DNA from: Patescibacteria group bacterium
GTDB taxonomy: Bacteria; Patescibacteriota; Microgenomatia; Levybacterales; UBA12049
Direction of reading: 5' to 3'
Assembly (NCBI GenBank): GCA_035946335.1
Contig: DASYZL010000006.1
Span: 175,664 to 239,663, forward strand
DNA length: 64,000 bases
Shown here: piece after piece, positions 1 to 64,000 of the stretch
Position numbering within the stretch: position 1 is the stretch's first letter
Layout of the letters: each line of letters begins with the position of its first letter
Notes under the pieces: generated by a model
Databases searched by the model: none
What the model was told of the DNA's origin: nothing
Seen by the model: the letters and a program-made list of their open reading frames with translations, nothing else
Position numbers and translations under genes: made by a program

Positions 1-495
1 GACACAAGCGTTGACAATGTCATTAGTATGATGACAAAAAATTTTGACGAGAAATACGCTACTGCAAAACAACAGCAAACAGTAAATATTTCGGAAAATA
101 ATGCAGTTATTCTAGCGTCAATCGTGCAACGAGAAGCTATTTCTCAACACGATATGCAGTATGTTGCATCAGCTTTGGAAAATAGGCTTGCGCTGAATAT
201 GGCACTTGCATCTGATGTTACCCTTGAATATGCGCTTGGTTATCAAACAGACGAAAAAACATGGTGGAAAAAAGAGTTAACTGTGAATGATCTACAACTC
301 AATACACCATACAATACACGGCTTAACGCAGGTCTCCCGCCAACTCCAATTAGCAACCCCGGACTTGTCGCGTTAGAGGCTGTTCTGAATCCGCCAAAAA
401 GTGACTATTTATACTATGTATCAGACAAACAAGGCATACTCCATTTTGCAAAAACGCTTAATCAGCATAATGCAAATGTAGCAAGGTATGAGTAG
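1..495 (+). CDS. mltG: Endolytic murein transglycosylase MltG/YceG, C-terminal part (5' end lies outside the window)
   Basis: Frame 1 is open from nt 1. The YceG signature LPPTPISNPG is present, with the YceG-like C-terminal region. Confidence 0.75.
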   Translation, partial: DTSVDNVISMMTKNFDEKYATAKQQQTVNISENNAVILASIVQREAISQHDMQYVASALENRLALNMALASDVTLEYALGYQTDEKTWWKKELTVNDLQLNTPYNTRLNAGLPPTPISNPGLVALEAVLNPPKSDYLYYVSDKQGILHFAKTLNQHNANVARYE

Positions 496-877
496 TTTTT
501 GACAATATTCTGTTTTCTTCTTACAATGCATTTACCCGTATGCCTACCAGAAAAACTTGTTTCTGGAGAGGAAGTTATCGAAACACAACAACAATTATGG
601 CAAATGCTTCGATCTCTTGGGGTCAGAGAAGAACAAAAACCCAAAACGAGCATTACCAATCTCTATCTCAGAAACCATTTTTTACCATAAATGTTTTTAT
701 TAGACAAAGGTATATACTCATCAATAAAAACGTATTCTTCCAGCCTGAATAGCCCAACTGTACAAATAGAAAATATCTTTGTCTAAGAATATTATGGAAA
801 TACTAGAGTTGACACAAAATTAACGCACTAGGTAAAAAATATGCAAATAGAAAAGGCGCGAAGCGAATGAAACTTGA

Positions 878-1153
878 CTAGGATGTTTTTTTTATTCTCC
901 TGAAGAATCGTTTTATTTTATGCGGCTGCTCTTCTTTTGCTGTTTCCATTGCCTCTTCCTCCTCTGCTTCTTCTACTTCATCATTGAATAGTTCCTTGAG
1001 ACTACCAAATTCCTCAAATCCTTCCTCTTTAAGTGTTTGGAAAAGCTCACGTCCCTTTTTTGTCCCAAGGAAAAATACCAAAGCAGCACCAATAATCATT
1101 CCTATGACAAGGCCATTAAAAAAACCTGAATGATGCGTATGTCTATTCTCCAT
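878..1153 (-). CDS. YtxH-like small membrane protein with an acidic C-terminus
   Basis: 91 aa with a Gly-rich N-terminal TM helix and an E-rich tail. It pairs with a DUF948-like gene, as in the Firmicutes ytxG/ytxH pair. Confidence 0.5.
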   Translation of the reverse strand: MENRHTHHSGFFNGLVIGMIIGAALVFFLGTKKGRELFQTLKEEGFEEFGSLKELFNDEVEEAEEEEAMETAKEEQPHKIKRFFRRIKKTS

Positions 1154-1418
1154 GATGTTTTTTCTTTGTTAGAATTTTTGCAATGATACTTCCTATTTTC
1201 AATCCTGTTGTCAGGGAAGATAGCTGGGAAATTGGCTTACTGACACTTTCTGTAATACTTTCGGTATAATCTAGCACCTTGTTTGTTTTTGTCAGTGCCT
1301 TGCGGATTTCGCGCAGAATAAAGAAAACCTGAATGCCTAGAATGATAAGCAAAATACTTAATGCGCCGATGATAACACTGAGTAATATTTGGGCAGGATC
1401 CATAAAATTATCGTACAA
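1143..1418 (-). CDS. DUF948-like membrane protein
   Basis: 91 aa with an N-terminal TM helix followed by a coiled helical region. It overlaps the downstream gene by 11 nt. Confidence 0.5.
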   Translation of the reverse strand: MYDNFMDPAQILLSVIIGALSILLIILGIQVFFILREIRKALTKTNKVLDYTESITESVSKPISQLSSLTTGLKIGSIIAKILTKKKHHGE

Positions 1419-1441
1419 GAGAAGTGAAAGGGTGTCAAGAC

Positions 1442-2074
1442 TTATCGTACGGTTATGTGCCGTTGCTGTGTTGTCTTTCTTCCAAAACTATTCACTGCTT
1501 CCACGGTAATCGTTACTGTGCCAGGAAATACCGTAATATCTTTCCTAAACTTACCATTATCGTCAACATATGCTGTCGTACCATTAACAATTACCGCAAC
1601 ATTCGGTTCTGTTGTACCGGTTACAACGATTGTTTGTGATGCAACGGTTGCATTATTTCCCGGTGTAACAATGGAAAGGCTGGGAGAAAAAAAAGCTGCT
1701 TTATATTGGAAGAACGCATAGAGAATACAGACAAGAAAAAGAAATACAACAAGTAATATTGCCTGGCGGACGCGCAGCTTATTTACAGAAATGTGCCGAG
1801 GTCTTGCAAAACTTTCCGGCAAGACTTTTATATATTCTTTCTCGTTAAATTCCCGGCGAAATATTGCAAGAAACTCTTTTGTCGGAAGGCCTAAGAATTC
1901 AATATAGTTTTTAATAAATCCCTGTGCATAGGCACTTGATGGAAGTTTTTTGTACTCACCTTTTTCAATTGCTTCCAAAAAACTGAGTCGAATTTTTGTT
2001 GCCTTTGCAACCTCCTCAAGGGAGTACCGCTGTCTTTCCCGCTCTTCACGAAGGCGTTGTCCAACACGAATCAT
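1442..2074 (-). CDS. rodZ: RodZ-like cytoskeleton protein (XRE-type HTH, TM and C-terminal beta domain)
   Basis: N-terminal HTH (LEEVAKATKIRLSFLEAIE), a central TM segment, and a T/V-rich C-terminal domain. Confidence 0.7.
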   Translation of the reverse strand: MIRVGQRLREERERQRYSLEEVAKATKIRLSFLEAIEKGEYKKLPSSAYAQGFIKNYIEFLGLPTKEFLAIFRREFNEKEYIKVLPESFARPRHISVNKLRVRQAILLVVFLFLVCILYAFFQYKAAFFSPSLSIVTPGNNATVASQTIVVTGTTEPNVAVIVNGTTAYVDDNGKFRKDITVFPGTVTITVEAVNSFGRKTTQQRHITVR

Positions 2075-2105
2075 ATAATAAAGGAAAACCTTTCTGCGTG
2101 AGGTT

Positions 2106-4229
2106 TTAGTTTGGTTGTAATCCAGCTAAGAATTCTTCTGCGTTTTTACTTAAAACATCTCTTGGCTTTGATCCTTCTGCCGGCCCGATAAGTCCTGACT
2201 CTTCCAGTTGATCCAGTATCTTTGCTGCTCGCGAATAACCAATGGAAAGTTTACGCTGTAATAATGATGCTGATGCTTTATCATATTGGCACACAATGCG
2301 TACAGCTTCGTCAAAAAAACTGTCCCGTCCTTCACTGTTTCCTCCGGCAGATAACATCCCCCGTTTTCCTATCACAACTTGCTGCTGCGTAACCTCCTCT
2401 GTATAGTTAACAACCGGACTCTTTTCTTTTAAGAAAATTACCAATTTTTGCACTTCCTTTTCTGAAACAAATGTTCCTTGAACACGGGTAGGCTTTGCTT
2501 GGTCAGGTGGAATATATAACATGTCTCCTCGACCCAATAGTTTTTCTGCCCCAGGTCCATCCAGAATAACGCGCGAGTCAACAACAGATGACACATTGAA
2601 TGCAATACGACAGGGGATATTTGCCTTGATGAGTCCGGTAATAACATCAACGCTAGGCCGTTGCGTTGAAATAACTAAGTGGATCCCTGTTGCCCGTGCC
2701 ATTTGTGCAAGCCGTGCTATCGCGTCTTCAACCTCAACCGGCGCAAACATCATCAAATCCGCCAATTCATCAACCATAATGACAATCGAGGGAAGCGCCT
2801 GAAATCCTGACAGCTCATTATAACTATCAATATTTTTTACTCCGCGTTCTGCAAACAGCTTATACCTTCTGTCCATTTCTCCCATTGCCCATTTTAATGC
2901 TGAGAGGATTTTTTCCGGTTCAACAATTACCGGCGTCAACAAATGAGGGATACCATTGTATCCAGTCATTTCAACGCGTTTCGGGTCAATCATGATAAAT
3001 TTCACTTCCTGTGGGGAAGCATGGAATAAAATGGATGCAATAAATGCATTGATAGCAACAGACTTTCCAGAACCGGTTGTTCCAGCAATCAACACATGCG
3101 GCATTTTGGTAATGTCAGCAGTAACGGGATTGCCTGATACATCAAGTCCAAGCGCAACAGTAAGTTTTGATTTTGCTTTCTGCATAAGATTTGATGAAAG
3201 CATGGCACGAAGATTGACAACTTCCAGTGACCTGTTCGGAATTTCAATGCCGACTAAACTTCGTCCTGGAATCGGCGCTTCGATACGTATTTGTCCGGTT
3301 GGCGCTTCTGTTGCTAAAGCTAAATCATTCGCTAATGACGTAATTTTTGACACTTTTGTTCCCAAAGCAATTTCTAGAGCGTACTGGGTAACAGCAGGAC
3401 CTAGGTTAACTTCTGCAACGCGTGCTGCGATACCAAAACTTTGCAATGTCTTTTCTATAACTGATGCAATTTTCTTGATGTCACCACGCTCTGCTTTTTG
3501 TCCGGGACTATCAGAAAGCAAATTGAGCTGCGGATACTCCCAGATACCACCATTAGTAAGCATATTTGTTACCAGTTTATCTGATATGAGATGTTGTTGC
3601 TCTTTTTTGTTCACTATAACGTCTTTTTTCGGCTTTTCGTCCCGGGCAAAAAGCGGTAATTTTTTCTTTTCTTTCTCAGATAAATCTTTTGTACCTAGCT
3701 GGCGGATAGTCATTTCCTTGTCTTTTGGTCGTCGAGATTTAAAAAGTCCAAAGGGAAGGACTTTCCCCATTGTCTTGAAACTCACCACAAATCCATGCAA
3801 TAGTTCATCAAGGGATGTATCAAAGAAAACAACAACGCCAACGAAACACCCTGCTATATAAACAATTGATGTACCGGCAACTCCTAAAATATCAGAAAGG
3901 ATCTGAAACAACCTGACCCCTATTACTCCCTCCCGCAAGAGTCCTGACAAAGCAACAAACGTAATGAAGTAGCCAATGGCTACGTGCGGACGGGAAAGGA
4001 AGAATTTAAAGCGCAGGAAGAAAAATCCCCAGAATAAAAAGACAAATGGAAACGCATATTCCATTGCGCCAAAATAATGAATAAGTATGGTATTAAGTGT
4101 AATAAATACTTCACCGGAATTGGTAAATGACAGAAAACCTAATAATGCTGCGACAAAAAAAAGAAGTGCGAACAAGGTAAAAACAGTATCATTTTTGAGT
4201 TTTAATTTGAATCTTCTCCTGCGTGCCAT
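2106..4229 (-). CDS. ftsK: DNA translocase FtsK/SpoIIIE
   Basis: N-terminal TM helices, Walker A (GTTGSGKSVAINA), and a C-terminal gamma winged-helix domain (LYDEAV...LQRKLSIGYSRAAKILDQLE). Confidence 0.9.
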   Translation of the reverse strand: MARRRRFKLKLKNDTVFTLFALLFFVAALLGFLSFTNSGEVFITLNTILIHYFGAMEYAFPFVFLFWGFFFLRFKFFLSRPHVAIGYFITFVALSGLLREGVIGVRLFQILSDILGVAGTSIVYIAGCFVGVVVFFDTSLDELLHGFVVSFKTMGKVLPFGLFKSRRPKDKEMTIRQLGTKDLSEKEKKKLPLFARDEKPKKDVIVNKKEQQHLISDKLVTNMLTNGGIWEYPQLNLLSDSPGQKAERGDIKKIASVIEKTLQSFGIAARVAEVNLGPAVTQYALEIALGTKVSKITSLANDLALATEAPTGQIRIEAPIPGRSLVGIEIPNRSLEVVNLRAMLSSNLMQKAKSKLTVALGLDVSGNPVTADITKMPHVLIAGTTGSGKSVAINAFIASILFHASPQEVKFIMIDPKRVEMTGYNGIPHLLTPVIVEPEKILSALKWAMGEMDRRYKLFAERGVKNIDSYNELSGFQALPSIVIMVDELADLMMFAPVEVEDAIARLAQMARATGIHLVISTQRPSVDVITGLIKANIPCRIAFNVSSVVDSRVILDGPGAEKLLGRGDMLYIPPDQAKPTRVQGTFVSEKEVQKLVIFLKEKSPVVNYTEEVTQQQVVIGKRGMLSAGGNSEGRDSFFDEAVRIVCQYDKASASLLQRKLSIGYSRAAKILDQLEESGLIGPAEGSKPRDVLSKNAEEFLAGLQPN

Positions 4230-4246
4230 TGGTATTATTATACACC

Positions 4247-5902
4247 TTACATGTCAATGATGATGGGAAGAATAAGTGGCTTACGTTTGTACTGCTGATG
4301 TAATGTTTTCTCAATGGTTTCGCTGAGAAGCTTGCGCATAACAACGGGTTTTATCTGTGTCGATTGCATGGAGAGTGTTTTACGCAGTGTATTGACAATA
4401 AATCGTTGCATTTCCTGTGTGTCTTCGCTTATGCCCTTGAAAATGACCTCTACTGGTTGCAAAAGTTCTTTTGTATTTCCGTCAATCGTTGCAATAACAA
4501 CTATCATGCCTTCTGATGAAAGTTTTTGTCGGTCAAGCAATACATACTCTTCAACTTTTTCTCCGCTAATCTCATCAAGATATACTGTCCTGATCGGAAT
4601 TTTTTTACCAAACCGGATCATAGAGGACGAAATGGTAATCTCCTGCCCATCTTCTCCTATCATAATGACATTATTCTGATAGCCAAATCGTTTTGCGATT
4701 TGCTGATATGCTCCCATATGCTTCTGAGTACCGCTGGTGGGAATAACGTATCGGGGTTGTACGAGAGAAAGGAGAAGTAACATATCTTGTTCGCTACCAT
4801 GACCGGAAACATGAAAATCAGGCGTGATATCACTATACAATACAGTCGCACCAACTTTAGTAATTGCGTCAATTAAAGCATTAACCAATACTTCGTTTCC
4901 GGGAATGGTGTCTGCTGAAAAAATAACCATATCTTGACTACTGAGTTTTACATCGCGGTGGATTCCTTCTGCAATTCGTGTCATTGAAGAGTTTTCCTGT
5001 CCCTGACTGCCGGCAACAAGTAACAATAAATCCTTATCTCGTACTTGTTTTATTTGATCCAATGATACTTCCATACCTTTTGGTAACTGTATCAATCCTT
5101 TCTGTTTGGCAATTTCCACTGTGTTAATAAGTGACCTCCCAACAAAGCATACCCGCTTTTTAAGCATAGTTGCCGCATCGATTGCCTGCTTAATTCGATT
5201 GATATTTGACGAGTACGTGGTGATAAGGCATTTACCGCTACATTCCCTCATTGCATCGGCAAAATGTTTCTCCAGCCCTGCTTCTGATGGCGTGTATCCT
5301 TTACGCTCGCTCCCTAAACAATCTGTCACTAAGGCCAAAACGCCATCACTACCGATTCGGGCGATCTGGGCGAAATCAGTTCTTTTCCCGTCATATGGAG
5401 TCAGATCAAATTTATAATCGCTGCCGTGATAGATCGTCCCAATTGGGGTTTTTATCACAATATGTGCAGTATCCGGAACAGAATGTGTCACACGGATAAA
5501 GCTTGCTGAAAATACGCCAAGTTTTACTTCTTGTCCCTTTTCGAATGTTACTTCCTGCACCTTTTTATTGACACCAAATTCATTCAGCTTTTCATTAGCC
5601 AGCGCGGCAGTAAAGGAAGTAGCAAAAATGGGAAAATCTGGCAGTTGCGGGAGGAGAAACGGTAGCGCGCCCATATGATCTTCATGCCCATGGGTGATAA
5701 GCATTCCGACGATTTTGCTTTTTGTGTTTTTCAGATAGGTGATGTCCGGAAGCAGAAGCTCAACTCCAAGCATAGTTTCGTCAGCAAAACCAATACCACA
5801 GTCAACAAGTAAAATCTGTCCGTCATACTCGTAAACATACATATTTTTTGTGACATCACCACAGCCGCCGAGAGGTAAAAATGAAAGGTAATTATTGTTC
5901 AT
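4247..5902 (-). CDS. rnj: Ribonuclease J (metallo-beta-lactamase / beta-CASP)
   Basis: N-terminal LGGCGDVTKNMYVYE with the HGHEDHMGALP motif. Length 551 aa. Confidence 0.9.
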   Translation of the reverse strand: MNNNYLSFLPLGGCGDVTKNMYVYEYDGQILLVDCGIGFADETMLGVELLLPDITYLKNTKSKIVGMLITHGHEDHMGALPFLLPQLPDFPIFATSFTAALANEKLNEFGVNKKVQEVTFEKGQEVKLGVFSASFIRVTHSVPDTAHIVIKTPIGTIYHGSDYKFDLTPYDGKRTDFAQIARIGSDGVLALVTDCLGSERKGYTPSEAGLEKHFADAMRECSGKCLITTYSSNINRIKQAIDAATMLKKRVCFVGRSLINTVEIAKQKGLIQLPKGMEVSLDQIKQVRDKDLLLLVAGSQGQENSSMTRIAEGIHRDVKLSSQDMVIFSADTIPGNEVLVNALIDAITKVGATVLYSDITPDFHVSGHGSEQDMLLLLSLVQPRYVIPTSGTQKHMGAYQQIAKRFGYQNNVIMIGEDGQEITISSSMIRFGKKIPIRTVYLDEISGEKVEEYVLLDRQKLSSEGMIVVIATIDGNTKELLQPVEVIFKGISEDTQEMQRFIVNTLRKTLSMQSTQIKPVVMRKLLSETIEKTLHQQYKRKPLILPIIIDM

Positions 5903-6044
5903 GTGTAAGGAAGGATACGTTTATCTTTCGAACGCAACGAGAAGAGTAAATTTAAGAAACATACTGTACTCCTCTGTCATTCGAACAATATCATTGCGTA
6001 TATCTAGTATGGGTGTTTTGCCAAGAGCCGTCAAGAAGAGCGTA

Positions 6045-8303
6045 TTATTTTCGAAAATCCCTTTTATTTCGGGGAGTAAACTGTCTGCCCCCTCGTTGTT
6101 CGCGTTGAAATTGTCTCGTTAACGGATGCGGCTGCGTTCGCCCGTTTGGCTTATGATCCCGGTAACTTGCTTGTTCCCGCATTTGTTCTGGGGACAGCAT
6201 TGACAGATTAATTCTTCCCTGTTCATCGACTTCGATAACGCGAACTTTTACTTTTTGACCGACTGAAACAACATCAGAGGGATTATTTATATAGGCGGTA
6301 GACATTTTTGACACATGCACCATGCCTTCTTTTCCTGGCAAAAACTCAACAAAGGCACCGAATGGCAGGATTCGCTTCACTTCACCTTCAAACTCTTCCC
6401 CTACTGTCACTTCGCGCGTCATACCGGTAATCCACGCAACTGCTTGCTGCACCTCTTCGTCAGTTGGACCAGAGACACTGACTGTACCATCATCTTCAAC
6501 GTCAACCTGTGCACCTGTTGTTGCAATAATATTTTTGATATTACGCCCCCCCGGACCAATAAGCTCACCGATTCTATCAACCGGAATGTTCAGAACAGAA
6601 ATTTTAGGCGCAAGGGACGAAACGGTCTTTCGCGATTGCGGGAGAATTGCAAGCATTTTCTCAAGAATTGCAAGACGCGCTGTTTTTGCCCGCTCAAAAA
6701 TCTCCTCAATCATCTTGATTGTAAGCCCATCATGCTTAACATCTAGTTGAATTGCTGTAATACCGCTATCAGTACCGGCGACTTTGAAATCCATATCTCC
6801 TGAAAAATCTTCTAATCCAATAATGTCAGTTAAGATCACGTATTGTTCATCTTTTTGTCCATAGTTTTTTGACATCATTCCCATTGCTATACCGGCAACC
6901 GGCTTTATTATCGGTACACCCGCATCCATTAATGCGAGAGTTGAACCACACGTTGCTGCCATAGACGTCGATCCGTTCGATGAAAGAATTTCTGAGACGA
7001 GCCGTATGGTATAAGGAAAAACATTCTGTGCGGGAATAACACCAAGCAACGCACGCTCAGCAAGAGCTCCATGCCCAATTTCGCGTGAAGATGGTGTTCC
7101 GATACGTCCTGTTTCGCCAACTGAGTAGGGTGGCATATAATAATGATGGATGTAGCGTTTTTCTTCTTCTCCTTCAGCTGACTCAATCAGTTGTCCCATT
7201 CTTCCTGACCCGAGTGTTGCAATAGTAAGCCCCTGTGTGTCGCCCCGCTGGAAGAGTCCTGAACCATGCACACGTGGTAAAACGCCTACTGCAACACTCA
7301 CCGGGCGTATTTCATCAAGTTTCCGACCATCTGGCCGTTTGCTTTTTTCAAGGATATTACTACGAATAAGCTTAAAAAATACTTTCTCGACAGCTTGAGC
7401 AACGATTTTTTTATCCAGTTTTGTTTCAGGATTTGCAATTTTCGCTTCAGTGATAATTTTCTCAATGATGGCGTCCTGACTACTGCTGCCGCTTTCTTTG
7501 TGTGCGCGTAGAGCAATGAACGCTTCTAATTCGTCTTTATATTTTTCTGCTTTTTTGATTGCATCCAGGAGAAGTTCATCGGAGGAAACAGTAACTTTTT
7601 CTCTTTCACGTGCTTCCTTTGCAAAATCTTCAATAAAGTCCAAAAGCTTTGCGTTGATATCGTGCGCTCGCTTAATTGCTTCAATCATGACATCTTCCGA
7701 GACTTGCAACGCACCTGCTTCAAGCATAAGGGTTTTTTCTTTTGATTGTGACGCAACAACGTCAAGTTCTGATACATCAAGTCCTGCGCCACCTGGATTT
7801 ATCAGAAATTCCCCTTCATGTGTTTCCTTATTGGTAACATATCCCATACGGACAGCGCTAATCGGTCCTTTCCAAGGAATATGAGACATATGCAAAGCTG
7901 CAGAAGTAGCAACAATACCTAAAATATCCGGCTCATTGATTCCGTCCACAGATAAAAGCGTTATCACAATTTGCACTTCGTTTTTGTATTCTTTGGGAAA
8001 TAACGGACGAATAGAACGGTCGATGAGACGCCGTCGCAGAATTGCATCATCGCTCGGTCTGCCCTCCCGTTTTACCCATCGTGAACCCTTAATCCGTCCT
8101 CCTGCATATAATCGCTCTACATATTCAACGGAAAGCGGAAAATAATCAATGTCTGTTCGGATTTTTCCTTCAACAACCGTTACCAATACTACCGTATCAC
8201 CCATGCGAGCTAATACTGCAGCTGTTGCCTGTTGAGCAAGTTTACCGGTTTCAAGAGTCAATGCGATTCCGTTAATATCAAGTGATTTGGAGACAATATT
8301 CAT
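6045..8303 (-). CDS. pnp: Polynucleotide phosphorylase, with an extra basic C-terminal tail
   Basis: Two RNase PH domains plus KH and S1 domains. Conserved pnp-rpsO synteny. Confidence 0.95.
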
Positions 8304-8355
8304 GTTTTTTAATATATCGAGTAGTTCTCGTTTCGTTTAAACAATTTGTTTTCTG

Positions 8356-8625
8356 TTAATTTTTTAATCCTACCTTTTTCAAAATAGAAGAAGCACGTAT
8401 TTTATCTATTTTCTCTAAGAAATTAATCAGTCGTCGTCGTTTTGCAATCATTGAAAGAAGTCCTCGTCTGCTGTGCACATCGTGTGCATGCTTTTTTAAG
8501 TGGTCTGTTAACGCGGTAATACGATAAGTAAGAAGTGCGATCTGTACCTCGGGACTTCCTGTATCACCTTTTACCGTTTGAAAATCTTTAATAATATCCT
8601 GCTTCTGTATTACTGACAGTGGCAT
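8356..8625 (-). CDS. rpsO: 30S ribosomal protein S15
   Basis: 89 aa with the typical S15 sequence (TGSPEVQIALLTYRI...HLKKHAHDVHSRRGLL). Confidence 0.9.
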   Translation of the reverse strand: MPLSVIQKQDIIKDFQTVKGDTGSPEVQIALLTYRITALTDHLKKHAHDVHSRRGLLSMIAKRRRLINFLEKIDKIRASSILKKVGLKN

Positions 8626-8679
8626 ATAACTAATTCATTATAGCAGTTTTCTTTTTGTGACGCAATCGGATATTAATCG

Positions 8680-9630
8680 CTATAGAATAGTTGATCCTTT
8701 ATATACCTTTGGCGTTAACCAATCTGCGGGTGTTTGCGCTTGTTGTGTTTGTTGCGCTGGTTGTACTGACTGCTGCACAGGGGCAGGTTGCGTTACCGGC
8801 TGCACAGGTTGTTGTTGCAATGGAGAGTTAGGAATTGGCGGAAAGAACTGACTTACCGGCTGTCCAGCAGGAACTGTTACTACCGGGGATGTCTGTCTTT
8901 TTGCGCCCTTTTTCATCAAGATTCCTGCCATTTCAAATGCAAGGTAGCTTGTTTTTTGACTAGTGAAATCTGAAGTGGCATATGAAATACCGGTGAACAA
9001 ATTTTGTGATGCATCAACAGTCAACTCTATTTGTGGTTCAAGAAGCGTAACAAAATCAGCAATTTGCTCACTGACTGAAGAGAATTTTGGTGACACAACG
9101 ACAACATCGCCATAATTTTTGTTTTCCGGTTTATTGTCAACATTCACAATAGTAACCCCTTGCGTTGAAGGAAGAATATTGCTAATCAACATAAGATCAG
9201 CAATACCAATCGTGAAGAGCAGGGTTGGTATTGCTCCTCCTCCTGCTACCCGGTTAAACTGTACCTGTGAGTTATCAAACGATAAACCGCTCTGCCCTGC
9301 TTTGACAACGATGTTTAGCAAGTTATTTTCAAGCGTATAAGAAACTTTTTCAATCTCTCCTTCTCTATAGGGAAAAGAAACGGTAAGGTCGCCTCCTGCT
9401 GCAGAACCGAATGTTTTTTGCACCTTATCAATACCAACCAGGTTAGATAGACCAACTATTACGTCTGTTGAACAGACAACGGTTGCCTGCTTATTCATTT
9501 GTTTCAGAACAAGGTACATACCAAGTCCTGCTGCCATTTCATCAAGGGATGGGTTTGGTTTTACCACAATACCAATTACCTGGTGCTGTAGAATGAGGTC
9601 TTTAATTCGCTGGAACGTTGCATTATCCAT
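8680..9630 (-). CDS. Hypothetical protein with a loosely DHH/NrnA-like N-terminal region (catalytic motifs not conserved) and a Gln/Pro-rich C-terminal low-complexity tail
   Basis: KPNPSLDEMAAGLG resembles DHH motif I (RPDPDAYGS), but the Asp and His residues are replaced. It sits where rbfA/truB normally lie between infB and rpsO. Confidence 0.3.
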   Translation of the reverse strand: MDNATFQRIKDLILQHQVIGIVVKPNPSLDEMAAGLGMYLVLKQMNKQATVVCSTDVIVGLSNLVGIDKVQKTFGSAAGGDLTVSFPYREGEIEKVSYTLENNLLNIVVKAGQSGLSFDNSQVQFNRVAGGGAIPTLLFTIGIADLMLISNILPSTQGVTIVNVDNKPENKNYGDVVVVSPKFSSVSEQIADFVTLLEPQIELTVDASQNLFTGISYATSDFTSQKTSYLAFEMAGILMKKGAKRQTSPVVTVPAGQPVSQFFPPIPNSPLQQQPVQPVTQPAPVQQSVQPAQQTQQAQTPADWLTPKVYKGSTIL

Positions 9631-9638
9631 AAATTAAA

Positions 9639-11054
9639 TTAACTATGGGATAGTATCATATCTCCCGTCTGAAAGTCAAGTAATGGGGAGATGAGCACGC
9701 CGCATTCATTCGGTGCTTCTACCTTCGAGGCTGTTTCTTTACCCTGCCTGACTGAAATAATGGAACTTTCTCCTACCTGTTCGTCATTTCGCATGATACG
9801 AATTTTATCCCCTTTTGCGATCCTGCCGTCAGTTACTTTTAATCCTAATACGATTGTCTTTTCAAAAGGAAACTTTGCTTGAATTTGAGCAACGCCGTAA
9901 ATCTGCTCCATCTCTGCCAAACGCTTACCTTCTATAACTTCACGCAATTCATCGAGAAGTTCATATATAATGGTATAATTTTTAATGAGTACTTTTTCTG
10001 TGCGAGCAAAATGAATGATATTTGTTTTGAGCTTAATGTTGAACGTTAAGATAAGCGCACCGATTGACTTCGCGTAAAGCACGTCTGCCTCAGAAATTTC
10101 GCCTGTTTTCTGGCGCATCAGGCGAACACCACTGGGAAGTGATGCTACGATCGCTTCGAGACTCCCAAGCGTATCTGCACAGAGGACTAAAGAGAAATTT
10201 CCTTCTTGGGATACAACTGGTTGCGCATATGAAAGAGTAGCCTGTCTGTTATTTCCTCCTCTTTGCACTACACTTCCGACAGCAGGAACATGCTCAAACC
10301 CTAATATTTCCGCACCGTCTCCAACAGTTATTGTTTTTTGCTGTATGCCGTTATCGTCGATAAGCGAGCGTACCCGACCTGTGATACCCTCTGCAATAAT
10401 TTCATCTTTAACCTGAAGCATTCCATTCTTTACAACAACTGTCGCCCGTGGACCGCTTTTCGTATCAAGACGAGACTCAATGACAACAGCAACAAGGGGT
10501 GCATTGGAAGATGGATGCGTACTATCGGCTGTCTGTTTTATGGCAAAAAGAAGAAGAATTAGATCAAGAAGCTCCTGAATATGCTGCCCTGTTTTTGCGG
10601 AAACTTCCAGAGTGGGCACATCGCCGCCGTATCCTTCAACGAGCACGAGCTCCTGAGAAAGCTGACGTTTAACACGTTCAGGATTCTTCTCTGGAAGATC
10701 TGATTTTGTTAAAGCAACAATAAAGGGAATACCGGCATTTTTGATAAGCTGTATTGATTCTTTTGTCTGTGGCATAATACCATCAACAGCCGATATAACA
10801 AGAATGGCAACATCAGCAACTTGCGCACCACGACTTCGCATCGCGGCAAATGTTTCATGGCCTGGAGTATCAATAAAGGTAATTTTCCGTTTTTGCCCAT
10901 CATGTAATGTTTCAATACTGGAGACTCCGATTTTTTGCGTAATGCCACCATGCTCCCGGGAAGCAATATTTGTTTTCCTGACTGCGTCCAACAAGCTTGT
11001 CTTTCCATGATCCACATGGCCTAACACTGATACAACTGGTGCAAAAGTACTCAT
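9639..11054 (-). CDS. infB: Translation initiation factor IF-2, short form that starts at the G domain
   Basis: GHVDHGKTSLLD at residues 12-23, with domain II and C-terminal beta-barrels. Conserved nusA-infB synteny. Confidence 0.9.
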   Translation of the reverse strand: MSTFAPVVSVLGHVDHGKTSLLDAVRKTNIASREHGGITQKIGVSSIETLHDGQKRKITFIDTPGHETFAAMRSRGAQVADVAILVISAVDGIMPQTKESIQLIKNAGIPFIVALTKSDLPEKNPERVKRQLSQELVLVEGYGGDVPTLEVSAKTGQHIQELLDLILLLFAIKQTADSTHPSSNAPLVAVVIESRLDTKSGPRATVVVKNGMLQVKDEIIAEGITGRVRSLIDDNGIQQKTITVGDGAEILGFEHVPAVGSVVQRGGNNRQATLSYAQPVVSQEGNFSLVLCADTLGSLEAIVASLPSGVRLMRQKTGEISEADVLYAKSIGALILTFNIKLKTNIIHFARTEKVLIKNYTIIYELLDELREVIEGKRLAEMEQIYGVAQIQAKFPFEKTIVLGLKVTDGRIAKGDKIRIMRNDEQVGESSIISVRQGKETASKVEAPNECGVLISPLLDFQTGDMILSHS

Positions 11055-11129
11055 AATAAACGTAAATTCTCTAATCAGGAAGCTTTAGCAGAAAAATGAT
11101 GAACTGTGTGAAACCGTTTTCATACCTTT

Positions 11130-12110
11130 TTATGCTACCGCTGTTCCTTCAGCTGTTTCTTCCTGATGCTCTTTGATTTCTATGCGCCATCCGGTTAATT
11201 TGCTTGCCAGGCGTGCGTTTTGCCCTTCCTTACCGATTGCAATAGATAACTGATCCGCAGGTGCGTCAACAAAGGCAGTTTGATTCGTTTCATCAAGAGT
11301 TATGCGTAAATCTTTTGCCGGTGAGAGTGCATTGATAATAAAAGTCTTTTTGTCTTCAACCCATTGAATAATATCTATCTTTTCTGCTCCATTAAATTCC
11401 TGGATAACGGCCTGTACTCGTACCCCTTTTTGGCCGACAAGACTGCCAACCGGATCAATACCTGATCCAACTGCTGCTACCGCAACCTTTGATCGTGAAC
11501 CGGCTTCACGCGCAATATCTTTGATCACAACGCTCCCTTGGGCAAGCTCTGGAACTTCTCGTTTAAATAACCCTTCCAAAAGGCTTTTATCAGCGCGCGA
11601 AACAATAATTTCTTCGCCGCGCGTACCTTCACGAATATCCAGAATAACAATAGAAAATCGTTGATTGACATGGTATCTTTCAGAGGAAATCTGTTCCTCT
11701 TTGGGCATAATTGCCTCTGCTTTCCCAATATCAATAATAATATTAGGGCCTACAAACCGCAGCACCATACCATTTACCACAGTACCGATTTTTTTTCGAA
11801 AATCAGTAATAATTGCTTCCTTTTCTTTCTCGCGTACTTTCTGTAAAATGACTTGTTTTGCGGTTTGGGCGGCGATACGACCAAAACCAGGAGGAGTTAC
11901 ATCGGTATCACCATGGATAATGTGTGCTTCTCCTGAATTTCTGTTGAGATTAACCGAATATTCTTCTACGATAATATCGGGGTGGTCTTTACGATATGCC
12001 GCAAGAATAGCATTTTCAACTGCCTCTAAAATCACAGAAACGTCAACACCACGTTCTGTCGCGACTTGATTGAGCGCTAAGTAAAATTCACTTCGCTGCA
12101 CTGCTGGCAT
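11130..12110 (-). CDS. nusA: Transcription termination/antitermination factor NusA (NTD, S1, KH1 and KH2; no C-terminal AR repeats)
   Basis: S1 and KH motifs. The start was moved to the internal Met (MPAVQRSEFYLALNQVATERG) that matches the canonical NusA N-terminus; the track ORF began 13 codons upstream. Confidence 0.85.
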   Translation of the reverse strand: MPAVQRSEFYLALNQVATERGVDVSVILEAVENAILAAYRKDHPDIIVEEYSVNLNRNSGEAHIIHGDTDVTPPGFGRIAAQTAKQVILQKVREKEKEAIITDFRKKIGTVVNGMVLRFVGPNIIIDIGKAEAIMPKEEQISSERYHVNQRFSIVILDIREGTRGEEIIVSRADKSLLEGLFKREVPELAQGSVVIKDIAREAGSRSKVAVAAVGSGIDPVGSLVGQKGVRVQAVIQEFNGAEKIDIIQWVEDKKTFIINALSPAKDLRITLDETNQTAFVDAPADQLSIAIGKEGQNARLASKLTGWRIEIKEHQEETAEGTAVA

Positions 12111-12173
12111 ACTTCGACATAGTATACCAGATTGGCAAAATGACTTCAACGAAGAACATGGTATACTACCAGT

Positions 12174-13028
12174 ATGCTTTCATATGTGACAGCGATATTT
12201 TTAGGTATGCTGCAGGGCATTACTGAATTATTTCCTGTCTCAAGTCTTGGACATAGTGTTATCGCACCAAAACTTTTTCATCTTTCACTGAATCAGAACG
12301 CACCGTATTTTCTTACCTTTCTTGTTGCAACGCACGCTGCAACTGCGCTTGTTTTGTTTCTTTTCTTTTTCAGCGACTGGAAAAAAATTATTGCGGGGTT
12401 CCTCCGTTCACTGAAAAATAGAGAGATTCATGAGGATGATACCTACGCCAAACTCGCATGGCTATTGATTGTGGGAACAATTCCAGCCGGCCTGCTTGGC
12501 GTCCTATTTGAAGATATATTAAAAAATCTTTTCGCATCCCCGCAACTTGTCGCAGGTGTTTTAGTCTTGAATGGTTTATTGCTGTTAACCGCAGAACAAC
12601 TTGGCAAAAAAAAGAACCAAAAATCAGGCACAGAAGGAAGCGATAGAAGGATTGCAAAATTATCCTGGAAGCAGACACTGCTTGTTGGCATATTGCAATG
12701 CCTTGCACTTATTCCAGGATTTTCTCGCACAGGATCTGCAATGACAGGCGGACTGCTTACCGGACTCTCCCATGAGGACAGTGGTCGCTTTGCATTTTTA
12801 CTTGCAACACCAATTATTGCCGGGGCAGCATTGGTCAAACTCCCTGAACTAGCATCGGATCAAAGCTCAATTGGACCAACGATTGTGGGTGCCGTGTTTG
12901 CCGGAGTTAGTGCATATTTTTCAGTAACGTTTCTCGTAAAGTATTTTCAGACAAAAACGTTACTCCTTTTTGCGTTATATTGCATGATTGCCGGATTACT
13001 CGTGAGTGGATTTTTCCTGTTTAGATGA
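12174..13028 (+). CDS. uppP: Undecaprenyl-diphosphatase UppP (BacA)
   Basis: N-terminal GMLQGITELFPVSSLGHSV motif and a polytopic membrane protein. Confidence 0.85.
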   Translation: MLSYVTAIFLGMLQGITELFPVSSLGHSVIAPKLFHLSLNQNAPYFLTFLVATHAATALVLFLFFFSDWKKIIAGFLRSLKNREIHEDDTYAKLAWLLIVGTIPAGLLGVLFEDILKNLFASPQLVAGVLVLNGLLLLTAEQLGKKKNQKSGTEGSDRRIAKLSWKQTLLVGILQCLALIPGFSRTGSAMTGGLLTGLSHEDSGRFAFLLATPIIAGAALVKLPELASDQSSIGPTIVGAVFAGVSAYFSVTFLVKYFQTKTLLLFALYCMIAGLLVSGFFLFR

Positions 13029-13241
13029 TTTCTTTCCGCTTTGAAACCACACGAACGCAAACACACCTAACCCAAGCAGTAAGGCGGCAACCGCATGGGT
13101 ATAATGATGTCGAGCGAGTGTCGAACTATAGCCGGGAAAGAACTGCGGTAAGGAACGCGCAGGCTCAAGAACATAGAGTACTGCAATTACGATAAGGAGG
13201 AAACCAACAATACTTCCCAGAACGACAACTATTTTTTGCAT
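12996..13241 (-). CDS. Small membrane protein (2 TM)
   Basis: Hydrophobic ORF. Trimmed to the internal Met (MQKIVVV) to avoid a long overlap with the divergent gene. Confidence 0.35.
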   Translation of the reverse strand: MQKIVVVLGSIVGFLLIVIAVLYVLEPARSLPQFFPGYSSTLARHHYTHAVAALLLGLGVFAFVWFQSGKKSSKQEKSTHE

Positions 13242-13325
13242 ACTCTTAGTTTGCGGAAAAAATGCGTAGATGTCAATGTATTTTTGTATTTGACATTTGC
13301 CTTTGATTCTCTTAATAATATAACT

Positions 13326-13964
13326 ATGGACACACAACAGCCAATAGTTCCCCCACAAATGCCAGATCAGAATACTCCTCAACCAGAACAATCAACAGGA
13401 AAACAAAAAGGAAATACGCCGTATTTTCCACCACGTACTATTGTCCTGATCGGTCTGCTTGCTGTGTTTACTGTGATCTTGCTCTTTATATCTTTTTGGG
13501 GAAAGCTATCGGGACAACGAGTTACAGAAAAATTACCTGTACCTACACCTACTCCTAATTTTGCCCATAGTATCCTTCGCATCATGCCTTCAGCCTCAGC
13601 AAGCGCGTCACCTGCAGAAGATGTCACTATTGACACCACAACAAATATTGTCAATGGTGTTCAATTTGAACTTTCGTATGATCCGTCTGTTGTCACTAAC
13701 GTAATAATTACTCCTGGCCCATTCTTCTCCCACCCAATTATCCTGTTTGACAATGTTGACCAGAAAAACGGACGGATTTCATGCGCACTTGCTTTAGCAC
13801 CACAAGACACCGGCGTACAAGGAACAGGTGTTGTCGCAACTATCTCATATACAAAATTTAATGCAGCGCAGCCAGCCGTGTTCCATTTTCTTCCGAAAAC
13901 AAAAGTGAGTGAAAAGGGAATTCTTGACTCTGTTCTTAAAAAAACTGAAGAATCTGCTTATTAA
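13326..13964 (+). CDS. Membrane-anchored extracytoplasmic protein with a beta-sandwich (cohesin-like) domain
   Basis: Pro-rich N-terminus, a TM anchor, a TPTPTP linker, then a beta-rich domain. The start is taken at MDTQQP. Confidence 0.4.
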   Translation: MDTQQPIVPPQMPDQNTPQPEQSTGKQKGNTPYFPPRTIVLIGLLAVFTVILLFISFWGKLSGQRVTEKLPVPTPTPNFAHSILRIMPSASASASPAEDVTIDTTTNIVNGVQFELSYDPSVVTNVIITPGPFFSHPIILFDNVDQKNGRISCALALAPQDTGVQGTGVVATISYTKFNAAQPAVFHFLPKTKVSEKGILDSVLKKTEESAY

Positions 13965-16321
13965 TTAACAACTGTTGCGTGGATGAGCGGTGTTTTCCTT
14001 TTTGCTTTCAGGGATTGTGTCAATGCAATAGGCAATACGTCATCCATATGTGAAACAAACGAGAAGTGTAAATCATTTATTACTTCCTTTGGTACATCTT
14101 CCAGATCTTTTTTGTTTTCTTTCGGAAGAATGACTGTTTTGATCCCAGAACGGTGTGCAGCAATAACTTTTTCTTTTACCCCACCAATTTCCAAAGCTCG
14201 CCCTCGCAATGTCACCTCACCAGTCATTGCAACGGTACGATTCACCGGAATTTTGCTGAGTGCTGACAACATTGCCGTTGTAATGGCAAGCCCGGCACTT
14301 GGCCCGTCTTTTGGTACAGCGCCTTCGGGTACGTGGACATGAATATCCGTTTTCTGGAAGACCTTATCGCTAATGCCAAACGTGCTTGCCTGTGATCTGA
14401 TATACGACAGCGCAGCTTGCGCTGATTCTTTCATCACGTCCCCTAATTGTCCGGTCAGCGTTAAATGACCACGTCCAGGCATGAGAGCAACTTCAATGAA
14501 AAGAATGTCACCACCTGCTTCTGTCCATGCAAGACCAGTTGACATTCCCGTCTGATCTTTTTTTTCAATTAATGTATCGTTGAAGATAATTGGTCCGAGG
14601 AATTTGGTAATATCTTTTTCGGTAACAGAAACTGCTTTTTTCTTACCTTCAGCAATTTTCTTTGCAACTTTTCGAAAAACGCTTGCAAGCTTTCTCTCAA
14701 GATTTCGTACCCCTGCTTCACGGGTATAATGAGTAGTGACAGATTTGATTGCTTCATCGGTAATGCTGATTTGCTGCTCCTTAAGTCCGTTCATGTCACG
14801 CAGTTTTTTCAAAAGGAAATTCTTGGCAATATGAAATTTTTCATCCTGTGTGTAACCGGCAAACTGAATAATCTCCAATCTATCTCGTAAGGCAGGTGGA
14901 ATGGTGTCCAGTACATTTGCTGTTGTAATAAACATAACATTTGATAAATCAAACGGAACTTCCAAGTAGTGGTCTGAGAAAGCATTGTTCTGCTCCGGAT
15001 CAAGCGCTTCTAAAAGTGCACTTGATGGATCACCGCGAAAATCAGTACCTACTTTATCAATCTCATCAAGCATAAAGACTGGATTTTTTGTCCCGGCATC
15101 TTTAATTCCTTGAATAATTCGTCCTGGTAATGCACCAACATAGGTTCGTCTATGTCCGCGAATTTCCGCTTCATCCCTGATACCGCCCAGGGACACTTTG
15201 ACAAACTTTCTTCCCAGTGCCTTTGCGATCGATTTTCCGATAGATGTTTTTCCTACACCCGGTGGACCCACAAAACAGAGGATTGGTCCTTTCATTTTCC
15301 CAGCGAGCTTTCGAACAGCCAGATATTCAATAATCCGTTCTTTTGCTTTCTTCAACCCGAAATGTTCTTCGTCCAGTATTCTCTCTGCTGACCTGATGTT
15401 TACCGTATCTTTACTTTCCTTACTCCATGGTAAATCAATAAGCCACTCAATGTAATTTCTAATATATCCTGCTTCCGGGTTAAATTGATTCATCTGTGAC
15501 AGTTTTTTTACTTCTTTCTTTGCTTTTTCTTCAACGTCTTCCGGCATACCGGCTTTTTTCACTTTATCCAGTAACTCTTTTGTCTCACCAATTTCTTCAC
15601 CCTCTTCTCCCAGTTCTTTCTCTATGGTTTTCATCCGCTCGCGCAGAATTGCTTCCCGCGCACCTTTTTCAAACCGTTCCTGCGTCTTATTGGCAATTTT
15701 TCGCTCAAGCTCAAGAATTTTAATTTCCCGTCCCAAAAAGTCTGCAACTTTGTTCAACCTGTCCTTAACATTACCCATCTCCAAAAGCATTTGCCTGTCT
15801 GCTTGCTTAATGTCCAAAACAGATGCAACCAAATCAGCAAGTTCAGAAGGAGAGACATCTGACATGATGTTCATAAAAACGAGAAAGTCTGTTGACTTAC
15901 CCAAATTCATGGCACGACGGAATTCATTTGCTATGTGATTACAAAGCGCTTTGACCTCAGCAGAATCTTCCAGTTCTTCAGGAATTTCAACAACTCTTGC
16001 CATCAAATGACTATCATGTTCTTCGTATGAAAGAATTTTCACACGGGAAAGTCCTCGAACTTGCGCATTGATGGTTCCGTCAGTACGGATCATGCGTTCA
16101 ATACGGGAAAGCGTTCCAATCTCATATAAATCTGATGTTGAAGGATCATTGACGCGCGCGTTTTTCTGCAATACCAAACAGACAATGCGTTCACGTTGAA
16201 ATGATGATTCAAGAGCAGCAAGACTCTTGGGCCTGCCAAAAGTTAAGACGGAATCTGTGTGTGGAAAAATCACACCGTCTCGGAACGGAATAATTGGTAC
16301 GAGTGTCGTTGCAGTATCCAT
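13961..16321 (-). CDS. lon: ATP-dependent Lon protease
   Basis: Lon N domain, AAA+ module (GPPGVGKTS) and S16 protease domain (PKDGPSAG). Length 786 aa. Confidence 0.95.
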   Translation of the reverse strand: MDTATTLVPIIPFRDGVIFPHTDSVLTFGRPKSLAALESSFQRERIVCLVLQKNARVNDPSTSDLYEIGTLSRIERMIRTDGTINAQVRGLSRVKILSYEEHDSHLMARVVEIPEELEDSAEVKALCNHIANEFRRAMNLGKSTDFLVFMNIMSDVSPSELADLVASVLDIKQADRQMLLEMGNVKDRLNKVADFLGREIKILELERKIANKTQERFEKGAREAILRERMKTIEKELGEEGEEIGETKELLDKVKKAGMPEDVEEKAKKEVKKLSQMNQFNPEAGYIRNYIEWLIDLPWSKESKDTVNIRSAERILDEEHFGLKKAKERIIEYLAVRKLAGKMKGPILCFVGPPGVGKTSIGKSIAKALGRKFVKVSLGGIRDEAEIRGHRRTYVGALPGRIIQGIKDAGTKNPVFMLDEIDKVGTDFRGDPSSALLEALDPEQNNAFSDHYLEVPFDLSNVMFITTANVLDTIPPALRDRLEIIQFAGYTQDEKFHIAKNFLLKKLRDMNGLKEQQISITDEAIKSVTTHYTREAGVRNLERKLASVFRKVAKKIAEGKKKAVSVTEKDITKFLGPIIFNDTLIEKKDQTGMSTGLAWTEAGGDILFIEVALMPGRGHLTLTGQLGDVMKESAQAALSYIRSQASTFGISDKVFQKTDIHVHVPEGAVPKDGPSAGLAITTAMLSALSKIPVNRTVAMTGEVTLRGRALEIGGVKEKVIAAHRSGIKTVILPKENKKDLEDVPKEVINDLHFSFVSHMDDVLPIALTQSLKAKRKTPLIHATVVN

Positions 16322-16371
16322 AGGAATGTATTAGCACTCTATCATATAGATTTGCTAATTGTCAAGAACCA

Positions 16372-17598
16372 TTGACATGGCTACAGACAGGCTTCTACAA
16401 TGAAACCATTATGTTGTACGCAAGTCAACTCCTTGGCAAAAAAGTCTATCAGGACAATAAAGTCTACGGGAAACTGATTGACATGGCGATTGTTGAAAAT
16501 CGTCCGAACCCTCCTGTTTCAAAAATTGAAATTAAGCATAACAAGAAAAAAGTCACGATTTCCCCATTGGCACTTTCCTTGAAAAACGGAAGATTGACAA
16601 TAACAACACAGCATATTCCACAGTTACCATACGATCATAAAGATTTTTATCTGGGTGAAGATTTACTTGACAAACAGGTTATCGATACTGACGGCAAACG
16701 ACTGGTACGGGTAAACGACGTTTTACTGGAGACTGATGAGAATGGTAAATTTCTCGTTGCTGGCATTGATGTTGGCTTTGACGGCGTATTGCGTCGACTC
16801 GGCCTACCGTTCTCAATGCATAAAAAAATTCTTCCATGGACAACCGTTGAGGCGCTTGACTATGATACTGGCGCAGTGCGGCTCAATGTCAAGGAACCTG
16901 CCCTTAGCACTCTCCACCCATCTGAAATAGCAAATATTCTTGAGGATGCAGGCACTAAAGAACGAGTCGGTATCGTTTCATCACTTCCGGCAAATCAGGC
17001 TGCACGGGCAATTGAAGAAGCAGATGATGAAACACAAGTTTCCATTCTTGAAAGTGTTACGCCGGCAATTTTCAAAAATATTATCAATAAGATGCACATT
17101 TCCGAAATTGCAGATGTTTTTAATGAGCTCACACCGGAAAGAGCGAAAGAACTCCAGGACGCACTGGGCGTTGAGCGGTCAGGGACAATCAAACGTCTTT
17201 CCTATTTTTCCGACAATGTTGCAGGGGGACTTATGAGAGAGCATTTTCTTAGCGTAAAAGGCAATATAACGATAAAAGAATTGCAAAAAGTTTTTCTGGA
17301 ATTACCAAATATCCCTGAATCCATTGTCATAACAAATGACAGTGAGAAACTGGTCGGCATACTGCAAACAAAGGATATTCTACGTTTTGACACGCTTGCA
17401 CGCCTTTCAGACATAGTCACAGAAAAAAAGTTTGTCTATCCACAAACATCTTTACGGGAAATTCTCCGGCTTTTTTCCCAATATAATTTGCGCGCGCTTC
17501 CGGTTATTGATAAAAACAAAAAGCCAATCGGACTTTTGGTCATCGACGATTTACTTGCACTGATTGAAGAGGAAAAAGAAAACAATGAAAACATATAA
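16372..17598 (+). CDS. Cytosolic regulatory protein with PRC-barrel, MgtE-N-like and CBS-pair domains
   Basis: An MgtE intracellular N-domain-like region (IANILEDAG...ARAIEEADDETQ) followed by two CBS modules. No TM domain. Overlaps the Nramp gene. Confidence 0.6.
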   Translation: MTWLQTGFYNETIMLYASQLLGKKVYQDNKVYGKLIDMAIVENRPNPPVSKIEIKHNKKKVTISPLALSLKNGRLTITTQHIPQLPYDHKDFYLGEDLLDKQVIDTDGKRLVRVNDVLLETDENGKFLVAGIDVGFDGVLRRLGLPFSMHKKILPWTTVEALDYDTGAVRLNVKEPALSTLHPSEIANILEDAGTKERVGIVSSLPANQAARAIEEADDETQVSILESVTPAIFKNIINKMHISEIADVFNELTPERAKELQDALGVERSGTIKRLSYFSDNVAGGLMREHFLSVKGNITIKELQKVFLELPNIPESIVITNDSEKLVGILQTKDILRFDTLARLSDIVTEKKFVYPQTSLREILRLFSQYNLRALPVIDKNKKPIGLLVIDDLLALIEEEKENNENI

Positions 17599-18823
17599 AC
17601 GAGCTCTCAGCAGATTACTGCCGATTTTAGTAATACTCGGACCGGGAATCATTTCCGGATCGGTTGATAATGATGCGGGTGGAATAACAACCTATTCACT
17701 TGCTGGTGCACAATTTGGTCTCAAGCTTATTTGGATACTTTTTTTGACAACATTTTGTCTTGATATTACACAGGCAGTTGGCGCACGGATGGGTCTGGTA
17801 ACAGGAAAGGGGTTAGGAGCGCTCATTCGGGAGAAGTATGCTGTCAAATGGGCAGTTTTCACCATGGCTGTACTCCTCCTTGCTAACGTGGGCGTTGCTG
17901 CATCAGAGTTTGCCGGAATCGCCTCAGCTCTCCAAATATTTCATGTAAGCAAATTCATCTCAGTACCATTGTTTGCAATAATCGTATATCTCTTTGTCAT
18001 CAAAGGAAGTTTTAAAAAACTTGAACAATTTTTTCTTCTCGCTTCAGCCTTCTACCTTGTATATATTGTTTCTGCAGTTCTCGCACACCCCAACTGGACT
18101 GAGGCAGTTAAGAGTCTGGTTATACCTACTCTCAGTTTTAAAAAAGATTTCATTATTACCGCTATCGCAGTTATTGGCACGACGATTACGCCTTGGGGAC
18201 AGTTTTTCATTCAAGATTACGTTGTGGATAAAAAACTTGGAAAAGAAGATATTCATGTTGAGCGGCTTGACGTCTTCCTGGGTTCTTGGCTGACAAATTT
18301 TATCGCATTTTTTATCATGGTTGCTTGCGCGGCAACAATCTTTATCTATGGCCAGACAATCAATGATGCAGGAGATGCTGCAAAAGCACTCCAGCCTTTA
18401 GCCGGACAATTTGCCTCGCTACTATTTGCATTCGGGTTTCTTAATGCCGGCATTTTTGGTGCTGCTCTCGTTCCTGTGTCAACATCGTATGTTATCTGTA
18501 ACACGCTCGGATTCGAACACGGTCTGAATTTTCATTTTAAAGAGGCACCGCAATTCTATGGCATATTTGCATTTATTATATTTGTCGGGGCACTATTAAC
18601 TATTCTTCCCTTTATACCTCTGCTAACGATCCTTTTCTGGGCGCAGGTTATTAACGCTATCCTTTTGCTGCCAATTTTAGTTTTTGTTTTCCTCTTATCA
18701 AACGACAAAAAACTTCTTGGCAAGTATTGTAATGGGAAAATTTTTAATGCGGTTATTATTGCTACGTTTCTTATTATCGCGGCAAGCACTATCGCTTATA
18801 TTGTCTCTCAGTTTATCGGTTAA
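17585..18823 (+). CDS. NRAMP-family divalent metal transporter (MntH-like)
   Basis: GPGIISGSVDNDAGGITTYS (the DPGN-type motif) and about 11 TM segments. ATG at 17585 chosen; the track used an upstream TTG. Confidence 0.8.
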   Translation: MKTYKRALSRLLPILVILGPGIISGSVDNDAGGITTYSLAGAQFGLKLIWILFLTTFCLDITQAVGARMGLVTGKGLGALIREKYAVKWAVFTMAVLLLANVGVAASEFAGIASALQIFHVSKFISVPLFAIIVYLFVIKGSFKKLEQFFLLASAFYLVYIVSAVLAHPNWTEAVKSLVIPTLSFKKDFIITAIAVIGTTITPWGQFFIQDYVVDKKLGKEDIHVERLDVFLGSWLTNFIAFFIMVACAATIFIYGQTINDAGDAAKALQPLAGQFASLLFAFGFLNAGIFGAALVPVSTSYVICNTLGFEHGLNFHFKEAPQFYGIFAFIIFVGALLTILPFIPLLTILFWAQVINAILLLPILVFVFLLSNDKKLLGKYCNGKIFNAVIIATFLIIAASTIAYIVSQFIG

Positions 18824-21198
18824 AATCCCTCATCTGATAGAAGGGTGAATGTCCCATTTTGGGAAACATCAACATGGACGCGTGCACCACGAGACAATGT
18901 ATTTGTCAGTACCTGTTTGGCAAGCATACTTTCAATAGTATCTTGAATATACCGTCGTAGTGGCCTTGCACCAAATTGTTTGTCATATCCCTCCTGTGCA
19001 ACTTTTTTGACTACAGCAGATGAAAAAGATACGGCAATATCCTGCTCGGAAAGCCGTTTTGCGGTTTGTTGCAAGAGCAGCTGGACAACCTTCTCTAGTT
19101 GTAACGGCATGAGCGGCTTGAACGCGATAATTCCATCAAACCGGTTAAGAAGTTCAGGCTTAAATACTCTCTGCTGTTCCAGGCTATCAACAAGGTCTGC
19201 CTGAAATGCTTTATCGATACCCCCTCCCTGCTGTATGTGTTCACGGATAAGCTCAGAAGCCGCATTGGATGTCGCGATAATAATCGTATTCACGAATGAC
19301 ACGGTTTTTCCCTGTCCGTCGGTAAGTCTTCCATCGTCGAAAACTTGCAGAAATAAGTTGAGAATATCTGCATGTGCTTTCTCAAATTCATCTAATAATA
19401 CCAAGGAAAACGGATTGTCGTGAACTTTTTCGGTAAGTTCACCTCGAGAAGCAGGTGAACCGATGAGTTTTGCCATTCCGGTTTCGCCTGCATACTCACT
19501 CATATCAAACCGGAGCATTTTGTCTTCTCCCCCAAAATAGATGCTCGCAAGTGCTTTAGCGGTTTCTGTTTTACCGACTCCTGTAGGGCCCAAAAAGAGA
19601 AACGAGATAGGTTTCGTTGGCGAAGCCATACCAGACCGGACCCTTCGTAACGCCTCAGCAATTTCTGTAACGGCTTCATCCTGTCCGATAACCCGATCAT
19701 GCAATAATGTTTCTAAATGGAGCAAAACATTCTTTTCTTCTCCAGTAGGCTCTGCAATATTAATATGCGTTTTTACGGTAATGATTTTTGCAACTGTTTC
19801 CGCAGTCAGTGTATTTCCTGTTGTCGCAGCGTTATATAGCACTGCAGCTACGCTATCTTCTAAAAGTCTGATTGCACTTCCCGGTAGTACATCATCCTGA
19901 CTATAACGTGATGCATATAATACTGCTGCCGTAACAGCGGTGTAGGTTATGTTCACTCTGTTTGTCTCCTGTATTTCCTCAGCTTTATCCAGGAGCATTT
20001 GTATGGCTTCTGGGATAGACGGCTCACGAAGTTCTATTGGAGTAAATGCAGTCTTAAGTGGATTGTTTTCAAAGTACATTTTATATGCAGCTGGCGTCAT
20101 TGTTGCAATAACCGGCATGGAATTACTACGAAGGTATGGCAGCAATATACCGGAAATGTCCAACCCTGATACACCAAGAACGTTTTGTAACTGGGGGATA
20201 AATAAAACAACATTGTGCGCATGCGAGACTTCATCAATAATTGCCTGCAGGCGCTTCTCTAACTCGCCACTTTCCCGTGCTCCCGCAAGCAAGGAGTTAA
20301 CGAGTAGTTCAAGAACCTTTTTATGGTTTTGTTTTTTTCCAAGCTGACTGGAGAAACTCAGTTGAGCGAAAGCTGCGACAAGATTTGTTTTACCGACACC
20401 GTTTTCTCCGATAAGAAGTGCATTGTTGTTTTCGGGTTTTGAAAGTGCCTCAAGCAACTCCGTAAATTCTTTTTCTCTTGCGGAAAGATGTATATGTTTA
20501 TGGTGCAATATCTCTGCAAAATCCCTTGTATATTTTTTTGTCTCCAGTGTCCAACCGCTTACCCAGTACTCACCGATACCTTCTCCCCACAAACTCACTC
20601 TCATTTTTTTCGGATGCTCTTCAGAGGGAAATGAATACAGTGCCCAATAGGCAATGTGCGGAACTTCATCTTCTTTTATTTTTTTCTTGAGCAGTATTTT
20701 CGTCCGATCTTCCGTTAGTAGGAGATATGCAGTAATAAGATCGATTGTTGTTACATAGACACCATTTCTCATGCGCGCTAAACGGTAAGCTGTAGCAAGA
20801 AGCATCTCTATCGGTACATCCAATACTGACAACTCGTTAGGAAGTACCTCTGCTTTTTCCAGAAAGAATTTTATTTGTTCTTTTGATAATAAATTTTTTA
20901 TCATTTGCCCAATACTTCCTTCCAGCAGGGATTCTGTTGCCTGCAGGGTAAGCGCTTTACGGACATCCTGTTCAGTAATTTGCATAACGGTTTTATCAGG
21001 CAACTTCTTACCAATATAAAACAGGAAAAAAACATCACTCATGACAATGCAGGAGAGCAAAAAGAGTGGATATTTAATAATCGCAACGTTCTGCACATTG
21101 AGAAGGACAATACCAATAAGGACAATGAATACTGCAAGCTTTACCCCTGATACAAGGATTGATGCATATAACTTGTTTTGTCGCGCAATAGTTTCCAT
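18820..21198 (-). CDS. ClpC/ClpB-like double-AAA+ ATPase with an N-terminal membrane anchor; D1 Walker B is degenerate
   Basis: D1 has Walker A GENGVGKTN but FIPQLQ in place of the FIDE Walker B. D2 has GPTGVGKTE and LLDEFEKA. There are two predicted TM helices near the N-terminus. Start taken at METIARQNK. Confidence 0.7.
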   Translation of the reverse strand: METIARQNKLYASILVSGVKLAVFIVLIGIVLLNVQNVAIIKYPLFLLSCIVMSDVFFLFYIGKKLPDKTVMQITEQDVRKALTLQATESLLEGSIGQMIKNLLSKEQIKFFLEKAEVLPNELSVLDVPIEMLLATAYRLARMRNGVYVTTIDLITAYLLLTEDRTKILLKKKIKEDEVPHIAYWALYSFPSEEHPKKMRVSLWGEGIGEYWVSGWTLETKKYTRDFAEILHHKHIHLSAREKEFTELLEALSKPENNNALLIGENGVGKTNLVAAFAQLSFSSQLGKKQNHKKVLELLVNSLLAGARESGELEKRLQAIIDEVSHAHNVVLFIPQLQNVLGVSGLDISGILLPYLRSNSMPVIATMTPAAYKMYFENNPLKTAFTPIELREPSIPEAIQMLLDKAEEIQETNRVNITYTAVTAAVLYASRYSQDDVLPGSAIRLLEDSVAAVLYNAATTGNTLTAETVAKIITVKTHINIAEPTGEEKNVLLHLETLLHDRVIGQDEAVTEIAEALRRVRSGMASPTKPISFLFLGPTGVGKTETAKALASIYFGGEDKMLRFDMSEYAGETGMAKLIGSPASRGELTEKVHDNPFSLVLLDEFEKAHADILNLFLQVFDDGRLTDGQGKTVSFVNTIIIATSNAASELIREHIQQGGGIDKAFQADLVDSLEQQRVFKPELLNRFDGIIAFKPLMPLQLEKVVQLLLQQTAKRLSEQDIAVSFSSAVVKKVAQEGYDKQFGARPLRRYIQDTIESMLAKQVLTNTLSRGARVHVDVSQNGTFTLLSDEGF

Positions 21199-21200
21199 AC

Positions 21201-21527
21201 CTATACAAAAAGAATTGCTACTGTAATAAACGGCCAGCAAAGAAAAAGCAACAGGAGTAACAACTCTCCGGCTATAAGTACTGCAAAAAGTACTATATCA
21301 ACAAGAATGACAAAACTTTTGATAGTCATACCCATTCCGATGGCAAAACTGACTAATCCTTTGCGATATTCGTTTTTCCAGGGACGGAAGAATGTCTGAA
21401 CAAGGAGAGGTAAGGAAAACAATTCTAAAAACGCACTGTTCATGGACATAAAGTATTGCCATATATTTTTCGGTGCAATGAAAAACCAGAACGTAAAAAA
21501 AAGCAGGATAATACTAAAGCCCTCCAT
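21201..21527 (-). CDS. Small polytopic membrane protein
   Basis: 108-aa hydrophobic ORF lying immediately upstream of the ClpC-like gene. Confidence 0.4.
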   Translation of the reverse strand: MEGFSIILLFFTFWFFIAPKNIWQYFMSMNSAFLELFSLPLLVQTFFRPWKNEYRKGLVSFAIGMGMTIKSFVILVDIVLFAVLIAGELLLLLLFLCWPFITVAILFV

Positions 21528-21560
21528 TATGAGTAGTATACGGATTTTACCCCTAGAATG

Positions 21561-22616
21561 CTAGAAGTATGAGTATCCCCATTGCGCTACTGAACTGATT
21601 CCGTTTTTGAGGAGCAATTTTTCTTTCTGCGCACGTATTACTTCATCATCAAACCATACTTCATGCTGTTTCCCTGCTGCGTCTGTATAGCGAATCTGAA
21701 TTCCTGTCATTGTTTTTGCTACTGAACAGCCCTGAAAAGCACAATGTGAAAGAAATAATTGCTGTATTTCGTTGTCTGTGTACGTTACTGCCTGGGCTGT
21801 GCTCTTGCCGAGATGATCTACGGGCCAGTCATATCCGAACCTTCCGAAAATGACGGTAATTTTCCCTGCCGGGACCCTCCGGGAAAAATCCTGGATCATT
21901 TGATTAAATGTGTAGTCAATGCTACTAACCAAAGGGAATGCTGGTCCTGGATCACCATTTGCTTTGTGTAAATCATATGCAAGGACATAGATACCGTCAG
22001 TGGTTTTCCCGATTGTTCCGACATCATATGGGCGAAGGCGGTAAAACGTGTCACCATACAATGCCTCATAGTATAAAAGGTGTGCACTATGTGTTTGTAA
22101 TGCAAAGTTTTTGATAAACGACGATACTGTCGCGACAACATCCGGAAATGCAAGCGCGTTATATTCAAAGTCAACAACAATACCGGTGAAACCGTTCGCT
22201 TGTGCTGTTTGTATTGCTTGAGATATTATTGTCTGTTGTAATGCACGCTTATGCAATAATGTCTCGTTTATGTCTTGCGTCAGTAATCGCACTGTCAAAA
22301 GCTTCGTTGCTCCCGTAGGAACGGTATGCAGAAACACATGAAGATTCTTGTACCCATCTTCTGTGATATCGATACCATTAACAGTAGCGGTGATGCCAAA
22401 GTAGATAATTGGATTATACTGATTTGGCAAGGTTTTTCCATTAAGTGTCCAATAAGGAACAAAAAGACCTGATGGTTGTAAGGCAGTAAGAGGAGCAGGA
22501 GAAGGAAGCAGAGTTACGTGTATTTTTTCAGGAATTTTTTTGCTATGCGACAGTGGCTGATGATAGCCAAAGAAAGTTGTTGTGCCAAGTAAGAACAGGA
22601 CAAGCAGTTGTTTCAT
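21561..22616 (-). CDS. Secreted GH18-like (chitinase/YaaH-like) glycosyl hydrolase family protein
   Basis: Signal peptide, and GIVVDFEY resembling the GH18 DxxDxDxE catalytic motif. Confidence 0.4.
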   Translation of the reverse strand: MKQLLVLFLLGTTTFFGYHQPLSHSKKIPEKIHVTLLPSPAPLTALQPSGLFVPYWTLNGKTLPNQYNPIIYFGITATVNGIDITEDGYKNLHVFLHTVPTGATKLLTVRLLTQDINETLLHKRALQQTIISQAIQTAQANGFTGIVVDFEYNALAFPDVVATVSSFIKNFALQTHSAHLLYYEALYGDTFYRLRPYDVGTIGKTTDGIYVLAYDLHKANGDPGPAFPLVSSIDYTFNQMIQDFSRRVPAGKITVIFGRFGYDWPVDHLGKSTAQAVTYTDNEIQQLFLSHCAFQGCSVAKTMTGIQIRYTDAAGKQHEVWFDDEVIRAQKEKLLLKNGISSVAQWGYSYF

Positions 22617-22765
22617 GTCTGCATACTATACTCTTCCAATATTCTCCGAAATTTTCTTCTTTTGCATATCTGCTAACTCCTGTGAAGTACAATACTCCAG
22701 GTAATCCCACTATACCATATTTCTCTTCTAACAGAATCGTATTCCCAATGGTATACTATCACACG

Positions 22766-24547
22766 ATGGACCAGGTCACTGAAGTCAGACAAAAAACAGA
22801 TATCGTACAACTTATTCAGGAGTATCTTCCGTTAAAGAAAGCAGGTCATAATTTCAAAGCAAACTGTCCGTTTCACGAAGAAAAATCACCCTCTTTTATT
22901 GTCTCGCCGCAGCGGCAAATATGGCATTGTTTTGGTGGTTGTGGAAAAGGAGGAGACGTATTCTCTTTTCTTATGGAATATGAACATATTGAATTTCCTG
23001 AAGCATTACGAATACTTGCTGATAAAGCAGGCGTAAAACTTATTCAAAAAAACTTTGATAGTTCCTCTTCTTCAAAAAAAGAAATGCTGTATGGTATTAA
23101 CCGTTTAGCTGCTGAGTTTTATCATTATCTATTAACCAAACATACGCTGGGGAAAAACGCACTGCAATACGCTACGGAAAAACGACATATCAAACCGCAA
23201 ACGCTACGAACATTTCTTATCGGGTATGCACCAACTGGTAGCGCACTAACAACATACTTAATAAAGAAGAAAGGATATACATCGCAAGACCTGCTTGACG
23301 CAGGACTTGCATATAAACGCGGAAATCTTCTATTTGATTTTTTCCAGGACAGGTTACTGTTTGCTCTTTATGACCACCGGGGTAATATTGTCGGTTTTTC
23401 CGGTCGCATATTACAGAATACCGATAAAACTTCTAAATATATAAACACCAGAGAAACGCTTATATACCACAAGGGCATGACATTTTTCGGCTTCAATACA
23501 GCAAAAGAAACAATCAAGAAAGAAAATCTGGCAATTCTTATGGAAGGAGAGCTTGATGTCATCTCATCTTTTCAGGAAGGTATTACAAATGTTGTCGCTG
23601 TTAAGGGAACTGCGCTTACTGAAGATCAAGTTATCTTGCTGTCACGATTCTGCTCTAAAGTAGCGTTATGCTTTGATATGGATGCGCCGGGACAGGAGGC
23701 GTTGAAACGAAGCCTTGCCCACCTAGAAAAAAAGAATATGGCAACCTTAGTTATTGTTTTAACAGGGGGCAAAGATGCAGACGAAGTCATTCAGCAAGAT
23801 GCAATAATATTTAAGAAAGCAATCAAGCACCCGGTACATGTGTATGATTATTTACTGGATCAGATAGCGAATAAATATAGTATTTCAACTGCGGTAGGTA
23901 AACAGCAGATCGGTGATGAACTCCTGCCGCTTTTTGGACAAATCAATAATGAAATTATCAAAGAACATTATATCCAAAAGCTTTCCAGCGTACTACATGT
24001 ATCACATGACGCATTGGAGAGAGAATTGGCAAAACGACAGAAAGAGACTGTTGCTAAACAACAACTGAAACTCCTTACAAAACCTGCTTCCAAAAGCCGC
24101 GAAGAAATGCTGGAAACATATTTTCTTGCTCTGCTTGTACAATTCCCACAACCGAAAATACTTATAGAAAAAACACTACCTCTTCTTTCATCGTATCAAT
24201 GGCATAATGTCTCACTGGGAAAAGTATTCCATTTTTTATCGCTTTATTCCTCGGCACATACCGCTTTTAACCATGAAGATTTCACATCTTCCCTTGCGCA
24301 GGAACTTCTTCCTGCATTCGATATTTCATACCTATTGCCAATCCCCATTCTTAACGATGACACGTTACAAAAAGAAACGCTACGCGTTGCGATTGAACTC
24401 CAGCACCAATTCCTCAAAGGAAAAGTAAAACAGCTGAGTGAACTCATCCAGCAGAAAGAACAAGAAGGAAATATGGAAGAAATTGAAAAAATGCAAAAAG
24501 AATTTAATGAATTAATAGAGCAAATGCATAGAAAAGACGACAAATAG
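22766..24547 (+). CDS. dnaG: DNA primase DnaG
   Basis: Zn-binding CPFHEEKSPSF...CFGCG motif and a TOPRIM domain (EGELDVISS, DMDAPGQEA). Start at MDQVTEV. Conserved dnaG-rpoD synteny. Confidence 0.85.
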   Translation: MDQVTEVRQKTDIVQLIQEYLPLKKAGHNFKANCPFHEEKSPSFIVSPQRQIWHCFGGCGKGGDVFSFLMEYEHIEFPEALRILADKAGVKLIQKNFDSSSSSKKEMLYGINRLAAEFYHYLLTKHTLGKNALQYATEKRHIKPQTLRTFLIGYAPTGSALTTYLIKKKGYTSQDLLDAGLAYKRGNLLFDFFQDRLLFALYDHRGNIVGFSGRILQNTDKTSKYINTRETLIYHKGMTFFGFNTAKETIKKENLAILMEGELDVISSFQEGITNVVAVKGTALTEDQVILLSRFCSKVALCFDMDAPGQEALKRSLAHLEKKNMATLVIVLTGGKDADEVIQQDAIIFKKAIKHPVHVYDYLLDQIANKYSISTAVGKQQIGDELLPLFGQINNEIIKEHYIQKLSSVLHVSHDALERELAKRQKETVAKQQLKLLTKPASKSREEMLETYFLALLVQFPQPKILIEKTLPLLSSYQWHNVSLGKVFHFLSLYSSAHTAFNHEDFTSSLAQELLPAFDISYLLPIPILNDDTLQKETLRVAIELQHQFLKGKVKQLSELIQQKEQEGNMEEIEKMQKEFNELIEQMHRKDDK

Positions 24548-24691
24548 TGTGCAGATGCAAAAAACAATTTTTACAAAAATATTCATGTATTTTCAGATTC
24601 GCGTACAACAACCATGCCAAAAGATTTCTTAATGCTCAATAATTCATTTTTTTAGCTTCCAATTCGCTTCGTTTTCTGCTATACTAGATAT

Positions 24692-25774
24692 ATGAAATCC
24701 CAACAAAATACCTTGCTTTCCGATATCACCGCGTCTGCAAAAAAGCGCGGATACATTACTCAAGATGAAATTCTTGGCATTTTTTCCCGTCCCGAAGAAC
24801 ACATCAAGGAACTGGACAGCTTATATGACAAACTCATGAAAATGAACATCGATGTGTTTGAAAACATTGATGAAGAAAAAGATCAGGCAAAACCCATCGA
24901 GGACCTGGAAAAAGAACTGGAAGCATTGACTGTTTTGACAGAAGGAACGGTTTCAGATCCGGTAAGGATGTACTTAAAAGAAATCGGACGTATCCCCCTT
25001 TTAACATTTGCTCAGGAAATTGATTTAGCAAAACGTGTTGAAAAAGGTGAAAAAGCAGCAAAACAAAAATTAATAACATCTAACCTTCGACTTGTCGTGT
25101 CGATTGCAAAAAAATATGTCGGACGCGGACTGACACTATTGGATTTAATTCAGGAAGGTAATCAGGGACTTATCCGCGCCGTTGAAAAATATGATTGGCG
25201 ACGGGGCTACAAATTTTCAACTTATGCAACCTGGTGGATTCGCCAAAGTATCACCCGAGCGATTGCAGATCAAGCAAGGACGATTCGTATTCCTGTACAC
25301 ATGGTAGAAAATATTAACCGATTTTTGCGGGCAAGTCGAAAACTCATGCAGGAATTGGGCCGCGAACCAACACCTGAAGAAGTGGCAAAAGTGCTAGGAA
25401 TCGATGAAGAAAAAGCACTTGAGATTATTAAAATTTCTCAAGAGCCTGCAAGTCTTGAGTCACCGGTTGGCGATGAGGAAGATTCACGACTTGGTGACTT
25501 CATCTCAGATGTCCAGGCACCAACATTGTTTGACGCTGCAAGTAAAGAATTGCTGAAAGAACAGGTAGATCAAGTGTTGCAATCATTGTCTGACCGGGAG
25601 CGACGGGTTTTGGAAGAACGTTTTGGCCTAAAAGACGGGAGACCAAAGACACTGGAGGAGGTAGGAAAAATGTTTGCTGTTACTCGAGAACGTATTAGGC
25701 AGATTGAAGCAAAGGCACTTCGAAAACTTCGTCATCCCAGCCGGGGTAATAAATTGCGTGACTATCTCAGTTAA
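24692..25774 (+). CDS. rpoD: RNA polymerase sigma-70 factor RpoD
   Basis: Regions 1.2, 2, 3 and 4 are present ([40 protein letters not shown], and the region 4 HTH). Confidence 0.9.
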
Positions 25775-25916
25775 ACTGTAACCAAAGCAAACCCCACAAT
25801 TTCACTTTCTTTCTATAGAAAATCATCACGATAGATATGTACGAATGAAAACTGTGACACGAATCATATATAGCTTCTGGATTTCTCAAGGTGTTGATGC
25901 TAAAATAGTCACATAA

Positions 25917-26206
25917 TCCGCGATAGCTCAATGGTAGAGCAGGAAGCTGTAAAAGTGCAGCTTCCAGAAGTAATTCTGGATGAAACATGGGGTGAATTCA
26001 GGGAAGCCAATACGGTAATCCTGAGCCAAATTTGGTGAATGGTATAAGAGTAACCAAAAAGGTGCAGAGACTAGAAGTGAGGAACCAATCCAATACGCTT
26101 CACAGCGCCCCACATCCTAAAAAGGATGATGATATAGTCCATGCTTTTTGGAAACAAAAAGGTTTGTGTAACTTCAAGGTTCTAGGTTCGAATCCTAGTC
26201 GCGGAG
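25917..26206 (+). tRNA. tRNA-Asn(GUU) interrupted by a group I intron; exons 25917..25950 and 26169..26206
   Basis: The spliced product folds as a cloverleaf. The 7-bp acceptor stem is TCCGCGA/TCGCGGA with U1-A72 and a G73 discriminator, both typical of bacterial tRNA-Asn. The D arm is GCTC/GAGC, the T arm is CTAGG-TTCGAAT-CCTAG, and the anticodon loop is CU-GUU-AA. Confidence 0.8.
25951..26168 (+). ncRNA. Group I self-splicing intron (IC3-like) inserted between anticodon positions 35 and 36
   Basis: P1 forms between the exon end AGCUGU and the internal guide GCAGCU, with a U-G pair at the splice site. The R element (GGTGCAGAGACTAGAAG) and S element (GATGATATAGTCC) form P7. A Q-like GAGCCAAA is present, a P9 hairpin (CTTTTTGGAAACAAAAAG) precedes the 3' splice site, and the intron ends in omega-G. 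Confidence 0.8.
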
Positions 26207-27391
26207 CAAAAAATCTCTTATTATAACCGCATGATTCTCTTGTAATACTGAGAAAATCGGAGTATAGACAATTTTAACAATCTTCTTATCTTGCACAATT
26301 AGCTTCTCAAAGAAGAACCGTAGGTAATGGCGTTTAAGGAATTTGGGAGCTTGTAAATATGTAGTATGGATATTTCTGGTAAATGCTAAAACCTCCTCGA
26401 TTAAGTTTACGTCCATATTTGCGCTATTTTCTATCTCCTGAATAAGATTGTTTAAGTTGGTAATCTTATCATTAACTTCTGTGTGCTTGCGTTGGTAGGC
26501 TTCTCTGTCTATTGTGCCGTCAATAACAGCATCTTCAAGTTTATTTCTTTTGATTTCTAATACTGTTTTTTGGTTAATAATACCTTGCTTTTGTGCATCA
26601 ATGGTCCTTCTGTTTTCTGCTACGACATCCTTTGCTTTCTGAACAACTATGTCTATAAATTCTGGGGTAAACTGCATTTTCTCTATTTCTTTTTCAACCT
26701 GTTTTTCCAATGCGTCTGCTTCAACGTAGAGGGCAGGACAGCCGTTTCTATCTCTCTTTTGGCAGTGGTAGTAGTGGATAATGCCTTTTCTCTCAAGAGA
26801 GTTAATCTTGTGCTTATCTGCGGTATATCTTTGACCGCAGTTGGAACAATACATAAACCCTCGCAAAAGGTAGTCATGGGTTCTTTTCCTGACAAGGAAA
26901 TCCCTATGTTTCGCTAAAACATACTGGCAGGTATCGAACAAATCCTTTGTAATAATTGGTGCGTGTTTGCCAATTCTAGACTCTCCATGCCAACGTATTA
27001 TGCCGTAGTAAAAGGGATTTTTGAGAATATTATTTATCACGCTATGTCCAATTATCGTACCAGTTCTTGAGAGTATATTTTTATCAGAAAGCCAATCTTG
27101 CAGTTCGAGAATACTGTGATTGCCAGTAGAATAAATCTCAAACATTTGTTTTATAACTGGTGCTACGTACGGGTCTGGTTCGCATGTTTTCTTTTGGTCT
27201 TCCTCTCCGACACTTCGATAGCCGATATATAAGGGGGACGGTTGCCATCCCTCTCTAAACTTTTGCGCTAAAGCATCTCTTGTTCGTTGTCCGTTTACTT
27301 CGGACTCCCATTCAGCGATAGAAGCCATTAGATTGCCAATTAGTCCGTCAGAAACATCACCTTCCTGAACAGACAGTAGTTTAATTGCCAT
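26195..27391 (-). CDS. Large serine recombinase (integrase), C-terminal segment (recombinase domain, zinc ribbon, coiled coil); out of frame with its N-terminal segment
   Basis: The alpha-E helix region, a Cys cluster (CSNCGQRY...CQKRDRNGC) and a coiled coil are present. The stop codon overlaps the tRNA 3' end. Confidence 0.75.
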   Translation of the reverse strand: MAIKLLSVQEGDVSDGLIGNLMASIAEWESEVNGQRTRDALAQKFREGWQPSPLYIGYRSVGEEDQKKTCEPDPYVAPVIKQMFEIYSTGNHSILELQDWLSDKNILSRTGTIIGHSVINNILKNPFYYGIIRWHGESRIGKHAPIITKDLFDTCQYVLAKHRDFLVRKRTHDYLLRGFMYCSNCGQRYTADKHKINSLERKGIIHYYHCQKRDRNGCPALYVEADALEKQVEKEIEKMQFTPEFIDIVVQKAKDVVAENRRTIDAQKQGIINQKTVLEIKRNKLEDAVIDGTIDREAYQRKHTEVNDKITNLNNLIQEIENSANMDVNLIEEVLAFTRNIHTTYLQAPKFLKRHYLRFFFEKLIVQDKKIVKIVYTPIFSVLQENHAVIIRDFLLRD

Positions 27392-27686
27392 AATTTCTCA
27401 TCTCCTTTCGTATATTCGCAAAATCTCCAACATTCCTGAACAATCTATCTAATTTGTAAAAAATGAGTGCATCAACTGGGTCTTTCTTGAGAAGCGTGAA
27501 CATTTCCTGAAATGCAGGTCTATCAGTTGTTCTTGCGCTTTTTCCGTCATCAGAAAAAATTCTTTTGATTTCATAGCCGTGCATTTTCGCATAATCAACA
27601 CAAGCTCTTTTTTGGTTATCAATAGAGAATCCCTCTTTAGCCTGTTCTTCTGTGCTTACTCTTATATAAATGTAACAAGTTTTCAT
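27381..27686 (-). CDS. Large serine recombinase, N-terminal catalytic (resolvase) segment; a frameshift lies relative to the downstream segment
   Basis: YIRVSTEEQ contains the catalytic Ser, followed by DRLFRN. It overlaps the C-terminal ORF by 11 nt in a different frame. Confidence 0.7.
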   Translation of the reverse strand: MKTCYIYIRVSTEEQAKEGFSIDNQKRACVDYAKMHGYEIKRIFSDDGKSARTTDRPAFQEMFTLLKKDPVDALIFYKLDRLFRNVGDFANIRKEMRNYGN

Positions 27687-27910
27687 ATATTTTCTCCTAA
27701 ATTTTGAAAAGTAATTTTTTTGTATCTCATACTATACTTTCTAGCGATACATTCGCCAGCTTTATTAAGTCTCTCAAGCATTGGTTCAACACGTTTTTTC
27801 GCTTCTTCATACGTTATTGCCTTATGCCTCATGGCAAAATGTAATCCTCTTGCTTCGGCAAGAATTTCTGTTAATTCTTTATCAAGTTTTTTGTTATTAT
27901 CCAGCCTCAT
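27683..27910 (-). CDS. Hypothetical small protein (island ORFan)
   Basis: 75-aa ORF, translationally coupled to the integrase gene. Confidence 0.35.
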   Translation of the reverse strand: MRLDNNKKLDKELTEILAEARGLHFAMRHKAITYEEAKKRVEPMLERLNKAGECIARKYSMRYKKITFQNLGENI

Positions 27911-28033
27911 AATATTATTAGATAATATTATGGACTTTGGACTGCCGAATCAAGGCATTTTTCTACTTTTCTCTCTTAATCTTTTCATTTTTACCTCCTT
28001 ATGCTTCTGCAATCGAGAGGCAAAGTCAAAAGA

Positions 28034-28303
28034 CTATGATTCCAATTTTTGTAACTCTAGCTCAAATTTTTCACTCTCGACCCATTCGCATAGGATTTCC
28101 ATAGACCTGGAATGCAAAGTTGTTACAAGTTCATAAACCAAGCCAGCAAATTTTTTCTTACTTTCCATTGAATATTCTGTAATGTCATACTTTTCAAGTA
28201 TAGCTATTGCTAATGTTATGCTCTTGGTTGCTCTTTCCATTTCTTCCTCATCTATCATTTCTATTTGTTCTTTTTTATTAAGTCTCGATTTCATAATTTT
28301 CAC
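28034..28303 (-). CDS. Hypothetical small protein
   Basis: 89-aa ORF in the island. Confidence 0.3.
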   Translation of the reverse strand: MKIMKSRLNKKEQIEMIDEEEMERATKSITLAIAILEKYDITEYSMESKKKFAGLVYELVTTLHSRSMEILCEWVESEKFELELQKLES

Positions 28304-28380
28304 CTCCTGTCTTTTTCTTTTATTTTTTAACTTCTTATTGAAGCTAATCTGGGAGGATTAGCTTTATATAAAAAGATAAA

Positions 28381-28584
28381 CTAGTCATTATCAAAAGCAT
28401 ACGGTGCAATTCTGTTTTCATATTCTTCCTTTATTTGCTTATCCGTATAATTAAATTCTTCCCAACCTTTCCAACCAGTTCTTGCTATCTCCTCAATCGT
28501 TATATCGTCATTTTTGAACATCTCGACATCAGCTTCCACTAATGCGTCTATCATTTCATCTGTTGTAAGTTTCTTCTTTTTCAT
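28381..28584 (-). CDS. Hypothetical small acidic protein
   Basis: 67-aa ORF. Confidence 0.3.
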   Translation of the reverse strand: MKKKKLTTDEMIDALVEADVEMFKNDDITIEEIARTGWKGWEEFNYTDKQIKEEYENRIAPYAFDND

Positions 28585-28773
28585 ATATTTTCACCCCCTT
28601 TAGGCCCTTCAGATTTAATTTCATTATCATCAATTTTCTTTTGTTCTTTTTGGCTCCTGATGTGGGCAAAAACAATCTTCACCCAAAATTCAGCAATTCC
28701 GTCCAGAGATGTATCTATTGTTTGTAATTTTTCTTGTTGCTCCATAGTATTTATCCTTTCCGCAAAATATCCT

Positions 28774-29049
28774 TTATTTTTTGTTTACTTTCACGTAAAG
28801 AGCAAACAGTTTTCGTAGCAAGCCAGCATCTTTACTAAATTCCAGACGTGGTTTTCCTTTAGAGTTTGTGCGTATATACCCATGGGGCATAGAGTGGATA
28901 TACTCCCTTATCAATCTTGATTGGTCAAAGACAGTAAGTTTTTCTGTTTGGTTTTCGGTAGATTTTCGTATGTAAAGGGCGTATTGAGTTTTATTCATGG
29001 TTCTTGCCTCCTTTACTTGAACGGCTACTTTTGTTTTTAATTTCTCCAA
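28774..29049 (-). CDS. Hypothetical protein; N-terminus resembles a serine-recombinase catalytic N-terminus (possible remnant)
   Basis: The internal sequence MNKTQYALYIRKSTENQTE resembles the YxRVSTxxQ start of resolvases, but the ORF is only about 75-91 aa. Confidence 0.25.
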   Translation of the reverse strand: MEKLKTKVAVQVKEARTMNKTQYALYIRKSTENQTEKLTVFDQSRLIREYIHSMPHGYIRTNSKGKPRLEFSKDAGLLRKLFALYVKVNKK

Positions 29050-29284
29050 GAAGCATGTCTCTTTTTGAAAAGAGTTCTCTTGCAGGAGCGGAAGCGTTGT
29101 TGAGGTATTGGTGTCGCAATTCCTCGCACCTTTCAGGGTTCGAGAGAATGAAGGAAAAGTGATGAAAGTTATCTTCCCGTATGTCGATAAGCTTTATATC
29201 TTTTTGCGTCAGCAAAAAAGCACAAAGAGTTATAGATTCTAAAGTATATGTATTTATTTCCATATTGATTTCTATTGCCGTCAA
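28991..29284 (-). CDS. Hypothetical protein
   Basis: 97-aa ORF. Confidence 0.3.
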   Translation of the reverse strand: MTAIEINMEINTYTLESITLCAFLLTQKDIKLIDIREDNFHHFSFILSNPERCEELRHQYLNNASAPARELFSKRDMLLGEIKNKSSRSSKGGKNHE

Positions 29285-29368
29285 AAGTAAGACAAGCTAG
29301 TAAAAAGGTTATACAATAAATTGAAAAAACTTGCCGTTTAATTAAATGGGGGATTTTTTTTAATGTTT

Positions 29369-30277
29369 CTATGCGTCAGCTATAAGGAGGTCTTTTTTGA
29401 AATTGCTGACTATGGTTCTCACATCGGAATCCGAGAGTTCATATATTTCTTTATCCTTTCTTGTGCTAATAATTTCTACAACTTTATCTTCATGAGATAG
29501 AGATGGAAGTTCTGCGAAATAATCTTCGTTTTCCTTTCTAAAATTTTCCAGTACTTCAGGGTCAGGTGCATTACTTAAAATATTGGCAATTTGCCGAGCG
29601 TTATAGCCTAAAGCATCAAATAAAAACACCTCAACCTCTCTTGTAAATGTTTTAACATTTCTTACTCTATCAATGGGATAGTCATCCAAATATTTTTGGA
29701 TGCCTATAATAGTTTTTTCATTCTTTCTGTAAAATTCTTCAATTCCTGTTGGGGTAGTATCCTTATATATCTGAATATATGCGAAGATTTTGTTATCTTT
29801 TTTTGTTTGGTTTATTCTTCCTCCACCCTGAATTACGATTCGTGCTTTATGCTTAAACTCCTCTTTGGCGACTATTTCCCTTGAATTGATACTTTCTATA
29901 TCTATACATGAGAAGTACAAATAGTCTAGTAAAAACATTCCATAGCTGAGCGGGTCGAGGTCAAACTCAGCGGATAATTCAATTATTAACTTATGAGATG
30001 GTTCTTTCGGAACATCTGGGATTCTTGCGTCTACCCAGTCCTCCCATGTTCCATCTGCTCCTACGTCATCTCTTAATTTCCCGTACCAATCTTGAGGGAT
30101 TTTGAGTTGTTCCCTCAGTTCTTTTATTCTATTTCGGAATCTTGTGTTGAATAAAAGCGGCAAAAGAGCTACATAAAATTCCTGGTCGCTATATGTTATT
30201 TCAGGGCCTATAAACGGTACAATATATAACAAGTCAAGAATATTTTGTCTTAATTCCTTATCTATTTGCTTTTTCAT
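29369..30277 (-). CDS. Hypothetical protein (302 aa), island-encoded
   Basis: Long ORF with no recognisable motifs. Confidence 0.45.
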   Translation of the reverse strand: MKKQIDKELRQNILDLLYIVPFIGPEITYSDQEFYVALLPLLFNTRFRNRIKELREQLKIPQDWYGKLRDDVGADGTWEDWVDARIPDVPKEPSHKLIIELSAEFDLDPLSYGMFLLDYLYFSCIDIESINSREIVAKEEFKHKARIVIQGGGRINQTKKDNKIFAYIQIYKDTTPTGIEEFYRKNEKTIIGIQKYLDDYPIDRVRNVKTFTREVEVFLFDALGYNARQIANILSNAPDPEVLENFRKENEDYFAELPSLSHEDKVVEIISTRKDKEIYELSDSDVRTIVSNFKKDLLIADA

Positions 30278-30353
30278 TTTTTATTTCAATCTGAATCTCT
30301 ATTTATGGTTTGTTTGATTTTAGCACAACCATTATTATGAAGTAAGTTGAGCT

Positions 30354-30779
30354 ATGGCGACTCCGTATAGGAACAACCGCCAGAAACTCCAAGGTTTTAT
30401 GCTCCCATACATCAAAGCTCCACAGATTTTTGAACATCAAAGTTACTTTTTGATATATAATTTACTGGTGGGCTTTGTATTTATAACAATTTTGACTGCT
30501 ATAGTAACATTTACTTGGGTACTTTTAACAAAGAAACAATGGAGAAAAAAGAGTAACCATACAAACTTTAGGAATTATCATATTCATCATAGCGTAGTTG
30601 GTCTTTTGCTCATAGTGATAGGATTTTTCTTTGCACCTTTTTATGGGACAGTTATCTCTGCCGTTGGTTTTGGTCTGTTTGTTTCTCATGGTGTTGAGGA
30701 GCTGTATTTTAACCATGAAAAAATTACTAAAGCATTTTTTATTTTCATAACGAAAGGCAAAGAAAACGATAATATATGA
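30354..30779 (+). CDS. Membrane protein (3-4 TM)
   Basis: Hydrophobic 141-aa ORF overlapping the downstream methyltransferase start. Confidence 0.4.
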   Translation: MATPYRNNRQKLQGFMLPYIKAPQIFEHQSYFLIYNLLVGFVFITILTAIVTFTWVLLTKKQWRKKSNHTNFRNYHIHHSVVGLLLIVIGFFFAPFYGTVISAVGFGLFVSHGVEELYFNHEKITKAFFIFITKGKENDNI

Positions 30780-31417
30780 AAAATTATAAACACGCACCAG
30801 CGCTTATTAACTCATGGCTCACTTCTTTCTATGACCCCGTTATGAATATGTTTGGCGTCGGCACGCTGTTTCAGAAGAAAACATTAGATATTGTAACATT
30901 ACAAGAGGGACAAAAACTTCTCGATATTGGTTGTGGGACAGGAACGCTTGTAATGCTTGTTAAAACGAAACATCCGAAAGCGAAAGTAACAGGATTAGAC
31001 CCTGACCAGCATGTGCTAGCGATTGCAAAGAGAAAAGCAGAAAGAAGTAATCATGCGATTGATTTTATTCAAGCAGGAGCAGAGAAACTTCCATTTGCCT
31101 CAAGTTCATTTGATATTATTACCAGTTCATTAGCATTTCACCATTTACCAACAACAATAAAGAAACAAGCATTGGGAGAAATTTACAGAGTATTAAAACC
31201 AACAGGGCAGTTTCTTCTTGTAGATATTGGGAAACCAAAAAATTTGCTTTGGAAAATACTTCTTGCGATTGAAAGTATTGTTGAACCAAAGGAATATATC
31301 AAAGATAATCTTGAAGGAAAGCTCCCTGCATTTATGATAGAAGCGGGGTTTGCGCTAAAAGAAGTTCGTAAACCTTATTTGAGTATTCAGTTTCTAATGG
31401 GAACAAAAAAGAGTTAA
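30776..31417 (+). CDS. Class I SAM-dependent methyltransferase (UbiE/COQ5-like)
   Basis: Motif I LDIGCGTGTL, motif post-I VTGLD, and an acidic loop. Confidence 0.75.
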   Translation: MKNYKHAPALINSWLTSFYDPVMNMFGVGTLFQKKTLDIVTLQEGQKLLDIGCGTGTLVMLVKTKHPKAKVTGLDPDQHVLAIAKRKAERSNHAIDFIQAGAEKLPFASSSFDIITSSLAFHHLPTTIKKQALGEIYRVLKPTGQFLLVDIGKPKNLLWKILLAIESIVEPKEYIKDNLEGKLPAFMIEAGFALKEVRKPYLSIQFLMGTKKS

Positions 31418-31418
31418 T

Positions 31419-32066
31419 TTATATCGTAGGTTTTCTTATATTATGTTTTTTCATCCATAAGCATAAATTAGCTGGTGTTGTGCGATAACGATTTGAGATA
31501 AACGCTTGTGTCGCTCCGTTGATAAGCAACCCTTCGATTTCTAGTCTGAATTGGTCAAGTTTAGATTTTCCTACTTTGCCTCGTGGTCTTCCTAACACTG
31601 TTCCGTTTAATTTTTTTATTCTCAGTGCCTCAGTCGTCCGTTGTGAAATTAGAGAGCGTTCAATTTCAGAACAAAGGGCAAAAACTGTGCCGATGATTTT
31701 TGACTGCATTGTTCCATCGAGCTTCCAAGCACCCTTGACGCTGAATACGTTAATCTTCTTCCTTGAGCAGATAGAAAGAATTTCAACGATTTCAAGTAAA
31801 CTTCTGCCGAGCCGTGAAATTTCTGCGACAATCAAGTTGTCTCCTTCTTGTAAAACATCAATCAACTCAGATATTTTTCTTTTTTTCCAGCTTACTTTAC
31901 CGCTTATTTTTTCCTCAATAAAGGTCACGTTGCCAAGTTTTAATTCATTAGCAAGGGCTAGGATAGAGGATTTATCTTTCTCTAAATCCTGAGAAGCTTG
32001 ACTAACACGAAGGTAGGAAAGAGTCTGAGAAGTACGATTTTGCTGTTGATTAAGTGAAAACGTCAT
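31419..32066 (-). CDS. Small serine recombinase (resolvase/invertase family) with a C-terminal HTH
   Basis: YLRVSQASQD contains the catalytic Ser. The resolvase fold is followed by a C-terminal HTH. Confidence 0.7.
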   Translation of the reverse strand: MTFSLNQQQNRTSQTLSYLRVSQASQDLEKDKSSILALANELKLGNVTFIEEKISGKVSWKKRKISELIDVLQEGDNLIVAEISRLGRSLLEIVEILSICSRKKINVFSVKGAWKLDGTMQSKIIGTVFALCSEIERSLISQRTTEALRIKKLNGTVLGRPRGKVGKSKLDQFRLEIEGLLINGATQAFISNRYRTTPANLCLWMKKHNIRKPTI

Positions 32067-32189
32067 AAAGTGATTTTTATTATAATGTCTTTTATAGCCA
32101 ATGCAAGCCTTTTTACTTAATGAAACAGAAAAGAAAAATGACCGTTTTTTCTATATGGAGAAGCCATGCTTATTTGTTATACTACACGC

Positions 32190-32729
32190 ATGGCTGACGC
32201 ACGTTCGTATTTGGATACAAGTTTTTTATCGGCACTTATCAGAAGAAACATCCACGACCCATTAGAATTACAAGCGATTATCCGTATTCACTCATTTTGG
32301 GAGCAGGGTTTCATACAGTGTTATGTGAGTGAAGCAGTTAAGAAAGAATTAGAAAAAATACCAGCAAAGTACAAAACACAAAATGACAAATTAGCTGTGT
32401 TATATATGCTTTTGGAAAAAGCGGAGATGTTTCCTACACATCAGATGTTTACCTCTATGTTTGGTGGCGCACCTTTTGGGACAGTTCCTTTTGGTGGAGC
32501 TACGATAGCAAATGACCCGATTTTTCAACAACTATCTGCAATCTTTGATAGAGAAGATGCGGAGCATATTTTTCTTTGTATTAAAAATGGCATCCCATAC
32601 TTTTTGACATACGATGTCCGCACAATATTGAACCGAGCAAGGCAAAACAAAGCCCTTTTGAAAGGATTTGGTATTGAGATTCTTTCCCCGAGAGAATTTG
32701 AAGATACTGTTCTTTCAGGACAAAAATAG
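32190..32729 (+). CDS. PIN-domain protein (putative RNase/toxin)
   Basis: The acidic tetrad is placed as in PIN domains: YLDTSFL, SEAVKKE, DREDAEH and LTYDVRT. Confidence 0.5.
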   Translation: MADARSYLDTSFLSALIRRNIHDPLELQAIIRIHSFWEQGFIQCYVSEAVKKELEKIPAKYKTQNDKLAVLYMLLEKAEMFPTHQMFTSMFGGAPFGTVPFGGATIANDPIFQQLSAIFDREDAEHIFLCIKNGIPYFLTYDVRTILNRARQNKALLKGFGIEILSPREFEDTVLSGQK

Positions 32730-32739
32730 ATTAGTATGT

Positions 32740-33501
32740 ATGAAAAATATACCTCAAGAAAATTATATTATCGGCAAATGTATTTATTGCGGAACTGTTA
32801 ATGACTCGCTCTCCCGTGAACATATTGTCCCATACGGGCTTAATGGAGAATGGATTTTGCAAAAAGCAAGTTGTACTAGATGCTCTGATATTACCTCAAA
32901 ATTTGAACTAAGCGTACTAAAAGGATTATTACCTCAAGCTCGTGCCGCTCTGAAGTATCAAACCAGACATGGACATCCAAAAACTTTCCCTGTCAAGATG
33001 AAGATAGCGGGTCAATGGCAAAAATTTGATATAACTCCTGATGAGTATGGAGCAATTATACTATTTCCGTTATTTAGACAGCCTGCTTATCTGGATAATC
33101 GTTCTCCGTTACAAGGAACTTTGGATATTCTGGGTACTGGGATGCACAGGCTAGGTGGTACTGATATGAGTATTCTACACAAAAAATATAATGCTGAAAG
33201 CATTGATTTCAGATTTGAATTTGACCCAGGTGCTTTTCTTAAGCTGTTGGCAAAGGTGGCATACGGGTATGCAGTACTATACTACGGCTTGGATGTATTC
33301 GATAAAATATACGCACTCCCTATAATAATGGGACAAACTGACGAAGTTGACCGTTGGATTGGAAGTGAAAAATCTTCAATAGGAAATGAGGAGGTTTCTA
33401 TTGTTTTGCATCAGACAGGGAAAGACCTTATCGCAAAAATACGACTTTTTGGGAAACGAGAAGTCCCAACCTATATTGTTGTAGTGGGTTCAATAAAGTA
33501 A
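32740..33501 (+). CDS. HNH endonuclease family protein
   Basis: CIYCG...SREHIVPYGLNGEW...CTRC forms a CxxC...H...N...CxxC beta-beta-alpha-Me motif. It lies immediately downstream of the PIN gene. Confidence 0.65.
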   Translation: MKNIPQENYIIGKCIYCGTVNDSLSREHIVPYGLNGEWILQKASCTRCSDITSKFELSVLKGLLPQARAALKYQTRHGHPKTFPVKMKIAGQWQKFDITPDEYGAIILFPLFRQPAYLDNRSPLQGTLDILGTGMHRLGGTDMSILHKKYNAESIDFRFEFDPGAFLKLLAKVAYGYAVLYYGLDVFDKIYALPIIMGQTDEVDRWIGSEKSSIGNEEVSIVLHQTGKDLIAKIRLFGKREVPTYIVVVGSIK

Positions 33502-33605
33502 GTATTTAGGCATTTTACTTTGGTGGAATGTGGTGTAGTTGAAGGCAGTTAGGGATAGTTCCTGAAGCTAAAAATAATGTCCATAGTTGTTCGGTTGCAC
33601 CAAAA

Positions 33606-33626
33606 TGGTGTAATTTGGATTACACC
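33606..33626. terminator. Bidirectional hairpin terminator between the convergent HNH and XRE genes
   Basis: Perfect 8-bp stem GGTGTAAT-ttgg-ATTACACC. Confidence 0.4.
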
Positions 33627-33642
33627 AGAATAATATTGATTA

Positions 33643-33870
33643 TCACTCAAGCAACTCAGACATTTTTACTCCTAAATATCGTGCAATTTTATCAAGCGTA
33701 GCTATTGATGGGTTTCGGACGCCTTGTTCGATAAAGCCAAGGTAAACAGGTGTTATCCCGATTTTCTCCGCCATTATTACTTGGGAAACATCCTTATCTT
33801 GTCTTAGCTGCTGTATTTTCTTTCCAACACTTTTTGGGATACGAGAATAATATTTTTTCCCTTTTGTCAT
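33643..33870 (-). CDS. XRE-family HTH transcriptional regulator
   Basis: QQLRQDKDVSQVIMAEKIGITPVYLGFIEQG HTH. Confidence 0.75.
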   Translation of the reverse strand: MTKGKKYYSRIPKSVGKKIQQLRQDKDVSQVIMAEKIGITPVYLGFIEQGVRNPSIATLDKIARYLGVKMSELLE

Positions 33871-33905
33871 GCTCGTATTATCGAACTTAAGCGTGACGAT
33901 GTATC

Positions 33906-33967
33906 CAAACTATTTGTTTGAGTTTGTGGTATAATTAGGCATAAGAATTACTCAAACTGTATGTTTG
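33906..33967. promoter_or_regulatory. Divergent promoter region with two CAAAC-N5-GTTTG operator palindromes flanking a TATAAT -10 box
   Basis: CAAACtatttGTTTG at 33906..33920 and CAAACtgtatGTTTG at 33953..33967. TATAAT lies at about 33930..33935. Confidence 0.5.
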
Positions 33968-33983
33968 AGTAATGGAATAACTT

Positions 33984-34283
33984 ATGAATCACACATTCAC
34001 AACAAAAACGTGGGGAGGAAATAAGCCTGTTTCTGATGTGATACTCATTATTGTTTTTATTTTAAGCGTAATACTTATGATAAGTATTATTGGAGCGCCA
34101 ATAGGAGTAATTCTGCTCTTTTTTCCCTTATCGGAGTATATGGTAAATATGAGAACGATTTGTCCTTCTTGTAAGAAAAGGGTTTCTGTCTTTAGAAGCG
34201 CTAAAGCGTTTTCTTGTTATAACTGTCAAAGAGTAATGGTCAAGAAAAATAATCAGTGGGTGATAATGCCTGAAGACAAATGA
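33984..34283 (+). CDS. Small membrane protein with a zinc-ribbon (CxxC...CxxC)
   Basis: TM segment followed by CPSCKK...CYNCQ. Confidence 0.45.
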   Translation: MNHTFTTKTWGGNKPVSDVILIIVFILSVILMISIIGAPIGVILLFFPLSEYMVNMRTICPSCKKRVSVFRSAKAFSCYNCQRVMVKKNNQWVIMPEDK

Positions 34284-34311
34284 GAGGGAATTACCAGTAT
34301 TTACGAATAGT

Positions 34312-35484
34312 CTAATTCAAGAAATTATTTCCTTTTCCTAAATTACATTTTTCGCAAAGCGTCTGCAAGTTTTCAAATATTGTTCTTCCGCCTTTTGAAA
34401 ATGGTACTTTATGGTCAATGTGTAGTCGGCATTGAGAATCTGTTGCTGGACTTGCTCCGCATTTCACACACTTGAAGTTATCTCTACTTAAAATTTTGTA
34501 CCGTAAACCGAGACCTACTTCTCTTTTTTCAACAATTAAAGTATTTGCTGTTTGTTTTATTATTTCTACAGTTTTTGTTGTTTTGGATTTAATGTCAGTG
34601 GGTTTTTCATGTTCTATAATTTCTTCAAATTCTTTTTCTTCTTGGTTCATTCTCACCACAAATGCCTCAAGTGCTTTACGCCAACTACCAAAATGTCCTT
34701 TATAAGTATTTGCTTTAATCTTTGATGGCTGAATGTCCATCTCTCCATACTTTGGTTGTCTTCCATAGCGTGTCCAAACAGTTAATAAATTCTCAAAATA
34801 TTCTTCGTCGGAATATGCCCGATTATATTTTTCAGAGATTTTTAATCCTGCTTTTTCCATAGCAGTAGCCCATGTACCAAATCGACGAGTTGCAACTCCC
34901 ACACTCATAACATTAGAGTAATGTCTTACATCTTCGTGGCTTACTGATTCCGTATTGAGCAACTTGGCAATTCTTTTTAGCTCATCAAGTACGTCTTGAT
35001 TTGTTAATGATTTTGCTTTTGGCTTACGCATGTTCTCTGTAATGATTGTTCCAGAATATTTATGACCAACACCTGCTTTTTCTAACGCTTGCTGCCATCC
35101 ACCAAAACGACTAATAAAAGTACCTGAGCTAATTTCACTATGTTGGTCAAAGTCCTTTCTTCTTATGACTTTCACATCAAGTGCTTCTGCAACTCTTTTT
35201 AATTCCTTGAGTACTTCTTGGTCTGTTAGCTGTTGCGCCTTTTGCAAGCGCATTTTATCTGTAATTTCTGTACCAATGTATTTATGTCCCAATCCAGCAG
35301 TAGTGAGTGCATTTTCCCAACTGCCAAATCTAAGTTTTACTCCGTCAGAACTCATTTTTGCGTGCTTGTTGTAATCAGTTTGAGTTAGCTTTTCCTTACC
35401 GACTAATACATCAACACGTTTTATTTCTGCAATAACATCTTCATCAGGGCAATTCCTCGGTAAATTGCTTAATTCAAATTTCAT
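34312..35484 (-). CDS. HNH endonuclease with four N-terminal homing-endonuclease-associated (HNH) repeats
   Basis: There are four repeats of about 60 aa (FGSWENALTTAGLGHKY / FGGWQQALEKAGVGHKY / FGTWATAMEKAGL / FGSWRKALEAF). The C-terminal core is CVKCG...HIDHKVPFSKGG...CEKCN. Confidence 0.75.
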   Translation of the reverse strand: MKFELSNLPRNCPDEDVIAEIKRVDVLVGKEKLTQTDYNKHAKMSSDGVKLRFGSWENALTTAGLGHKYIGTEITDKMRLQKAQQLTDQEVLKELKRVAEALDVKVIRRKDFDQHSEISSGTFISRFGGWQQALEKAGVGHKYSGTIITENMRKPKAKSLTNQDVLDELKRIAKLLNTESVSHEDVRHYSNVMSVGVATRRFGTWATAMEKAGLKISEKYNRAYSDEEYFENLLTVWTRYGRQPKYGEMDIQPSKIKANTYKGHFGSWRKALEAFVVRMNQEEKEFEEIIEHEKPTDIKSKTTKTVEIIKQTANTLIVEKREVGLGLRYKILSRDNFKCVKCGASPATDSQCRLHIDHKVPFSKGGRTIFENLQTLCEKCNLGKGNNFLN

Positions 35485-35561
35485 AGCTATTTTTCACTTC
35501 CTACTATTATATCATTAGCTTTTCAAGGCTAGAAAAGGATAAATAGTAATGTCGGAAGTGT

Positions 35562-36359
35562 TTATTTTCTAAGAAGGTTAATCGAGGGTTTTCCTAACAT
35601 TGGAGTTAATTCACTAAAAGAACTGTCTAATGTTGTTACTGTAAGATGCTTCGGACAATCAGTAGCAATAACAACGTCTCCGATAGCTTTATTTATTGGA
35701 TATTTATTTGCGTTTTTCACATCTTTTTCAATTTCTACTAATTTTGCATATATCTTATTTATCACTTTTGATTTATCAAAGACGTCTTTATTTGAGAGTA
35801 ATTTTTTTAATTCTTCTATGTGTGCCTTCCAAAAAACATCTAATGGTATTGATTTTCGGCTATTGTAAGCATCAACAAACGGCTCGTAATCATCTTTACT
35901 TCTTAATTTGAATCTGACTATCTCATCTCCTGCAAAATCTCCCACCATGCTTAGTAAATCAGTATCAAAGTTATTAACTAAATTAAAAATTACTGCCTCT
36001 ATTTGCCTTAAATATTTTGCGGTATCTTGGGTAGGGATGGATTTGTTCACACTTGCCATTATTGCCTGTAAAATATGAATATTCTTTAATTCTCTTTTCC
36101 CGTACTTTTTAGACCACCAAGCCAAAGCAAGAGAAGGACTATCAAGAAGTTTCACACGATAATAAAATTCTACCATGTTTCTTATAAAGCCTGTCTTAAA
36201 TTCATAGAGGACAAAATGAGAGGAATATAAGACGCTATTTTGCGGTAACAATCTCAGGATACTCCCATCCTTATCAGGCACAAATTTGCTTATTTGAATG
36301 GATGTTTCTAGGAGTAATCGTGTGCTTTTATCAGTTTTCTTCTTTTTGTTTTTTGCCAT
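35562..36359 (-). CDS. Hypothetical protein (265 aa), third gene of a three-gene operon
   Basis: Overlaps the upstream gene by 29 nt. No recognisable motif. Confidence 0.45.
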   Translation of the reverse strand: MAKNKKKKTDKSTRLLLETSIQISKFVPDKDGSILRLLPQNSVLYSSHFVLYEFKTGFIRNMVEFYYRVKLLDSPSLALAWWSKKYGKRELKNIHILQAIMASVNKSIPTQDTAKYLRQIEAVIFNLVNNFDTDLLSMVGDFAGDEIVRFKLRSKDDYEPFVDAYNSRKSIPLDVFWKAHIEELKKLLSNKDVFDKSKVINKIYAKLVEIEKDVKNANKYPINKAIGDVVIATDCPKHLTVTTLDSSFSELTPMLGKPSINLLRK

Positions 36360-36912
36360 GATTATTAGTGCCTTTCAACAAATACATTTTCTTCCTATAC
36401 AGTTGCTTTGAGAACATTGATAGACCATCCCAATTTACTTCACCCTCATTAAACCTCTTTAACTCTGTTTGGAAATATTTAATGTCTTTTTTATCCATTG
36501 TTTCCCAGTTATTATTCTCAAATAGTAATTCGAGCATGGATAATAAAATCCTTGTCTCTGATTTTTGGGTTAAATAATCAGCGTTTTCTTGTAGTAAGTC
36601 TTTGATATTACTGATATGTGCCAATGCGTCTTCTGTCTCCAAATTTTCCCAGGCAGAAAGTTCGTCATTTATCTTTTTTATTAAGGCATAGGTATTGTAG
36701 GAGATGTAATTACTAGAGTAATTTGTTCTGTAATATATGTTATTGTCTCCGTTTTCGCCAATCGAATGTATCGCAGGGTTTTGTGAAGAAATTTTTGTCA
36801 TTTCGTCAACATCCTTCTCAGGTGCTTTAGGCAAATATTGAGAATTGTCCTTAAAGTATTCCTCTAAGTTTACTGCTGTTTGTTGAAAAGTATATGAAGA
36901 TGCTATGCTCAT
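36331..36912 (-). CDS. Hypothetical protein (193 aa), second gene of a three-gene operon
   Basis: Overlaps the upstream gene by 4 nt (ATGA coupling). Confidence 0.45.
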   Translation of the reverse strand: MSIASSYTFQQTAVNLEEYFKDNSQYLPKAPEKDVDEMTKISSQNPAIHSIGENGDNNIYYRTNYSSNYISYNTYALIKKINDELSAWENLETEDALAHISNIKDLLQENADYLTQKSETRILLSMLELLFENNNWETMDKKDIKYFQTELKRFNEGEVNWDGLSMFSKQLYRKKMYLLKGTNNHGKKQKEEN

Positions 36913-37616
36913 AATGTTTGAATATAACCAAGATAATCTTTTGTTACTCGTAAATTTTCTTTAATTGCTTTGTCTAATTTTTCTAATGTGTTTTCGGCAG
37001 TGAGTCCACCCTCAATAAATATTGACACATCAATAAACAGATTACTGTCTTTAATATCTGTTTTATTATCTGGATAACTGCTATTAAAAGCCTTGATACC
37101 TTGGTCTTTCTTTACTGGCCCTATTTGCACATGATTAAGAAAACCATTTTTTGAGCCATCCAATACAAAAACAGAATCTCTTGGTGTATCTGCTGATATA
37201 TTTTTTACATCTTCATTTTGTGCGTAGAATTTTTTATATATTAATTCTACAAGTTCATTAAATTCAAAACTTGCTTCAAGAACTTGAGTGTGTCTCACTT
37301 CAAGTCTTCGGATTTGATTAACGCCAAGTTCTTTTGTGCTTTTGGTAAATATCTTGCTAATATAGTCATATAGTTCTTTAGTATCGTTCTTTCCTTCGTT
37401 CAAATAGGTAATAGTATCGAAAGTAATTTGTAAGATTTTCTTTTCGGAGGGAGAGTATAATGCAATATCTTCGTGTTTTTGTGCCGCCCATTCTTCAAAC
37501 TTATCTTCAACACCTGCGGCAAGAGAAGCGGTGCTATCAAATGTTTTAATTGTAGGACGGAATTTCACTTGTCCTACGATTCGATGTAGTTTTTCCGTTA
37601 AAAAGGTTTTAGCCAT
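36909..37616 (-). CDS. Hypothetical protein (235 aa), first gene of a three-gene operon
   Basis: Preceded by a perfect TATAAT -10 box. Confidence 0.45.
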   Translation of the reverse strand: MAKTFLTEKLHRIVGQVKFRPTIKTFDSTASLAAGVEDKFEEWAAQKHEDIALYSPSEKKILQITFDTITYLNEGKNDTKELYDYISKIFTKSTKELGVNQIRRLEVRHTQVLEASFEFNELVELIYKKFYAQNEDVKNISADTPRDSVFVLDGSKNGFLNHVQIGPVKKDQGIKAFNSSYPDNKTDIKDSNLFIDVSIFIEGGLTAENTLEKLDKAIKENLRVTKDYLGYIQTL

Positions 37617-37699
37617 ATCTATCTCAATCTAGGTCGCTATTATACCCCAATCAGCTTCAAAAGTAAAAAATACAATGATGCTCTACATATAATCTATCA

Positions 37700-38175
37700 T
37701 AATTTGTAAAAAACAAGATAGTAAGGTTTAATTATTTTTCTCCGACCTGCCGTACAGCTCCTAGCGCTTTATTTAGCGTTCGTTTCTGCTGAACTGATAT
37801 AAAGAGATAGTTCTTGATTTTTCTACTGTCCTGAGCTAAATGGCTGTTTTTATCTCAAAAGTATAACCGTTAGACTTTCTTCGCAAGAAGGTTATAGAAA
37901 ATCCTCATATAATTTCCAATGTAGCAATATTAACTTACCAGCCTCAAATTTACGGTTGATAGGTATGTCCACCTCTGCACCATAGTCCCTAACCTACACT
38001 CCTAGCCTCCTCTCTACGATACATATAAGAGATATTTTTTGGCAGATGCTTGGCTATCTTCCCTGTATGTATCGTAATATAGGCATGAAGCAGTGAATTA
38101 GAGGCTAGGGAGGTCATACATACCAGCCGTTCTTTTGTGCCTGAAATTTTATTTTAGTTACATTGTCAAAGAACA
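37700..38175. other. ORF-free structured region of about 480 bp (candidate ncRNA or replication origin)
   Basis: Nested long-range inverted repeats CCTAGCCTCC...GGAGGCTAGG and CGATACATA...TATGTATCG, plus a GNRA-capped hairpin TATAACC...CTTCgcaaGAAG...GGTTATA. Confidence 0.4.
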
Positions 38176-39543
38176 TTATTCATTATCCTGTGCTTCAAGG
38201 CAAGTCGGGATACCAAGTTCATCAATCGTTTGCTGTGCGGTTGAAATAATCATGTTCTTCCAGTACTGCTTTGACTCTTTTTGTGCAAACTGTACAGAGA
38301 AGCCGTCATGTTGCCATAGAACTATTTTGAAGGTACGCTTGCTTTTGTTCTGAATGGCGAGGTCAATCACGTCTGCCAGCAGTAGCATTTCCATAGACTG
38401 GGCGAGTTGGGCTAAAATGCTTCTGTGCGAGAAATCCTTGAGAGACAAGAATCTTCCGTAGCAATCAGTTGCACCGCCATTACCAGACATTTTGCTGAAT
38501 TGTTCAGTACGAGCCTTCCACATGAAATTGATAATCGGGTGGGAAATAAAGCGGTTAAAAGAATTATCACCAATCGGGGAGAGGATTTCTTTAATCTTTT
38601 TTTGTCCTGCTCCGTACATCATAGCATACAGACTTCTTTTGAATATTTCTTTTGTTTTGTCGTTTAGTTCAATCCCAAAAGTTGTAAATAAATCTTTCCA
38701 AATAGAATTGCCTTCTTTGAGATAGTGTTCTACCTCTGGAATAGTCCACAATTTAGAAGCGATTGCCAACTGGCATGATTTCAAATCAAATTCTGTCCAG
38801 CCTTTAGTTAGGGCGTGGCGTATATCCCTCTGCAAATAACAAATATTTTCGCTGAATGGATATATCCTTACTGATTTTTTTACAGGAGCGTAAAGAGGCT
38901 TGTATTCGTCTTGAATGGCTCTAAGCAAATCGAGTTGATTGTCGGCATCCTCTTGTTGGAGTGCGACTGCTTTTGCCTTTGGCATATTGACCATCATTTC
39001 TTGAAAAGTGCGGACTGGGAGGTTGTTCATATACGCAATAATCTCTTTTGCGCTCTGAACACCCGCATTACTCATTTGCTTCATCGCTTCCTTGTAATTC
39101 AAGTCTCGGAGCTGTTGCTGTTTATACTGAGTAAATGGTTCTCCATCTCTCAAATATACTCTGCCTGTATTTTCCCATAGGCCCTGTCGTTCATTGGCTA
39201 TTGCCTCAAGAACTTCTGCATCCCAACGGCATGTTTTAACGACCCTGCATCTGCCTTCGATATAAGAATAATCCGACCACTCGAAATGATGTACGTTACG
39301 GGAAAACTCAATAAGAAAATCAATCGAGCGATAGTTTTTGTTCTCAATCATGTAATATTTTCCTTCGCATTGTGCGATTAACTCCCAAGGAATTTTTACA
39401 TACCCTGTTTCCCACTCACGAAAACCGAATATAAGATGTCCGATAAAATTCCAGTACGCAGGGTTATTCCCCAGCGTAGGAAAATTTCGTTTGAGTATGT
39501 CCCGAAACATAGGCGAGACCGTCCTATTGGTTATTATCATCAT
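38176..39543 (-). CDS. Family A (T7-like) DNA polymerase-like protein, polymerase domain only; motif A E to Q, motif C HDE to HDG
   Basis: Motif A EFDLKSCQLAIASKL (T7: DASGLELRCLAHF). Motif B KRSLYAMMYGAGQKKI (T7: KTFIYGFLYGAGDEKI). Motif C VLWQHDGFSV (T7: AWVHDEIQV). No exonuclease domain. Start taken at MMIITN. Confidence 0.5.
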   Translation of the reverse strand: MMIITNRTVSPMFRDILKRNFPTLGNNPAYWNFIGHLIFGFREWETGYVKIPWELIAQCEGKYYMIENKNYRSIDFLIEFSRNVHHFEWSDYSYIEGRCRVVKTCRWDAEVLEAIANERQGLWENTGRVYLRDGEPFTQYKQQQLRDLNYKEAMKQMSNAGVQSAKEIIAYMNNLPVRTFQEMMVNMPKAKAVALQQEDADNQLDLLRAIQDEYKPLYAPVKKSVRIYPFSENICYLQRDIRHALTKGWTEFDLKSCQLAIASKLWTIPEVEHYLKEGNSIWKDLFTTFGIELNDKTKEIFKRSLYAMMYGAGQKKIKEILSPIGDNSFNRFISHPIINFMWKARTEQFSKMSGNGGATDCYGRFLSLKDFSHRSILAQLAQSMEMLLLADVIDLAIQNKSKRTFKIVLWQHDGFSVQFAQKESKQYWKNMIISTAQQTIDELGIPTCLEAQDNE

Positions 39544-39880
39544 GGCACTTCTGGAAAAATGAAGGTGGCAGTGCCATGACACGCAGAACACTAACGCACG
39601 TATAAAAAACCTTTGGGTTTTTCGGTAGTCTCGATTTCTATGTGGATTTAGTAGTTTCTATTTTTATTTCGATTTGCTACACTGCCAACATGACTGCTGG
39701 ATGGTTAATTTGCAATTTTTTAATCTCAAGCCATCGTTGCCTGAGTTCGCCAATGTACCGTAAATCCTGAAATGCCTGAATGATTGAGGTAAAATCTATA
39801 GTTAGAGTGAGCCAAGGCTGGGGGAGCAAATTAGTCCTGTAGTTTTATTCTAATTTTGTTTACTTCAAATATCCTCTTTT

Positions 39881-40192
39881 TTATCTCTTTATTCCCTGTT
39901 TATTGAGCACATATTGCACCGAAGGGCTTATTTGCTTATCCGTGCGGTGAATACAACCAAGCCAACAACAAGGTCGGCGCATTCCTTCTTTCAGTTCTGT
40001 GCGCACTCGTTCAACATGTTGCTTTCTGGTTTCCGGTTTTTTAACAAAGGTTGCCCAACAAATCCATTCATTGCGAGCAAGTGGCGTAAGGCTTTCCCAT
40101 GTTGCGAGCGCTTTTGAGTCAGAAGTCAAAACTTCCCGTAAATCCGCTGGAACTTTATGCACTGTACCGTCTGAAATATCTTTTTTAGTCAT
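39881..40192 (-). CDS. YdeI/OmpD-associated (DUF1905-like) family protein
   Basis: LTPLARNEWICWATFVKKPETRKQHVERV is characteristic of the family. Confidence 0.5.
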   Translation of the reverse strand: MTKKDISDGTVHKVPADLREVLTSDSKALATWESLTPLARNEWICWATFVKKPETRKQHVERVRTELKEGMRRPCCWLGCIHRTDKQISPSVQYVLNKQGIKR

Positions 40193-40506
40193 AAGGTTAT
40201 TATAACAAATCTTCTAGAACTAGAAATGGAGCTGGTAAATTGAGACTAGAGTATAGTATCTTCAACTCATCAAGTATGACATCAACTCAAGTTCTCTGTT
40301 GATGAATGAGTCCTTTATGGGAGCAAGTGATATATTTATGTCCGAGGGAAAGATATTACGTACTAATCTAAAACGCTTTCTTTATTTTTTTCTTACATAG
40401 TTTTAGCAGATTTAGTCTATAATTTTCGCTATGCAAAATATAGAGAAGGCATTGGAACTCATTACACGCAAATCCCATAACAATCCGTCGAGAAGCACTC
40501 CGTTAT

Positions 40507-41175
40507 TTGCTTTTCGGCAGCTTAGCAGTCGTTTTATATGGGTGTAGGACTATCCCAGAACAGCCTGATAGAGAGTTGATTGCCAATGCAGTATGGGATA
40601 TTGTTACCCAGCAAGACGATCACATCAACCTCGGTGCTCAGTTGATACTACAACATATGAATATGGGAAGACTACATACTATTGACCTGACAGCATCGTC
40701 ATATAACGGCAGTGTCAAAGATACAACATTCAACCCTAACGGATTTCCCATTGTTGCTTTGCAGCAAGTACGTGTTGCAAACGGCAAAGTGCTTCCGCTA
40801 CAGGAAAATAGACGCGTTATGATAACAAATCTTCCTAGCGGCAATGTTGATATTCTGTTTACAGTTCTGCTGCTTACCCCAGTGATACGACAATCAACCA
40901 GCCTTCTATTCCAGTTGGAATACCTGTTATATATCGAGTCGATGTTCACGGAAAAGAGCAGGGGATGTCCATCGATCAACTTAATGTTGCTAATGGTGTC
41001 CAATTTACCCGCCAACCTCAAACCTCTACCATATTACAGATTCCCTTTCCACAGTAGGAGGATTTCTCAACCATCTTCAAAGTTTCGGTTATGTGATTAT
41101 AGGGTAGAAGGTATTAGAACAAAACATATGTTTCTTCAGATTTATTCTTGCTGGTATTCTACAATTCGTGCATAA
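40507..41175 (+). CDS. Hypothetical protein (possibly degraded; low support)
   Basis: 222-aa ORF with an antisense shadow ORF. A 38-aa out-of-frame ORF lies upstream. Confidence 0.2.
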   Translation: MLFGSLAVVLYGCRTIPEQPDRELIANAVWDIVTQQDDHINLGAQLILQHMNMGRLHTIDLTASSYNGSVKDTTFNPNGFPIVALQQVRVANGKVLPLQENRRVMITNLPSGNVDILFTVLLLTPVIRQSTSLLFQLEYLLYIESMFTEKSRGCPSINLMLLMVSNLPANLKPLPYYRFPFHSRRISQPSSKFRLCDYRVEGIRTKHMFLQIYSCWYSTIRA

Positions 41176-41213
41176 AAGGGTAAATAGCATCTAATCATTG
41201 AAGCAAATTAATC

Positions 41214-41660
41214 TCAATTCTTATTTTTTACTGATATTTCATTACCACCTATAACTATACTTGCTGCGATTAGCACAAAATTTTTTATAACAAATTCTCC
41301 ATTACTGGTTAAGAAAAACAGGTTATGGGAAAAGTAGAGAAATGGTGATATGAAAAATCCTGCAAAAATGCCTCCCATTTGAAGCCATAAAAGTAGAAGA
41401 GTAAAACGCAAGGTACTTTTTATCAGTAATCCAATACCAATAATTATTTCCCACACCCCTAAAATGGTGATAAATAACGGTTCTGGGAAAGAAGGATACG
41501 TGGAAACTATTAAGTCATGCACAGGGCTTGCATTAATTACCTTCAACGCTCCAAACCACAAGTAAACCACAGCAAGAGAAATACGCAACAATATAAATCC
41601 GTATTTATGCATAGTCTGTATAACAGATACATCAAATTTCTCAAGATTTCTTTTTGGCAT
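41214..41660 (-). CDS. DoxX/YkgB(DUF417)-like small membrane protein
   Basis: 148 aa with 4 TM segments and a YkgB-like topology. Confidence 0.4.
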   Translation of the reverse strand: MPKRNLEKFDVSVIQTMHKYGFILLRISLAVVYLWFGALKVINASPVHDLIVSTYPSFPEPLFITILGVWEIIIGIGLLIKSTLRFTLLLLWLQMGGIFAGFFISPFLYFSHNLFFLTSNGEFVIKNFVLIAASIVIGGNEISVKNKN

Positions 41661-41838
41661 ATACTGATGATACTAAATCAGCGATTGATTGAAAATATAG
41701 TCATTACATTTCAGCTCATATTTCTTTGTTTCTGAAATGTGTTTAGACTGCGCAAGCCTCCCAATATTATCTAACCTAGACGCAGGTTACCTGGTCTTTT
41801 TTGGCGAAAGTATCTGAAACTATAGTATAAGTGCTGTT

Positions 41839-44307
41839 TTATGATGTCTTCATGAATGAAACAAACAAGAAATTGAGCGGTACGAGCGTAACAGGTCGTC
41901 GCGTTTTCGTGTATGGGTATACATACTGATTTATGATTGGGTTTTGTTTCATCCCTTCTTGGCCATTTGCTTGCAATTTGGAAGCAACATATGGCGTATA
42001 GGTAAGCGTAAAGGAAGGAAGTTCTACGTAATTGCGGATTAACTGCGCATTCATGTCTACAACATAGGGCGTGTTCGGAAGAAGAGTGTTGGGGGGAAGA
42101 TTAATACCAAAGCGTGATTGTGGATTTGTTACGGTTGTATATGGCTCGGAGCACTGTTCTGGATCAGTATTTGTACAATCCTCATTCGTCAATGTCAGCG
42201 TTACTGTTGATTGGTTCGCTGCAATCCCATAGAATGTTGGCGAAGAAACTGAAGTTGTATAATCTGTTTGTATTTGATCCGGCTGAAGGGAAGAGATAGA
42301 TGGATCACCAATGCCAGTTATATTAAGTATCGTTAACGGGAAAAGGGCTTGATTATCAACCGTCTGGTATGAATTAACCCGTACATAGAGAGAGTCACTC
42401 CCCAGAGAATGACCTGATTTATCAACTGCGACCACTTTCCACGCATAAGTTCCTGATAACGCCTTCCCTCCTGTTGCAAATGGTGTTTCTGATGACTCTT
42501 TTGCATAAACAACAATATGAGAACTTTCCTGATCATACTTTGCGCGAAAACCTGTTGTATCGTATGTACCATTATTTGTTGCATTGCTCAAATATTGATT
42601 CCTCATGGAATTTTCAAGATTGGTACTCACTGAAGCAAAATCAGGGGGAATATTATCAAGGTACAACTTCCAGGAAGATGTGCCTGCCTGCCGTACCCAG
42701 ACTTGATACTTTTGTAGATTATCGCGCATGTGTGCGCGCTGGGTATTAACAGAAAAATCAAATGACGGGTACGGTGTATCAACGTCACTGTTATCGTAAG
42801 GGGCGTTGAGGGTGAAGGGACTGAAAAAAAATGCATAAGGACTGCTATCACCGTTCGTATCGAGGGCTCGGACAACAACTGTGTAACCAGGTGTACTATT
42901 ACTATTTGCTAAAGGGTCAAATGCCAAGGTAAATGGTTCTGTATTTAAACGGAATGCCCCATTCACTGGCGTTGATTCCTGCCAACTATCCCCATTTGCA
43001 GCATATTGTACATCGGCAACAGTATAAGGACTTGGTGCCGTTGCCGTTCCGTTTATTATTATCGTATCATCGGGATTTGTTGTAAGATTGTTTGCAACAG
43101 ATACTGACGGGTTTTGCAAATTATTTTGGTAGATGAGAACACGATTATTCAGAGAATCTGCGACAGCAAGTTGAGTGTGATTAGAAAAAGCACCCTTCGG
43201 CGAAGACATTGTTGCCGGACCGATACCTCCTGCATTTGCTGATGAAGATGTAAAATTTTGTTGCCCAATAACAATGTTTGCAGCAGTAGCATTGTTGAAA
43301 GGAATTGCATTAAATGCAAGCACTCTATTCGCCTGGATATCTGAAACATAGAAGATACCATTCGAACTTGTTGCGTCAGTAGTAATACGAAGCGGCTGGA
43401 GTGATTGCGCAGAAATTGTTGCAGAAGTGTTTGCCGTGAAACTTGTTTGTCCAAGTACCACATCAGCAAAAATATTGGTACTTGTCGGCTCCGAAAGAAA
43501 AATAAGGACACGATAATTATTGGTGTCAGAAATAAGAAGCGATCCATTGTCAATGGTAATTCCTCGAGGATTACTCAGTGTGTTTCCGTTAACGCCTCCA
43601 GTATTGACAGTCACCGTACTGGTATCTGGTTGTCCAATAACAAAGTCTGCCGGAAGCGCTGAAGTAGAAGGAAAATTCAAATATCCTAAAACTCTATTAT
43701 TTCCAGCGTCTGCAATATACAACTTTGCACCATCTGAGGTTACATCTGCCGGGTTTGATAAGGATCTTGCACTCACTCCTCCGCTGTTTGCCGTACAAGT
43801 TGTAAATGAAGATTGTCCAAGCACATAATTTGCGCTTGGACCATTTTGAGTTGGTATGCCATTAAAAACTAATACACGATTATTGTTAGCATCTGCAACA
43901 AATAATTTGCCTCCTGTATAAAATATGCCCCCGTCTCCAAGATTAAATTTGCTTTGTGTACACCCTGATGTTTTTGTCGTGAAATCTGGCTGCCCAATCA
44001 CTACATCGGCTGCCTGATTATTCACACTTGGGATACTATTATAGACAAGTATCCTGTTATTCACAGCGTCTGCAACAAGCAACTGTGACCCGACAATCAA
44101 TGCCGCAGAAGGACTACTCATAGATTGAGCAGAAGTAGAACCGCCTTGATTTGCCTGAGACGAAATAAAATCTTTTTGTCCGATAACAACAGCTGCGGAA
44201 GCACTTGACGTATAGGCATGAGCAGCAGAAGGTGAAAGGAAGAAAAAAAGAAAAAAAAGTACAAGAAAAAAAACATAGTAGATTTTTTGGTACGAAATAT
44301 ACCCCAT
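41839..44307 (-). CDS. Secreted NHL-repeat beta-propeller protein with a large C-terminal domain
   Basis: Signal/TM segment, then six repeats containing the D/N-x-NNRVL motif (NNRILVYN, NNRVLVFN, NNRVLGY, NYRVLIF, ANRVLAFN, NNRVLIYQ). Start taken at MGYISYQ. Confidence 0.7.
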   Translation of the reverse strand: MGYISYQKIYYVFFLVLFFLFFFLSPSAAHAYTSSASAAVVIGQKDFISSQANQGGSTSAQSMSSPSAALIVGSQLLVADAVNNRILVYNSIPSVNNQAADVVIGQPDFTTKTSGCTQSKFNLGDGGIFYTGGKLFVADANNNRVLVFNGIPTQNGPSANYVLGQSSFTTCTANSGGVSARSLSNPADVTSDGAKLYIADAGNNRVLGYLNFPSTSALPADFVIGQPDTSTVTVNTGGVNGNTLSNPRGITIDNGSLLISDTNNYRVLIFLSEPTSTNIFADVVLGQTSFTANTSATISAQSLQPLRITTDATSSNGIFYVSDIQANRVLAFNAIPFNNATAANIVIGQQNFTSSSANAGGIGPATMSSPKGAFSNHTQLAVADSLNNRVLIYQNNLQNPSVSVANNLTTNPDDTIIINGTATAPSPYTVADVQYAANGDSWQESTPVNGAFRLNTEPFTLAFDPLANSNSTPGYTVVVRALDTNGDSSPYAFFFSPFTLNAPYDNSDVDTPYPSFDFSVNTQRAHMRDNLQKYQVWVRQAGTSSWKLYLDNIPPDFASVSTNLENSMRNQYLSNATNNGTYDTTGFRAKYDQESSHIVVYAKESSETPFATGGKALSGTYAWKVVAVDKSGHSLGSDSLYVRVNSYQTVDNQALFPLTILNITGIGDPSISSLQPDQIQTDYTTSVSSPTFYGIAANQSTVTLTLTNEDCTNTDPEQCSEPYTTVTNPQSRFGINLPPNTLLPNTPYVVDMNAQLIRNYVELPSFTLTYTPYVASKLQANGQEGMKQNPIINQYVYPYTKTRRPVTLVPLNFLFVSFMKTS

Positions 44308-44388
44308 ACCTTTTTTATAGCAGAAAAGAGAGAGAATAGTTAATGCCCATTTTCGTTTTTCTTTTTTTCCTTTACAATAAAGCAATAT

Positions 44389-46155
44389 ATGAAAACACTC
44401 AGAAGAATTATCTTACATGAATTAAGGCCATATCTCCTTGTATTAAGCTTTATTCTTTTCCTCATGCTCGTCGTTGTCGCCTTACAAGCAGCAGCACCGT
44501 GGCCATTTAAGTTTCTTATCGATAATGTTCTAGGAGATGAAACAATCAGCACCAAAACATTTATCGGATGGCTGATTTCATTAGTCCCTTCTCAAGAGCT
44601 TTTAGGATACATTGTTGTTTTGATATTTTTTCTTATCAGCATGGGATCAAGTATTGTTGAATACTTCCAGAGCAAATTACTTCGTAAGGTTATCCGGGGT
44701 ATTATTTTTGATTTTTCAAAAAGTGCTTTTTCACAATTAGAAGGATTTGATATGGGATTTTTCCGCAATCAAGACATAGGAGATTATATTTATCGATTGA
44801 ATTATGATGTTGGCGCTTTGGGTGAACTCATTGAAGAGGGAATTTTACCTATTATTTCCTCTGCATTTTACTTAATTTTTACTGCTATCTTAATGTTTAC
44901 CATCAGCTATAAATTAGCACTAATAGCTTTTCTTGCTCTCCCGTTTCTCGCAACCGGTTTATACATATTTAATAAACGCATTGAGGTGGGAACAAAACGC
45001 TCAGAGTTTTCAAATAGTACTGTTTTTACCTTTGTGCAACAGATACTCTCACAACTGAAGATTGTCCAAGTATTTTCCCAAGAAAAAAATGAATCGAAAG
45101 AATTTAATCTGAAGCTAAAAAAATCATTACAAAATGAGCTGTTGCTATACAACTTAAATTTTCTGCTCAGTCTTTTAGTCGGGGCTATCATTGCAATTAG
45201 CTATTCTCTTATTATAGGTATCGGCATTCATTTATTTTTCTTAGGGGAATTCTCAACTGGCCTTCTTATTGTTTTTATCTTTTATCTTGATAATTTGACA
45301 CAACCATTACTGGATATCATTTATGCTTCCAGTGCCTTCAAAGAGTCTTATGTACGTATTGAACGAATGAAAGATTTTTTTAATAAACGGAATCAACTCC
45401 ATAACACAGGGATCATAAAGGAGCTCTCTGATACAACGATTCAATTTCATAACGTCATTTTGGAAGGAAATCAAGGAATGAAAATTCTCCATAATATCTC
45501 ATTTACTATTCCGGAAAATAAAATGACCGTATTGGTCGGAGTAAGCGGATCAGGGAAAACATCAGTTATTTCACTTATCCCTCGCCTTCTGAGTAATCCA
45601 CAGCATGGAGAAATTTTGCTGGGCGATAAAAATATTAATACATATGATGTTATGACGCTTCGCAAGAACATTGCATATGTACCACAAGAAAATCTTCTTT
45701 TTAACCAATCAATATTTGAGATCATTGCATTTGGTGTTCCACATGCAACTCTTGCTGAAGTAAAGTACGCTGCAAAACTTGCATACGCTGATGAATTTAT
45801 CGAAAAACACCCACAAGGATATAACTTCCGGGTCGGAGATGAAGGAAATTATCTTTCAGGAGGTCAACGACAAAGACTTATGATTGCCAGAGCATTTATG
45901 AGAAAAACTGCGAAAATACTTATTTTCGATGAACCACTATCTTCTCTTGATATCCAAACAAGGAAAGATGTGTGGAAAAGTATTAAAACGTTTGCAGAAG
46001 GAAAAACAACGATTCTCGTCTCAAATGTGTTGGATGTTATTACGAACGCTGACCAGATACTCTTCTTAAATGATGGAAGACTTGCAGAACAAGGGAATCA
46101 CAAAAAGTTGCTAGAAAAATCAAATTTGTATACACTATTTGTAGAGAAAGAATAA
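44389..46155 (+). CDS. ABC transporter, fused permease and ATPase (type I exporter, MsbA/bacteriocin-exporter-like)
   Basis: Six TM segments, Walker A GVSGSGKTS, signature LSGGQRQRLMIARAF, and Walker B ILIFDEPLSSLD. Confidence 0.85.
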   Translation: MKTLRRIILHELRPYLLVLSFILFLMLVVVALQAAAPWPFKFLIDNVLGDETISTKTFIGWLISLVPSQELLGYIVVLIFFLISMGSSIVEYFQSKLLRKVIRGIIFDFSKSAFSQLEGFDMGFFRNQDIGDYIYRLNYDVGALGELIEEGILPIISSAFYLIFTAILMFTISYKLALIAFLALPFLATGLYIFNKRIEVGTKRSEFSNSTVFTFVQQILSQLKIVQVFSQEKNESKEFNLKLKKSLQNELLLYNLNFLLSLLVGAIIAISYSLIIGIGIHLFFLGEFSTGLLIVFIFYLDNLTQPLLDIIYASSAFKESYVRIERMKDFFNKRNQLHNTGIIKELSDTTIQFHNVILEGNQGMKILHNISFTIPENKMTVLVGVSGSGKTSVISLIPRLLSNPQHGEILLGDKNINTYDVMTLRKNIAYVPQENLLFNQSIFEIIAFGVPHATLAEVKYAAKLAYADEFIEKHPQGYNFRVGDEGNYLSGGQRQRLMIARAFMRKTAKILIFDEPLSSLDIQTRKDVWKSIKTFAEGKTTILVSNVLDVITNADQILFLNDGRLAEQGNHKKLLEKSNLYTLFVEKE

Positions 46156-46176
46156 TAAAGGGGGTGATAAAATCGT

Positions 46177-46284
46177 ATGGCAAAGCGCGAACGACAAAAA
46201 TCGCAACCAAGCAGACCTCAATCCAGGCCAAGTTCGTCTCGACCAGTTCCAAGAACAGGAAGAGTACGGGTAAAAGGGAGGTAA
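46177..46284 (+). CDS. Small, highly basic peptide (35 aa)
   Basis: Strong RBS GGGGGTGATAAAAtcgtATG. Product MAKRERQKSQPSRPQSRPSSSRPVPRTGRVRVKGR. Confidence 0.4.
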   Translation: MAKRERQKSQPSRPQSRPSSSRPVPRTGRVRVKGR

Positions 46285-46365
46285 GTAAAGCTATTGACAA
46301 AAGGATATGTTTCATGTTGCTATATGTAGTGAGAGGAATATATCTTTGAAAGGAGGTGATAAAAC

Positions 46366-46464
46366 ATGGCAATAAAAAGAACAGTTAAAACAGCACCAAA
46401 AAAGAAACCATCAGTTGCTAAAAAATCAGTAATCCATACTCCAGCAAGGCGTAAAAAAAGATAA
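46366..46464 (+). CDS. Small, highly basic peptide (32 aa), paralogous leader to the previous gene
   Basis: RBS GGAGGTGATAAAAcATG. Product MAIKRTVKTAPKKKPSVAKKSVIHTPARRKKR. Confidence 0.4.
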   Translation: MAIKRTVKTAPKKKPSVAKKSVIHTPARRKKR

Positions 46465-46566
46465 GTACTGATTCATCCTAAATCCACTGTCCATATTTGT
46501 AAGTGGATTTTAGGTATAATAGGAGTTTTTAAAGAAAATCATTGAACAAGAAGAAAGGAGGAAAAA

Positions 46567-46740
46567 ATGAAAAATAATGGCGCTGCGGGCGGTGTAGTTT
46601 ATGGATTAGGTTTTATAGGAGCAATCATTTATTACATTCAACATGCGACTACATTCTGGATTGGTGTCTTAGGTATTGTAAAAGCCATTATTTGGCCTGC
46701 ACTTCTTATTTACCGATTGCTTGGGTTCCTAAAAATGTGA
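46567..46740 (+). CDS. Small hydrophobic membrane peptide (57 aa)
   Basis: RBS GAAAGGAGGaaaaaATG. Product MKNNGAAGGVVYGLGFIGAIIYY... Confidence 0.4.
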   Translation: MKNNGAAGGVVYGLGFIGAIIYYIQHATTFWIGVLGIVKAIIWPALLIYRLLGFLKM

Positions 46741-46757
46741 AAGAAAATCCGAGCGTA

Positions 46758-46787
46758 CAACTCAATTACATAATTGCAATTGAGTTA
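46758..46787 (+). terminator. Hairpin downstream of the small-peptide genes
   Basis: CAACTCAATT-acataattgc-AATTGAGTTa, followed by a T-rich stretch. Confidence 0.3.
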
Positions 46788-46947
46788 TTGTGTAATATTT
46801 TAGTCATTTTTTCAAATTTCACAAAATATAGTAAATTCTTTGATGCTCTGATACAATAAACGAAATTTAATGTAAAGTCTACTTGACATTCTCCTCTTTT
46901 TATTTTACCCTTTTATAAACCATAAAATGCAATGAAAAATCTCATGC

Positions 46948-47160
46948 ATGAAAGAATATATCATCAACAATGTATCTGATCTCAGGAAAGAAAAAGATAT
47001 TACACAGGAAACATTTGCTCATGCCTTGGGAGTTTCAAGGCAAACAGTTGTTGCAATTGAGAAAGGAAACTATATTCCTTCCCTTTTACTTGGAATAAGA
47101 ATAGCACAATATTTCAAGAAAAGGGTTGAAGACATATTCATCTACGCTTATGAAAAATAA
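46948..47160 (+). CDS. XRE-family HTH transcriptional regulator
   Basis: QETFAHALGVSRQTVVAIEKG HTH. Confidence 0.75.
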   Translation: MKEYIINNVSDLRKEKDITQETFAHALGVSRQTVVAIEKGNYIPSLLLGIRIAQYFKKRVEDIFIYAYEK

Positions 47161-47515
47161 ATTTATTGGTGAAGCTATTATCTCAGTAGTACTTATCGCA
47201 TTGTTGGTCTTTTTCTTGAATCCTTTAGAGCTTGTGATGCCACAATCAGTGCACATGATCATGATTCCATTCCTCGTTGTTTTATTTATCGTTTTTACAG
47301 GAGTACTTTGGAAAGAAACTCCAGGAGATGAACGTGAACAACTTCATAAGTTTATCGCATCTCGCTTTGCGTATTTTGCAGCAGTTGCAACCCTTATTAT
47401 CGGTATAGTTATGCAAAGCTTCGAAAAAGCAATTGACCCCTGGCTTATTATAACAATCTGCGTTGCTTTACTTGCAAAAATTACTGGCCTAATCTATGGT
47501 TATTTTAGACATTAA
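47126..47515 (+). CDS. Membrane protein (3 TM), partner of the XRE regulator
   Basis: Hydrophobic 129-aa ORF overlapping the regulator's stop. Confidence 0.45.
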   Translation: MKTYSSTLMKNKFIGEAIISVVLIALLVFFLNPLELVMPQSVHMIMIPFLVVLFIVFTGVLWKETPGDEREQLHKFIASRFAYFAAVATLIIGIVMQSFEKAIDPWLIITICVALLAKITGLIYGYFRH

Positions 47516-47533
47516 TAAAGGAGGTGAACAAAC

Positions 47534-47776
47534 ATGAACAACCAACTAATGTGGCTACTAGTTATCGTTGCGCTTCTTGTTGGAGCATTTGGTGGTTATT
47601 ATTACGAAAAATCCAAACTCACGAACCAAATGATGATGGTGGAATCCAGTCTTCAGCAACAGTTGAATGATGCAAAGATGAAGACCGATCAACTGATGAA
47701 AATGCAAACCACCCCTGTACCATCAGGGATGATGCATGTCACGATGACCCCAAAAAGTGTAATGATGCAAAAGTAA
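47534..47776 (+). CDS. Methionine-rich membrane-anchored small protein
   Basis: Strong RBS AAGGAGGTGAacaaacATG, an N-terminal TM helix, and 14 Met in 80 aa (MMMVE, MMHVTM, VMMQK). Confidence 0.55.
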   Translation: MNNQLMWLLVIVALLVGAFGGYYYEKSKLTNQMMMVESSLQQQLNDAKMKTDQLMKMQTTPVPSGMMHVTMTPKSVMMQK

Positions 47777-47836
47777 TTATATTTTGGGGGCTGGGAGATC
47801 CAATCCCCTAAAAGGGGTTTATTCGATAAGTAATAT

Positions 47837-49570
47837 ATGATTTTACTACTATTATTTTCATTTTTAGCAGGTTTTGTTACCATCCTGGCCCCATGTATTT
47901 GGCCTGTGCTTCCTATAGTGCTTTCTTCATCTCTTGCTAGAGGACATCAGAGACCATTGGGAATCACCCTTGGAGTAATACTTAGCTTTACGATTTTCAC
48001 GCTTTCGGTTTCCTCTCTTGTTCGGTTGTTCCATCTTGATCCAAATGTCCTTCGTATATTTGCGGTCAGTATTATCATTTTTCTCGGGCTAACGATGATC
48101 ATTCCACCACTAACAACGAAATTTGAGCTTTTCTTGTCAAGATTATCAAATACAATAGGTCAAAATGCCGCAAACAAACAAGGTTCTGGATTTTTACCAG
48201 GATTTATTACCGGGCTTTCTCTTGGTATTGTTTGGAGTCCCTGTGCTGGACCAATTCTAGCAACTATTGCAGCACTCGCGGCAACTGGACAGGTATCGTT
48301 TCAAGTTGTTTTAGTGACCCTTGCTTACGTTACAGGGGCTGGAATTCCACTCTTTGCCTTTGCCTATGGTGGACAACAATTTATGACTAAAGCACGGGGA
48401 ATGAATAAATATACAGGAAGGGTTCAACAAGTATTTGGAGTCATCATGATCCTTGCAGCTATTGCAATTTTTACCAATTATGATCAAACGCTTCAATTAC
48501 AACTCCTGAACGAATTCCCTGCGCTGGGGACTGCGGTTAATGGATTTGAAAACAGTAGCTTTGTTACAAACCAACTTAATCTCTTAAAAGGAACGCAGTC
48601 AATACAAAGTCCTGATACGAGTGGACTTTTTAACGCAAACCAACCTGCTCCTAATTTTATTGGCATTGATAAATGGTTGAATACAGATAAACCGTTAACA
48701 ATCAACAGCCTGAAAGGTAAAGTCGTATTAGTTGATTTTTGGACCTACACCTGTATTAACTGCATTCGCACTCTTCCTCATGTGACCAGTTGGTATGACA
48801 AATATAAAGATAATGGATTTATAGTTATTGGCGTCCATACACCAGAGTTTCAGTTTGAACACGACAGCAATAATGTCGTTAACGCAATAAAAATGTATAA
48901 CATCCATTATCCAGTTGCCCAAGACAATGAATATGCTACATGGAATAACTATAACAATGAATACTGGCCAGCTGAATATCTTATAGATGCAAAGGGCCTT
49001 ATCAGACGTACCCATTTCGGCGAGGGAGAGTATAATCAAATGGAAATGGCAATACGCTCTCTTCTTCAGGAAGCTGGGCAAAAAGTCACAGCAACACTTG
49101 ATACAAAACCCGATCAGACACCTCAATCTCAGATATCTCCTGAAACATACCTCGGCTCCAAACGTATGCAATATTATTTCCCTTCAGGAAATGTAGGTAA
49201 TGGTATACAAACATTTTCTTTATCAAATAATCTCAGCCAGAACAGCTTTAGTTATGGCGGGCAATGGACAATAACTGACGAGTATGCAATTTCAGGAAAC
49301 AATGCAGCGTTAAATTATAACTTTTCCGCGAGTAAAGTATTTATCATTCTTCGTCCTGGTTCTGCAAAAAACCCAATAGTTAAGGTATTTCTCGATGGAA
49401 AAATTATTGACCCTTCCCTTGCAGGAAGCGATGTGAAAAACGGTATCATAACCATTAACAGAGATAGATTATATAGTATCGTAGACCTCAAGGGTCAGAC
49501 CGGAAATCATATTCTCAAACTCGAATTCCAAACGTCTGGGGTACAAGCATATACATTTACCTTTGGATAA
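47837..49570 (+). CDS. CcdA/DsbD-like transmembrane thiol-disulfide electron transporter fused to an extracytoplasmic thioredoxin-like (TlpA/ResA) domain and a C-terminal beta domain
   Basis: A cytochrome-c-biogenesis DsbD-type membrane domain with Cys in TM1 (APCIWPV) and TM4 (SPCAGP), followed by a redoxin WTYTCINCIR CxxC motif. Confidence 0.8.
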   Translation: MILLLLFSFLAGFVTILAPCIWPVLPIVLSSSLARGHQRPLGITLGVILSFTIFTLSVSSLVRLFHLDPNVLRIFAVSIIIFLGLTMIIPPLTTKFELFLSRLSNTIGQNAANKQGSGFLPGFITGLSLGIVWSPCAGPILATIAALAATGQVSFQVVLVTLAYVTGAGIPLFAFAYGGQQFMTKARGMNKYTGRVQQVFGVIMILAAIAIFTNYDQTLQLQLLNEFPALGTAVNGFENSSFVTNQLNLLKGTQSIQSPDTSGLFNANQPAPNFIGIDKWLNTDKPLTINSLKGKVVLVDFWTYTCINCIRTLPHVTSWYDKYKDNGFIVIGVHTPEFQFEHDSNNVVNAIKMYNIHYPVAQDNEYATWNNYNNEYWPAEYLIDAKGLIRRTHFGEGEYNQMEMAIRSLLQEAGQKVTATLDTKPDQTPQSQISPETYLGSKRMQYYFPSGNVGNGIQTFSLSNNLSQNSFSYGGQWTITDEYAISGNNAALNYNFSASKVFIILRPGSAKNPIVKVFLDGKIIDPSLAGSDVKNGIITINRDRLYSIVDLKGQTGNHILKLEFQTSGVQAYTFTFG

Positions 49571-49573
49571 GCT

Positions 49574-49780
49574 ATGAATAAGTACGTATTATTTTTTCTT
49601 CTTTTCTTGGGAATTGTCATGTTATTTTATCTTTTTTTTACAGCAAATTCCATACAAAAAGAGTCAGCTAGCAGGAATAAGTCCAAATATCTTTGCGACA
49701 GTGCTGTTACGGATTGTCATAGGAAAAGTACTCCTGAAATTCCAAAAGGAGTCTGTATTCCAGGAAGCAAATGTACATAA
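49574..49780 (+). CDS. Small membrane protein with a Cys-rich extracytoplasmic tail
   Basis: TM helix followed by CDSAVTDC...CIPGSKC. Confidence 0.35.
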   Translation: MNKYVLFFLLFLGIVMLFYLFFTANSIQKESASRNKSKYLCDSAVTDCHRKSTPEIPKGVCIPGSKCT

Positions 49781-49798
49781 AAGAATTTGTTGGCAGAA

Positions 49799-50338
49799 AT
49801 GAAGAAAAGAATAGTTATTATCAAAATTGGCGCAGGCATAACTGTTGCAGGAATACTTTTCCTATTACTCCACAATGCTTCTTCCAAACCTCAAACCACT
49901 TTTCAATCAGAAACGAAAATTATTTCTGGTTCTTTTGATACAAGAAACATGAAAACTGATGCGCAGTGGAGAAAAATATTAACTCCTGAGCAATATACCA
50001 TTCTTCGCCAAGCTGGAACAGAAGTTCCTTATACGGGAAAATTAGAATACGAACAGAGAAAAGGAACCTATTACAGTGTAGGATGCAATAAGCCTATTTT
50101 TCGCTCTGAGCAAAAGTATGAGTCTGGAACAGGTTGGCCAAGTTTCTGGGCGCCAATCAATCCTAACGCCTTAGTCCTAAGAGAAGATAATAGTATTCCT
50201 GTGGAACCTCGCATTGAAGTGCTTGATACGTGCGGTAACCACCTTGGTCACGTGTTTGATGATGGCCCGCAACCAACGGGAAAAAGATATTGCATGAATT
50301 CAATTGCAATGTATTTTGTGCCAGATAAAAAGCAGTAA
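49799..50338 (+). CDS. msrB: Membrane-anchored peptide methionine-(R)-S-oxide reductase MsrB
   Basis: N-terminal TM anchor, then a SelR domain with GWPSF, HLGHVFDDGPQPTGKRYCMNS (catalytic Cys). Confidence 0.85.
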   Translation: MKKRIVIIKIGAGITVAGILFLLLHNASSKPQTTFQSETKIISGSFDTRNMKTDAQWRKILTPEQYTILRQAGTEVPYTGKLEYEQRKGTYYSVGCNKPIFRSEQKYESGTGWPSFWAPINPNALVLREDNSIPVEPRIEVLDTCGNHLGHVFDDGPQPTGKRYCMNSIAMYFVPDKKQ

Positions 50339-50414
50339 ACGAATTATTCTTTTGAGAGAGGATATCGTAAACAGTGAAAATACGACCGCATTGTTAGTGT
50401 AACTAATAGGTAGT

Positions 50415-51635
50415 ATGCTTTACCATATGGCTACCTTTTTAACACTACTAAAATCAAAAAAATACTATGTAATAATTACTATTATCGTTTTTCTATTCAT
50501 CATTCTTCGAGCAATCCTTTTGACAAGTCCAAACACTGAACTTACTTATACAGCTAAGATGGAAAACTTGATTGATACCGTACAAGTCAGTGGAACATAT
50601 TCTACAGCTTCTCAGATACCAGTGGCCTCTCCGTCGAATGGTGTAATAGATAAGATATTTGTTAGCAATAACAGCCAGGTAAAAAAGGGTGATCAATTAT
50701 TTCATGTCCAGAGCACTGCAACAGTTGACCAACAAAAAGCTGCGTATGCTGCGTATCTTGCAGCAAACAGTACCGTACAAGCTGATAATGCAACCCTTTA
50801 TAGTCTTCAGTCTACGATGTATGCTGCCTGGCAGGCATATATAAATCAAGCAACGAGCGCTACCTACCAAAATAGCGACGGCTCTCCCAACGCTACCAAC
50901 CGAGTCGAAACAACGTTCACTGTCCCTCAGGCTGCCTGGTTGGCAGCGGAGGCAAATTATAAAAATCAGCAGGCAGTTATTAATAAAGATCAAGCAGCAC
51001 TTTCTGCTGCGCAACAAACGTATGCAGAAACGCAAAGCGTTACTGTCATTGCCCCAGTTGGCGGAACTGTCGTGAATCTTCTTGCGCAAAGCGGCGATCA
51101 GGTAGCTGCCAATACTTCAGCAATCACTGTCATTGGCACAAATACAGGTCAAGCAGCAGTATCATCTTCCACTCCCCAATCAATCCTTATTATTGCAAAT
51201 CTTTCAAATCCTTATCTTACAGCAGATATAAGTGAAGACTATGCCACAAGAATCGTAAAAGGACAAAAGGCATCTGTTGTTTTTGATGCGATGAAAGATA
51301 AAACATTTTCCGCAACTGTTGAAAACATTGATACTGTGGGGACAAATACGCAGGGAGTAATTACCTATAAAGCCAGAATCGCTACGGATAATCTTTTATC
51401 AAAAATAAAACCTGACATGACAGCACTTATTACCATTGAAACGCTTCGAAAAAATAATGTAATTGACGTACCCAATAGCGCCATTGTTACAAGGAGTAAT
51501 ATGTCCTATGTTGAACAAGCTAACACACATAAACTCATCCCAGTATTAGTCGGAGCAAGAGGTGTCATAAAAACTGAAATTACAAGCGGGCTATATGCTG
51601 GAACAGTTCTTGTTGCAAATCCAAACTCAAATTAA
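50415..51635 (+). CDS. HlyD-family periplasmic adaptor (membrane fusion protein) of a MacAB-like efflux system
   Basis: TM anchor, lipoyl-like hairpins and a long Q/A-rich coiled coil. Confidence 0.75.
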   Translation: MLYHMATFLTLLKSKKYYVIITIIVFLFIILRAILLTSPNTELTYTAKMENLIDTVQVSGTYSTASQIPVASPSNGVIDKIFVSNNSQVKKGDQLFHVQSTATVDQQKAAYAAYLAANSTVQADNATLYSLQSTMYAAWQAYINQATSATYQNSDGSPNATNRVETTFTVPQAAWLAAEANYKNQQAVINKDQAALSAAQQTYAETQSVTVIAPVGGTVVNLLAQSGDQVAANTSAITVIGTNTGQAAVSSSTPQSILIIANLSNPYLTADISEDYATRIVKGQKASVVFDAMKDKTFSATVENIDTVGTNTQGVITYKARIATDNLLSKIKPDMTALITIETLRKNNVIDVPNSAIVTRSNMSYVEQANTHKLIPVLVGARGVIKTEITSGLYAGTVLVANPNSN

Positions 51636-51640
51636 ATAAT

Positions 51641-52912
51641 ATGGTATGGAAAGACAATGCGTTATTAGTTGGCTTTTTCCTGGCAGTTCGAGAAATAAAA
51701 CGAAGCAATCCTTGGACTAGCATACTAATCATACTTATTATCAGCCTTACTTTCTTTAATATGCTCTTTATCGGTGGACTTTTTTTGGGGATCATTGGAG
51801 GGTTTTTAGGAGCGTTTCAAACAAATTACTCAGGGAATGTCCTTATAAGTCCAGCGATAAATAAAAATGAAATTTCAGATACAGATACCGTTATCTCTAT
51901 AGTAAAAAGTCTCCCTACCTACAGATCTTTATCTGCACGCTTTGTTACATCTGCAATACTTGCATACAACTATCAAAATAAGGTAAGACCGACGGATGTT
52001 TCTGAAAGTGCTGCAGGGCAACTTGTTGGTATTAATCCTATTGCTGAGGATAGAACAGCACAACTGTCAAAAGCAATCATTGCAGGATCATATCTTACGC
52101 CATCTGATTCCGACGAGATTTTAGTTGGTTCAACATTAACACAGAAATATGCAACAGTCAGAAATGCAGGGAACACGGTCGGATCAAGAGTTTTAGTTAC
52201 AGCAGATATTGGATCTCGAGTTCTTTTAATGGTAAACGGTATTCAGAAAGAGGTAACGATAAAAGGAATAGTAACAACCAATGTTCCTACTGTTGATGCT
52301 CGCATATACATGGTTGATTCAACAGTCAGACAGTTGATGGGAAATACCAGTTTAAACGCAAATGAAATAGCGATTTCACTTACCCCTCGTGCTTCCGATA
52401 CAGATGCAAAAAATTATATTATTAGAAATCTCGCAAATAGAAATGATGTATTAGTACAAACATCCGCCGACACATTACCCGCAGGTTTATCCAGCGAATT
52501 ACAGATATTTTCAAAATTAGATAATCTTATTGGAGGAATAGCGCTTGTTATCAGTTCCATTACGATATTTATCGTGATTTATGTGAATGCGGTAACACGA
52601 AGAAAATTTATAGGGATTCTGAAAGGCATAGGAATTTCAAGTCGAGCAATAGAAATCTCTTATGTTTTTCAGGCTCTTTTCTATGCTATTGGAGGCACAA
52701 TCCTAGCAAGCGTCCTGATTATGGGTCTGATTGTTCCCTATTACGATGTGCACCCGTTTAATATAGCAGGTATTCCTGGAACGCTTGCTATAACAATGAG
52801 TGATATTATTCCCCGGGCTATTTTACTAACAGTGGTATCAGGAATTTTTGGTTTTATTCCTGCATGGCTTGTTACAAAACAAAATACACTGGATGCGATA
52901 TTGGGAAGATAA
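51641..52912 (+). CDS. ABC transporter permease, FtsX/MacB family
   Basis: TM1, a large periplasmic domain, then the FtsX 3-TM bundle. Confidence 0.8.
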   Translation: MVWKDNALLVGFFLAVREIKRSNPWTSILIILIISLTFFNMLFIGGLFLGIIGGFLGAFQTNYSGNVLISPAINKNEISDTDTVISIVKSLPTYRSLSARFVTSAILAYNYQNKVRPTDVSESAAGQLVGINPIAEDRTAQLSKAIIAGSYLTPSDSDEILVGSTLTQKYATVRNAGNTVGSRVLVTADIGSRVLLMVNGIQKEVTIKGIVTTNVPTVDARIYMVDSTVRQLMGNTSLNANEIAISLTPRASDTDAKNYIIRNLANRNDVLVQTSADTLPAGLSSELQIFSKLDNLIGGIALVISSITIFIVIYVNAVTRRKFIGILKGIGISSRAIEISYVFQALFYAIGGTILASVLIMGLIVPYYDVHPFNIAGIPGTLAITMSDIIPRAILLTVVSGIFGFIPAWLVTKQNTLDAILGR

Positions 52913-52913
52913 T

Positions 52914-53621
52914 ATGATTCGAGTTAGTAATCTTGTGAAAAAATTCCGCATGGGAGAAACAGAACTTATTGCTCTCAAGCACTTAAGCTTTGCGGTCCCC
53001 ACTGGTCAATTTCTTGCGATAACTGGAAGGTCAGGTGCTGGAAAAAGTACATTACTCTATAACATGAGCCTTCTGGACAAACCAACTGAGGGAGCTATCA
53101 CCATTGATGACCAGAATATTACGGAAATTGAGGATAAAAAACGGGTAACATACCGTCTGAGTAATTTTGGTTTTATTTTTCAGGAATACGCACTTTTACC
53201 AACACTAAGCTCTATAGAGAATGTGATGCTTCCACTTATGATGGAGGGATTTGACAAAGCGTATGTTGAACAAGAGGCAAAAGAAGCATTAGAAAAGGTA
53301 GGATTGGGAGACAAACTTGATAATTTACCAAGTCAATTATCAGGTGGACAGCAACAAAGAGTCAGTATTGCAAGGGCAATTACCCACAATCCGAAAATAG
53401 TGTTTGCAGATGAACCAACAGCAAATCTTGATACAGAATCTTCGATGCAGATTCTTGATATATTTCTTGAACTTAATAAACAAGGTCAAACGATTATCAT
53501 GGTTACCCATGAACCAGAATACGCAAAGATTGCACATCGGGATATAGAATTACTTGATGGAGACATCGTTCGAGATACGGCACAAAAGCCAAAAAAACTA
53601 AAAGATATCCATCATGACTAG
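52914..53621 (+). CDS. ABC transporter ATP-binding protein (MacB/LolD-like)
   Basis: Walker A GRSGAGKST, signature LSGGQQQRVSIARA, Walker B IVFADEPT. Start at MIRVSNL. Confidence 0.85.
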   Translation: MIRVSNLVKKFRMGETELIALKHLSFAVPTGQFLAITGRSGAGKSTLLYNMSLLDKPTEGAITIDDQNITEIEDKKRVTYRLSNFGFIFQEYALLPTLSSIENVMLPLMMEGFDKAYVEQEAKEALEKVGLGDKLDNLPSQLSGGQQQRVSIARAITHNPKIVFADEPTANLDTESSMQILDIFLELNKQGQTIIMVTHEPEYAKIAHRDIELLDGDIVRDTAQKPKKLKDIHHD

Positions 53622-53636
53622 TGATATAATCGCTTT

Positions 53637-54524
53637 GTGAAAAAAGTCTTCATTACTGGTGCCTCAGGATTTCTTGGTACAAAGCTATTTGCTATGTATG
53701 CAAATACAGCTGAGGTATCAGGAACTTATCACAAGCATCCCAAAGAAGGTCTGATACCATTTGATGTTACTGATGCAGAACAAACACGAGAGGTTATAAC
53801 AAGGTTTCATCCCGATAATATTATTCATACCGTTGCTCTGGCAGACGTAGATATCTGCGAAGAAAGAAGAGAAGATGCAGAGATAATAAATTATCTTGGT
53901 ACTAAAAACGTTGTTGATGCGGCTTGCGCTATAGGTGCGCGAGTAGACTATATATCAACAGTGTATGTTTTTAACGGAGAAAAAGGTCAATATACTGAAG
54001 AGGATGAACCGAATCCAATGAACTGGTATGGAGAAACAAAATTACGAGCAGAGCGGGAAGTTGCAACACTTCCTCACTATGGCATATATCGCTTTGATAA
54101 GCTCTACGGATATAACGGAGAAGGCAAACCGAACGATGCATTTTCAAAAGTTCTCGCTGGCAAACTCTTTCAAGTAAATAGTAATTCAATTCGGCAACCT
54201 TTGTTTATTGATGACGTTGACAGAGGAATTCAGTTTATTCAAGAAAGAAATTTAAATGGAATTTTTCATATGGCAGGTCCGGAGAAAATGAGCAAATATG
54301 ATTTAACTATTCAGTTGGCAAAGCTAATTGGCAAAGAATCTTTAGTAATTCCCATTTTAGAAAAAGAACAGGTGGCAAGAAGACCAAAAGATGCCTCTAT
54401 AGTTACAACTAAAGCAGAGTCACTTGGTATACGATTCACGCCACTACAAGAAGCGATCGATATTATCGAAACAAGCTTAAGAAAAAAAGGTATTGAAGGA
54501 GTAAGAAAATCTACTGAACGCTAA
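53637..54524 (+). CDS. NAD(P)-dependent sugar epimerase/reductase (RmlD-like, dTDP-4-dehydrorhamnose reductase family)
   Basis: Rossmann GASGFLG motif and a YGETK catalytic Tyr/Lys. GTG start. Confidence 0.7.
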   Translation: MKKVFITGASGFLGTKLFAMYANTAEVSGTYHKHPKEGLIPFDVTDAEQTREVITRFHPDNIIHTVALADVDICEERREDAEIINYLGTKNVVDAACAIGARVDYISTVYVFNGEKGQYTEEDEPNPMNWYGETKLRAEREVATLPHYGIYRFDKLYGYNGEGKPNDAFSKVLAGKLFQVNSNSIRQPLFIDDVDRGIQFIQERNLNGIFHMAGPEKMSKYDLTIQLAKLIGKESLVIPILEKEQVARRPKDASIVTTKAESLGIRFTPLQEAIDIIETSLRKKGIEGVRKSTER

Positions 54525-54750
54525 ACGGTGGAGAAAAAGCTGTCAATTTTCTTCCTCCTCTACTTTTACAAGTCATAGCAATGGTATTCCTCCTTTTGAT
54601 TACCTATCAAGTTTTCTTTTTTGATATACTAATGCAATAAGGGCTGTAGGAATATCCAGAGTATTCTTATGAAGAAAAAAAAGAAATATTACTCAATTTA
54701 ATTCTATAAAGTTTTTCGTTATTATTTCTCCGCTATTACTCCTTGTACTC

Positions 54751-55569
54751 TTGGCGACCGGGGCATACTTTTGGTATCAATCCCGTACAATTCCAGATCT
54801 TGATGAAGAACATCAGATGACACAACTTCCCTCAGACATACGCAATGTATTGGGAACGAATTCCAACACTATTCTAGGTATTTCCATTCGTATCCCCTTT
54901 TTCCTATACCACTACGTTGAGTATGTGCATAACGATCCAGGAAGACAAAATCTAAACGTTCCACCCAATATCCTCACCGCTCAAATTGAAACACTGAAAA
55001 ATGCTGGATATACTTTTATTACTCCAGATGGTCTTACTCCGGCTCTATCGGGAAAGAATACATTACCACAAAAAGTTGCGATACTTAGCTTTGATGACGG
55101 ATACATGGACTTTTATACCGATGTATTCCCTATTTTACAAAAAGAACAGGTAAAAGCTATCGCATATATAGTTCCAAATTTTCTTGACAGACCAAATTAC
55201 ATGTTCACCTTTCAACTTGAAGAAGTTGCAAAAAGTCCATTAGTCGAAATTGGCGCACATACCATGGATCATTATCCATTAGCAGGAATGAATAGTAAAA
55301 CAGCAATATATGAAATTGCTCAAAGCAGAAAAACACTACAAAATTTATTACATCTACCGGTAAATTCGTTCGCCTACCCCTATGGTTCTTTTGATCTACC
55401 AACAGTAAAAATTGTACAGGATGCTGGATTTACTAATGCAGTTTCAGTTATTCCGGGAATTATGCAGAGTCCGGAGAATGAATTTTATCTTAACCGCTTA
55501 AGACCAGGCTACCGAACAGGTCAAGTTTTACTTAAATATCTCAATCAAAATACTTTCCTACCTTGGTAA
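54751..55569 (+). CDS. Polysaccharide deacetylase (NodB homology domain); the N-terminus is probably disrupted or misphased at an A8 run
   Basis: LSFDDGYMDFYT (the TFDDG motif) and HTMDHYPL. There is no in-frame ATG; the upstream ATG at about 54669 is out of frame across a poly-A tract. Confidence 0.7.
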   Translation: MATGAYFWYQSRTIPDLDEEHQMTQLPSDIRNVLGTNSNTILGISIRIPFFLYHYVEYVHNDPGRQNLNVPPNILTAQIETLKNAGYTFITPDGLTPALSGKNTLPQKVAILSFDDGYMDFYTDVFPILQKEQVKAIAYIVPNFLDRPNYMFTFQLEEVAKSPLVEIGAHTMDHYPLAGMNSKTAIYEIAQSRKTLQNLLHLPVNSFAYPYGSFDLPTVKIVQDAGFTNAVSVIPGIMQSPENEFYLNRLRPGYRTGQVLLKYLNQNTFLPW

Positions 55570-55620
55570 GTATTACTCCTCCTCTCCCCCTCCATATTAC
55601 TAAACACAATAAGGGAAAAG

Positions 55621-56280
55621 TCATTCAAAAAGTGTTGCAAGCTGTATAAATCTTTGACTCGTCGTATCAAACCAGAACGATGAACCTGTGCTTCCATTTT
55701 GATTTTTTGTATTCACAACAAGAAGCGTTGGAGATGCCCAACCGGTAACGTCATTAATTGTATATGAAGAGGTATAGGCAATAAATAGCGGCGTTACATC
55801 AAGATCATTCTCCCCATTAGCAAAAGGTTCTCCGGATGTTTTAAACACAAGGTAATGGTTACCATCATTTAATGTCTCTTTAAGAAAAATATAACTATCG
55901 TCTGAAGAGAATGCGTTAAAAGGAATAGACATAGTGCTTTCTCCATGTAGAATCTGGGTAAAAAGAGTTTTCTCTGTGTTGGTGGATATATTTGTAAGCA
56001 TAAACACATACGTTGTTGACTTAAGATTTTGCGTTGTTTTCATGGTGAGTTTTTCTGCGCCATCTGACGATATCCAGGAAGTAACGACGCTTCTCGAAGC
56101 AACAGGCACTGTTGTTGGAATAAGAGTAGGCGATCTATCGCTAATAAAATGTGGAAGAGGCGTAATGACTTGTTTATATTGAAACTGCTTTGGCTGGCGC
56201 AAGTAAAAAACAACGAAAAGACAGATGATACTTGCAATAAGAATAAATGATATTGTTTCAAGTTCACGTGTGAGTATCAT
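55621..56280 (-). CDS. Membrane-anchored extracytoplasmic hypothetical protein
   Basis: N-terminal TM helix then a beta-rich domain. Translationally coupled to the L,D-transpeptidase gene. Confidence 0.4.
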   Translation of the reverse strand: MILTRELETISFILIASIICLFVVFYLRQPKQFQYKQVITPLPHFISDRSPTLIPTTVPVASRSVVTSWISSDGAEKLTMKTTQNLKSTTYVFMLTNISTNTEKTLFTQILHGESTMSIPFNAFSSDDSYIFLKETLNDGNHYLVFKTSGEPFANGENDLDVTPLFIAYTSSYTINDVTGWASPTLLVVNTKNQNGSTGSSFWFDTTSQRFIQLATLFE

Positions 56281-56281
56281 A

Positions 56282-57019
56282 TTAATTTGTCACCACCCCA
56301 GGCGCTGTCCCGGCAACAGTAACTTCTGTTCCAGGATTATTCGTTGTTGCGTACGTTGTGAATCCTGTTGTTGGTGGGTCTACCCAGTTATATAAAGCTT
56401 GTGCATCAACAATGCGCATATTAATACACCCGTGGCTCATGGGATGACCGAAATTATTGTGCCAGTATGCGCCATGGAGACTGAACCCTGCTGATGCAGG
56501 AACATCGTTATTGGCAAAGAACATGACATACGGAACATTAGGTAAATCATAAAAGTCAGCACCACTTCCTCCTGTCATTCGTGTTGCGCGTAATTTAATC
56601 CAAATGGTAAATGTTCCATCCGGGGTAGGATGCCATTTGCCAGATGAAATAAGTGTTTTCATTACCAGTGTTTTTCCCTGGTATGCATAAAGCGTTTGCG
56701 AAGACAAATCAACATAAATATGCTTTTGCCCAGTTAAAACTGATGCACCCAACACAGCCTTGTTTGTTATATCCTGTGAAAGGGATATTTTCGGAACAGC
56801 AACAGTGCGCCCTTCGAACACTCCTTTTACATTATTCTCCACTTTTACTGATAAATCTTTAATGCAACTGATAGAGTTTGCACAGAAAGGCGAAGCGGAT
56901 GGTAAAAAACTCGTACCTATCGTTACGATAGATACTACTGCAGTGATACTCAAACAAAGACGGATAAAATAATATCGAACTGTTTTGGGATGTTTTATGC
57001 GTGCAGGCTTTTTCTTCAT
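56282..57019 (-). CDS. L,D-transpeptidase (YkuD domain)
   Basis: Catalytic motif HGAYWHNNFGHPMSHGCINM. Confidence 0.8.
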   Translation of the reverse strand: MKKKPARIKHPKTVRYYFIRLCLSITAVVSIVTIGTSFLPSASPFCANSISCIKDLSVKVENNVKGVFEGRTVAVPKISLSQDITNKAVLGASVLTGQKHIYVDLSSQTLYAYQGKTLVMKTLISSGKWHPTPDGTFTIWIKLRATRMTGGSGADFYDLPNVPYVMFFANNDVPASAGFSLHGAYWHNNFGHPMSHGCINMRIVDAQALYNWVDPPTTGFTTYATTNNPGTEVTVAGTAPGVVTN

Positions 57020-57062
57020 CCTATATTTAGGTTAGTATAGGGAAGAACAATTGTAAAGACCC

Positions 57063-57728
57063 TTACCCAAGTTTTTCAACGCGGATGGTCAAGTTTGTCC
57101 CGTTATGAGTAAAAATAAATGCAACTGGTTTATTAAATGTATTCGTAATATACAAATTTTGCATACTGCTGCTTCCAGTCTCCCCAGGCATATAATAAAT
57201 AGCAACTCCATATTTTTCCGGTACATCAGGAATCCGGGCAAAATTATGTGGCGTAGGTGATACCACAAATAAATCTGCTGTCCTGGCAACAACATTGATA
57301 AATGAGGCCAAGTGACAAACACCATCTCCTACCAGCCAGCCGTCTGATTCAAATCCCTCGCTTGCATCAAAGTGGGCATTTGTTGTCTGTGACACATTAT
57401 TTTTATATTGCGGTAAAACTGAATCGTGAAAGGCAAAAGATGTACCAGATTTGAGCACCATTGTATAAGTAAAGTCACTCTTTACCATATTCCAGTTTAC
57501 GGTTTGTCCTTCTTTCACAGTTCCCCTCATATATGCAAGTGTAAGTAAAATGTTATCCGCAAAAACGTTGTTTACATAGCTATTATTATACCTATCAGCA
57601 AGAGAATAGGTGCGACTTGATAATACGTTTGTCACCTCAGACATAGGTGTTGCCATAGAATACGCTACCGTTGCTCGTGACATAAGCATAGTAAAAATAA
57701 TAAGAATACTGATGATTTTAGAATACAT
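57063..57728 (-). CDS. VanW-like domain secreted protein
   Basis: Signal peptide, and GDGVCHLASF resembling the VanW GGGVCQ motif. Confidence 0.45.
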   Translation of the reverse strand: MYSKIISILIIFTMLMSRATVAYSMATPMSEVTNVLSSRTYSLADRYNNSYVNNVFADNILLTLAYMRGTVKEGQTVNWNMVKSDFTYTMVLKSGTSFAFHDSVLPQYKNNVSQTTNAHFDASEGFESDGWLVGDGVCHLASFINVVARTADLFVVSPTPHNFARIPDVPEKYGVAIYYMPGETGSSSMQNLYITNTFNKPVAFIFTHNGTNLTIRVEKLG

Positions 57729-57889
57729 ATTTCTATAAGCTGGGAAATTCCAGCACTTGAAAAGGAATTATATCATATTATAGGATATAATTCAAGTAGT
57801 GAGATCAGGTTCAATAATGAGGTTTTTAACACAAATACCCCTGAAAATTCCTCTTTTCCCCATTCTCCAACTCCTGTTATACTGAGTAC

Positions 57890-58495
57890 ATGAGGAACAT
57901 ATTGGCATTTATGATGATTTCGCTGGATGGTTTTTTCGAAGGGCAAGATCACGATTTATCATGGCATAACGTAGATACTGAATTTAATGCATATGCTGCG
58001 CATATGTTACGAGAAACCGATACATTGCTGTTTGGCAGAAAAACTTACCAGTTAATGGAAAATTACTGGCCGGCAGCCAAGCCTTCTGACCAAAACGATG
58101 CTATTATTGCGGAAAAAATGAATTTGTTACCTAAAATTGTTTTTTCAAAAACACTAGAGATTATTAAAGAAAAACCACACTGGAGGCATATCCGGCTTGT
58201 CAAAGATGATAGCGCTGAAGCAGTTAAAGAGATAAAAAACAAACAGGGAAAAGGTATAACGATACTCGGTAGTTCTACATTGTGTGTAAGTCTTCTGGAA
58301 GCCGGTTTACTTGATGAACTGAGGATTATGGTCAACCCCGTTGTCATCGGCAACGGCACTCCTCTTTTCAAGGGAATACACAACAAATTGACCGTAAAGC
58401 TTTTTAGAACAAAAAATTTTCTTCAGGGAATGTTTTGTTATATTACCACCCAGTATATGCGTGAAATTATTCCTTATGGGGAAATACTATATTGA
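57890..58495 (+). CDS. Dihydrofolate reductase-like (RibD C-terminal domain) family protein
   Basis: MISLDGFFEG...LLFGRKTY...ITILGSSTL pattern of the RibD_C/DHFR fold. Confidence 0.65.
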   Translation: MRNILAFMMISLDGFFEGQDHDLSWHNVDTEFNAYAAHMLRETDTLLFGRKTYQLMENYWPAAKPSDQNDAIIAEKMNLLPKIVFSKTLEIIKEKPHWRHIRLVKDDSAEAVKEIKNKQGKGITILGSSTLCVSLLEAGLLDELRIMVNPVVIGNGTPLFKGIHNKLTVKLFRTKNFLQGMFCYITTQYMREIIPYGEILY

Positions 58496-58972
58496 TAAAA
58501 TGGCAACACCAACAACGGTCAGTAAAATACCAAGTACCTTTAAAAGCGTTATTGGTTCTTTAAGAAAAATTATTGATAAGATTACGGCAACAACAACATA
58601 TCCCGTTGAAACAGGAGCAGCAACACTCACTGGAAGCTTGGAAACAGCCAATACATAGACGAATGACCCAAGAGAAAAAAAGAGACCTACTAAAAGAGCT
58701 AACGGCGCAGAGGCAACAGGGATGTGCAAGTTTTTTTGCACAAATAATAATGCCGGTACCGAAATGGCAAACATTCCAAATGCAGTTATCACTTCCAACT
58801 GGTATGGGCTCACTTTATTCATAACAAACTTCTGTAAAAATGATCCAATGCCAACGGCAAAAATATACGTTGCCAAAAAAAGGAATCCCCAAAGTTTATC
58901 CATAAGGAAAGGATAGCAAAAAAGGGAATTTTCAACAAGGAATATATAGCATAAGCAATGCAGCAAGAACAA
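58487..58972 (-). CDS. EamA/DMT-family small membrane transporter (4-5 TM)
   Basis: EamA-like ending ...ILSIIFLKEPITLLKVLGILLTVVG. The real start may be the internal MDKLW. Confidence 0.55.
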   Translation of the reverse strand: MFLLHCLCYIFLVENSLFCYPFLMDKLWGFLFLATYIFAVGIGSFLQKFVMNKVSPYQLEVITAFGMFAISVPALLFVQKNLHIPVASAPLALLVGLFFSLGSFVYVLAVSKLPVSVAAPVSTGYVVVAVILSIIFLKEPITLLKVLGILLTVVGVAILSI

Positions 58973-59140
58973 TACGCTTCAAGATATTCACATTACATTT
59001 TTCTATTTAGAGAGTATTCTTGTTCGTGAATGCATTTGGCAAAATTGTATCCCCAAAAAATGCTATCAGGCTTACACTTCTCTTACAAAAATATCCATTT
59101 CTTATTACACAATTCTTAACCGTTTTTCCGTACTATCATT

Positions 59141-59632
59141 GTGAATTATAAGGTAATTCAGAAAGGAGGTGAAAAAGCACATAGGATTATGAATATTAAG
59201 AAAACAATCGTCACGACCGGACTTTCTTTACTCCTTGCGGGATCACTTGCGGGAGCTCCGATGGCCTTAGCAGATGGAAACGGGTATAGTCCCTATAACA
59301 CAGGGTTTGGATATGGCATGCCAATGTCCTATTCCTATAATTATTTGTACAACCCGCTCAAATTACGAGAGACTAATCAAAGTCTTAACGTATCGTATGC
59401 AAGTGCGTTTAATACAAGCACATCGTTTGCTCAGCAGTTCCAGCTTTCTGTCACAAAATCAATGGACTCGCTTATGCAAAATTTTGCGAGTATGTTTGGG
59501 CAAGGGGTAAATGGTTATGGGTTCATGCCGCTTGGTCTGTCTTTTGGTTACCCAAATTACTCAACCGGAAGCAGTCAGTATGGTGCAACTCAAAATCAGG
59601 CACAACAATTTACGGCATTAAATGGTTATTAA
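59141..59632 (+). CDS. Secreted hypothetical protein (G/Y/S/N-rich)
   Basis: Signal peptide (start probably MNIKKT) and a low-complexity mature region. Confidence 0.4.
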   Translation: MNYKVIQKGGEKAHRIMNIKKTIVTTGLSLLLAGSLAGAPMALADGNGYSPYNTGFGYGMPMSYSYNYLYNPLKLRETNQSLNVSYASAFNTSTSFAQQFQLSVTKSMDSLMQNFASMFGQGVNGYGFMPLGLSFGYPNYSTGSSQYGATQNQAQQFTALNGY

Positions 59633-59653
59633 TGTAATCGTTTCCTGCCCGGG

Positions 59654-59691
59654 CATTAAGAAACGAGTATATCGTTTCTTAATGCGTTTTT
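59654..59691 (+). terminator. Rho-independent terminator
   Basis: Perfect 12-bp stem CATTAAGAAACG-agtatat-CGTTTCTTAATG followed by CGTTTTT. Confidence 0.7.
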
Positions 59692-59961
59692 AGTAAACAA
59701 AATTACTGCAAGTATACGTCTTATTTTTTTATATACCCGTTCGCTTTGCAGGAAATATTTTTTATAGTTGAAAAAGGTGACATAGGAATTGTTATATTAT
59801 AGCAACATTCTTCATCTTGCAATTTTTCCCCAGCTTTTCTATGATATTTTTGTGCCGTCGTTTCTTGCAGGACTAATTACAATTTTGGTGCGGTTTGACT
59901 GGCTTCTTTTTCTTTTCATTTTTGCTTCAACCATTGTCAATATCGAAAGGAGGTGGAAGGA

Positions 59962-60129
59962 ATGAATGCAAAAATGAAATCATGTTTTACCCCGCATATT
60001 ATGATGCATAGTCTTGTAGGTTTGGGACTTGGTATTCTCTTGGTATCACTTATACCAGGACTTGCTTTATGGTGGCTGGGGCTATTATTGATAATTGCCG
60101 GTGTCGTTTGGGACATGACAAGGAAGTAA
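59962..60129 (+). CDS. Small membrane protein (55 aa)
   Basis: RBS GAAAGGAGGTGGAAGGaATG, with a single hydrophobic hairpin. Confidence 0.4.
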   Translation: MNAKMKSCFTPHIMMHSLVGLGLGILLVSLIPGLALWWLGLLLIIAGVVWDMTRK

Positions 60130-60229
60130 GCGGAAATTATTTAAAAAGCTTTTAAGTGTACCCTTCGAATGTGTTGTGGTGTTGGTATATTTTTTTCTAG
60201 ATGTATTCTTTTTATACATGCTAATTTAG

Positions 60230-60831
60230 GTTTTTAAACGTTGAGACTGTTATTACATAATTCTCCTGAAAAGAAATTCCTGCAGCAGAGGCAAATGCTT
60301 CACTAAATTCTGCAATTGATTCATAACGATCTTCCGGCTTTTTTGCGAGTGCTTTCATGACTACTTTTGCCACTTCTTTACCATTCTCAGACACCTTATA
60401 CAGTAATTCTTGTTGTTCTAATTTTTCTTCTATTGATGGAGGAGAACATGTTGCATGTGCATGGCAACGCCGTTACCAGAAAAAGGTTTTTCGGCACAGG
60501 TAAGCATCTAACATGCCATAATTACTGGTGCATACTGGTCGGTAACTGGACAAGCAACACCTGTAGTCGCATATTTTGGAGCCATATATGCGTTCGTAAA
60601 TTTAGCAGCCTGCGTACCTACATAAGATGCGTCAAGTGGTAGAATTTTTATGACACGGGGAAATCCGTATCTGTCTCTCCTGAGAGTTGTTTTTGGATCA
60701 GGAAAATTATTGTTTTGTATGACATCGCTGGTTTGTTTTTGAGGCAACAAACCAAGGTCGAGATTATATCCATTACGTTCACGTAAAAAGTTGTATGAAG
60801 GGAGTTTAGTGTAAAAATTACTATAAGTCAA
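60230..60831 (-). pseudogene. Ser/Thr protein kinase remnant (frameshifted and N-terminally truncated, with degenerate motifs)
   Basis: One frame contains a YMAPKYATTG activation-segment/APE-like motif. A second frame continues with the kinase C-lobe end VVMKALAKKPEDRYESIAEF. There is no Gly-loop or VAIK, and the catalytic loop is degenerate. Confidence 0.4.
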
Positions 60832-60918
60832 TTTATTCCTGTAAATTTCCTGAGACCCTTACCATTTTCTTGCTATTTTTCTACAAAAGCAGGACATTAT
60901 ACGTGCTATAATTAATCA

Positions 60919-61236
60919 ATGCTGATAGGACTTGTACTTATTCTTATTGTTTTCTGGTTCTTCGGGTATATTCACGTATCGGGACTTATGATTCCTGACA
61001 CAACACTTCTTGTTATAAACAACCAGTCTGTTACATTGTGGACTGTCCTTACATTGCTTGTTATTGCAGTCATTATTGGCATACTTCCTCGGCCATTCCG
61101 TGAAATTGCATCGGTTATCTTCATTTTGTGGATACTATCCGTATTGGGAGTTTTTGTTATAGCAGGACTATCAAGTTTACTGGTCATTGCAATTATCATT
61201 GGTTTGCTGATCTATATTTTTAGCGGAGCTTGGTAA
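60919..61236 (+). CDS. Small polytopic membrane protein
   Basis: 105-aa hydrophobic ORF. Confidence 0.4.
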   Translation: MLIGLVLILIVFWFFGYIHVSGLMIPDTTLLVINNQSVTLWTVLTLLVIAVIIGILPRPFREIASVIFILWILSVLGVFVIAGLSSLLVIAIIIGLLIYIFSGAW

Positions 61237-61307
61237 ATAATGACAATAAGTTATTATCATTGTTCTAAAGAACAACCTAGTTCTTGTTTTTTAAAGGAAA
61301 ATATTTT

Positions 61308-61811
61308 ATGCTAGGAATTATGTACCGGTTACTCTTACGTTTCCTTCCCTCGTCACCTATTAGCGCACATTGTGATATTCCGTGCGGCATTTACGATCCG
61401 CATGCAGCGCAGGTTGCTGCGCATACAGTTATTCGCATGACTCAACTCATCGAACAATTGCATACAGAAGGGAATGATGACAAGGCAAAAAAACTGTTCT
61501 TTCACCAACTGAGCCGCTATACAGCAGTAAAAGAAGAACATGCAGAAACGGTTAAGCGGGAGGTACGAGTTATTTGGGGAGATTATTTCAAAGAGGAACA
61601 TCTCAAAACATATCCGCAACTACATGAAAAGGTCTTCCAGATTATGAAACTTACATCAAAAACACGTCAAAGTATTGATATGGAAAGCGCGCAACAGCTA
61701 CTTGCCGCTGTACAGGAATTTGCGGAAATTTTCTGGAAAACAAAAGGAAGAGAAACAGTACATATTACATCTCCTTACCCAACAGAGGGAGAACTTGTTT
61801 TGCCGAAGTAA
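61308..61811 (+). CDS. sodN: Nickel superoxide dismutase precursor SodN
   Basis: A 20-aa propeptide is followed by HCDIPCGIYDP, the Ni-hook N-terminus exposed after cleavage. RBS AAAGGAAAatattttATG. Confidence 0.8.
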   Translation: MLGIMYRLLLRFLPSSPISAHCDIPCGIYDPHAAQVAAHTVIRMTQLIEQLHTEGNDDKAKKLFFHQLSRYTAVKEEHAETVKREVRVIWGDYFKEEHLKTYPQLHEKVFQIMKLTSKTRQSIDMESAQQLLAAVQEFAEIFWKTKGRETVHITSPYPTEGELVLPK

Positions 61812-61815
61812 GTTC

Positions 61816-62181
61816 GTGAAACGCTTATTCCATATCCTGTTTTTTTCAATTTCTCCATTTGTCTCTTTCACTATTACCGGAAAGAGCATGATACCTACAA
61901 TTACTCCTGGCGATCGGGTTATAGTCAGAAAGCGGTGGTTTTTTTGCTCATTACATGTGAATGATATAGTCGCGTTATCTGATCCAAGAAACGGAAAGTC
62001 AATTCTCAAAAGGATAAAAAAAATAAAACAGCCTGTACGCGATGGGAAATGTATCTTCTGGTCAAGAAAAAATGACTGCATGTATTTTGTCCTAGGTGAT
62101 AATCCTGACGAGAGCACTGACAGCAGGATATTCGGGTGGATTAGTCAAGAAAACGTTATTGGCAAAGTATCTTACTACTGA
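61816..62181 (+). CDS. sodX: S26-family signal-peptidase-like Ni-SOD maturation protease SodX
   Basis: GKSMIPTITPGDRVIV (peptidase S26 Ser box) and a GDNPDESTDSR box. Immediately downstream of sodN. GTG start. Confidence 0.65.
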   Translation: MKRLFHILFFSISPFVSFTITGKSMIPTITPGDRVIVRKRWFFCSLHVNDIVALSDPRNGKSILKRIKKIKQPVRDGKCIFWSRKNDCMYFVLGDNPDESTDSRIFGWISQENVIGKVSYY

Positions 62182-62255
62182 ACGCTGGAAATACCATGAA
62201 GTGTATCAAGCAGTTTTGTAACTTTTTTTACTCTATGATAGAGTACATATGTACT

Positions 62256-64000
62256 ATGTCTATCGCTCGCCGATCAGTTGTCGCATTCCTTGTTAGCATT
62301 CTTTTTCTTACCTTCCAGTTTCCCATACCTTTCTTCCAGCAGTATTACCAGGTAAAACGGTTCATTGAAGGAGCAAGTTGTAATAATACAGGCGTTACAA
62401 AAAATGCAGATGGGACATATTCATTCGCACAGCTTCATGTAGATAGTCAGGGAAATATCGTTGATTCGCAAGGTTGCCTCATTCATCTTCTCGGTCTTAA
62501 TCAAGGCTGGCTTGCCTCGGGTGGAGGAGGCTATGATACTGCTGCACAAATTAATTCATTTCACCAAGTAATACCATATAATCTTATTCGCTTAAATTAT
62601 AACTCCTACTGGTGGAACACAAATGTCCAAGTTCCCGGATATAATAATCTGCCTTTTCAGCAAGTTTTAAAGCAGGCGGTTAGTGAAGCTGAAAAAGCAG
62701 GAGTATATATTGAACTTGACACTGGACCTCAACATACAGAACCTCCTTGCGGGGGGACTGTTACATTTTGCAGCTCTCAAAATCAGGCAGCAAAGGATTA
62801 TGCGGCAAATCCGAGCTCCCAAATAGCCCAAGAGATGCCTTCGTATCCTCCGCCCGGAGACCAATCGATCACTGACTTAACCAAACTGTACGCAAATGAT
62901 CCGGCAGTTATCTTTGACGTCTGGAATGAACCAGGAGATGGCAATTTTTCCCAACTACTTCCGGATTCACAATATTTTCCCGCTATGCAAAACAGAATCA
63001 ACATTGTTAATACGAACGCACCGAATTCACTTGTAATGGTCTACTCTCACAGCATGCCGTCAATGGTCAGCGGACAGGTAAAACCCTATACAGGACACAA
63101 TATTATCATTGACCATCATGCATACAGCCCAACGCAAACCGTTGCCCAGCACGTTCCTGATATACAATTTGACCAAAAAAATGGCTGGGGGTCAATTATT
63201 AACGAGTATGGTGGAACCATGCTTATCTCTGGCGAACAGCAAGTAATGACAACACTCGCACAGCAATATGATGTCGGTCTAGCTTTCTTTACCGCCAGCA
63301 ACTTGGAGAGTTCCCATACTATTCCCATTTCGTTAAACAGTCTTGGACAGTTGGTAAGTCAAAGCTACAAAAGTGTTTTTGGTTCTTCCTCCCCCCTCCC
63401 CAGCACTACACCTCTGCCTACCAGTGGAGGGACTCTCCCAGCAGGAAGTACTCCGGTAAGTATCTCGGTAGGGTTACAGGATATAGGGAATGGAGGAGAT
63501 ATCAGTACAGGCAGTACCACAGGGGGAAACCAGCATCCTACGCATCCGCAACGGGATGTCAGCGTGCTCTTTGTGGACGGGAGTGGAAATCAGACACCAG
63601 TCAATGGCACCATACGGTATGACAGTACCTCAGGACTGTTCACAGGAACCCTTGCTGGTTCCTCTCTGAGTACCGGAACCTATGCTGTGTATGTCAAGTC
63701 TTCAGGCTATTTGCAGAAGCAGCTTCCTACGCAGGTCACGGTGAGTAGCGGAAGTACTATAACCATTCCCACCATTTCTCTGGTTACCGGAGATATTACC
63801 AGTGCAAATGCACTGGATTTGAGTAGCTACAATGCCTTAGTCAGTTGCTTTGGTCTGAGTGATACCCAGACCAGCAGTGCCTGTCCGAATCCACCGCTTG
63901 CAGATTTGAATGATGATGGAGTGATTGATGGTATAGACTACAATATCTTCCTCCGCACCATTGGAAAAGTACAGACAGGAGATACCCCGCCAGGCAGTAC
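62256..64000 (+). CDS. Secreted glycoside hydrolase family 5-like protein with a C-terminal dockerin-like segment (3' end outside the window)
   Basis: Signal peptide, and IFDVWNEPGDG (the GH5 NEP catalytic acid region). The C-terminal ADLNDDGVIDGIDYNIFLRTIG is dockerin-like. The ORF is open to the window end. Confidence 0.6.
   Translation, partial: MSIARRSVVAFLVSILFLTFQFPIPFFQQYYQVKRFIEGASCNNTGVTKNADGTYSFAQLHVDSQGNIVDSQGCLIHLLGLNQGWLASGGGGYDTAAQINSFHQVIPYNLIRLNYNSYWWNTNVQVPGYNNLPFQQVLKQAVSEAEKAGVYIELDTGPQHTEPPCGGTVTFCSSQNQAAKDYAANPSSQIAQEMPSYPPPGDQSITDLTKLYANDPAVIFDVWNEPGDGNFSQLLPDSQYFPAMQNRINIVNTNAPNSLVMVYSHSMPSMVSGQVKPYTGHNIIIDHHAYSPTQTVAQHVPDIQFDQKNGWGSIINEYGGTMLISGEQQVMTTLAQQYDVGLAFFTASNLESSHTIPISLNSLGQLVSQSYKSVFGSSSPLPSTTPLPTSGGTLPAGSTPVSISVGLQDIGNGGDISTGSTTGGNQHPTHPQRDVSVLFVDGSGNQTPVNGTIRYDSTSGLFTGTLAGSSLSTGTYAVYVKSSGYLQKQLPTQVTVSSGSTITIPTISLVTGDITSANALDLSSYNALVSCFGLSDTQTSSACPNPPLADLNDDGVIDGIDYNIFLRTIGKVQTGDTPPGS

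Follow-up and report, generated by a model that had tools for sequence, protein, structure and literature searches.

Gene content of the locus

The window, as we call the whole 64-kb stretch of DNA that was analysed, carries a tRNA-Asn(GUU) gene at 25917-26206 (+) that, according to its sequence and to ARAGORN, is split between nucleotides 35 and 36. It is preceded by dnaG and rpoD and met at its 3' end by a convergent recombinase gene, as listed below.

22553-24547: dnaG, followed by rpoD
24692-25774: rpoD, with the split tRNA-Asn 143 nt downstream
25917..25950 (+): tRNA-Asn 5' exon, nt 1-35, ending C32 U33 G34 U35 (ARAGORN -i; spliced cloverleaf; 90% exon identity to published Microgenomatia tRNA-Asn)
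25951..26168 (+): group I intron of 218 nt without homing-endonuclease ORF, terminal (omega) G at 26168 (Rfam RF00028, 107.4 bits; 67-71% identity to published tRNA-Asn introns)
26169..26206 (+): tRNA-Asn 3' exon, U36 A37 A38 ... A72 G73, no CCA encoded
26195-27686 (-): large serine recombinase, convergent with the tRNA, its stop codon overlapping the tRNA 3' end
27381-27686 (-): recombinase ORF with Resolvase N-terminal domain
26195-27391 (-): recombinase ORF with Recombinase domain and zinc ribbon

Default ARAGORN called zero tRNA genes in the whole 64-kb window. Intron-aware calling over the locus (ARAGORN -i) returned tRNA-Asn(gtt) i(35,218), in agreement with the gene that the original prediction had read from the sequence. 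The intron follows the 34th nucleotide of the gene; as the D-loop lacks one nucleotide, this corresponds to 35/36 of the standard numbering. For the same reason the exons total 72 nt through G73, so that the mature length of 73 nt given in the original prediction has to be corrected. The 5' exon (25917-25950) ends in ...GGAAGCUGU, and its in-silico joining to 26169-26206 yields a canonical cloverleaf with anticodon GUU; among 49 offsets tried, an Asn anticodon arises from the proposed junction only. The predicted hallmarks of a bacterial tRNA-Asn, namely U1-A72, the discriminator G73 and anticodon GUU, are present in the window sequence as well as in the spliced cloverleaf. The top of the anticodon stem carries a G27.A43 mismatch, which is also found in the published Microgenomatia homologue and is therefore not a sign of decay.

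Structure of the intron

The intervening sequence was recognized by the Rfam family Intron_gpI (RF00028) at 25941-26161 (+), at 107.4 bits (gathering score 50; E = 6.3e-27). The match spans the complete model (positions 1-253 of 253), and Intron_gpI was the sole Rfam family above threshold in the 64-kb window. Folded alone, the intron reached -71.8 kcal/mol (z = -4.1, 200 dinucleotide shuffles). No ORF is contained in it, and the ORFs that overlap it are all mechanical calls of at most 73 aa. Manual assignment of the helices, based on the Rfam alignment and on the sequence itself, gave 11, all of which pair perfectly in the window. They are given here with their support in the alignment of 53 sequences described in the next section.

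25944..25963 (+): P1, exon AAGCUGU 25944-25950 with guide GCAGCUU 25957-25963; U25950.G25957 marks the 5' splice site
25964..25979 (+): P2 hairpin CCAGAA/UUCUGG, 25964-25969/25974-25979, with GUAA (GNRA) loop; compensatory changes in 6/6 pairs, 96% of cells paired
25989..26111 (+): P3, GGGGUG 25989-25994 with CGCCCC 26106-26111, pseudoknotted with P7; both-side changes in 5/6 pairs, 88% paired
25998..26024 (+): P4, 25998-26003/26019-26024, and P5, 26006-26008/26014-26016; 92-100% paired, 6 pairs with compensatory changes
26025..26063 (+): P6, 26025-26027/26061-26063, and P6a, 26031-26036/26053-26058; 91-94% paired, 9/9 pairs with compensatory changes
26069..26139 (+): P7, the guanosine-binding helix, GACUA 26069-26073 with UAGUC 26135-26139; invariant in 53/53, 100% paired
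26074..26101 (+): P7.1 hairpin GAAGUG/CGCUUC, 26074-26079/26096-26101, between P7 and P3'; 6/6 pairs form in the window
26113..26128 (+): P8 hairpin CAUCCU/AGGAUG, 26113-26118/26123-26128; compensatory changes in 5/6 pairs, 82% paired
26144..26161 (+): P9 hairpin CUUUUUG/CAAAAAG, 26144-26150/26155-26161, with GAAA (GNRA) loop; compensatory changes in 6/7 pairs, 87% paired

The group I intron that had been proposed to split tRNA-Asn(GUU) at 35/36 is thus borne out by the full-length covariance-model match, ARAGORN -i, the P1 wobble, P7 and the terminal G. Its individual elements were likewise located as described from the letters alone: P1 with its terminal U-G pair (AAGCUGU with GCAGCUU, U25950.G25957), the R element GGTGCAGAGACTAGAAG at 26061-26077, the S element GATGATATAGTCC at 26128-26140, the Q-like element GAGCCAAA at 26023-26030, and the P9 hairpin with terminal G 26168. 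The P3-P9 core folds, every helix pairing in the window, and is backed by covariation across the 53 homologues. P7.1 is not alignable family-wide, with 43% of its cells paired.

Relatives and covariation

Relatives were collected with the search pattern ATATAGTC, 15-45 nt, GTAA, 14 nt, GTTCRA, which joins the J8/7-P7 motif to a tRNA-Asn-type 3' exon and for which shuffles gave a chance expectation of 0 matches in the window. Together with the folding z-score of the intron, this excludes a chance origin of the feature. It matched at least 119 stretches of species-representative genomes and 81 viral contigs. After intron-aware tRNA calling, and with every junction considered that has U at -1 and an intron ending in G, at least 88 loci beyond the window could be read as tRNA-Asn(GUU) split at 35/36, at least 82 of them genomic and 6 on viral contigs. 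Intron length among the matches listed lies between 194 and 723 nt (median 258 nt). The original prediction had considered the intron compact enough to be a minimal ribozyme; at 218 nt it is of ordinary size, as 10 of the 88 relatives listed are shorter (the shortest 194 nt) and the published range is 184-894 nt (PMC13011429).

According to their record titles, the relatives listed belong overwhelmingly to Patescibacteria/CPR (Saccharibacteria, Parcubacteria/Paceibacterota, Microgenomates, Peregrinibacteria and others), and a few are titled Omnitrophota, Elusimicrobia, Planctomycetales or 'Gammaproteobacteria'. Six MAGs with a split tRNA-Asn are labelled 'uncultured Gammaproteobacteria bacterium' (L018, L053, L084, L085, L108, L119). 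Several of these encode homologues of the dnaG or rpoD of the window in a CPR-like arrangement, and the taxonomy given for these MAGs looks questionable. Introns of 450 nt or more were seen in 24 listed family members (e.g., L009, L039, L046, L051, L063, L070). In many of the long members the first GCAG, presumably the guide, lies about 240-340 nt 3' of the 5' splice site, so that their extra sequence would occupy the P1 loop. In published examples that encode an HNH protein, the ORF also directly follows the splice site (PMC13011429).

Covariation was assessed on a MAFFT alignment of the window and 52 relatives with introns below 300 nt (n=53). RNAalifold recovered the anticodon stem, P1, P2, P4, P5, P6, P6a, P7 and P9; 27 of the 37 pairs show compensatory changes. 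When the full structure was scored with the pseudoknot made explicit, 84.8% of cells were paired, compared with 35.5-43.2% when the 3' partners were slid by 1-3 columns; the covariation score was 0.471 versus at most 0.119 in the slid controls, and the observed values were reached by 0 of 500 shuffles. Changes on both sides of a pair occur in P2, P3, P4, P5, P6, P6a, P8 and P9, and P7 never varies. The window has every family-invariant nucleotide, including GCAGC, AGAGACUA and AUAUAGUCC. GNRA loops cap P2 in 51 and P9 in 50 of the 53 aligned sequences. The Azoarcus intron has GNRA loops on P2 and P9.

Pairing at the 5' splice site is equally conserved. The guide GCAGC is invariant in 53/53 aligned sequences and was found in 89/89 listed family members; in each of the 53 aligned sequences CUG of the exon pairs with CAG of the guide, and all 89 listed members have CUGU before the 5' splice site, GCAGC beyond it, and G followed by UAA across the 3' splice site. 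These motif counts were used to verify the wobble, the P1 wobble column of the alignment being uninformative (37.8% paired) because MAFFT scattered the splice-site U over gap columns. P1 of the window can extend to 9 bp if the CC common with P2 is included. The family-conserved guide extension CUUCC complements the 5' strand of the window's anticodon stem, GGAAG (25944-25965), and P1 of the window can therefore reach 7-9 bp, compared with 4-6 bp in most relatives. So extended, P1 is in competition both with the anticodon stem and with P2, whose first two pairs are affected.

The alignment also contains a distinct subset without a hairpin between P7 and P3' (AGACUAGAUACCGA...), comprising L018, L025, L034, L043, L052, L056, L058, L060 and L090. 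Its members have a divergent P3/J3-4 (GGGAUAAC) and P6 (GUGGGAAC), which points to at least two intron architectures at the tRNA-Asn 35/36 site.

Host and genomic neighbourhood

The gene order dnaG-rpoD-tRNA-Asn(intron) was also found in many of the fetched CPR loci, and the best RpoD matches (58-61% identity) are MAGs named Patescibacteria UBA6130, Parcubacteria and Shapirobacteria. Judged by this synteny and by the RpoD matches, the host is a member of the Patescibacteria. This rpoD is also encoded on contigs of two data sets, sequencing run SRR12347820 and assembly ERZ1758400; a contig name suggests forest soil as the source of the latter.

The recombinase downstream is divided into two overlapping ORFs, which implies a frameshift, reflecting either a pseudogene or a sequencing error. 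GC content is 0.40-0.44 upstream, 0.33-0.42 (mostly 0.34-0.39) at 26-62 kb and 0.446 thereafter. The independent contig L001 matches the window without a difference (100%) as far as position 26195, where it ends. The recombinase, the drop in GC and the end of L001 suggest a putative element integrated at the 3' end of the tRNA, possibly covering about 26.2-62 kb. No second copy of the tRNA 3' end that could represent the attachment-site duplicate was found with three or fewer mismatches. PHROGs profiles, applied to 10 large ORFs of the downstream low-GC region, detected no terminase, portal, capsid or other phage structural gene, the only hits being an HNH-domain protein, an ABC transporter and an epimerase; for lack of structural genes among these ORFs the region was not called a prophage.

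In about a dozen other loci (L018, L048, L034, L026, L035, L039, L029, L192, L028, L151, L058 and L071), the split tRNA-Asn has a homologue of the window recombinase no more than a few kb away (tblastn E 1e-69 to 1e-22), and CPR genomes may repeatedly receive serine-recombinase elements at tRNA-Asn. Separately, IMG/VR viral contigs of 59-163 kb carry the 35/36-split tRNA-Asn within dense tRNA arrays:

L125, 160-403 (-): split tRNA-Asn on a phage-like contig
L154, 5553-5788 (-): split tRNA-Asn on a phage-like contig
L175, 935-1195 (+): split tRNA-Asn on a phage-like contig
L197, about 9718-9983 (-): split tRNA-Asn on a phage-like contig
Phage-like contigs concerned: IMGVR_UViG_3300028299_000003, _3300033153_009805, _3300010352_001405 and _3300025867_000010

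Phage-borne copies of the intron-bearing tRNA hence exist. L125, L154 and L197 have 8-15 tRNAs within a few kb and Intron_gpI scores of 90-96 bits; L175 appears identical to L197 in the region of the split tRNA. Three phage copies have the acceptor end G1-C72/G73, as opposed to U1-A72 in the cellular genes. By BLAST, phage copies are among the closest relatives of the window intron within the matches listed. GOLLD RNA (RF02032) was matched at L175:312-770 (+) and L197:10127-10585 (-), with 155.2 bits against a gathering score of 150, each match enclosing a tRNA-Lys and being situated about 165 nt from the split tRNA-Asn of these phage-like contigs. Unlike the intron class, its surroundings might be new. 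That phages or integrative elements carry and target the intron-bearing tRNA-Asn, and so serve as a vehicle for the spread of the intron, is a speculative idea to which we give little weight. If true, introns of this kind, most of which encode no endonuclease, could by this route reach Patescibacteria at large and other phyla as well. The published survey, which was confined to complete bacterial genomes, regarded their horizontal transfer as infrequent (PMC13011429).

Proposed splicing and published precedents

We posit, with a probability of roughly 90%, that the tRNA-Asn(GUU) gene of a Patescibacteria (CPR) bacterium is interrupted at 35/36 by an ORF-less group I intron, of the IA-like type frequent in this phylum, that self-splices to give the mature tRNA. 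The gene would be transcribed as a precursor of about 290 nt, in which the guide GCAGCUU would pair with AAGCUGU of the anticodon loop and stem to form P1, with U35 as the U of the U.G wobble. P7 would bind an exogenous guanosine, which would attack the phosphodiester bond 3' of U35. The terminal G26168 would subsequently take over the guanosine site, and the freed 3'-OH of U35 would attack after G26168, joining the exons into mature tRNA-Asn with anticodon GUU and releasing the intron. The window copy most likely works as such a standard guanosine-initiated self-splicing intron, and we infer that the gene is the organism's only tRNA-Asn gene. The support in hand consists of the sequence, the Rfam match, the covarying helices, the homology to a validated intron and the Asn tRNA body.

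Introns of this type have been described before. The tFind survey raised the number of intron-interrupted bacterial tRNA classes from the four classical ones to 21 (Williams, bioRxiv 2020, 10.1101/2020.01.27.920355). The tRNA-Asn 35/36 class corresponds to 'Asn.4Ug' of that survey and is apt to be miscalled 'Thr.2Ug', as cited in PMC13011429. [quoted passage not shown] The tRNA-Asn intron of GCA_016700035.1 self-spliced precisely at 35/36 in vitro; the ligated junction was sequenced, and a mutant with omegaG changed to C was blocked at the second step (PMC13011429).

Based on the Table S3 sequences, the window intron is 67% identical to this validated intron. Its identity to the Microgenomatia intron of GCA_016700135.1 is 71% (exons 90%), and the two genes have a common anticodon arm, GGAAGCUGU...UAACUUCA, G27.A43 included. 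Over six published introns, global identity was 60-71%. Judged from its sequence, the window intron is a member of the known Patescibacteria tRNA-Asn 35/36 class. The original prediction had suggested that tRNA-Asn 35/36 may be a new insertion site, which does not hold, as the class was already catalogued in the 2020 survey (Williams, bioRxiv 10.1101/2020.01.27.920355) and both Patescibacteria cases and self-splicing have been published (PMC13011429).

Alternative readings of the gene and the intron

The junction can also be placed two nucleotides upstream on either side (offset -2/-2), which turns the gene into tRNA-Thr(UGU) with an intron at 33/34, U25948 being the last nucleotide of the 5' exon and G26166 that of the intron. 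This placement, too, puts a U in front of the 5' splice site, closes the intron with G and gives a foldable tRNA, with anticodon UGU, and ARAGORN called Thr(tgt) for 53 of the pattern-fetched genome loci. The tRNA body is equivocal by BLAST: with the loop masked, the top Asn and Thr matches tied at 51.1 bits in a small, skewed set of intron-less tRNAs taken from the fetched loci (4 Asn, 22 Thr). The two readings predict different ligated junctions, ...GGAAGCUGU joined to UAACUUCA... for Asn and ...GGAAGCU joined to UGUAACUUCA... for Thr. U25948 pairs with A25959 in Watson-Crick fashion, and only U25950 wobbles, with G25957; the best U.G-anchored helix of the window has 3 bp under the Thr reading versus 9 bp under the Asn reading. 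This helix search was used for the window only; family-wide it is noisy because many introns have long insertions in the P1 loop. The acceptor end, read by indexing of the 1:72 pair and N73 from the anticodon with a check of acceptor pairing, likewise argues for Asn: U1-A72 with G73 is present in the window, in 2/2 bacterial intron-less tRNA-Asn and in 82 of the 89 listed split tRNAs of the class (window included), as against 0/22 intron-less tRNA-Thr, 18 of which have G1-C72 with U73 in the fetched loci. Nakagawa et al. met the identical 2-nt mis-assignment, and sequencing of the spliced product gave Asn 35/36 (PMC13011429). With the wobble at U35 and not U33, this acceptor end and the sequenced junction of a homologue, the Thr reading was rejected as hardly credible. 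A decayed remnant, in which the ribozyme does not splice or the gene is a pseudo-tRNA and a separate intact tRNA-Asn serves the cell, might be suspected given that only 64 kb of the genome are in view, that the stem has the G27.A43 mismatch and that the locus adjoins mobile DNA, in the form of the serine recombinase with its frameshift and a stretch in which GC is lower. We regard decay as very unlikely, as the helices are all intact with every family-invariant nucleotide in place, G27.A43 recurs in the Microgenomatia homologue, the first 279 nt of the locus recur in an independent assembly (L001) with 100% identity, the gene occupies the conserved dnaG-rpoD-tRNA-Asn position of other CPR genomes, and there is no other tRNA in the 64-kb window.

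In the classification of Michel and Westhof, subgroup IA reportedly has one or more extra helices, P7.1/P7.2, between P7 and P3'. The window has such a helix (hairpin 26074-26101), and its P7 does not run straight into P3' as in IC3, about 32 nt lying between the two, including the 28-nt hairpin. The original prediction had likened the core to the Azoarcus and Anabaena IC3 introns. The resemblance is real in so far as GAGCCAA(A/G) and GGUGCAGAGACUA are common to the window and to IC3 introns of tRNA-Leu, fMet and Arg, and an IC3-type intron related to those of Azoarcus and Anabaena would amount to a new host site for that lineage; however, these two motifs do not define the subgroup. Against the subgroup-labelled sequences of Table S5 (PMC13011429), identity was 67-71% to IA1/IA2-labelled tRNA-Asn introns (69% to the cyanobacterial ones), compared with 51-58% to five IC3-labelled Leu, fMet and Arg introns. 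After AGAGACUA the window continues with GAAGUGAGGAACCAAUCCAAUACGCUUCAC and then with AGCGCCCC, which includes the P3' strand, matching an IA2 sequence (GGAAUGAGGAGCCCAUCCAAUAAGUUCCACAGCGCCCG). P7.1 is also present in the IA1/IA2-labelled and the validated tRNA-Asn introns, whereas P7 leads directly into P3' in the IC3 introns of tRNA-Leu and fMet. Among published introns at 35/36, 25 of 28 were classed as IA, and no Patescibacteria tRNA intron was classed as IC (PMC13011429). Taking the P7.1 hairpin and the sequence similarities together, we classify the window intron as IA-like and consider an IC3 affiliation most improbable.

Significance and comparison with known systems

The feature in the window is real and correctly delimited. 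Its practical relevance lies in annotation: default tRNA finders miss the gene, so that the genome looks as if it were without tRNA-Asn and scores as less complete, and intron-aware tools often mislabel it as tRNA-Thr(UGU). The biology, a self-splicing intron at tRNA-Asn 35/36 that is enriched in Patescibacteria, is already published. With the class on record and a homologue validated in vitro, the claim to novelty fails, and the find, though correct, is an ordinary one. The 88 or more further copies (at least 82 in species-representative genomes, 6 on viral contigs) show the class to be far commoner than the 15 cases from complete genomes, and are an extension of known work and not a discovery.

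Compared with the Patescibacteria tRNA-Asn 35/36 introns, the window intron agrees in tRNA, insertion site, the CUGU/GCAGC P1, the U35.G wobble, core sequence, P7.1, the lack of an ORF and the phylum of the host, down to the same Asn-versus-Thr ambiguity in ARAGORN and tFind. It differs by its uncultured lineage and a longer P1, and in nothing of kind. The cyanobacterial tRNA-Asn 35/36 introns (IA1/IA2) occupy the same site, are 69% identical and have a P7.1 hairpin of the same sequence type (GGAAUGAGGAGCCCAUCCAAUAAGUUCC versus GAAGUGAGGAACCAAUCCAAUACGCUUC), but they come from a different phylum and exceed it in length (282-302 nt), the additional nucleotides lying in the P1 loop and in an extension of P6. 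The classical IC3 introns (Anabaena/Nostoc tRNA-Leu at 34/35, Azoarcus tRNA-Ile at 36/37, cyanobacterial fMet and Arg) are likewise small, mostly ORF-less, self-splicing and located in the anticodon loop, and they have the exon U in a P1 wobble and the P6, J6-7 and P7 motifs in common with the window intron. They interrupt other tRNAs at other positions, their Leu and fMet members are without the hairpin between P7 and P3', their identity to the window intron is only 51-58%, and their subgroup is IC3, as opposed to IA-like in the window.

Follow-up and report, generated by a model that had tools for sequence, protein, structure and literature searches.

In the 64,000-nucleotide stretch of DNA analysed here (the window), which derives from an uncultured CPR bacterium (Levybacteria), a mobile element of 13,620 bp (∼26211–39830) lies in the 3′ end of a tRNA-Asn gene. 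The features of the locus are as follows.

25917–26206, plus strand: tRNA-Asn(GUU) gene, the integration target (attB, B arm); exon 1 at 25917–25950, exon 2 at 26169–26206
25951–26168: group I intron of 218 nt in the tRNA-Asn gene (Rfam RF00028, 107 bits)
26195–27391, minus strand: C-terminal ORF of a large serine recombinase (LSR), with Recombinase domain, zinc ribbon and coiled coil
26203–26210: attL core GGAGCAAA, consisting of the last 3 nt of the acceptor stem and the discriminator G (the last 4 nt of tRNA-Asn), then CAAA
26215–26228: core-adjacent, attP-derived arm CTCTTATTATAACC (minus strand GGTTATAATAAGAG, encoding V-I-I-R)
27381–27686, minus strand: N-terminal catalytic ORF of the LSR (YIRVSTEEQ; Pfam PF00239, Resolvase, 4.9e-26)
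27683–27910, minus strand: ORF of 75 aa, its stop overlapping the start codon of the recombinase (27683–27686); phrog_10302, 6e-7
28034–30277, minus strand: ORFans of 89, 67, 91, 97 and 302 aa
28774–29049, minus strand: ORF with 'YALYIRKSTENQ', resembling what is left of the N-terminus of another serine recombinase
30354–31417, plus strand: membrane protein (141 aa) and class I SAM methyltransferase (213 aa; 30776–31417)
31419–32066, minus strand: small serine recombinase of the resolvase/invertase type, 215 aa (full PF00239 domain, 4.9e-27)
32166–33501, plus strand: PIN-like (187 aa, 32166–32729) and HNH_5-like (277 aa, 32668–33501) ORFs with overlapping ends
33643–33870, minus strand: XRE-family regulator (HTH_3, 9.6e-15)
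33984–34283, plus strand: Zn-ribbon membrane protein, divergent to the XRE regulator
34312–35484, minus strand: HNH endonuclease with four homing-endonuclease-associated 'HNH_repeat' units (PF18780, 1.8e-49; PF01844, 1.2e-10)
35562–37616, minus strand: operon of three co-oriented ORFs (235, 193 and 265 aa)
37889–38175, minus strand: conserved non-coding region with a long hairpin, downstream of the polymerase gene
38176–39540, minus strand: compact family-A-like DNA polymerase, 454 aa; the ORF reaches a GTG at 39591
39677–39829, minus strand: apparent split-off 3′ end of the recombinase gene (the tail, LLPQPWLTLTIDFTSIIQAFQDLRYIGELRQRWLEIKKLQINHPAVMLAV-stop), last 48 aa (39829–39680), adjoining attR
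39794–39807: second attP-derived arm ATCTATAGTTAGAG (minus strand CTCTAACTATAGAT)
39823–39830: attR core GGAGCAAA, an 8-mer identical to the attL copy
39881–40192: OmdA/YdeI gene in the right host flank (OmdA Pfam, 4.5e-15)

ARAGORN called no tRNA in the unspliced window because the tRNA-Asn gene is split by the 218-nt group I intron. The joined exons were recognised as tRNA-Asn(GTT) and share 97–100% identity with intronless tRNA-Asn genes of relatives. As claimed in the original prediction, the stop codon of the large serine recombinase overlaps the end of the tRNA: its TAG (26195–26197) falls within the T-stem, giving an overlap of 12 nt, and the integrated ORF terminates as ...VIIRDFLL-RD-stop inside the antisense tRNA. 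The attL core, read on the minus strand, supplies the recombinase codons TTG CTC C (Leu-Leu). The C-terminal ORF matches Pfam PF07508 (Recombinase, 5.8e-15) and PF13408 (Zn_ribbon_recom, 8.2e-12), and is separated from the catalytic ORF by a 1-nt frameshift, a single extra A near 27386; removing one A restores a recombinase ORF of 496 aa. Owing to this frameshift the window copy is probably immobile, a grounded and decaying island, unless the extra base is an assembly error. The adjoining 75-aa ORF, possibly an accessory or directionality factor, is the sole other island gene kept beside the closest recombinase relative, in locus L082 (48% identity). The split tRNA, the frameshift, the truncation of the integrase with its tail at attR and the mosaic interior were all absent from the original prediction.

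Domain searches upheld most of the gene content proposed earlier for the interior, including the ORFans, the methyltransferase (class I), the small resolvase and the repeat-bearing HNH endonuclease. The ORFans matched nothing in Pfam, PHROG or NCBIfam except for a phrog_95 integrase match (5.3e-5) in the 91-aa ORF. The methyltransferase matches Methyltransf_25/11 and UbiE (1e-23 to 1e-26) and PADLOC mad2 (2.4e-21); it belongs to the class I SAM/UbiE-like enzymes, and its identity as a DNA methyltransferase is not clear. Both members of the proposed PIN/HNH pair found matches, but weak ones below the curated Pfam cut-offs (PIN_3, 4.5e-4; HNH_5, 8.2e-5). Of the supposed XRE regulators one stands, its neighbour being the Zn-ribbon membrane protein. 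The three-gene operon, also foreseen, is preceded by a promoter-like site at 37667–37639 (match 10/12), and its products match nothing in Pfam, PHROGs, PADLOC or NCBIfam. Inside, the element is mosaic: it includes the apparent N-terminal remnant of another recombinase (28774–29049), and its polymerase module differs in GC content.

The polymerase belongs to a family of 25 homologues collected by word search, in which D252 and the K/Y/G and QHDG motifs are invariant. Its profile aligned motifs A and B with those of Taq Pol I in the PDB (E = 0.01). The AF2 model has a pLDDT of 92.5, and its top Foldseek matches are all Klenow, KlenTaq or Bst (E = 4e-9, probability 1.0, TM-score ∼0.45). These results bear out the PolA-like assignment made earlier, and the predicted model provides structural confirmation of a family-A-like polymerase. 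The palm and fingers fold is shared with Pol I Klenow/KlenTaq and Pol theta/nu, and the motif A aspartate, the motif B K..Y..G and the motif C HD of family A are kept. Unlike family A polymerases, the protein has only 454 residues and no Pfam DNA_pol_A match; its N-terminal 220 residues are, as far as tested, unrelated to the 3′-5′ exonuclease domain. The family is rare and restricted to mobile genetic elements, its only annotated relatives sitting on plasmids. The structured non-coding region anticipated downstream was recovered as a conserved hairpin (MFE −79.8 kcal/mol, z = −2.7), which is kept in L085 with its arms more conserved than its apical loop. It matches no Rfam family and is possibly an origin of replication or a non-coding RNA.

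The original prediction of an integrated element of ∼13.6 kb at the tRNA-Asn 3′ end was borne out by a core at both ends and by homology breakpoints, the identical 8-mers emerging from the attL/attR core search it had proposed. It had left the right boundary undefined and noted only a short match to the tRNA 3′ flank near 39820. That match is the att core, and the boundary can now be placed at 39823–39830, with the host flank restarting at 39831. At the right core, homology to two unrelated contigs, L085 and L083, breaks off sharply inside the 8-mer; for L085 the nucleotide homology (80.5%) begins abruptly at 39822–39826.

The element is also more AT-rich than either flank, as had been claimed. 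Its GC content is 35.9%, against 41.2% on the left and 38.4% on the right, and it is the GC minimum among the 13.6-kb stretches of the window (Mann–Whitney, 1-kb bins, p = 2e-5). Tetranucleotide deviation is maximal across 26–38 kb. Within the element, GC steps at 38.2 kb from 35.2% (26.2–38.2 kb) to a host-like 40.8% in the polymerase/tail module. The region at 44–47 kb, outside the element, is GC-poor too.

Gene order was compared with 80 related Levybacteria/Microgenomates loci, each comprising rpoD plus 10 kb. The order dnaG-rpoD-tRNA-Asn is conserved across them, and none has island or right-flank genes after tRNA-Asn, save for recombinases of the same family; the island's gene order is conserved in none of the 80. 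Ten related loci have an LSR directly after tRNA-Asn, and ∼10 more have tails downstream of it. In relatives the site recurrently hosts recombinase elements, remnants and recombinase-less cassette arrays. The LSR ORFs of the window, L009, L069 and L082 enter the antisense tRNA by 12–133 nt, with stops at arbitrary points. The arm at 26215–26228 is kept beside the core in these four and in L075, L004, L005 and L100. From the sequence, the expected attB junction is ...TCGCGGAGCAAATTAGTCCTGTAG... and the expected attP junction ...GGCTGGGGGAGCAAAAAATCTCTTATT...; the search for an empty tRNA-Asn site and an excised circle, as suggested earlier, found neither, the metagenome scan giving chance matches only. 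Exact-protein look-ups of the flank proteins gave no matches.

When the two element ends were joined at the core, an in-frame LSR of 542 aa resulted, with the 48 tail codons free of stops and the whole colinear end to end with the intact 554-aa recombinase of L083, whose C-terminal residues match window positions 39835–39713 at 83% amino-acid identity; the tail ORF itself is 87% identical to the L083 C-terminus. In the reconstructed attP the two arms form an imperfect inverted repeat (10/14), 27 nt apart and ∼55 bp end to end, centred in a CTCCCCC run. As the last 48 residues are encoded beside attR and the junction is in frame, attP appears to lie within the integrase ORF, and integration appears to have cut the last 48 codons off the element's own serine-integrase gene and left them at the far end. 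The tail is 83–89% conserved, against 23–29% identity for the LSR bodies, a gap that a simple C-terminal extension does not explain; its substitutions relative to L083 are mostly synonymous, as read from the aligned DNA. L085 has an intact LSR and, 285 bp further on, a polymerase homologue of 86% identity. This adjacency of recombinase and polymerase is as expected of a circularised element.

We consider it likely that the locus holds a 13.6-kb integrative, plasmid-like (non-viral, non-conjugative) element, inserted by its LSR at the very 3′ end of tRNA-Asn with the LSR gene split at attP. This reading builds on the domain content, the paired cores and their homology breakpoints, the in-frame reconstruction and the recurrent architecture in relatives. 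In the free circle the LSR gene would read through attP, whose core, encoding Leu-Leu-Pro on the coding strand, would mimic the acceptor end of tRNA-Asn between the two 14-bp arms. Crossover, presumably inside the core, would keep the tRNA intact and bring the LSR body beside it, the ORF then ending after two tRNA-antisense codons (RD-stop replacing the conserved tail). The last 48 codons, the PolA-like gene and the conserved hairpin would be displaced by 13.6 kb, to attR. The integration-competent enzyme would then be the full-length protein alone, as expressed from the circular form, and the PolA-like gene and hairpin may serve replication of the excised form.

The island could instead be a composite, assembled as insertions and deletions followed one another at a tRNA-Asn hotspot, in which the recombinase module (26.2–27.9 kb), the AT-rich cargo (28–38 kb) and the polymerase/tail module (38.2–39.8 kb) have separate histories and the cores stem from different events. 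The second recombinase remnant, the small resolvase and the GC step fit such a history, and so do the relatives: L085 has only the polymerase module in common with the window, L082 only the LSR and the 75-aa ORF, and L004 carries tandem cassettes without a recombinase at tRNA-Asn. There is also a weak likeness to a decayed att arm right of attR (TTAGAATAAAA versus TTATAATAAGA). However, no internal tail, core-plus-arm or tRNA fragment is present within 26.3–39.6 kb, and the LSR body at the left end shares its reading frame with the matching tail at the right end. Module shuffling is expected anyway and leaves the present att-bounded unit unaffected. We regard a composite origin of the island as rather unlikely.

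It is less probable still that the tail is a small gene in its own right (∼50 aa, starting from an NTG in the core) beside att and that the recombinase natively ends near the core, its fusions being read-through artefacts; the boundaries would be unchanged and the integrase unsplit. An exhaustive search found the tail in 169 protein clusters, with orphan tails in ∼150. Among the best 150 of these matches, ∼140 are ORFs of 35–100 aa and none is a full-length LSR (≥500 aa); L083 is the only complete LSR–tail fusion among the sequences compared. The first codon is TTG, ATG or GTG in the window, L083, L004, L028, L005 and L075, intact tail ORFs persist in L004 with no recombinase nearby, and a 2-nt indel puts the L085 tail out of frame with its LSR. 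Against this, the small ORFs have N-termini of differing length that show no relationship to one another before L-P-x-P, the point, corresponding to the core, at which shared homology begins in an alignment of 22 orphan tails. At least seven proteins (P0132, with Zn_ribbon_recom, P0128, P0167, P0139, P0058, P0111 and P0090) have, like L083, an LSR C-terminal domain contiguous and in frame with the tail, and the stop-free window reconstruction is colinear with L083.

A prophage, or a CPR-phage satellite, is very unlikely: tRNA integration by a serine integrase, the XRE regulator, HNH endonuclease, polymerase and many ORFans would suit one, but Pfam and PHROGs searches of the element matched no capsid, portal, terminase, tail or lysis genes (nor a relaxase), the polymerase, recombinase tail and att pattern have no relatives in IMG/VR or GenBank phages, 13.6 kb is small, and the polymerase's annotated relatives are plasmid-borne. 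Ordinary chromosomal DNA with a coincidental composition dip and 8-mer can hardly be credited; GGAGCAAA alone is not statistically rare (3 found versus 2.5 expected), a second GC-poor stretch exists and the empty site was not found, but the breakpoints at the core, the split in-frame ORF, the recurrence at relatives' tRNA-Asn and the lack of synteny speak against it.

The favoured element, with its split integrase gene, shares with LSR elements of the phiC31, Bxb1, A118, TP901-1 and SCCmec types the order of Resolvase, Recombinase and zinc-ribbon/coiled-coil regions, an integrase at the element edge, an attP of ∼50–55 bp with imperfect inverted arms and a short identical core (8 bp here) in place of long direct repeats, which serine integrases, as the original prediction correctly stated, do not need. 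The usual targets of serine integrases are protein-coding or intergenic sites (Hudson et al.), whereas the target here is a tRNA 3′ end; also unlike phiC31-type systems, the host is a CPR bacterium and the element is not a phage. The SSV1-type 'suicidal' integrases of archaeal viruses and plasmids likewise have attP in the integrase gene, a tRNA target and an ORF partitioned on integration (PMC8371274). Those are tyrosine recombinases, described as exclusively archaeal and split roughly into N- and C-terminal parts, whereas the window enzyme is a bacterial serine recombinase that loses only its last 48 residues.

By description, the tycheposons and cryptic integrative elements of Prochlorococcus resemble the window element in being small, lying beside tRNA genes and combining a site-specific integrase with replication genes (polymerases, primases) and variable cargo, and their tandem arrays or islands at tRNA hotspots recall the relatives' loci. 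They are defined in marine cyanobacteria and mostly use tyrosine recombinases, with an LSR in 27/937, and the available part of that account describes no split integrase for them (10.1101/2020.12.28.424599). Islander-type tRNA-linked islands similarly have an integrase adjoining an intact tRNA, a composition anomaly and variable cargo, but rely on tyrosine integrases and a tRNA-fragment direct repeat of tens of nucleotides; the repeat here comprises 4 tRNA and 4 flanking nucleotides. The tail beside its right-hand copy is annotated in the source MAG as a 50-aa hypothetical protein, VGT05_02635.

The tRNA-Asn target is interrupted by an intron, because of which ARAGORN called no tRNA in the whole window; the gene was settled with Rfam, which places a group I intron at 25941–26161 (RF00028, 107 bits), and by reading the sequence by hand. 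The spliced exons form a tRNA-Asn(GTT) with 97–100% identity to the intronless tRNA-Asn genes of relatives. An intron at the identical position is present in 11 of the related loci compared with the window (L004, L006, L007, L020, L027, L046, L056, L057, L068, L069 and L082), and tRNA-Asn is intronless in about 35 others. Group I introns in CPR tRNAs have been mentioned previously (PMC8172020). The predicted overlap of the recombinase stop codon with the tRNA end was confirmed: the TAG at 26195–26197 falls in the T-stem, 12 nt into the tRNA. The tRNA and the recombinase-related ORFs are arranged as follows.

25917–26206, tRNA-Asn(GUU) by sequence reading, with a 218-nt intron at 25951–26168 after anticodon position 35
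26195–27391, minus strand, C-terminal ORF of the large serine recombinase (LSR): Recombinase PF07508, 5.8e-15; Zn_ribbon_recom PF13408, 8.2e-12
27381–27686, minus strand, catalytic ORF of the LSR: Ser-nucleophile resolvase domain, PF00239, 4.9e-26; motif YIRVSTEEQ
28774–29049, minus strand, 91-aa ORF containing YALYIRKSTENQ: integrase phrog_95, 5e-5

The Resolvase ORF is separate from, and overlaps with, the Recombinase/zinc-ribbon ORF. The LSR is not one uninterrupted ORF: it contains a 1-nt insertion near 27386, and its putative last 48 codons (the tail) lie at 39829–39680. Deletion of one A at the frameshift junction ...AAT TAT GGC AAT TAA... yields ...NYGIKLLSVQEG... and restores a 496-aa protein, indicating that the recombinase is frameshifted in this assembly. 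Judged from its motif and profile match, the 91-aa ORF looks like the N-terminal remnant of a second serine recombinase in the element.

Matching of 24-, 16- and 14-mers (3 mismatches at most), blastn-short with the attL region as query and a repeat search detected no significant long repeat of the tRNA 3' end in the window. The right boundary was instead derived from homologues of the polymerase-like gene (38176–39540, minus strand). L085, a 5.3-kb contig, contains an intact 512-aa LSR followed after 285 bp by a same-strand polymerase homologue (86% identical), which is the order expected of the window element if circularised; the LSR of L085 differs from that of the window, though the recombinase-polymerase adjacency matches the prediction. 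Nucleotide homology between the two (80.5%) extends from 37889 to 39822 and then stops abruptly; base by base, the break falls inside GGAG|CAAA at 39823–39830. An identical 8-mer is located at 26203–26210, where its GGAG is the tRNA end. This core is not rare alone (3 found in the window versus 2.5 expected), and the chance of one copy at the tRNA end and one within ~4 nt of an independently set breakpoint is estimated at roughly 2e-4. The two core copies therefore delimit the element as 26211–39830, that is, 13,620 bp with one core copy counted, the attL core being 26203–26210 and the attR core 39823–39830. The original prediction of an integrated element in the tRNA-Asn 3' end is thereby sharpened to an LSR element with attL and attR cores; the right boundary, which had been called undefined, is now placed, and the short match noticed near 39820 is the att core at the L085 breakpoint.

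The element was also expected to be more AT-rich than its flanks, and its GC content agrees with this: 35.9%, compared with 41.2% to the left and 38.4% to the right. No other 13.6-kb stretch of the window is as low in GC (1-kb bins, p = 2e-5), and the tetranucleotide signal deviates most across 26–38 kb. The last 1.6 kb of the element, containing the polymerase module, has a host-like GC content of 40.8%, and 44–47 kb is GC-poor too, so that composition supports the element and could not set its boundaries alone. A search for an empty site or a circle junction found none; no relative had flanks close enough to compare. A single degenerate attB/attP/attL/attR pattern gave 0 matches in viral contigs, and the 6 that it gave in JGI metagenomes proved unrelated when compared by blastn and tblastn. 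Neither OmdA nor the 471-aa polymerase ORF had an exact match at the protein level, probably owing to start-codon choice, and a promoter/terminator scan near the right end showed no excess over the shuffle expectation. The 45 nt directly right of attR bear a weak likeness to a decayed att arm (TTAGAATAAAA). A 222-aa plus-strand ORF (40507–41175), flanked by OmdA and a DoxX-like membrane protein, has a TTG start and no family match and may be non-coding or a decayed gene.

In a tblastn search with other LSRs, residues 503–543 of the intact 554-aa LSR of L083 matched window positions 39835–39713 with 83% identity. The minus-strand junction was reconstructed by joining the LSR from 27686 to 26211, with the frameshift repaired, to the core and the sequence from 39822 downwards. 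The result is a 542-aa ORF, in frame and free of stops, whose product can be aligned over its full length with the L083 LSR, at 29% identity overall and with the last 40 residues nearly identical from the core-encoded Leu-Pro onward. Nucleotide differences between the window and L083 tails, read by eye from the aligned DNA, are mostly synonymous, which argues that the tail is a translated peptide under purifying selection. The integrated-state ORF ends in ...DFLL-RD-stop, encoded by the antisense of the tRNA. The closest tRNA-Asn LSRs (L009, L069 and L082) enter the tRNA by 33, 12 and 133 nt, respectively, with stops at arbitrary points, as should be seen for an ORF interrupted by recombination. 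On this reconstruction, attP would lie within the integrase ORF and integration would partition the gene. The copy in the window is probably immobile, both because it is frameshifted and because its tail is apart from the recombinase body.

In the reconstructed attP, a 27-nt spacer with the core separates a conserved arm GGTTATAATAAGAG from an imperfectly inverted one, CTCTAACTATAGAT (10/14); the symmetry centre lies in the CTCCCCC run that is the antisense of the tRNA acceptor end. The reconstructed junctions are as follows.

attB junction, ggttcgaatcctagtcgcGGAGCAAAttagtcctgtagttttattc
attP junction, gagtgagccaaggctgggGGAGCAAAaaatctcttattataaccgc

With an attP of about 50 bp, imperfect inverted arms and an 8-bp core at both ends, the site has the form of a serine-integrase att site, and the element resembles serine-integrase elements in domain content and att-site style; its LSR may be able to catalyse attP × attB recombination. 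The first arm is found beside the core in at least 8 loci, including L100, in which no recombinase is left. At L085 (2085–2105), the core has a C-run of CCC instead of CCCCC, which puts the tail out of frame with the LSR; the short run may be genuine variation, a phase-variable tract or a mistake of assembly.

If the tail is the recombinase C-terminus, fused forms are expected to exist. A word-indexed tail search found only ORFs of 46–90 aa, among them the 50-aa VGT05_02635 of the source MAG; homology among the small ORFs begins at L-P-x-P, and their upstream parts are unrelated and variable in length. An exhaustive HMM search of 1.84 billion representatives identified 169 clusters carrying the tail. 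The best 150 of these are nearly all 35–100 aa and none is 500 aa or longer, which counts against the split-gene model and is the main reason for caution. Alternatively, the tail could be a small gene in its own right, with its NTG start codon in the core. This we regard as unlikely: in P0132 (323 aa), a tail-carrying protein, a recombinase zinc ribbon and coiled coil run straight into the tail, and a typical LSR C-terminal region is contiguous with the tail in six further proteins (P0128, P0167, P0139, P0058, P0111 and P0090), so fused proteins do exist. The excess of orphan tails also fits with integrated copies dominating metagenome assemblies. Reading the tail as the recombinase C-terminus does not explain why tails are 83–89% conserved whereas LSR bodies are only 23–29% identical. 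The contexts of three orphan tails (L097–L100) are island edges, and no second complete example was found in them. A tail profile found no relatives in IMG/VR.

The polymerase ORF is identical to VGT05_02630, encoded on a 239.8-kb contig of a Patescibacteria MAG, and belongs to a rare family, with 25 homologues in a word search that are always in mobile-element contexts; their neighbourhoods feature XRE, FtsK-gamma and runs of ORFans, with LSRs nearby in L083, L084, L085 and L092. D252, K297/K301/Y305/G310 and D412 are invariant in the family and resemble family-A motifs A, B and C. In the PDB, the family profile matched Taq Pol I, Pol nu and Pol theta and nothing else, marginally (E = 0.01) and with motifs A and B aligned. 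The AlphaFold model (pLDDT 92.5) retrieved exclusively family-A enzymes among the top 50 Foldseek matches (E = 4e-9, TM about 0.45). Pfam DNA_pol_A (PF00476) did not match the window protein at the gathering threshold; a precomputed PF00476 match exists for 1 of the 25 homologues. The invariant motifs together with the profile and Foldseek matches support the PolA-like assignment, with the protein as a remote, compact relative of family A. Distant homologues are carried by a Deinococcus megaplasmid (NC_019789.1; 28.5% identity over 98% of the query, with an HTH gene before it) and by an 11-kb Polaromonas plasmid (NZ_MG869621.1), the latter annotated as 'Clp protease N-terminal domain-containing protein'. 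Since these relatives are on plasmids, and the Polaromonas plasmid has its own RepA, we only infer that the polymerase may be the element's replicase.

The 290 nt downstream of the polymerase (37889–38175) are conserved with L085, the arms more so than the loop, and fold into a hairpin some 230 nt long (z = -2.7), in which one base-pair change (C-G to T-A) looks compensatory. Even with a permissive threshold, Rfam gave no credible match there.

The predicted gene inventory of the element holds, except that one XRE regulator is present rather than several and that PIN and the second HNH are only weakly assigned. The methyltransferase belongs to the class I SAM/UbiE-like enzymes. The three-gene operon (35562–37616) and five smaller ORFs matched nothing in any library searched, and PHROGs, PADLOC and NCBIfam returned nothing for the operon, the 302-aa ORF or the PIN/HNH pair. 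Neither Pfam nor PHROGs matched capsid, portal, terminase or tail genes, and relaxase and T4SS families were missing from the Pfam matches. The polymerase and tail profiles and the att pattern had no relatives in IMG/VR, nor did the polymerase have any among GenBank phages. A prophage and an ICE/IME were both rejected, as their hallmark genes are absent from these matches. The element is best described as small, integrative and plasmid-like, with mosaic cargo.

The rpoD of the window shares 94% identity with its counterpart in a Candidatus Levyibacteriota MAG, and all 80 recovered loci are from Levybacteria/Microgenomates (CPR). The dnaG-rpoD order is conserved across them, in most cases with tRNA-Asn after rpoD. 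No island gene or right-flank gene of the window recurs in the 80 loci, save for LSRs, a partial OmdA match (L013) and weak XRE matches (3 loci). Since no such genes other than LSRs are shared, the gene order is not that of a conserved core, and the island reading survives this comparison. A minus-strand LSR directly follows tRNA-Asn in ten loci (L009, L020, L030, L035, L057, L066, L068, L069, L077 and L082). Minus-strand tails, some with stop codons, lie 0.1–6 kb downstream of tRNA-Asn in L004 (twice), L005, L018, L027, L040, L055, L073 and L075, the last of which looks like a 1.2-kb mini-element. Elements have thus landed at tRNA-Asn repeatedly.

L004 lacks a recombinase body and contains three cargo modules in a row, all of which end in an intact tail ORF after an arm remnant and the core. 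Such a pattern is expected from repeated tRNA-proximal integration with recombinase loss, or from cassettes mobilised in trans. The cargo at 2900–9900 of this locus encodes HAD/PRTase; then ArsR, ferredoxin reductase, FMN reductase, DUF488 and an HhH glycosylase; then CsoR and a cupredoxin. In the first two modules, the intact tail ORF measures 48–56 aa and has an att-arm remnant, in an integron-like layout. At L083 (4100–8640), a riboflavin operon (ribD, ribBA, ribH, ribE) is flanked on one side by an intact LSR-tail and on the other by a second, partial tail that lies upstream of the polymerase homologue, so the riboflavin genes may be mobile cargo. A second LSR group, 23–28% identical to that of the window, is located ~90–130 nt after tRNA-Asn in L020, L030, L035, L057, L066, L068 and L077, and after tRNA-Ser in L036. 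Its stop is ~100 nt from the tRNA, with a conserved hairpin and a GGTTCGAA-like motif between in most loci, and it may represent a different att architecture at the same hotspot.

SSV-type 'suicidal' integrases are characterised by an att site within their own gene; they are tyrosine recombinases described as exclusively archaeal (PMC8371274). The window element would resemble them in having attP inside the integrase ORF and a partitioned gene; it differs in that its enzyme is a serine recombinase from a CPR bacterium. In the tycheposon preprint, 27 of 937 tRNA-flanking Prochlorococcus elements have an LSR, and replication genes are present too (10.1101/2020.12.28.424599); an LSR at a tRNA is thus uncommon but not unique. 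The literature searched contained no description of a serine integrase with an ORF spanning attP, and the putative attP-within-ORF architecture is noteworthy together with the widespread conserved tail. We tentatively propose, as a possible but still doubtful reading, a serine-integrase family with attP in its own coding sequence, mimicking the tRNA-Asn acceptor end. The exchange of its highly conserved 48-aa C-terminal module for a few junk residues would be a directionality or 'suicide' switch analogous to SSV, and the same att sites would bound recombinase-less cassettes mobilised in trans, giving integron-like arrays at CPR tRNA-Asn genes.

Serine integrases are prized for genome engineering as simple and directional enzymes. 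If the proposal is true, a C-terminus rewritten by integration would be a new mode of directionality control and the enzyme a new tRNA-specific landing-pad integrase; an integrase split by its own attP would not be limited to archaeal tyrosine recombinases. For CPR/Patescibacteria, tRNA-Asn downstream of dnaG-rpoD as a recurrent hotspot, combined with the FQDLRYIGELRQRWxEIKKLQ tail as a sequence tag, would allow island boundaries to be mapped in fragmented MAGs. The hotspot arrays also hint at how reduced genomes gain cargo, with metal resistance, riboflavin and defence genes in related arrays.

Contigs end at or inside tRNA-Asn in many relatives (L001, L006, L025, L042, L056 and L061) and in a same-strain Logan contig that ends at window position 26195, which suggests that assembly broke off at a variable hotspot or at shared tRNA k-mers. 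Population heterogeneity was rejected as the cause of the Logan contig end; the break is not at the core and falls where species begin to differ in their tRNA-Asn alleles. In L029 (13785–13960) and L055 (18910–19100), the 3' half of tRNA-Asn is duplicated ~100 nt past the complete gene, which looks like the classical tRNA-fragment repeat of a different, perhaps tyrosine-type, integration event.

Follow-up and report, generated by a model that had tools for sequence, protein, structure and literature searches.

The systems closest to the three-gene cassette described here (genes A, B and C) are found among toxin-antitoxin (TA) modules and RNA-processing enzymes. In VapBC modules, the effector has a PIN fold with four conserved acidic residues, the gene of its acidic partner lies immediately upstream and overlaps it, and the distribution is mobile and patchy. 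In HARP RNase P enzymes a helical domain is inserted into the PIN-like domain (PMC8266387) and positions the pre-tRNA; these enzymes belong to PIN_5, are about 190 aa long, have a two-helix insertion, and as stand-alone homo-dodecamers perform an essential job, the 5' processing of pre-tRNA. RnlAB and LsoAB, which act against phages, are mobile TA or defence modules that pair a TBP-like fold with an RNase effector and its own inhibitor; the TBP-like domains of RnlA, which are required for substrate binding by this defence RNase (PMC8266594), are fused to the toxin, whose nuclease is of the HEPN type. TBP-like domains also act as substrate-binding or sensor modules in RNase LS and RNase HIII (PMC3710099) and in bacterial Schlafens (PMC13056530). 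Tripartite TA systems (omega-epsilon-zeta, paaR-paaA-parE, pasABC and toxin-antitoxin-chaperone systems) are tightly coupled and arranged in the order accessory or regulator gene, antitoxin gene, toxin gene.

We propose that A, B and C form a self-contained, mobile, tripartite TA-like module, in which C would be a PIN-like RNase effector, B its inhibitor and A a sensor or regulator, and we rate the probability of this reading at about one half.

Organization and genomic setting of the cassette

The window, i.e. the whole stretch of 64,000 nucleotides that was analysed, originates from a Patescibacteria metagenome-assembled genome (MAG) and contains the following features:

36909-37616, minus strand: gene A, ORF of 235 aa
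36331-36912, minus strand: gene B, ORF of 193 aa, with an acidic, variable N-terminal half and a conserved C-terminal domain
35562-36359, minus strand: gene C, ORF of 265 aa, candidate PIN-like core with an insertion
37639..37667, minus strand: promoter-like site TTTACT-17-TATAAT, from a consensus scan (10/12 matches) and a read of the sequence
34312-35484: HNH endonuclease with four HNH_repeat units, from a profile match
32668-33501: HNH_5-like ORF, from a profile match
32166-32729: weak PIN_3-like ORF, from a weak profile match
about 25917-26208: tRNA gene split by a group I intron

The ORF listing returned the three minus-strand reading frames of the preliminary description at the same positions, and both overlaps given there were seen again when the sequence was read: the stop of A overlaps the start of B (...cattATGAgc), and B and C share 29 nt. 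At 2.05 kb the cassette is compact as well as self-contained. Its HNH and PIN flanks, also described before, correspond to the HNH_repeat gene, the HNH_5-like ORF and the weak PIN_3-like ORF. The TATAAT box noticed upstream of A is present within the promoter-like site (37667..37639), which lies 22 nt upstream of the gene A ATG. This AT-rich stretch has no excess of such sites, with eight found against 11.5 expected, so that the box by itself is no proof of a promoter, and this putative site is to be read as a consensus match rather than as evidence of function.

The placement in a tRNA-associated island holds. A, B and C sit in a low-GC island adjoining the intron-split tRNA gene, which is directly followed by a serine recombinase gene, and the GC content falls from 0.40-0.44 to 0.33-0.37 across about 27-38 kb of the window. 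ARAGORN found no tRNA in the window, brute-force splicing of the split gene did not settle the identity of the tRNA, and a search for an att repeat of the tRNA 3' end, by which the island could be delimited, found none. The group I intron, located elsewhere in the window, was the sole match of an Rfam scan covering the whole window and the region upstream of A. This 560-nt non-coding region, earlier called large and structured, is not notably structured (folding z = -1.73, no Rfam match), and neither it nor the polymerase-like gene that had been associated with the module is present at any other locus of the trio; both were rejected as module parts.

Conservation, distribution and neighbourhoods of the trio

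All 20 related loci with enough sequence to hold the three genes contain A, B and C together, with the same order and coupling, which bears out the co-occurrence expected of a module; the B/C junction ranges at other loci from a 50-nt overlap to a 2-nt gap. The B/C pair thus has the coupled bicistron with an upstream antitoxin position that marks type II TA systems, plus a third gene further upstream, and the whole has the order and tight coupling of the tripartite TA systems; it differs from the latter in that no component is homologous and that the part of A as regulator or chaperone is one we purely infer. Since pN is far below pS in all three genes, indicating purifying selection, and each is full length in comparison with its homologs, A, B and C are real genes.

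The trio is extremely rare (4-16 clusters at 90% identity among 5.8 billion) and spans at least three bacterial lineages, represented by Patescibacteria, a Gammaproteobacteria MAG and a Bdellovibrionales MAG. Its neighbourhoods are unrelated and different at every locus. Genes of the mobile or defence type (restriction-modification (R-M) genes, Mrr, Schlafen, ParE, serine recombinases) are among the neighbours: type II R-M genes and DUF4238, Mrr, or a ParE pair lie nearby at individual loci, and locus L009 has two large serine recombinases, a Schlafen AlbA_2 gene and a Rep-like gene. Roughly half of the neighbourhoods consist of ordinary housekeeping genes, and at some loci no mobile-element genes are near the trio. 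That the cassette is accessory and horizontally mobile is clear.

Full-length A, B and C had no match in PADLOC-DB 2.0 at E <= 0.1, and scans against Pfam, NCBIfam and PHROG gave nothing meaningful; a literature search for similar systems in Patescibacteria returned nothing relevant. Of the addiction or defence module suspected in the preliminary description, the accessory and mobile character stands, together with a fitting make-up and fitting neighbours; against it count the lack of a match to any known defence family and the housekeeping context of about half of the loci.

The integrated island with its recombinases and homing-type HNH genes, and the Rep-like gene in L009, could also indicate that the trio consists of remnants of structural or replication genes of a phage or mobile element. 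This is very improbable: the three genes, intact and subject to purifying selection, occur away from mobile-element genes as well and gave no PHROG match, while A and C have no relatives in the 2.9 million contigs of IMG/VR and C has no fold match in BFVD. A phage origin of the trio was rejected on these viral comparisons. Of the two findings that the preliminary description would have taken as a refutation, homology to phage structural or replication proteins and a lack of conserved co-occurrence, neither was thus obtained.

Several loci lie among translation genes (IF3, L35, L20, SmpB, EF-P), a setting that would suit a non-toxic RNA-processing or repair complex free of TA logic, with C as a HARP-like structured-RNA endonuclease, A binding RNA and B as a scaffold. 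The fold matches of C to HARP, discussed below, and the substrate-binding TBP-like domains of RNase HIII and RnlA point in the same direction. We regard such a complex as unlikely, because a rare and patchy cassette that crosses phyla, sits in islands by recombinases and changes its neighbours at every locus is ill-suited to housekeeping; the acidic character of A and the position of C relatives next to plasmid partition genes speak against it as well.

Gene C, a candidate PIN-like effector

With the model of C (AF2; pLDDT 90, pTM 0.88), the top Foldseek matches in the PDB were PIN nucleases (HARP 7og5/7e8k/7e8j, VapC 5ecw/5ecd, Nmd4 and SMG6), all of them at E >= 0.24 (0.24-0.7 for HARP) and, for the two VapC structures, with a TM of 0.54-0.56 per target. 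In the predicted structure, the candidate PIN-like core is split by a mostly helical insertion of ~165 aa. The earlier observation that none of the three proteins shows catalytic motifs is not quite right for C, which carries an acidic quartet of the PIN type: E/D18 in LL(E/D)TS, E53 in YEF, D228 in GD(A/V)VIA and D245 in (T/L)D.SF. In 16 sequences of the trio family E53, D228 and D245 never vary and position 18 is either E or D, and the quartet is kept in seven distant cyanobacterial homologs; this invariance in both branches argues that C is active. Judged from the sequence, the quartet would correspond to the four acidic residues of the PIN metal-binding site.

Full-length C had no Pfam match; when the insertion was spliced out, PF01850 was found in 3 of 15 cores, with best E values of 0.078-0.12, and PIN was the only Pfam family matched by more than one core. 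Searches of PDB profiles with A, B, C and the spliced C core gave chance matches only, no PIN being found with C or its core. The hhalign comparison of C with an alignment of six genuine PIN proteins was not significant (E ~0.1), its local alignments being in register on three catalytic motifs. No sequence-based statistic puts C in the PIN superfamily.

Like VapC, C has four acidic residues that are conserved, among them those of the GD.VIA helix and (T/L)D..F strand motifs, and a putative PIN-like fold, and its gene likewise follows and overlaps that of an acidic partner, is patchily distributed and mobile, and has relatives next to plasmid partition genes. It differs in being twice the size of VapC, on account of the insertion, in falling below every PIN HMM threshold, and in always being accompanied by a third, larger and highly conserved gene with a TBP fold. 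[quoted passage not shown] With a pI of 8.5-9.6 C is basic, whereas A and B are acidic, and a basic PIN-like nuclease encoded after two acidic partners fits an addiction or defence module. We propose C as a basic PIN-like metallonuclease and the candidate effector (toxin) RNase.

Distant relatives of C on Nostocales plasmids

Full-length distant homologs of C (hhalign probability 98.5%) were found in two-gene modules, without A, at six of the seven Nostocales plasmid loci inspected, the seventh being cut at the start of its record. Five of the modules adjoin parA or parAB and five adjoin an integrase gene; this is a classic position of addiction modules. A homologous two-gene module lies on plasmid pCC7120gamma of Nostoc PCC 7120 (record positions 1569-2840). 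The partner of these C-like genes is a 136-aa protein, which shares an F.N.W motif with B; as the hhalign comparison of the two gave E 0.25, homology is not claimed. A literature search for these Nostoc plasmid genes yielded nothing relevant.

Gene B, a candidate inhibitor

In B, a variable N-terminal half is followed by a conserved domain of about 110 aa at the C-terminal end, with column identities of 0.40 and 0.62, respectively. The N-terminal part has a pI of 4.6-5.4 and is probably disordered. Of the three genes B has the highest pN and evolves fastest. It had no match in Pfam, NCBIfam or the PDB, and by sequence no recognisable DNA-binding or antitoxin domain (RHH, AbrB, PhD or HTH); in this it departs from VapB and from the type II TA rule that the antitoxin binds DNA. 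Because B is translated just before C, overlaps it, is acidic, is variable over half of its length and is the fastest-evolving of the three, it is likely to be the cognate inhibitor, and we propose it as candidate inhibitor (antitoxin) or adaptor for C.

Gene A, a TBP-like third component

The model of A (AF2; pLDDT 82, pTM 0.82) has a secondary-structure order that fits two tandem S1-H1-S2-S3-S4-S5-H2 repeats of the TBP-like fold. Foldseek returned 22 PDB matches at E <= 1e-3, almost all of them TBPs (E 2e-5, probability up to 1.0), at a TM of only 0.28-0.42 and an rmsd of about 10 A, so the geometry differs; AdoMet decarboxylase was also among the matches. The predicted fold of A is thus TBP-like and pseudo-dimeric. 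Unlike DNA-binding TBPs, A is acidic (pI 5.0-6.3).

A profile search with A retrieved 339 representatives (clusters from metagenomes) at E <= 1e-3. The wider superfamily so defined, made up of standalone proteins about 230-255 aa long, overlaps with the uncharacterised, sporadically distributed family TIGR04255: 8 of 65 distant relatives match that model at E <= 0.01 (best 3.2e-6), but A itself does not, neither at the curated cut-off nor with any other NCBIfam model. By profile comparison, A is a divergent relative of TIGR04255 and not a member. A literature search for TIGR04255 gave nothing relevant, PADLOC gave one spurious pAgo match (E 0.0057) for the 65 distant relatives, and tblastn of A and two of its distant relatives against plasmids gave no match. 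RnlAB and LsoAB resemble the trio in joining a TBP-like fold to an RNase effector and an inhibitor; they differ in domain fusion and nuclease type, there is no sequence relationship, and the TBP-fold protein of the trio is separate and acidic.

Of the three proteins, A is the best conserved (mean column identity 64%), with 15 invariant polar residues (R12, Q16, R20, E41, D67, N73, E74, R104, R108, K129, D147, D153, K156, H162, D196), and the wider superfamily shows almost no variation at D147, D196, D198 and R108. These residues could equally indicate an enzyme. The trio would then be a nucleotide- or metabolite-modifying pathway or a signalling system with A as its key enzyme, the PIN look of C being misleading or C inactive, and this would agree with the enzymes among TBP-like folds, such as the AdoMet decarboxylase matched by A, and with the non-significant PIN statistics of C. 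Such a pathway appears improbable: the acidic quartet of C is invariant in the trio family and the cyanobacterial branch, no enzyme family matches A, and relatives of C function without A in the two-gene plasmid modules. We propose A as the candidate sensor, regulator or ligand-binding component.

Proposed mode of action and significance

In the preferred reading of the trio as a tripartite TA-like module, C would be the effector, a basic, metal-dependent PIN-like endonuclease with its core interrupted by the helical insertion. As this layout resembles that of HARP, where the inserted helical domain positions a structured RNA, the substrates of C would, by analogy, most likely be tRNA, rRNA or another structured RNA. 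B would hold C inactive, and A, as third component, would sense a trigger or regulate the B-C pair. Phage infection or loss of the element would lift the inhibition, whereupon C would cut RNA and stop growth. Protection against phages is a plausible role. The more specific version, a previously undescribed tripartite abortive-infection system in which A, as a member of the wider TIGR04255 superfamily, would sense phage nucleic acid or protein and the adaptor B would set free a split-PIN RNase directed at tRNA or rRNA, is possible but tentative; the TIGR04255 superfamily would thereby gain its first function, and C would found a new PIN subfamily whose large insertion selects the substrate.

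If the TA-like reading is true, the cassette represents a new PIN-toxin architecture, in which a TBP-fold protein is the third component and a large insertion divides the PIN core, and offers the first functional handle on the TIGR04255 superfamily with its 339 representative clusters in metagenomes. The small genomes of Patescibacteria are thought to carry few defences, and the cassette is one of few candidate conflict systems in this group. It is compact, and relatives of C are present on plasmids of culturable Nostoc and Anabaena, which makes it directly testable.

Organization of the cassette and its genomic island

Genes A, B and C are located on a 239.8 kb contig of a Patescibacteria (CPR) MAG. 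Their deposited products (HEV2339642-44) are annotated as hypothetical, and scans against Pfam, NCBIfam, PADLOC and PHROG models gave no match for any of them. The positions of the three ORFs agree exactly with the preliminary description, as do the ATGA common to the stop codon of A and the start codon of B, and the 29-nt overlap between B and C. A TTTACT-17-TATAAT site precedes A by 22 nt; because the AT-rich sequence here shows no excess of sites of this kind, we regard it as a consensus match only.

Features of the cassette and its surroundings
about 25917-26208, plus: tRNA gene split by a group I intron (ARAGORN after intron removal, tRNA start 25917)
25941-26161: group I intron inside the tRNA gene (Rfam RF00028, 107 bits)
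26195-27391, minus: large serine recombinase gene, directly after the split tRNA gene
29369-30277, minus: ORFan of 302 aa, island edge
32166-32729, plus: weak PIN_3-like ORF (E 4.5e-4, below the Pfam cut-off)
32668-33501, plus: HNH_5-like ORF (E 8e-5, below cut-off)
33643-33870, minus: HTH_3 gene, following the PIN_3-like/HNH_5-like pair
34312-35484, minus: HNH endonuclease with four 'homing endonuclease associated repeat' units (PF18780, E 2e-49)
35562-36359, minus: gene C, ORF of 265 aa
36331-36912, minus: gene B, ORF of 193 aa
36909-37616, minus: gene A, ORF of 235 aa
37617-38175: spacer of 560 nt between A and the polymerase-like ORF
38176-39591, minus: ORF of 471 aa, labelled polymerase-like in the preliminary description

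The tRNA-associated island proposed for this region is real, based on the intron-split tRNA gene, the adjacent serine recombinase gene, and a drop in GC to 0.33-0.37 over about 27-38 kb of the window. ARAGORN detected no tRNA on the intact window sequence, and a search for an att repeat marking the far end of the island found none. Most of the N-terminal catalytic domain of the recombinase is without a match, so the gene may be truncated. The ORFan at the island edge has no match in Pfam, NCBIfam, PADLOC or PHROGs and forms a singleton cluster at 90% identity. The HNH endonuclease, HNH_5-like ORF and weak PIN_3-like ORF previously named as flanks are present, together with an HTH gene and a resolvase; the PIN_3-like and HNH_5-like ORFs overlap, and may represent a second small conflict module of the same island. 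The HNH endonuclease gene, located 77 nt downstream of C, is not conserved alongside the trio. At 90% identity it clusters with one further member, carried by other short contigs, and this is suggestive of a mobile homing-type gene.

The large structured non-coding region that had been claimed was not borne out: the 560-nt spacer has an unremarkable folding z-score (-1.73) and no Rfam match. Searches of Pfam, NCBIfam, PADLOC and PDB sequences, and tblastn against phages, gave no match for the polymerase-like ORF, and the exact ORF is absent from the protein collection; inspection by eye picks out candidate family-A-polymerase-like motifs (DLKSCQLAI, KRSLYAMMYGAG, WQHDG). Spacer and ORF, absent from every other locus, were rejected as parts of the module and are mere neighbours.

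Conservation and distribution of the trio

The DNA around relatives was retrieved, and each locus was scanned with HMMs built from our own alignments. Wherever the available sequence was long enough, which was so in 20 loci, the genes occur in the order A, B, C and overlap or nearly abut; the five loci missing a component (L010, L012, L019, L020, L023) are contigs cut at an end. At locus L015 (2172-2703), a 1-nt shift within a run of A residues divides B between two frames; genes A and C are uninterrupted there, and no catalytic motif of C is lost. The copy is either naturally B-defective or an artefact of assembly, and is uninformative either way. Homologs are extremely rare, with 8 clusters for A, 16 for C and 4 for B (90% identity, among 5.8 billion), and C was also found in a Bdellovibrionales MAG.

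The neighbourhoods of the trio are unrelated between loci. They comprise type II R-M genes and DUF4238 (L001), Mrr and a methyltransferase (L008), LigD (L007), a ParE toxin pair and ORFans (L016), and housekeeping-type genes (IF3/L35/L20/SmpB/FtsH; MurJ; an aminotransferase). In a gammaproteobacterial MAG (L009, CAZPPI010000001.1, 2117-11934), the trio is bracketed by two large serine recombinase genes and immediately followed by a 115-aa ORF and a Schlafen AlbA_2 gene, with a Rep (ORF2/G2P-like) gene nearby; this region looks like a compact mobile element with defence-type cargo. That the three genes are phage or mobile-element remnants is very improbable: A and C have no relative in IMG/VR viral contigs, and among closer pairs pN is far below pS in all three genes (0.15-0.31 versus 0.63-0.84), B being the fastest evolving.

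Predicted properties of the three proteins

The AlphaFold2 model of C (16 homologs; pLDDT 90, pTM 0.88) is confident, with strands at 14-17, 43-47, 137-139, 240-243 and 259-261 and a block of helices from about residue 60 to residue 222. Foldseek against PDB gave nothing significant for C (best E 0.24); its top matches are mainly PIN nucleases, namely the HARP RNase P (7og5, 7e8k, 7e8j), VapC (5ecw, 5ecd; target-normalised TM 0.54-0.56), PH0500, PAE0151, Nmd4 and SMG6, and the unrelated enzyme KslB also recurs. The alignments cover both ends of C, as would be expected if a PIN core carried a large insertion. In the family alignment an acidic quartet (E/D18, E53, D228, D245) falls in the PIN-typical motifs LL(E/D)TS, YEF, GD(A/V)VIA and (T/L)D.SF, with the last three residues invariant and residue 18 always E or D. 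Spliced C cores did not match Pfam PIN significantly (best E 0.078-0.12), PIN being the only Pfam family matched by more than one core, and PDB profile searches with C returned no PIN. Alignment by hhalign with six genuine plasmid PIN proteins was likewise not significant (E ~0.1), its local alignments being in register on motifs 1, 2 and 4. Based on the Foldseek matches, the acidic quartet and these non-significant sequence tests, C is likely PIN-like. It is strongly basic (pI 8.5-9.6). A HARP identity was rejected, as size, insertion, partners and context all differ.

Protein A is the most conserved of the three, with many invariant polar residues, and is acidic (pI 5.0-6.3). Its good-quality model (pLDDT 82, pTM 0.82) consists of two tandem strand-helix-sheet-helix repeats, and Foldseek against PDB gave 22 matches at E <= 1e-3, nearly all TATA-binding proteins (TBP; best E 2e-5, probability 1.0). 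Given the low TM-scores (0.28-0.42), A and these proteins share a fold class but differ in geometry. Searched exhaustively by profile, 1.84 billion representatives yielded 339 relatives of A at E <= 1e-3, almost all standalone and of 225-255 aa. An enzymatic pathway centred on A is weighed as an alternative, and considered unlikely. NCBIfam TIGR04255, for which a literature search found no paper mentioning the family, is matched by 8 of 65 distant relatives (best E 3e-6); none of the 65 matches Pfam or PADLOC.

In protein B, also unmatched in a PDB profile search, the N-terminal half is variable and acidic (column identity 0.40, pI 4.6-5.4), and the C-terminal domain, about 110 aa long, is conserved (column identity 0.62).

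Proposed function

The cassette is uncharacterised, rare and cross-phylum, and combines a split PIN-like effector with a partner of TBP fold. We read it, with a probability of about one half, as a tripartite toxin-antitoxin-like module, the best supported of the readings considered. The evidence from co-occurrence and structure is solid and the system easy to test; the mechanism we infer is the following. C would be a metal-dependent PIN-like RNase, whose helical insertion may serve to select a structured RNA, as suggested by the analogy of HARP, in which a spike-helix domain is inserted into a PIN-like domain (PMC8266387). B would act as the coupled, acidic, fast-evolving inhibitor, and A as a conserved sensor, regulator or ligand-binding partner. 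The cooperation of TBP-like domains with defence RNases has published precedents: substrate binding by RnlA requires its TBP-like domain (PMC8266594), TBP-like domains are fused to RNase LS and RNase HIII (PMC3710099), and among bacterial Schlafen defence nucleases about 1.5% have such a domain fused to them as a putative sensor (PMC13056530). The trio is not a relative of RnlAB, since its nuclease is of a different type. The same components could also form a non-toxic RNA-processing complex, which we consider a minor possibility.

At the sequence level, the trio could not be assigned to PIN, TIGR04255 or any PADLOC system. As a toxin-antitoxin-like module it would work most like a VapBC-type module, plus a third component of its own, and its benefit may be phage defence, element stabilisation, or both. 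A PIN toxin in a mobile island is, as a general theme, already familiar.

Related modules on Nostocales plasmids

Distant full-length homologs of C are present on eight Nostocales plasmids (about 25% identity; hhalign probability 98.5%, E 1.5e-15) and retain the acidic quartet. A coupled 136-aa gene precedes the C-like gene in six of the seven inspected plasmid loci (L025-L031), the upstream region of the seventh being cut by the record start; relatedness of the 136-aa protein to B was not detectable (E 0.25). In this conserved two-gene module (e.g. NC_003267.1, 1569-2840), both the 136-aa protein and the C-like protein of about 284 aa are annotated as hypothetical. Most of these two-gene modules adjoin parA/parB, a tyrosine integrase, or both, a position typical of plasmid addiction modules, and they probably represent an uncharacterised addiction module in culturable cyanobacteria.

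Follow-up and report, generated by a model that had tools for sequence, protein, structure and literature searches.

The window (the whole stretch of DNA analysed here, 64,000 nucleotides) contains a 13.6 kb island integrated at tRNA-Asn, at one end of which lies a small gene resembling that of DNA polymerase I (PolA-like). The tRNA-Asn(GTT) gene (25917..26207) is interrupted by a 218-nt group I intron, and the minus-strand gene of a large serine recombinase terminates within the 3' end of the tRNA gene. An 8-bp direct repeat, GGAGCAAA, is found at 26203-26210, in the tRNA-Asn 3' end, and again at 39823-39830, the second site being the point at which similarity to two related loci (L001 and L002) starts; the island has a G+C content of 0.359, compared with 0.412 and 0.384 in its flanks. 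The recombinase of the window is frameshifted, so the island may have lost the capacity to move or replicate in this copy. The Pfam matches of the island comprise recombinases, regulators and cargo, with no other replication protein, initiator, primase or helicase recognisable among them. An Xre-type HTH gene (33643..33870) and a small ORF in the island are homologous to neighbours of the polymerase gene elsewhere. The polymerase gene and the non-coding element described below lie 0.3-2.0 kb inside one island end, the element itself 1.7-2.0 kb inside. Two 26-nt direct repeats (39625..39675), shared with L001 only, lie on the upstream side of the polymerase gene and form a rival candidate for the replication start proposed below.

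A gene-free interval between the polymerase-like gene and a three-gene operon

Two minus-strand genes are separated by an interval of 559 bp (37617..38175), with the following features around it:

38176..39540 (mechanical ORF to 39591), minus strand: minimal PolA-like DNA polymerase gene, upstream of the interval, 454 aa from the start of homologue P0001 (454-471 aa for the ORF 38176..39591)
37639..37667, minus strand: promoter-like site TTTACT-17-TATAAT for the three-gene operon, outside the conserved element
36909..37616, minus strand: ORF of the three-gene operon, downstream of the interval
36331..36912, minus strand: ORF of the same operon
35562..36359, minus strand: ORF of the same operon, followed by an HNH endonuclease gene

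An earlier note on this DNA had flagged most of the interval as devoid of genes, and this holds: the longest ORF entirely within 37617..38175 is 42 aa, and no long ORF appears there when TGA is read as sense (codes 4/25). Since indels of 4, 10 and 1 nt relative to L001 break the reading frames, conserved coding is ruled out, and a hidden gene, with the standard code or with TGA as sense, was rejected.

The adjacent gene is predicted to encode a family A DNA polymerase

The upstream neighbour had been called PolA-like, and profile comparison, the AF2 model and PDB matches all confirm the assignment. A profile of 21 homologues matches Taq/Klenow Pol I, and the motif A Asp, the motif B pattern (K-x3-K-x3-Y-x3-YG) and the motif C HDG, aligned to the Taq motifs, are conserved; D252, K297, K301, Y305, G310, D412 and G413 are invariant, H411 is nearly so, and a nearly invariant Gln occupies the position of the Pol I steric-gate Glu. 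The AF2 model (pLDDT 92.5) has PDB top 50 matches that are all Pol I or Pol theta, reaching E about 1e-8 against Klenow/Taq/Bst, and the top viral model matches of the fold are family A DNA polymerases only. On the strength of the model and the profile, we are confident that the neighbouring protein adopts a family A DNA polymerase fold. A retron or DRT system was rejected on the same grounds: there is no RVT fold, the top structural matches are all family A DNA polymerases, and no PADLOC retron/DRT model applies to the polymerase.

The small DNA-polymerase-I-like gene of the island is undescribed. Pfam, NCBIfam and PADLOC hold no family for it, and none that is informative for the proteins on either side of the interval; PADLOC returned one marginal match (E 0.014), to a type II methyltransferase model, and Pfam DNA_pol_A is reached at E 0.001 by 2 of the 21 members, which makes the family a very distant branch. 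It nevertheless comprises at least 1142 clusters at 50% identity (E<=1e-30), lacks a Pfam model of its own, and is found in many phyla on small integrative elements, beside serine/tyrosine recombinases and HTH regulators; FtsK-gamma proteins lie near the polymerase in L004 and L006/L007. IMG/VR contains no relatives of the polymerase, and no description was found in the literature searched of a family A polymerase on elements of this kind, or of an RNA that partners such an enzyme.

Architecture of the non-coding element

As judged from sequence comparison, a conserved element of about 330 bp (about 38153..37831, minus strand) is non-coding and travels with the PolA-like gene. In the window it begins about 25 nt past the polymerase stop codon and, read 5' to 3' on the minus (gene) strand, consists of P0, P1, a G-rich tract, a box, an AT-rich spacer, block B and block C:

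37929..38153, minus strand: core, a long imperfect hairpin (outer helix P0 and inner hairpin P1), from the covariance model and fold z-scores
38100..38131, minus strand: P0 5' arm AACGGCTGGTATGTATGACCTCCCTAGCCTCT, within an inverted, shorter copy of the conserved 3' block
38015..38076, minus strand: P1 inner hairpin, arms 38066-38076 and 38015-38025 (11/11 complementary), variable 40-nt loop
37952..38013, minus strand: P0 3' arm, G-rich conserved tract (GAGGAGGCTAGGAGTG ... GGTGGACATACC ... CCGT), sequence-conserved in 6/6 loci
37949..37970, minus strand: box GGACATACCTATCAACCGTAAA, conserved more widely than any other sequence in the element, without consensus pairing
37879..37948, minus strand: AT-rich spacer with conserved TGGAAATTAT, between box and terminal hairpin
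37858..37878, minus strand: block B, palindrome/hairpin AAAGTCTAAC-G-GTTATACTTT followed by a short T run, terminator-like, conserved in L019, L002 and L027
37831..37846, minus strand: block C CAGCCATTTAGCTCAG, identical in the window and L019 only, the end of detectable conservation

The base of P1 is ACG...CGT, and its loop is variable across loci, often C-rich and 40-55 nt long. The sequence-conserved G-rich tract after P1 reads GAGGAGGCTAGG..., and the distance from box to block B is about 60-70 nt in the window, L019, L002 and L027. Short direct repeats (AAATTTCAGGC / AAATTTGAGGC and GGCTGGTA) flank the imperfect palindrome. In the window and in L001, the 5' arm repeats the conserved 3' block in inverted and shortened form, with an inverted box copy on the plus strand at 38112..38146, so that the search model also matches the opposite strand (mirror copy, plus strand 38013..38153, 43.7 bits, E 5e-9) and the element is dyad-symmetric in these two loci. 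Block C (TAGCTCAG) was considered as tRNA-like and rejected, as ARAGORN gives no tRNA there in the window or the loci.

The hairpins reported in the earlier note can be placed on this map. Its outer inverted repeat is present, CCTAGCCTC at 38001-38009 pairing with GAGGCTAGG at 38101-38109 (the first coordinate had been about 10 nt off), as is the inner one, TACGATACATA at 38015-38025 with TATGTATCGTA at 38066-38076, complementary at 11 of 11 positions; the long-range stems quoted there are P0 in the version of this lineage. The hairpin with a GNRA tetraloop also exists, on the plus strand at 37862..37896 (TATAACC...GGTTATA, CTTC-GCAA-GAAG), but its GCAA-capped inner stem is lost in L019. Block B overlaps this hairpin, and the pairing conserved there is that of block B, not the GNRA stem.

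The element recurs with the polymerase gene and not with the operon

In L001, L002, L003, L019 and L027, whose polymerases are 42-86% identical, the same rare PolA-like gene is followed by a homologous element, and this recurrence in five other contigs supports the proposal that the stretch holds a functional non-coding element. The search model (a profile and covariance model from the conserved core) scores 129 bits in the window (minus strand, 38078..37929), 127 in L001 and 150-153 in L002, L003 and L019; L027 is weak. In L001, where the polymerase is 86% identical, the alignment spans the gene and 290 nt downstream at about 80% and ends at 37889. The polymerases of L002, L003, L019 and L027 are 42-55% identical to that of the window. 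For L019 (48%), long identical runs extend to 37831, and from the G-rich tract to the end of block C the 166 aligned columns are 73% identical, a non-coding identity greater than protein divergence predicts. A C5-methyltransferase-like gene is inserted in L019 between polymerase and element, and the element is retained.

The earlier note had considered an RNA partner of the adjacent genes or an origin for the neighbouring polymerase-like gene. The genes beyond the element differ in every locus, and tblastn with the three-gene operon proteins gave no match among 62 related loci (L001-L062); since the downstream genes are replaced from locus to locus and the operon is without relatives in those 62 loci, the element belongs to the polymerase gene and not to the operon. 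The suggested link thus stands for the polymerase-like gene, behind which the element lies in 6/6 subclade loci, and a partnership with the three-gene operon is rejected. In summary, the element exists, is conserved, contains two covarying hairpins and is linked to the polymerase gene, not the operon.

Conservation is uneven at the margins. Block B is absent from L003. In the sister clade (L063-L067), 87-154 nt lie behind the polymerase gene, or about 90-155 nt when L005 is included, and give no model match; the short gap in L063-L067 implies that the large structured element is not needed by every family member. The box core, ACAT[AC][CT][CT]TAT[CA], nevertheless occurs directly downstream of the polymerase gene in the more distant L005, L063 and L064; this pattern has 10 matches in 924 kb, 4 of them directly behind the polymerase gene, and one other match (33788) lies inside the HTH ORF. 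On the operon side, 37617..37830 is without counterpart in L001 and weakly similar in L019, and the same is true of the flagged part, 37700..~37830, which is probably spacer only.

These distributions bear on whether the element could be a recombination or attachment site, or a selfish palindromic (MITE-like) insertion. Either identity would suit a long imperfect palindrome with short flanking direct repeats on an island that encodes serine recombinases. The island junctions, however, lie elsewhere, at the GGAGCAAA repeats (26203-26210 and 39823-39830) outside the element, on which basis an attachment site was rejected; the element is single-copy in the window and in each locus sits solely at the polymerase-proximal position; plasmid, phage and IMG/VR collections queried with the element or its box gave no match; and palindromy beyond P0/P1 is confined to the window/L001 lineage. 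We therefore regard this explanation as very improbable.

Folding statistics and covariation

An 11-nt perfect inverted repeat arises in 34 of 500 dinucleotide shuffles, so the repeats alone are marginal, and the fold of the whole 559-nt interval has z-scores of -1.3 (minus strand) and -2.7 (plus strand). The 225-nt core (37929..38153) gives z -3.72 (RNA, minus), -4.22 (RNA, plus) and -3.36 (DNA parameters), with 0/200 shuffles as stable, and is clearly non-random. The weak single-sequence statistics of the whole interval, along with the poor conservation of 37700..37830 in L001 and L019, are what would be expected of an AT-rich spacer with chance hairpins and no function. Against this stand the 127-153 bits of the model in four other contigs, the shuffles of the core, the compensatory changes in two hairpins and a non-coding identity above the protein-divergence expectation, and we consider an absence of function extremely unlikely. 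For 37831..38153, the chance and the recombination/selfish explanations are largely excluded; chance spacer is possible for 37668..37830.

The comparison of homologous loci that the earlier note had proposed revealed compensatory changes in two hairpins. With figures that rest on 4-6 related sequences, P1 cells are 82.9% paired vs at most 43% when slid, four pairs have changed on both sides, and 6/500 shuffles reach this pairing; block B cells are 91.7% paired vs at most 44% when slid, with two compensatory pairs and 25/500 shuffles reaching the pairing. The related copies number six and represent about three independent lineages. P1 is kept with compensatory changes in L001, L002, L003 and L027 (arms ACGTATCTA/TAGATACGT in L027) and degraded in L019. 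P0 is found in every locus, the 3' arm pairing with a stretch upstream of P1, with differing sequences (duplex z -4.2 to -0.6), e.g., in L002, where CTACCAAGTAATGAGCCT pairs with AGGCTCAGTTCTTGGTAG at 16/18 positions (duplex z -4.2); its covariation is not above shuffles (158/500). The nested P0/P1 architecture also appears in the MFE folds of L002, L019, L003 and L027, whose fold z-scores are unremarkable (-1.4 to +0.06). RNAalifold finds no consensus helix beyond P1 and block B, and more than half of the conserved length is kept as sequence, not structure, including about 100 nt without consensus pairing. The counts of G.U vs A.C in P1 (4:2) assign neither a folding strand nor RNA vs DNA. 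A purine/G-rich tract as an R-loop signature was rejected, as a purine content of 0.74 over 50 nt lies at the 75th percentile of the background.

A large structured RNA of the GOLLD, ROOL or HEARO type, one of the possibilities raised earlier, is not borne out. Rfam 15 matches only the group I intron (25941..26161) in the whole window at gathering thresholds, and at E<=10 only three chance-level snoRNA/sRNA matches, far below gathering, fall in 37500..38300; the homologous loci L001, L003, L019 and L027 give no match at the element. The consensus, with only two hairpins, a variable outer helix and about 100 nt of conserved unpaired sequence, is not of that type.

Possible roles as RNA or regulatory DNA

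The covariation raises the question of whether the element works as RNA, either as a structured 3' UTR of the polymerase mRNA or as a processed small RNA ending at block B, an option that we find doubtful but worth weighing. An RNA of this kind might bind the polymerase, control its level (copy number/stability) or act as RNA partner or template as in retron/DRT systems, roles that are equally doubtful. In addition to the compensatory changes in the two hairpins, P0 recurs with different sequences and positions in six loci, which single-strand folding explains better than a duplex-DNA-binding protein would. L002 is the only locus in which a terminator is called: on its gene strand, block B has the score of a canonical intrinsic terminator, which would put the element on one transcript with the gene upstream. 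At two positions where the window and L001 differ, G.U pairs result on the gene strand only, and an unusual sugar selectivity is conceivable given the Gln that replaces the steric-gate Glu. Consensus pairing is, however, missing from most of the conserved length (about 100 nt and the spacer), and the Rfam result, the fold z-scores in L002, L019, L003 and L027 and the small set of related sequences behind the covariation statistics weigh against an RNA. So does the search for promoters: no sigma-70-type promoter was found inside the element in any locus, and an internal promoter for a small RNA running from box to block B was rejected, as there is no consistent -35/-10 across loci. Stop codons interrupt all frames of the conserved block, such that a DRT2-like coding template is not evident. 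That the window and L001 have a further copy on the opposite strand would be unexpected of an RNA gene but is common among DNA sites.

Other features of the same region would be accounted for by ordinary regulatory DNA where two modules meet, i.e., a terminator or insulator together with operators for island regulators such as the Xre-type HTH protein, and no replication role. In L002 and L027, the palindrome of block B is perfect (10+1+10) and flanked by A and T tracts, and it is both terminator-like and a typical dimeric-protein site; an Xre-type HTH protein is conserved alongside the polymerase in the window, L003, L004, L006/7, L009 and L063-65; and in L063-L067 the box core falls where a TTGGCA-N16-TATACC promoter for the next gene is readable. 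Yet it is rare for terminators and operators to retain about 300 nt of sequence and architecture when the accompanying polymerases share 42-55% identity and the genes downstream change, L003 has the HTH gene without block B, and no convincing box repeat was found near the HTH gene or elsewhere in the island (one match, 33788). On balance, we judge a purely regulatory role unlikely.

Discussion

Our data suggest, as the leading and still tentative reading, somewhat short of an even chance, that the element is a cis-acting replication-initiation or priming region for the island's own polymerase. The inverted repeat, sequence-specific box, AT-rich stretch and hairpin are typical origin parts beside a replication gene, and the element has the position of an origin beside its gene, directly downstream of the polymerase gene and with the inverted repeats P1/P0 conserved. 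A DnaA-dependent or iteron-type origin was rejected: no match to TTATCCACA with at most one mismatch, as a DnaA box, occurs in 37617..38175, and the element itself shows neither tandem nor dispersed iterons. Known family A replicons (ColE1, T7, mitochondrial DNA, rolling-circle single-strand origins) start from transcripts or hairpin-templated RNA primers. We rank transcript-fed initiation first because a family A polymerase cannot start chains, the island has no initiator among its Pfam matches, the placement resembles that of pIP501/pAMbeta1, and no internal promoter was found.

As a proposed mechanism, the excised island would be a circle, and its sole recognisable replication enzyme would be the minimal family A polymerase, needing a 3'-OH primer. 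Transcription of the polymerase gene would enter the element and end at the block B hairpin, and the transcript, or the strand that it displaces, would fold as P0/P1, thereby exposing the box and the AT-rich stretch. An RNA 3' end made there, or a primer laid on the hairpin, could then be extended by the island's polymerase. Transcription through the element, priming and origin activity are all steps that we infer. A bolder version, in which the polymerase gene and the element constitute a self-contained replicon that lacks a Rep protein and starts synthesis from its own transcript, at the folded 3' end, or from the exposed hairpin, strikes us as rather unlikely.

Several known systems share parts of this arrangement. 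In ColE1, the structured RNA II preprimer is extended by a family A polymerase without a plasmid initiator protein, and RNA II is transcribed from a separate promoter about 550 nt upstream and is accompanied by an antisense RNA I. The element would resemble ColE1 in using a structured transcript as primer for a family A polymerase, but an RNA II-type promoter and an antisense RNA I are not detectable at it. The ssoA origins and the mitochondrial light-strand origin are long imperfect hairpins of 150-300 nt, non-coding and orientation-specific, that fold only when single-stranded; RNA polymerase primes on the hairpin, and Pol I or Pol gamma extends. Unlike in those settings, no HUH Rep or relaxase gene was seen in the island. 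In the Inc18 plasmids pIP501/pAMbeta1, the origin, with an inverted repeat that is essential, directly follows the rep gene, and the Pol I start requires transcription through the origin from the replication gene (PMC4981023). Like Inc18 oriR/oriE, the element is a non-coding site directly downstream of a replication gene, with an inverted repeat and an adjoining AT-rich stretch. Inc18 differs in that a RepR/RepE initiator acts there with host Pol I, whereas here the adjacent gene is the polymerase itself and no Rep-type initiator is visible; in addition, the minimal oriR measures 52 bp vs about 330 bp for the element, and blastn against the plasmid collection gave no sequence similarity. As the adjacent gene is not of the RepE/RepR family, the resemblance to pAMbeta1/pIP501 is mechanistic only and does not amount to membership.

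The retron msr/msd and the DRT2/DRT9 ncRNAs likewise place a structured non-coding element beside a polymerase gene, often on defence-carrying mobile islands. Their enzyme is a reverse transcriptase and their RNA lies upstream with its own promoter, whereas the present gene has a Pol I-like fold with the element downstream, and the element is without an open template frame. Considered as a whole, the island recalls pipolins, which two reports describe as integrative elements encoding their own DNA polymerase (PolB), commonly flanked by direct repeats and serving as defence islands (PMC5695915, PMC11551731). Both are integrative mobile elements with their own DNA polymerase; the island differs in having a family A instead of a family B enzyme and a large serine recombinase. 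Unlike the pipolin PolB, the island polymerase is without known primer-independent activity, and a priming site would therefore be needed.

If the element is a replication start site, it would define, together with one gene, a testable minimal replicon of about 1.7 kb that would stand for a large unannotated PolA-like family on integrative elements of many phyla, and would show how a primer-dependent polymerase comes to serve a mobile element that has neither a dedicated initiator nor a primase. If gene and element form a self-contained replicon, this would be the PolA-based counterpart of the PolB pipolins and a new mode of post-excision replication for small mobile elements. Were the element to function as RNA instead, family A polymerases would gain their first structured RNA partner. 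In both cases, it offers a practical marker with which such islands can be found and delimited.

Family of the PolA-like protein and features upstream of its gene

The PolA-like protein, a minimal family A DNA polymerase (38176..39540, minus strand), belongs to a large and unannotated family of 1142 clusters at 50% identity (E<=1e-30), for which Pfam holds no model. The family architecture consists of the polymerase domain only, together with a novel N-terminal region of ~220 aa, and a nearly invariant Gln occupies the position of the steric-gate Glu of Pol I.

Upstream of the gene lie two features:

39625..39675: two 26-nt direct repeats, GTAGTCTCGATTTCTATGTCGATTTA-like, in the gap that separates the polymerase start from a remnant of the recombinase C-terminus
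about 39595..39615: terminator-like hairpin AAAAACCCAAAGGTTTTTT, after the direct repeats

Both are common to the window and L001 (one of the related loci carrying a homologous polymerase gene) only, and could constitute an alternative cis site, e.g., iterons or an operator.

Sequences downstream of the polymerase gene

At the end of detectable conservation of the hairpin element, the ~330-bp conserved non-coding element downstream of the polymerase gene, the 16-mer CAGCCATTTAGCTCAG is identical between the window (37831..37846, minus strand) and L019 (1581..1596), a related locus whose polymerase is 48% identical. The 16-mer resembles a tRNA 5′ acceptor followed by the start of a D-arm; no tRNA is predicted at either of these sites. 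In L019, an inserted ORF separates the hairpin element from the polymerase gene:

L019 599..1243: cytosine-5 DNA methyltransferase-like ORF, 214 aa, with motifs DLCGGTGS and PPC

In the three Verrucomicrobia-type loci (L010, L012 and L013), nothing corresponding to the hairpin element was observed behind the polymerase gene, and a 50-90-nt pyrimidine tract lies directly 3′ of the gene, within the first ~100 nt after the stop codon. On the gene strand, pyrimidines make up 82-92% of the tract, a proportion that exceeds the 95th percentile of the background in L010 (86%) and L012 (92%) and equals it in L013 (82%).

Downstream of the hairpin element in the window (within 34312..37616, minus strand), three ORFs of 235, 193 and 265 aa, with no match in Pfam, NCBIfam or PADLOC and no relatives among the related loci, precede the gene of an HNH endonuclease that carries four homing-endonuclease-associated repeats. 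This stretch is probably island cargo.

Junctions of the island and the large serine recombinase

Copies of the 8-bp direct repeat GGAGCAAA lie 13.6 kb apart, one (26203..26210) at the 3′ terminus of tRNA-Asn and the other (39823..39830) where similarity to related elements starts, and they probably represent both junctions of an integrative island. The G+C content of the island is 0.359 vs 0.412 and 0.384 in the flanks. The features at these junctions are:

25917..26207, plus strand: tRNA-Asn(GTT) gene, split in the anticodon loop by a group I intron
26195..27686, minus strand: large serine recombinase ORF, whose C-terminal end (...RDFLLRD*) lies within the tRNA
39829..39677 (39677..39829), minus strand: recombinase C-terminal remnant, 48 codons, homologous to the recombinase C-terminus in L002

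The intron comprises 218 nt (25951..26168; 107 bits, Rfam), and ARAGORN detects the tRNA only with introns allowed or after manual intron removal. In L002 (1..6000), the recombinase and polymerase genes are set apart by a segment that holds a riboflavin-synthesis operon plus two small genes. One full and one partial copy of the block encoding the recombinase C-terminus border this segment, which has the look of cargo or host DNA that the element picked up at its junction.

In the window, the recombinase ORF is broken by a frameshift at 27381..27391, inside the catalytic domain. In L001, the counterpart of the 48-codon segment sits after the recombinase. Judging from the sequence, recombination between the two GGAGCAAA copies would carry the recombinase ORF in frame (TTG CTC C|CC CAG ...) into the 48 additional codons at 39829..39677, so that the C-terminus of the recombinase would differ between the integrated and the excised state of the island.
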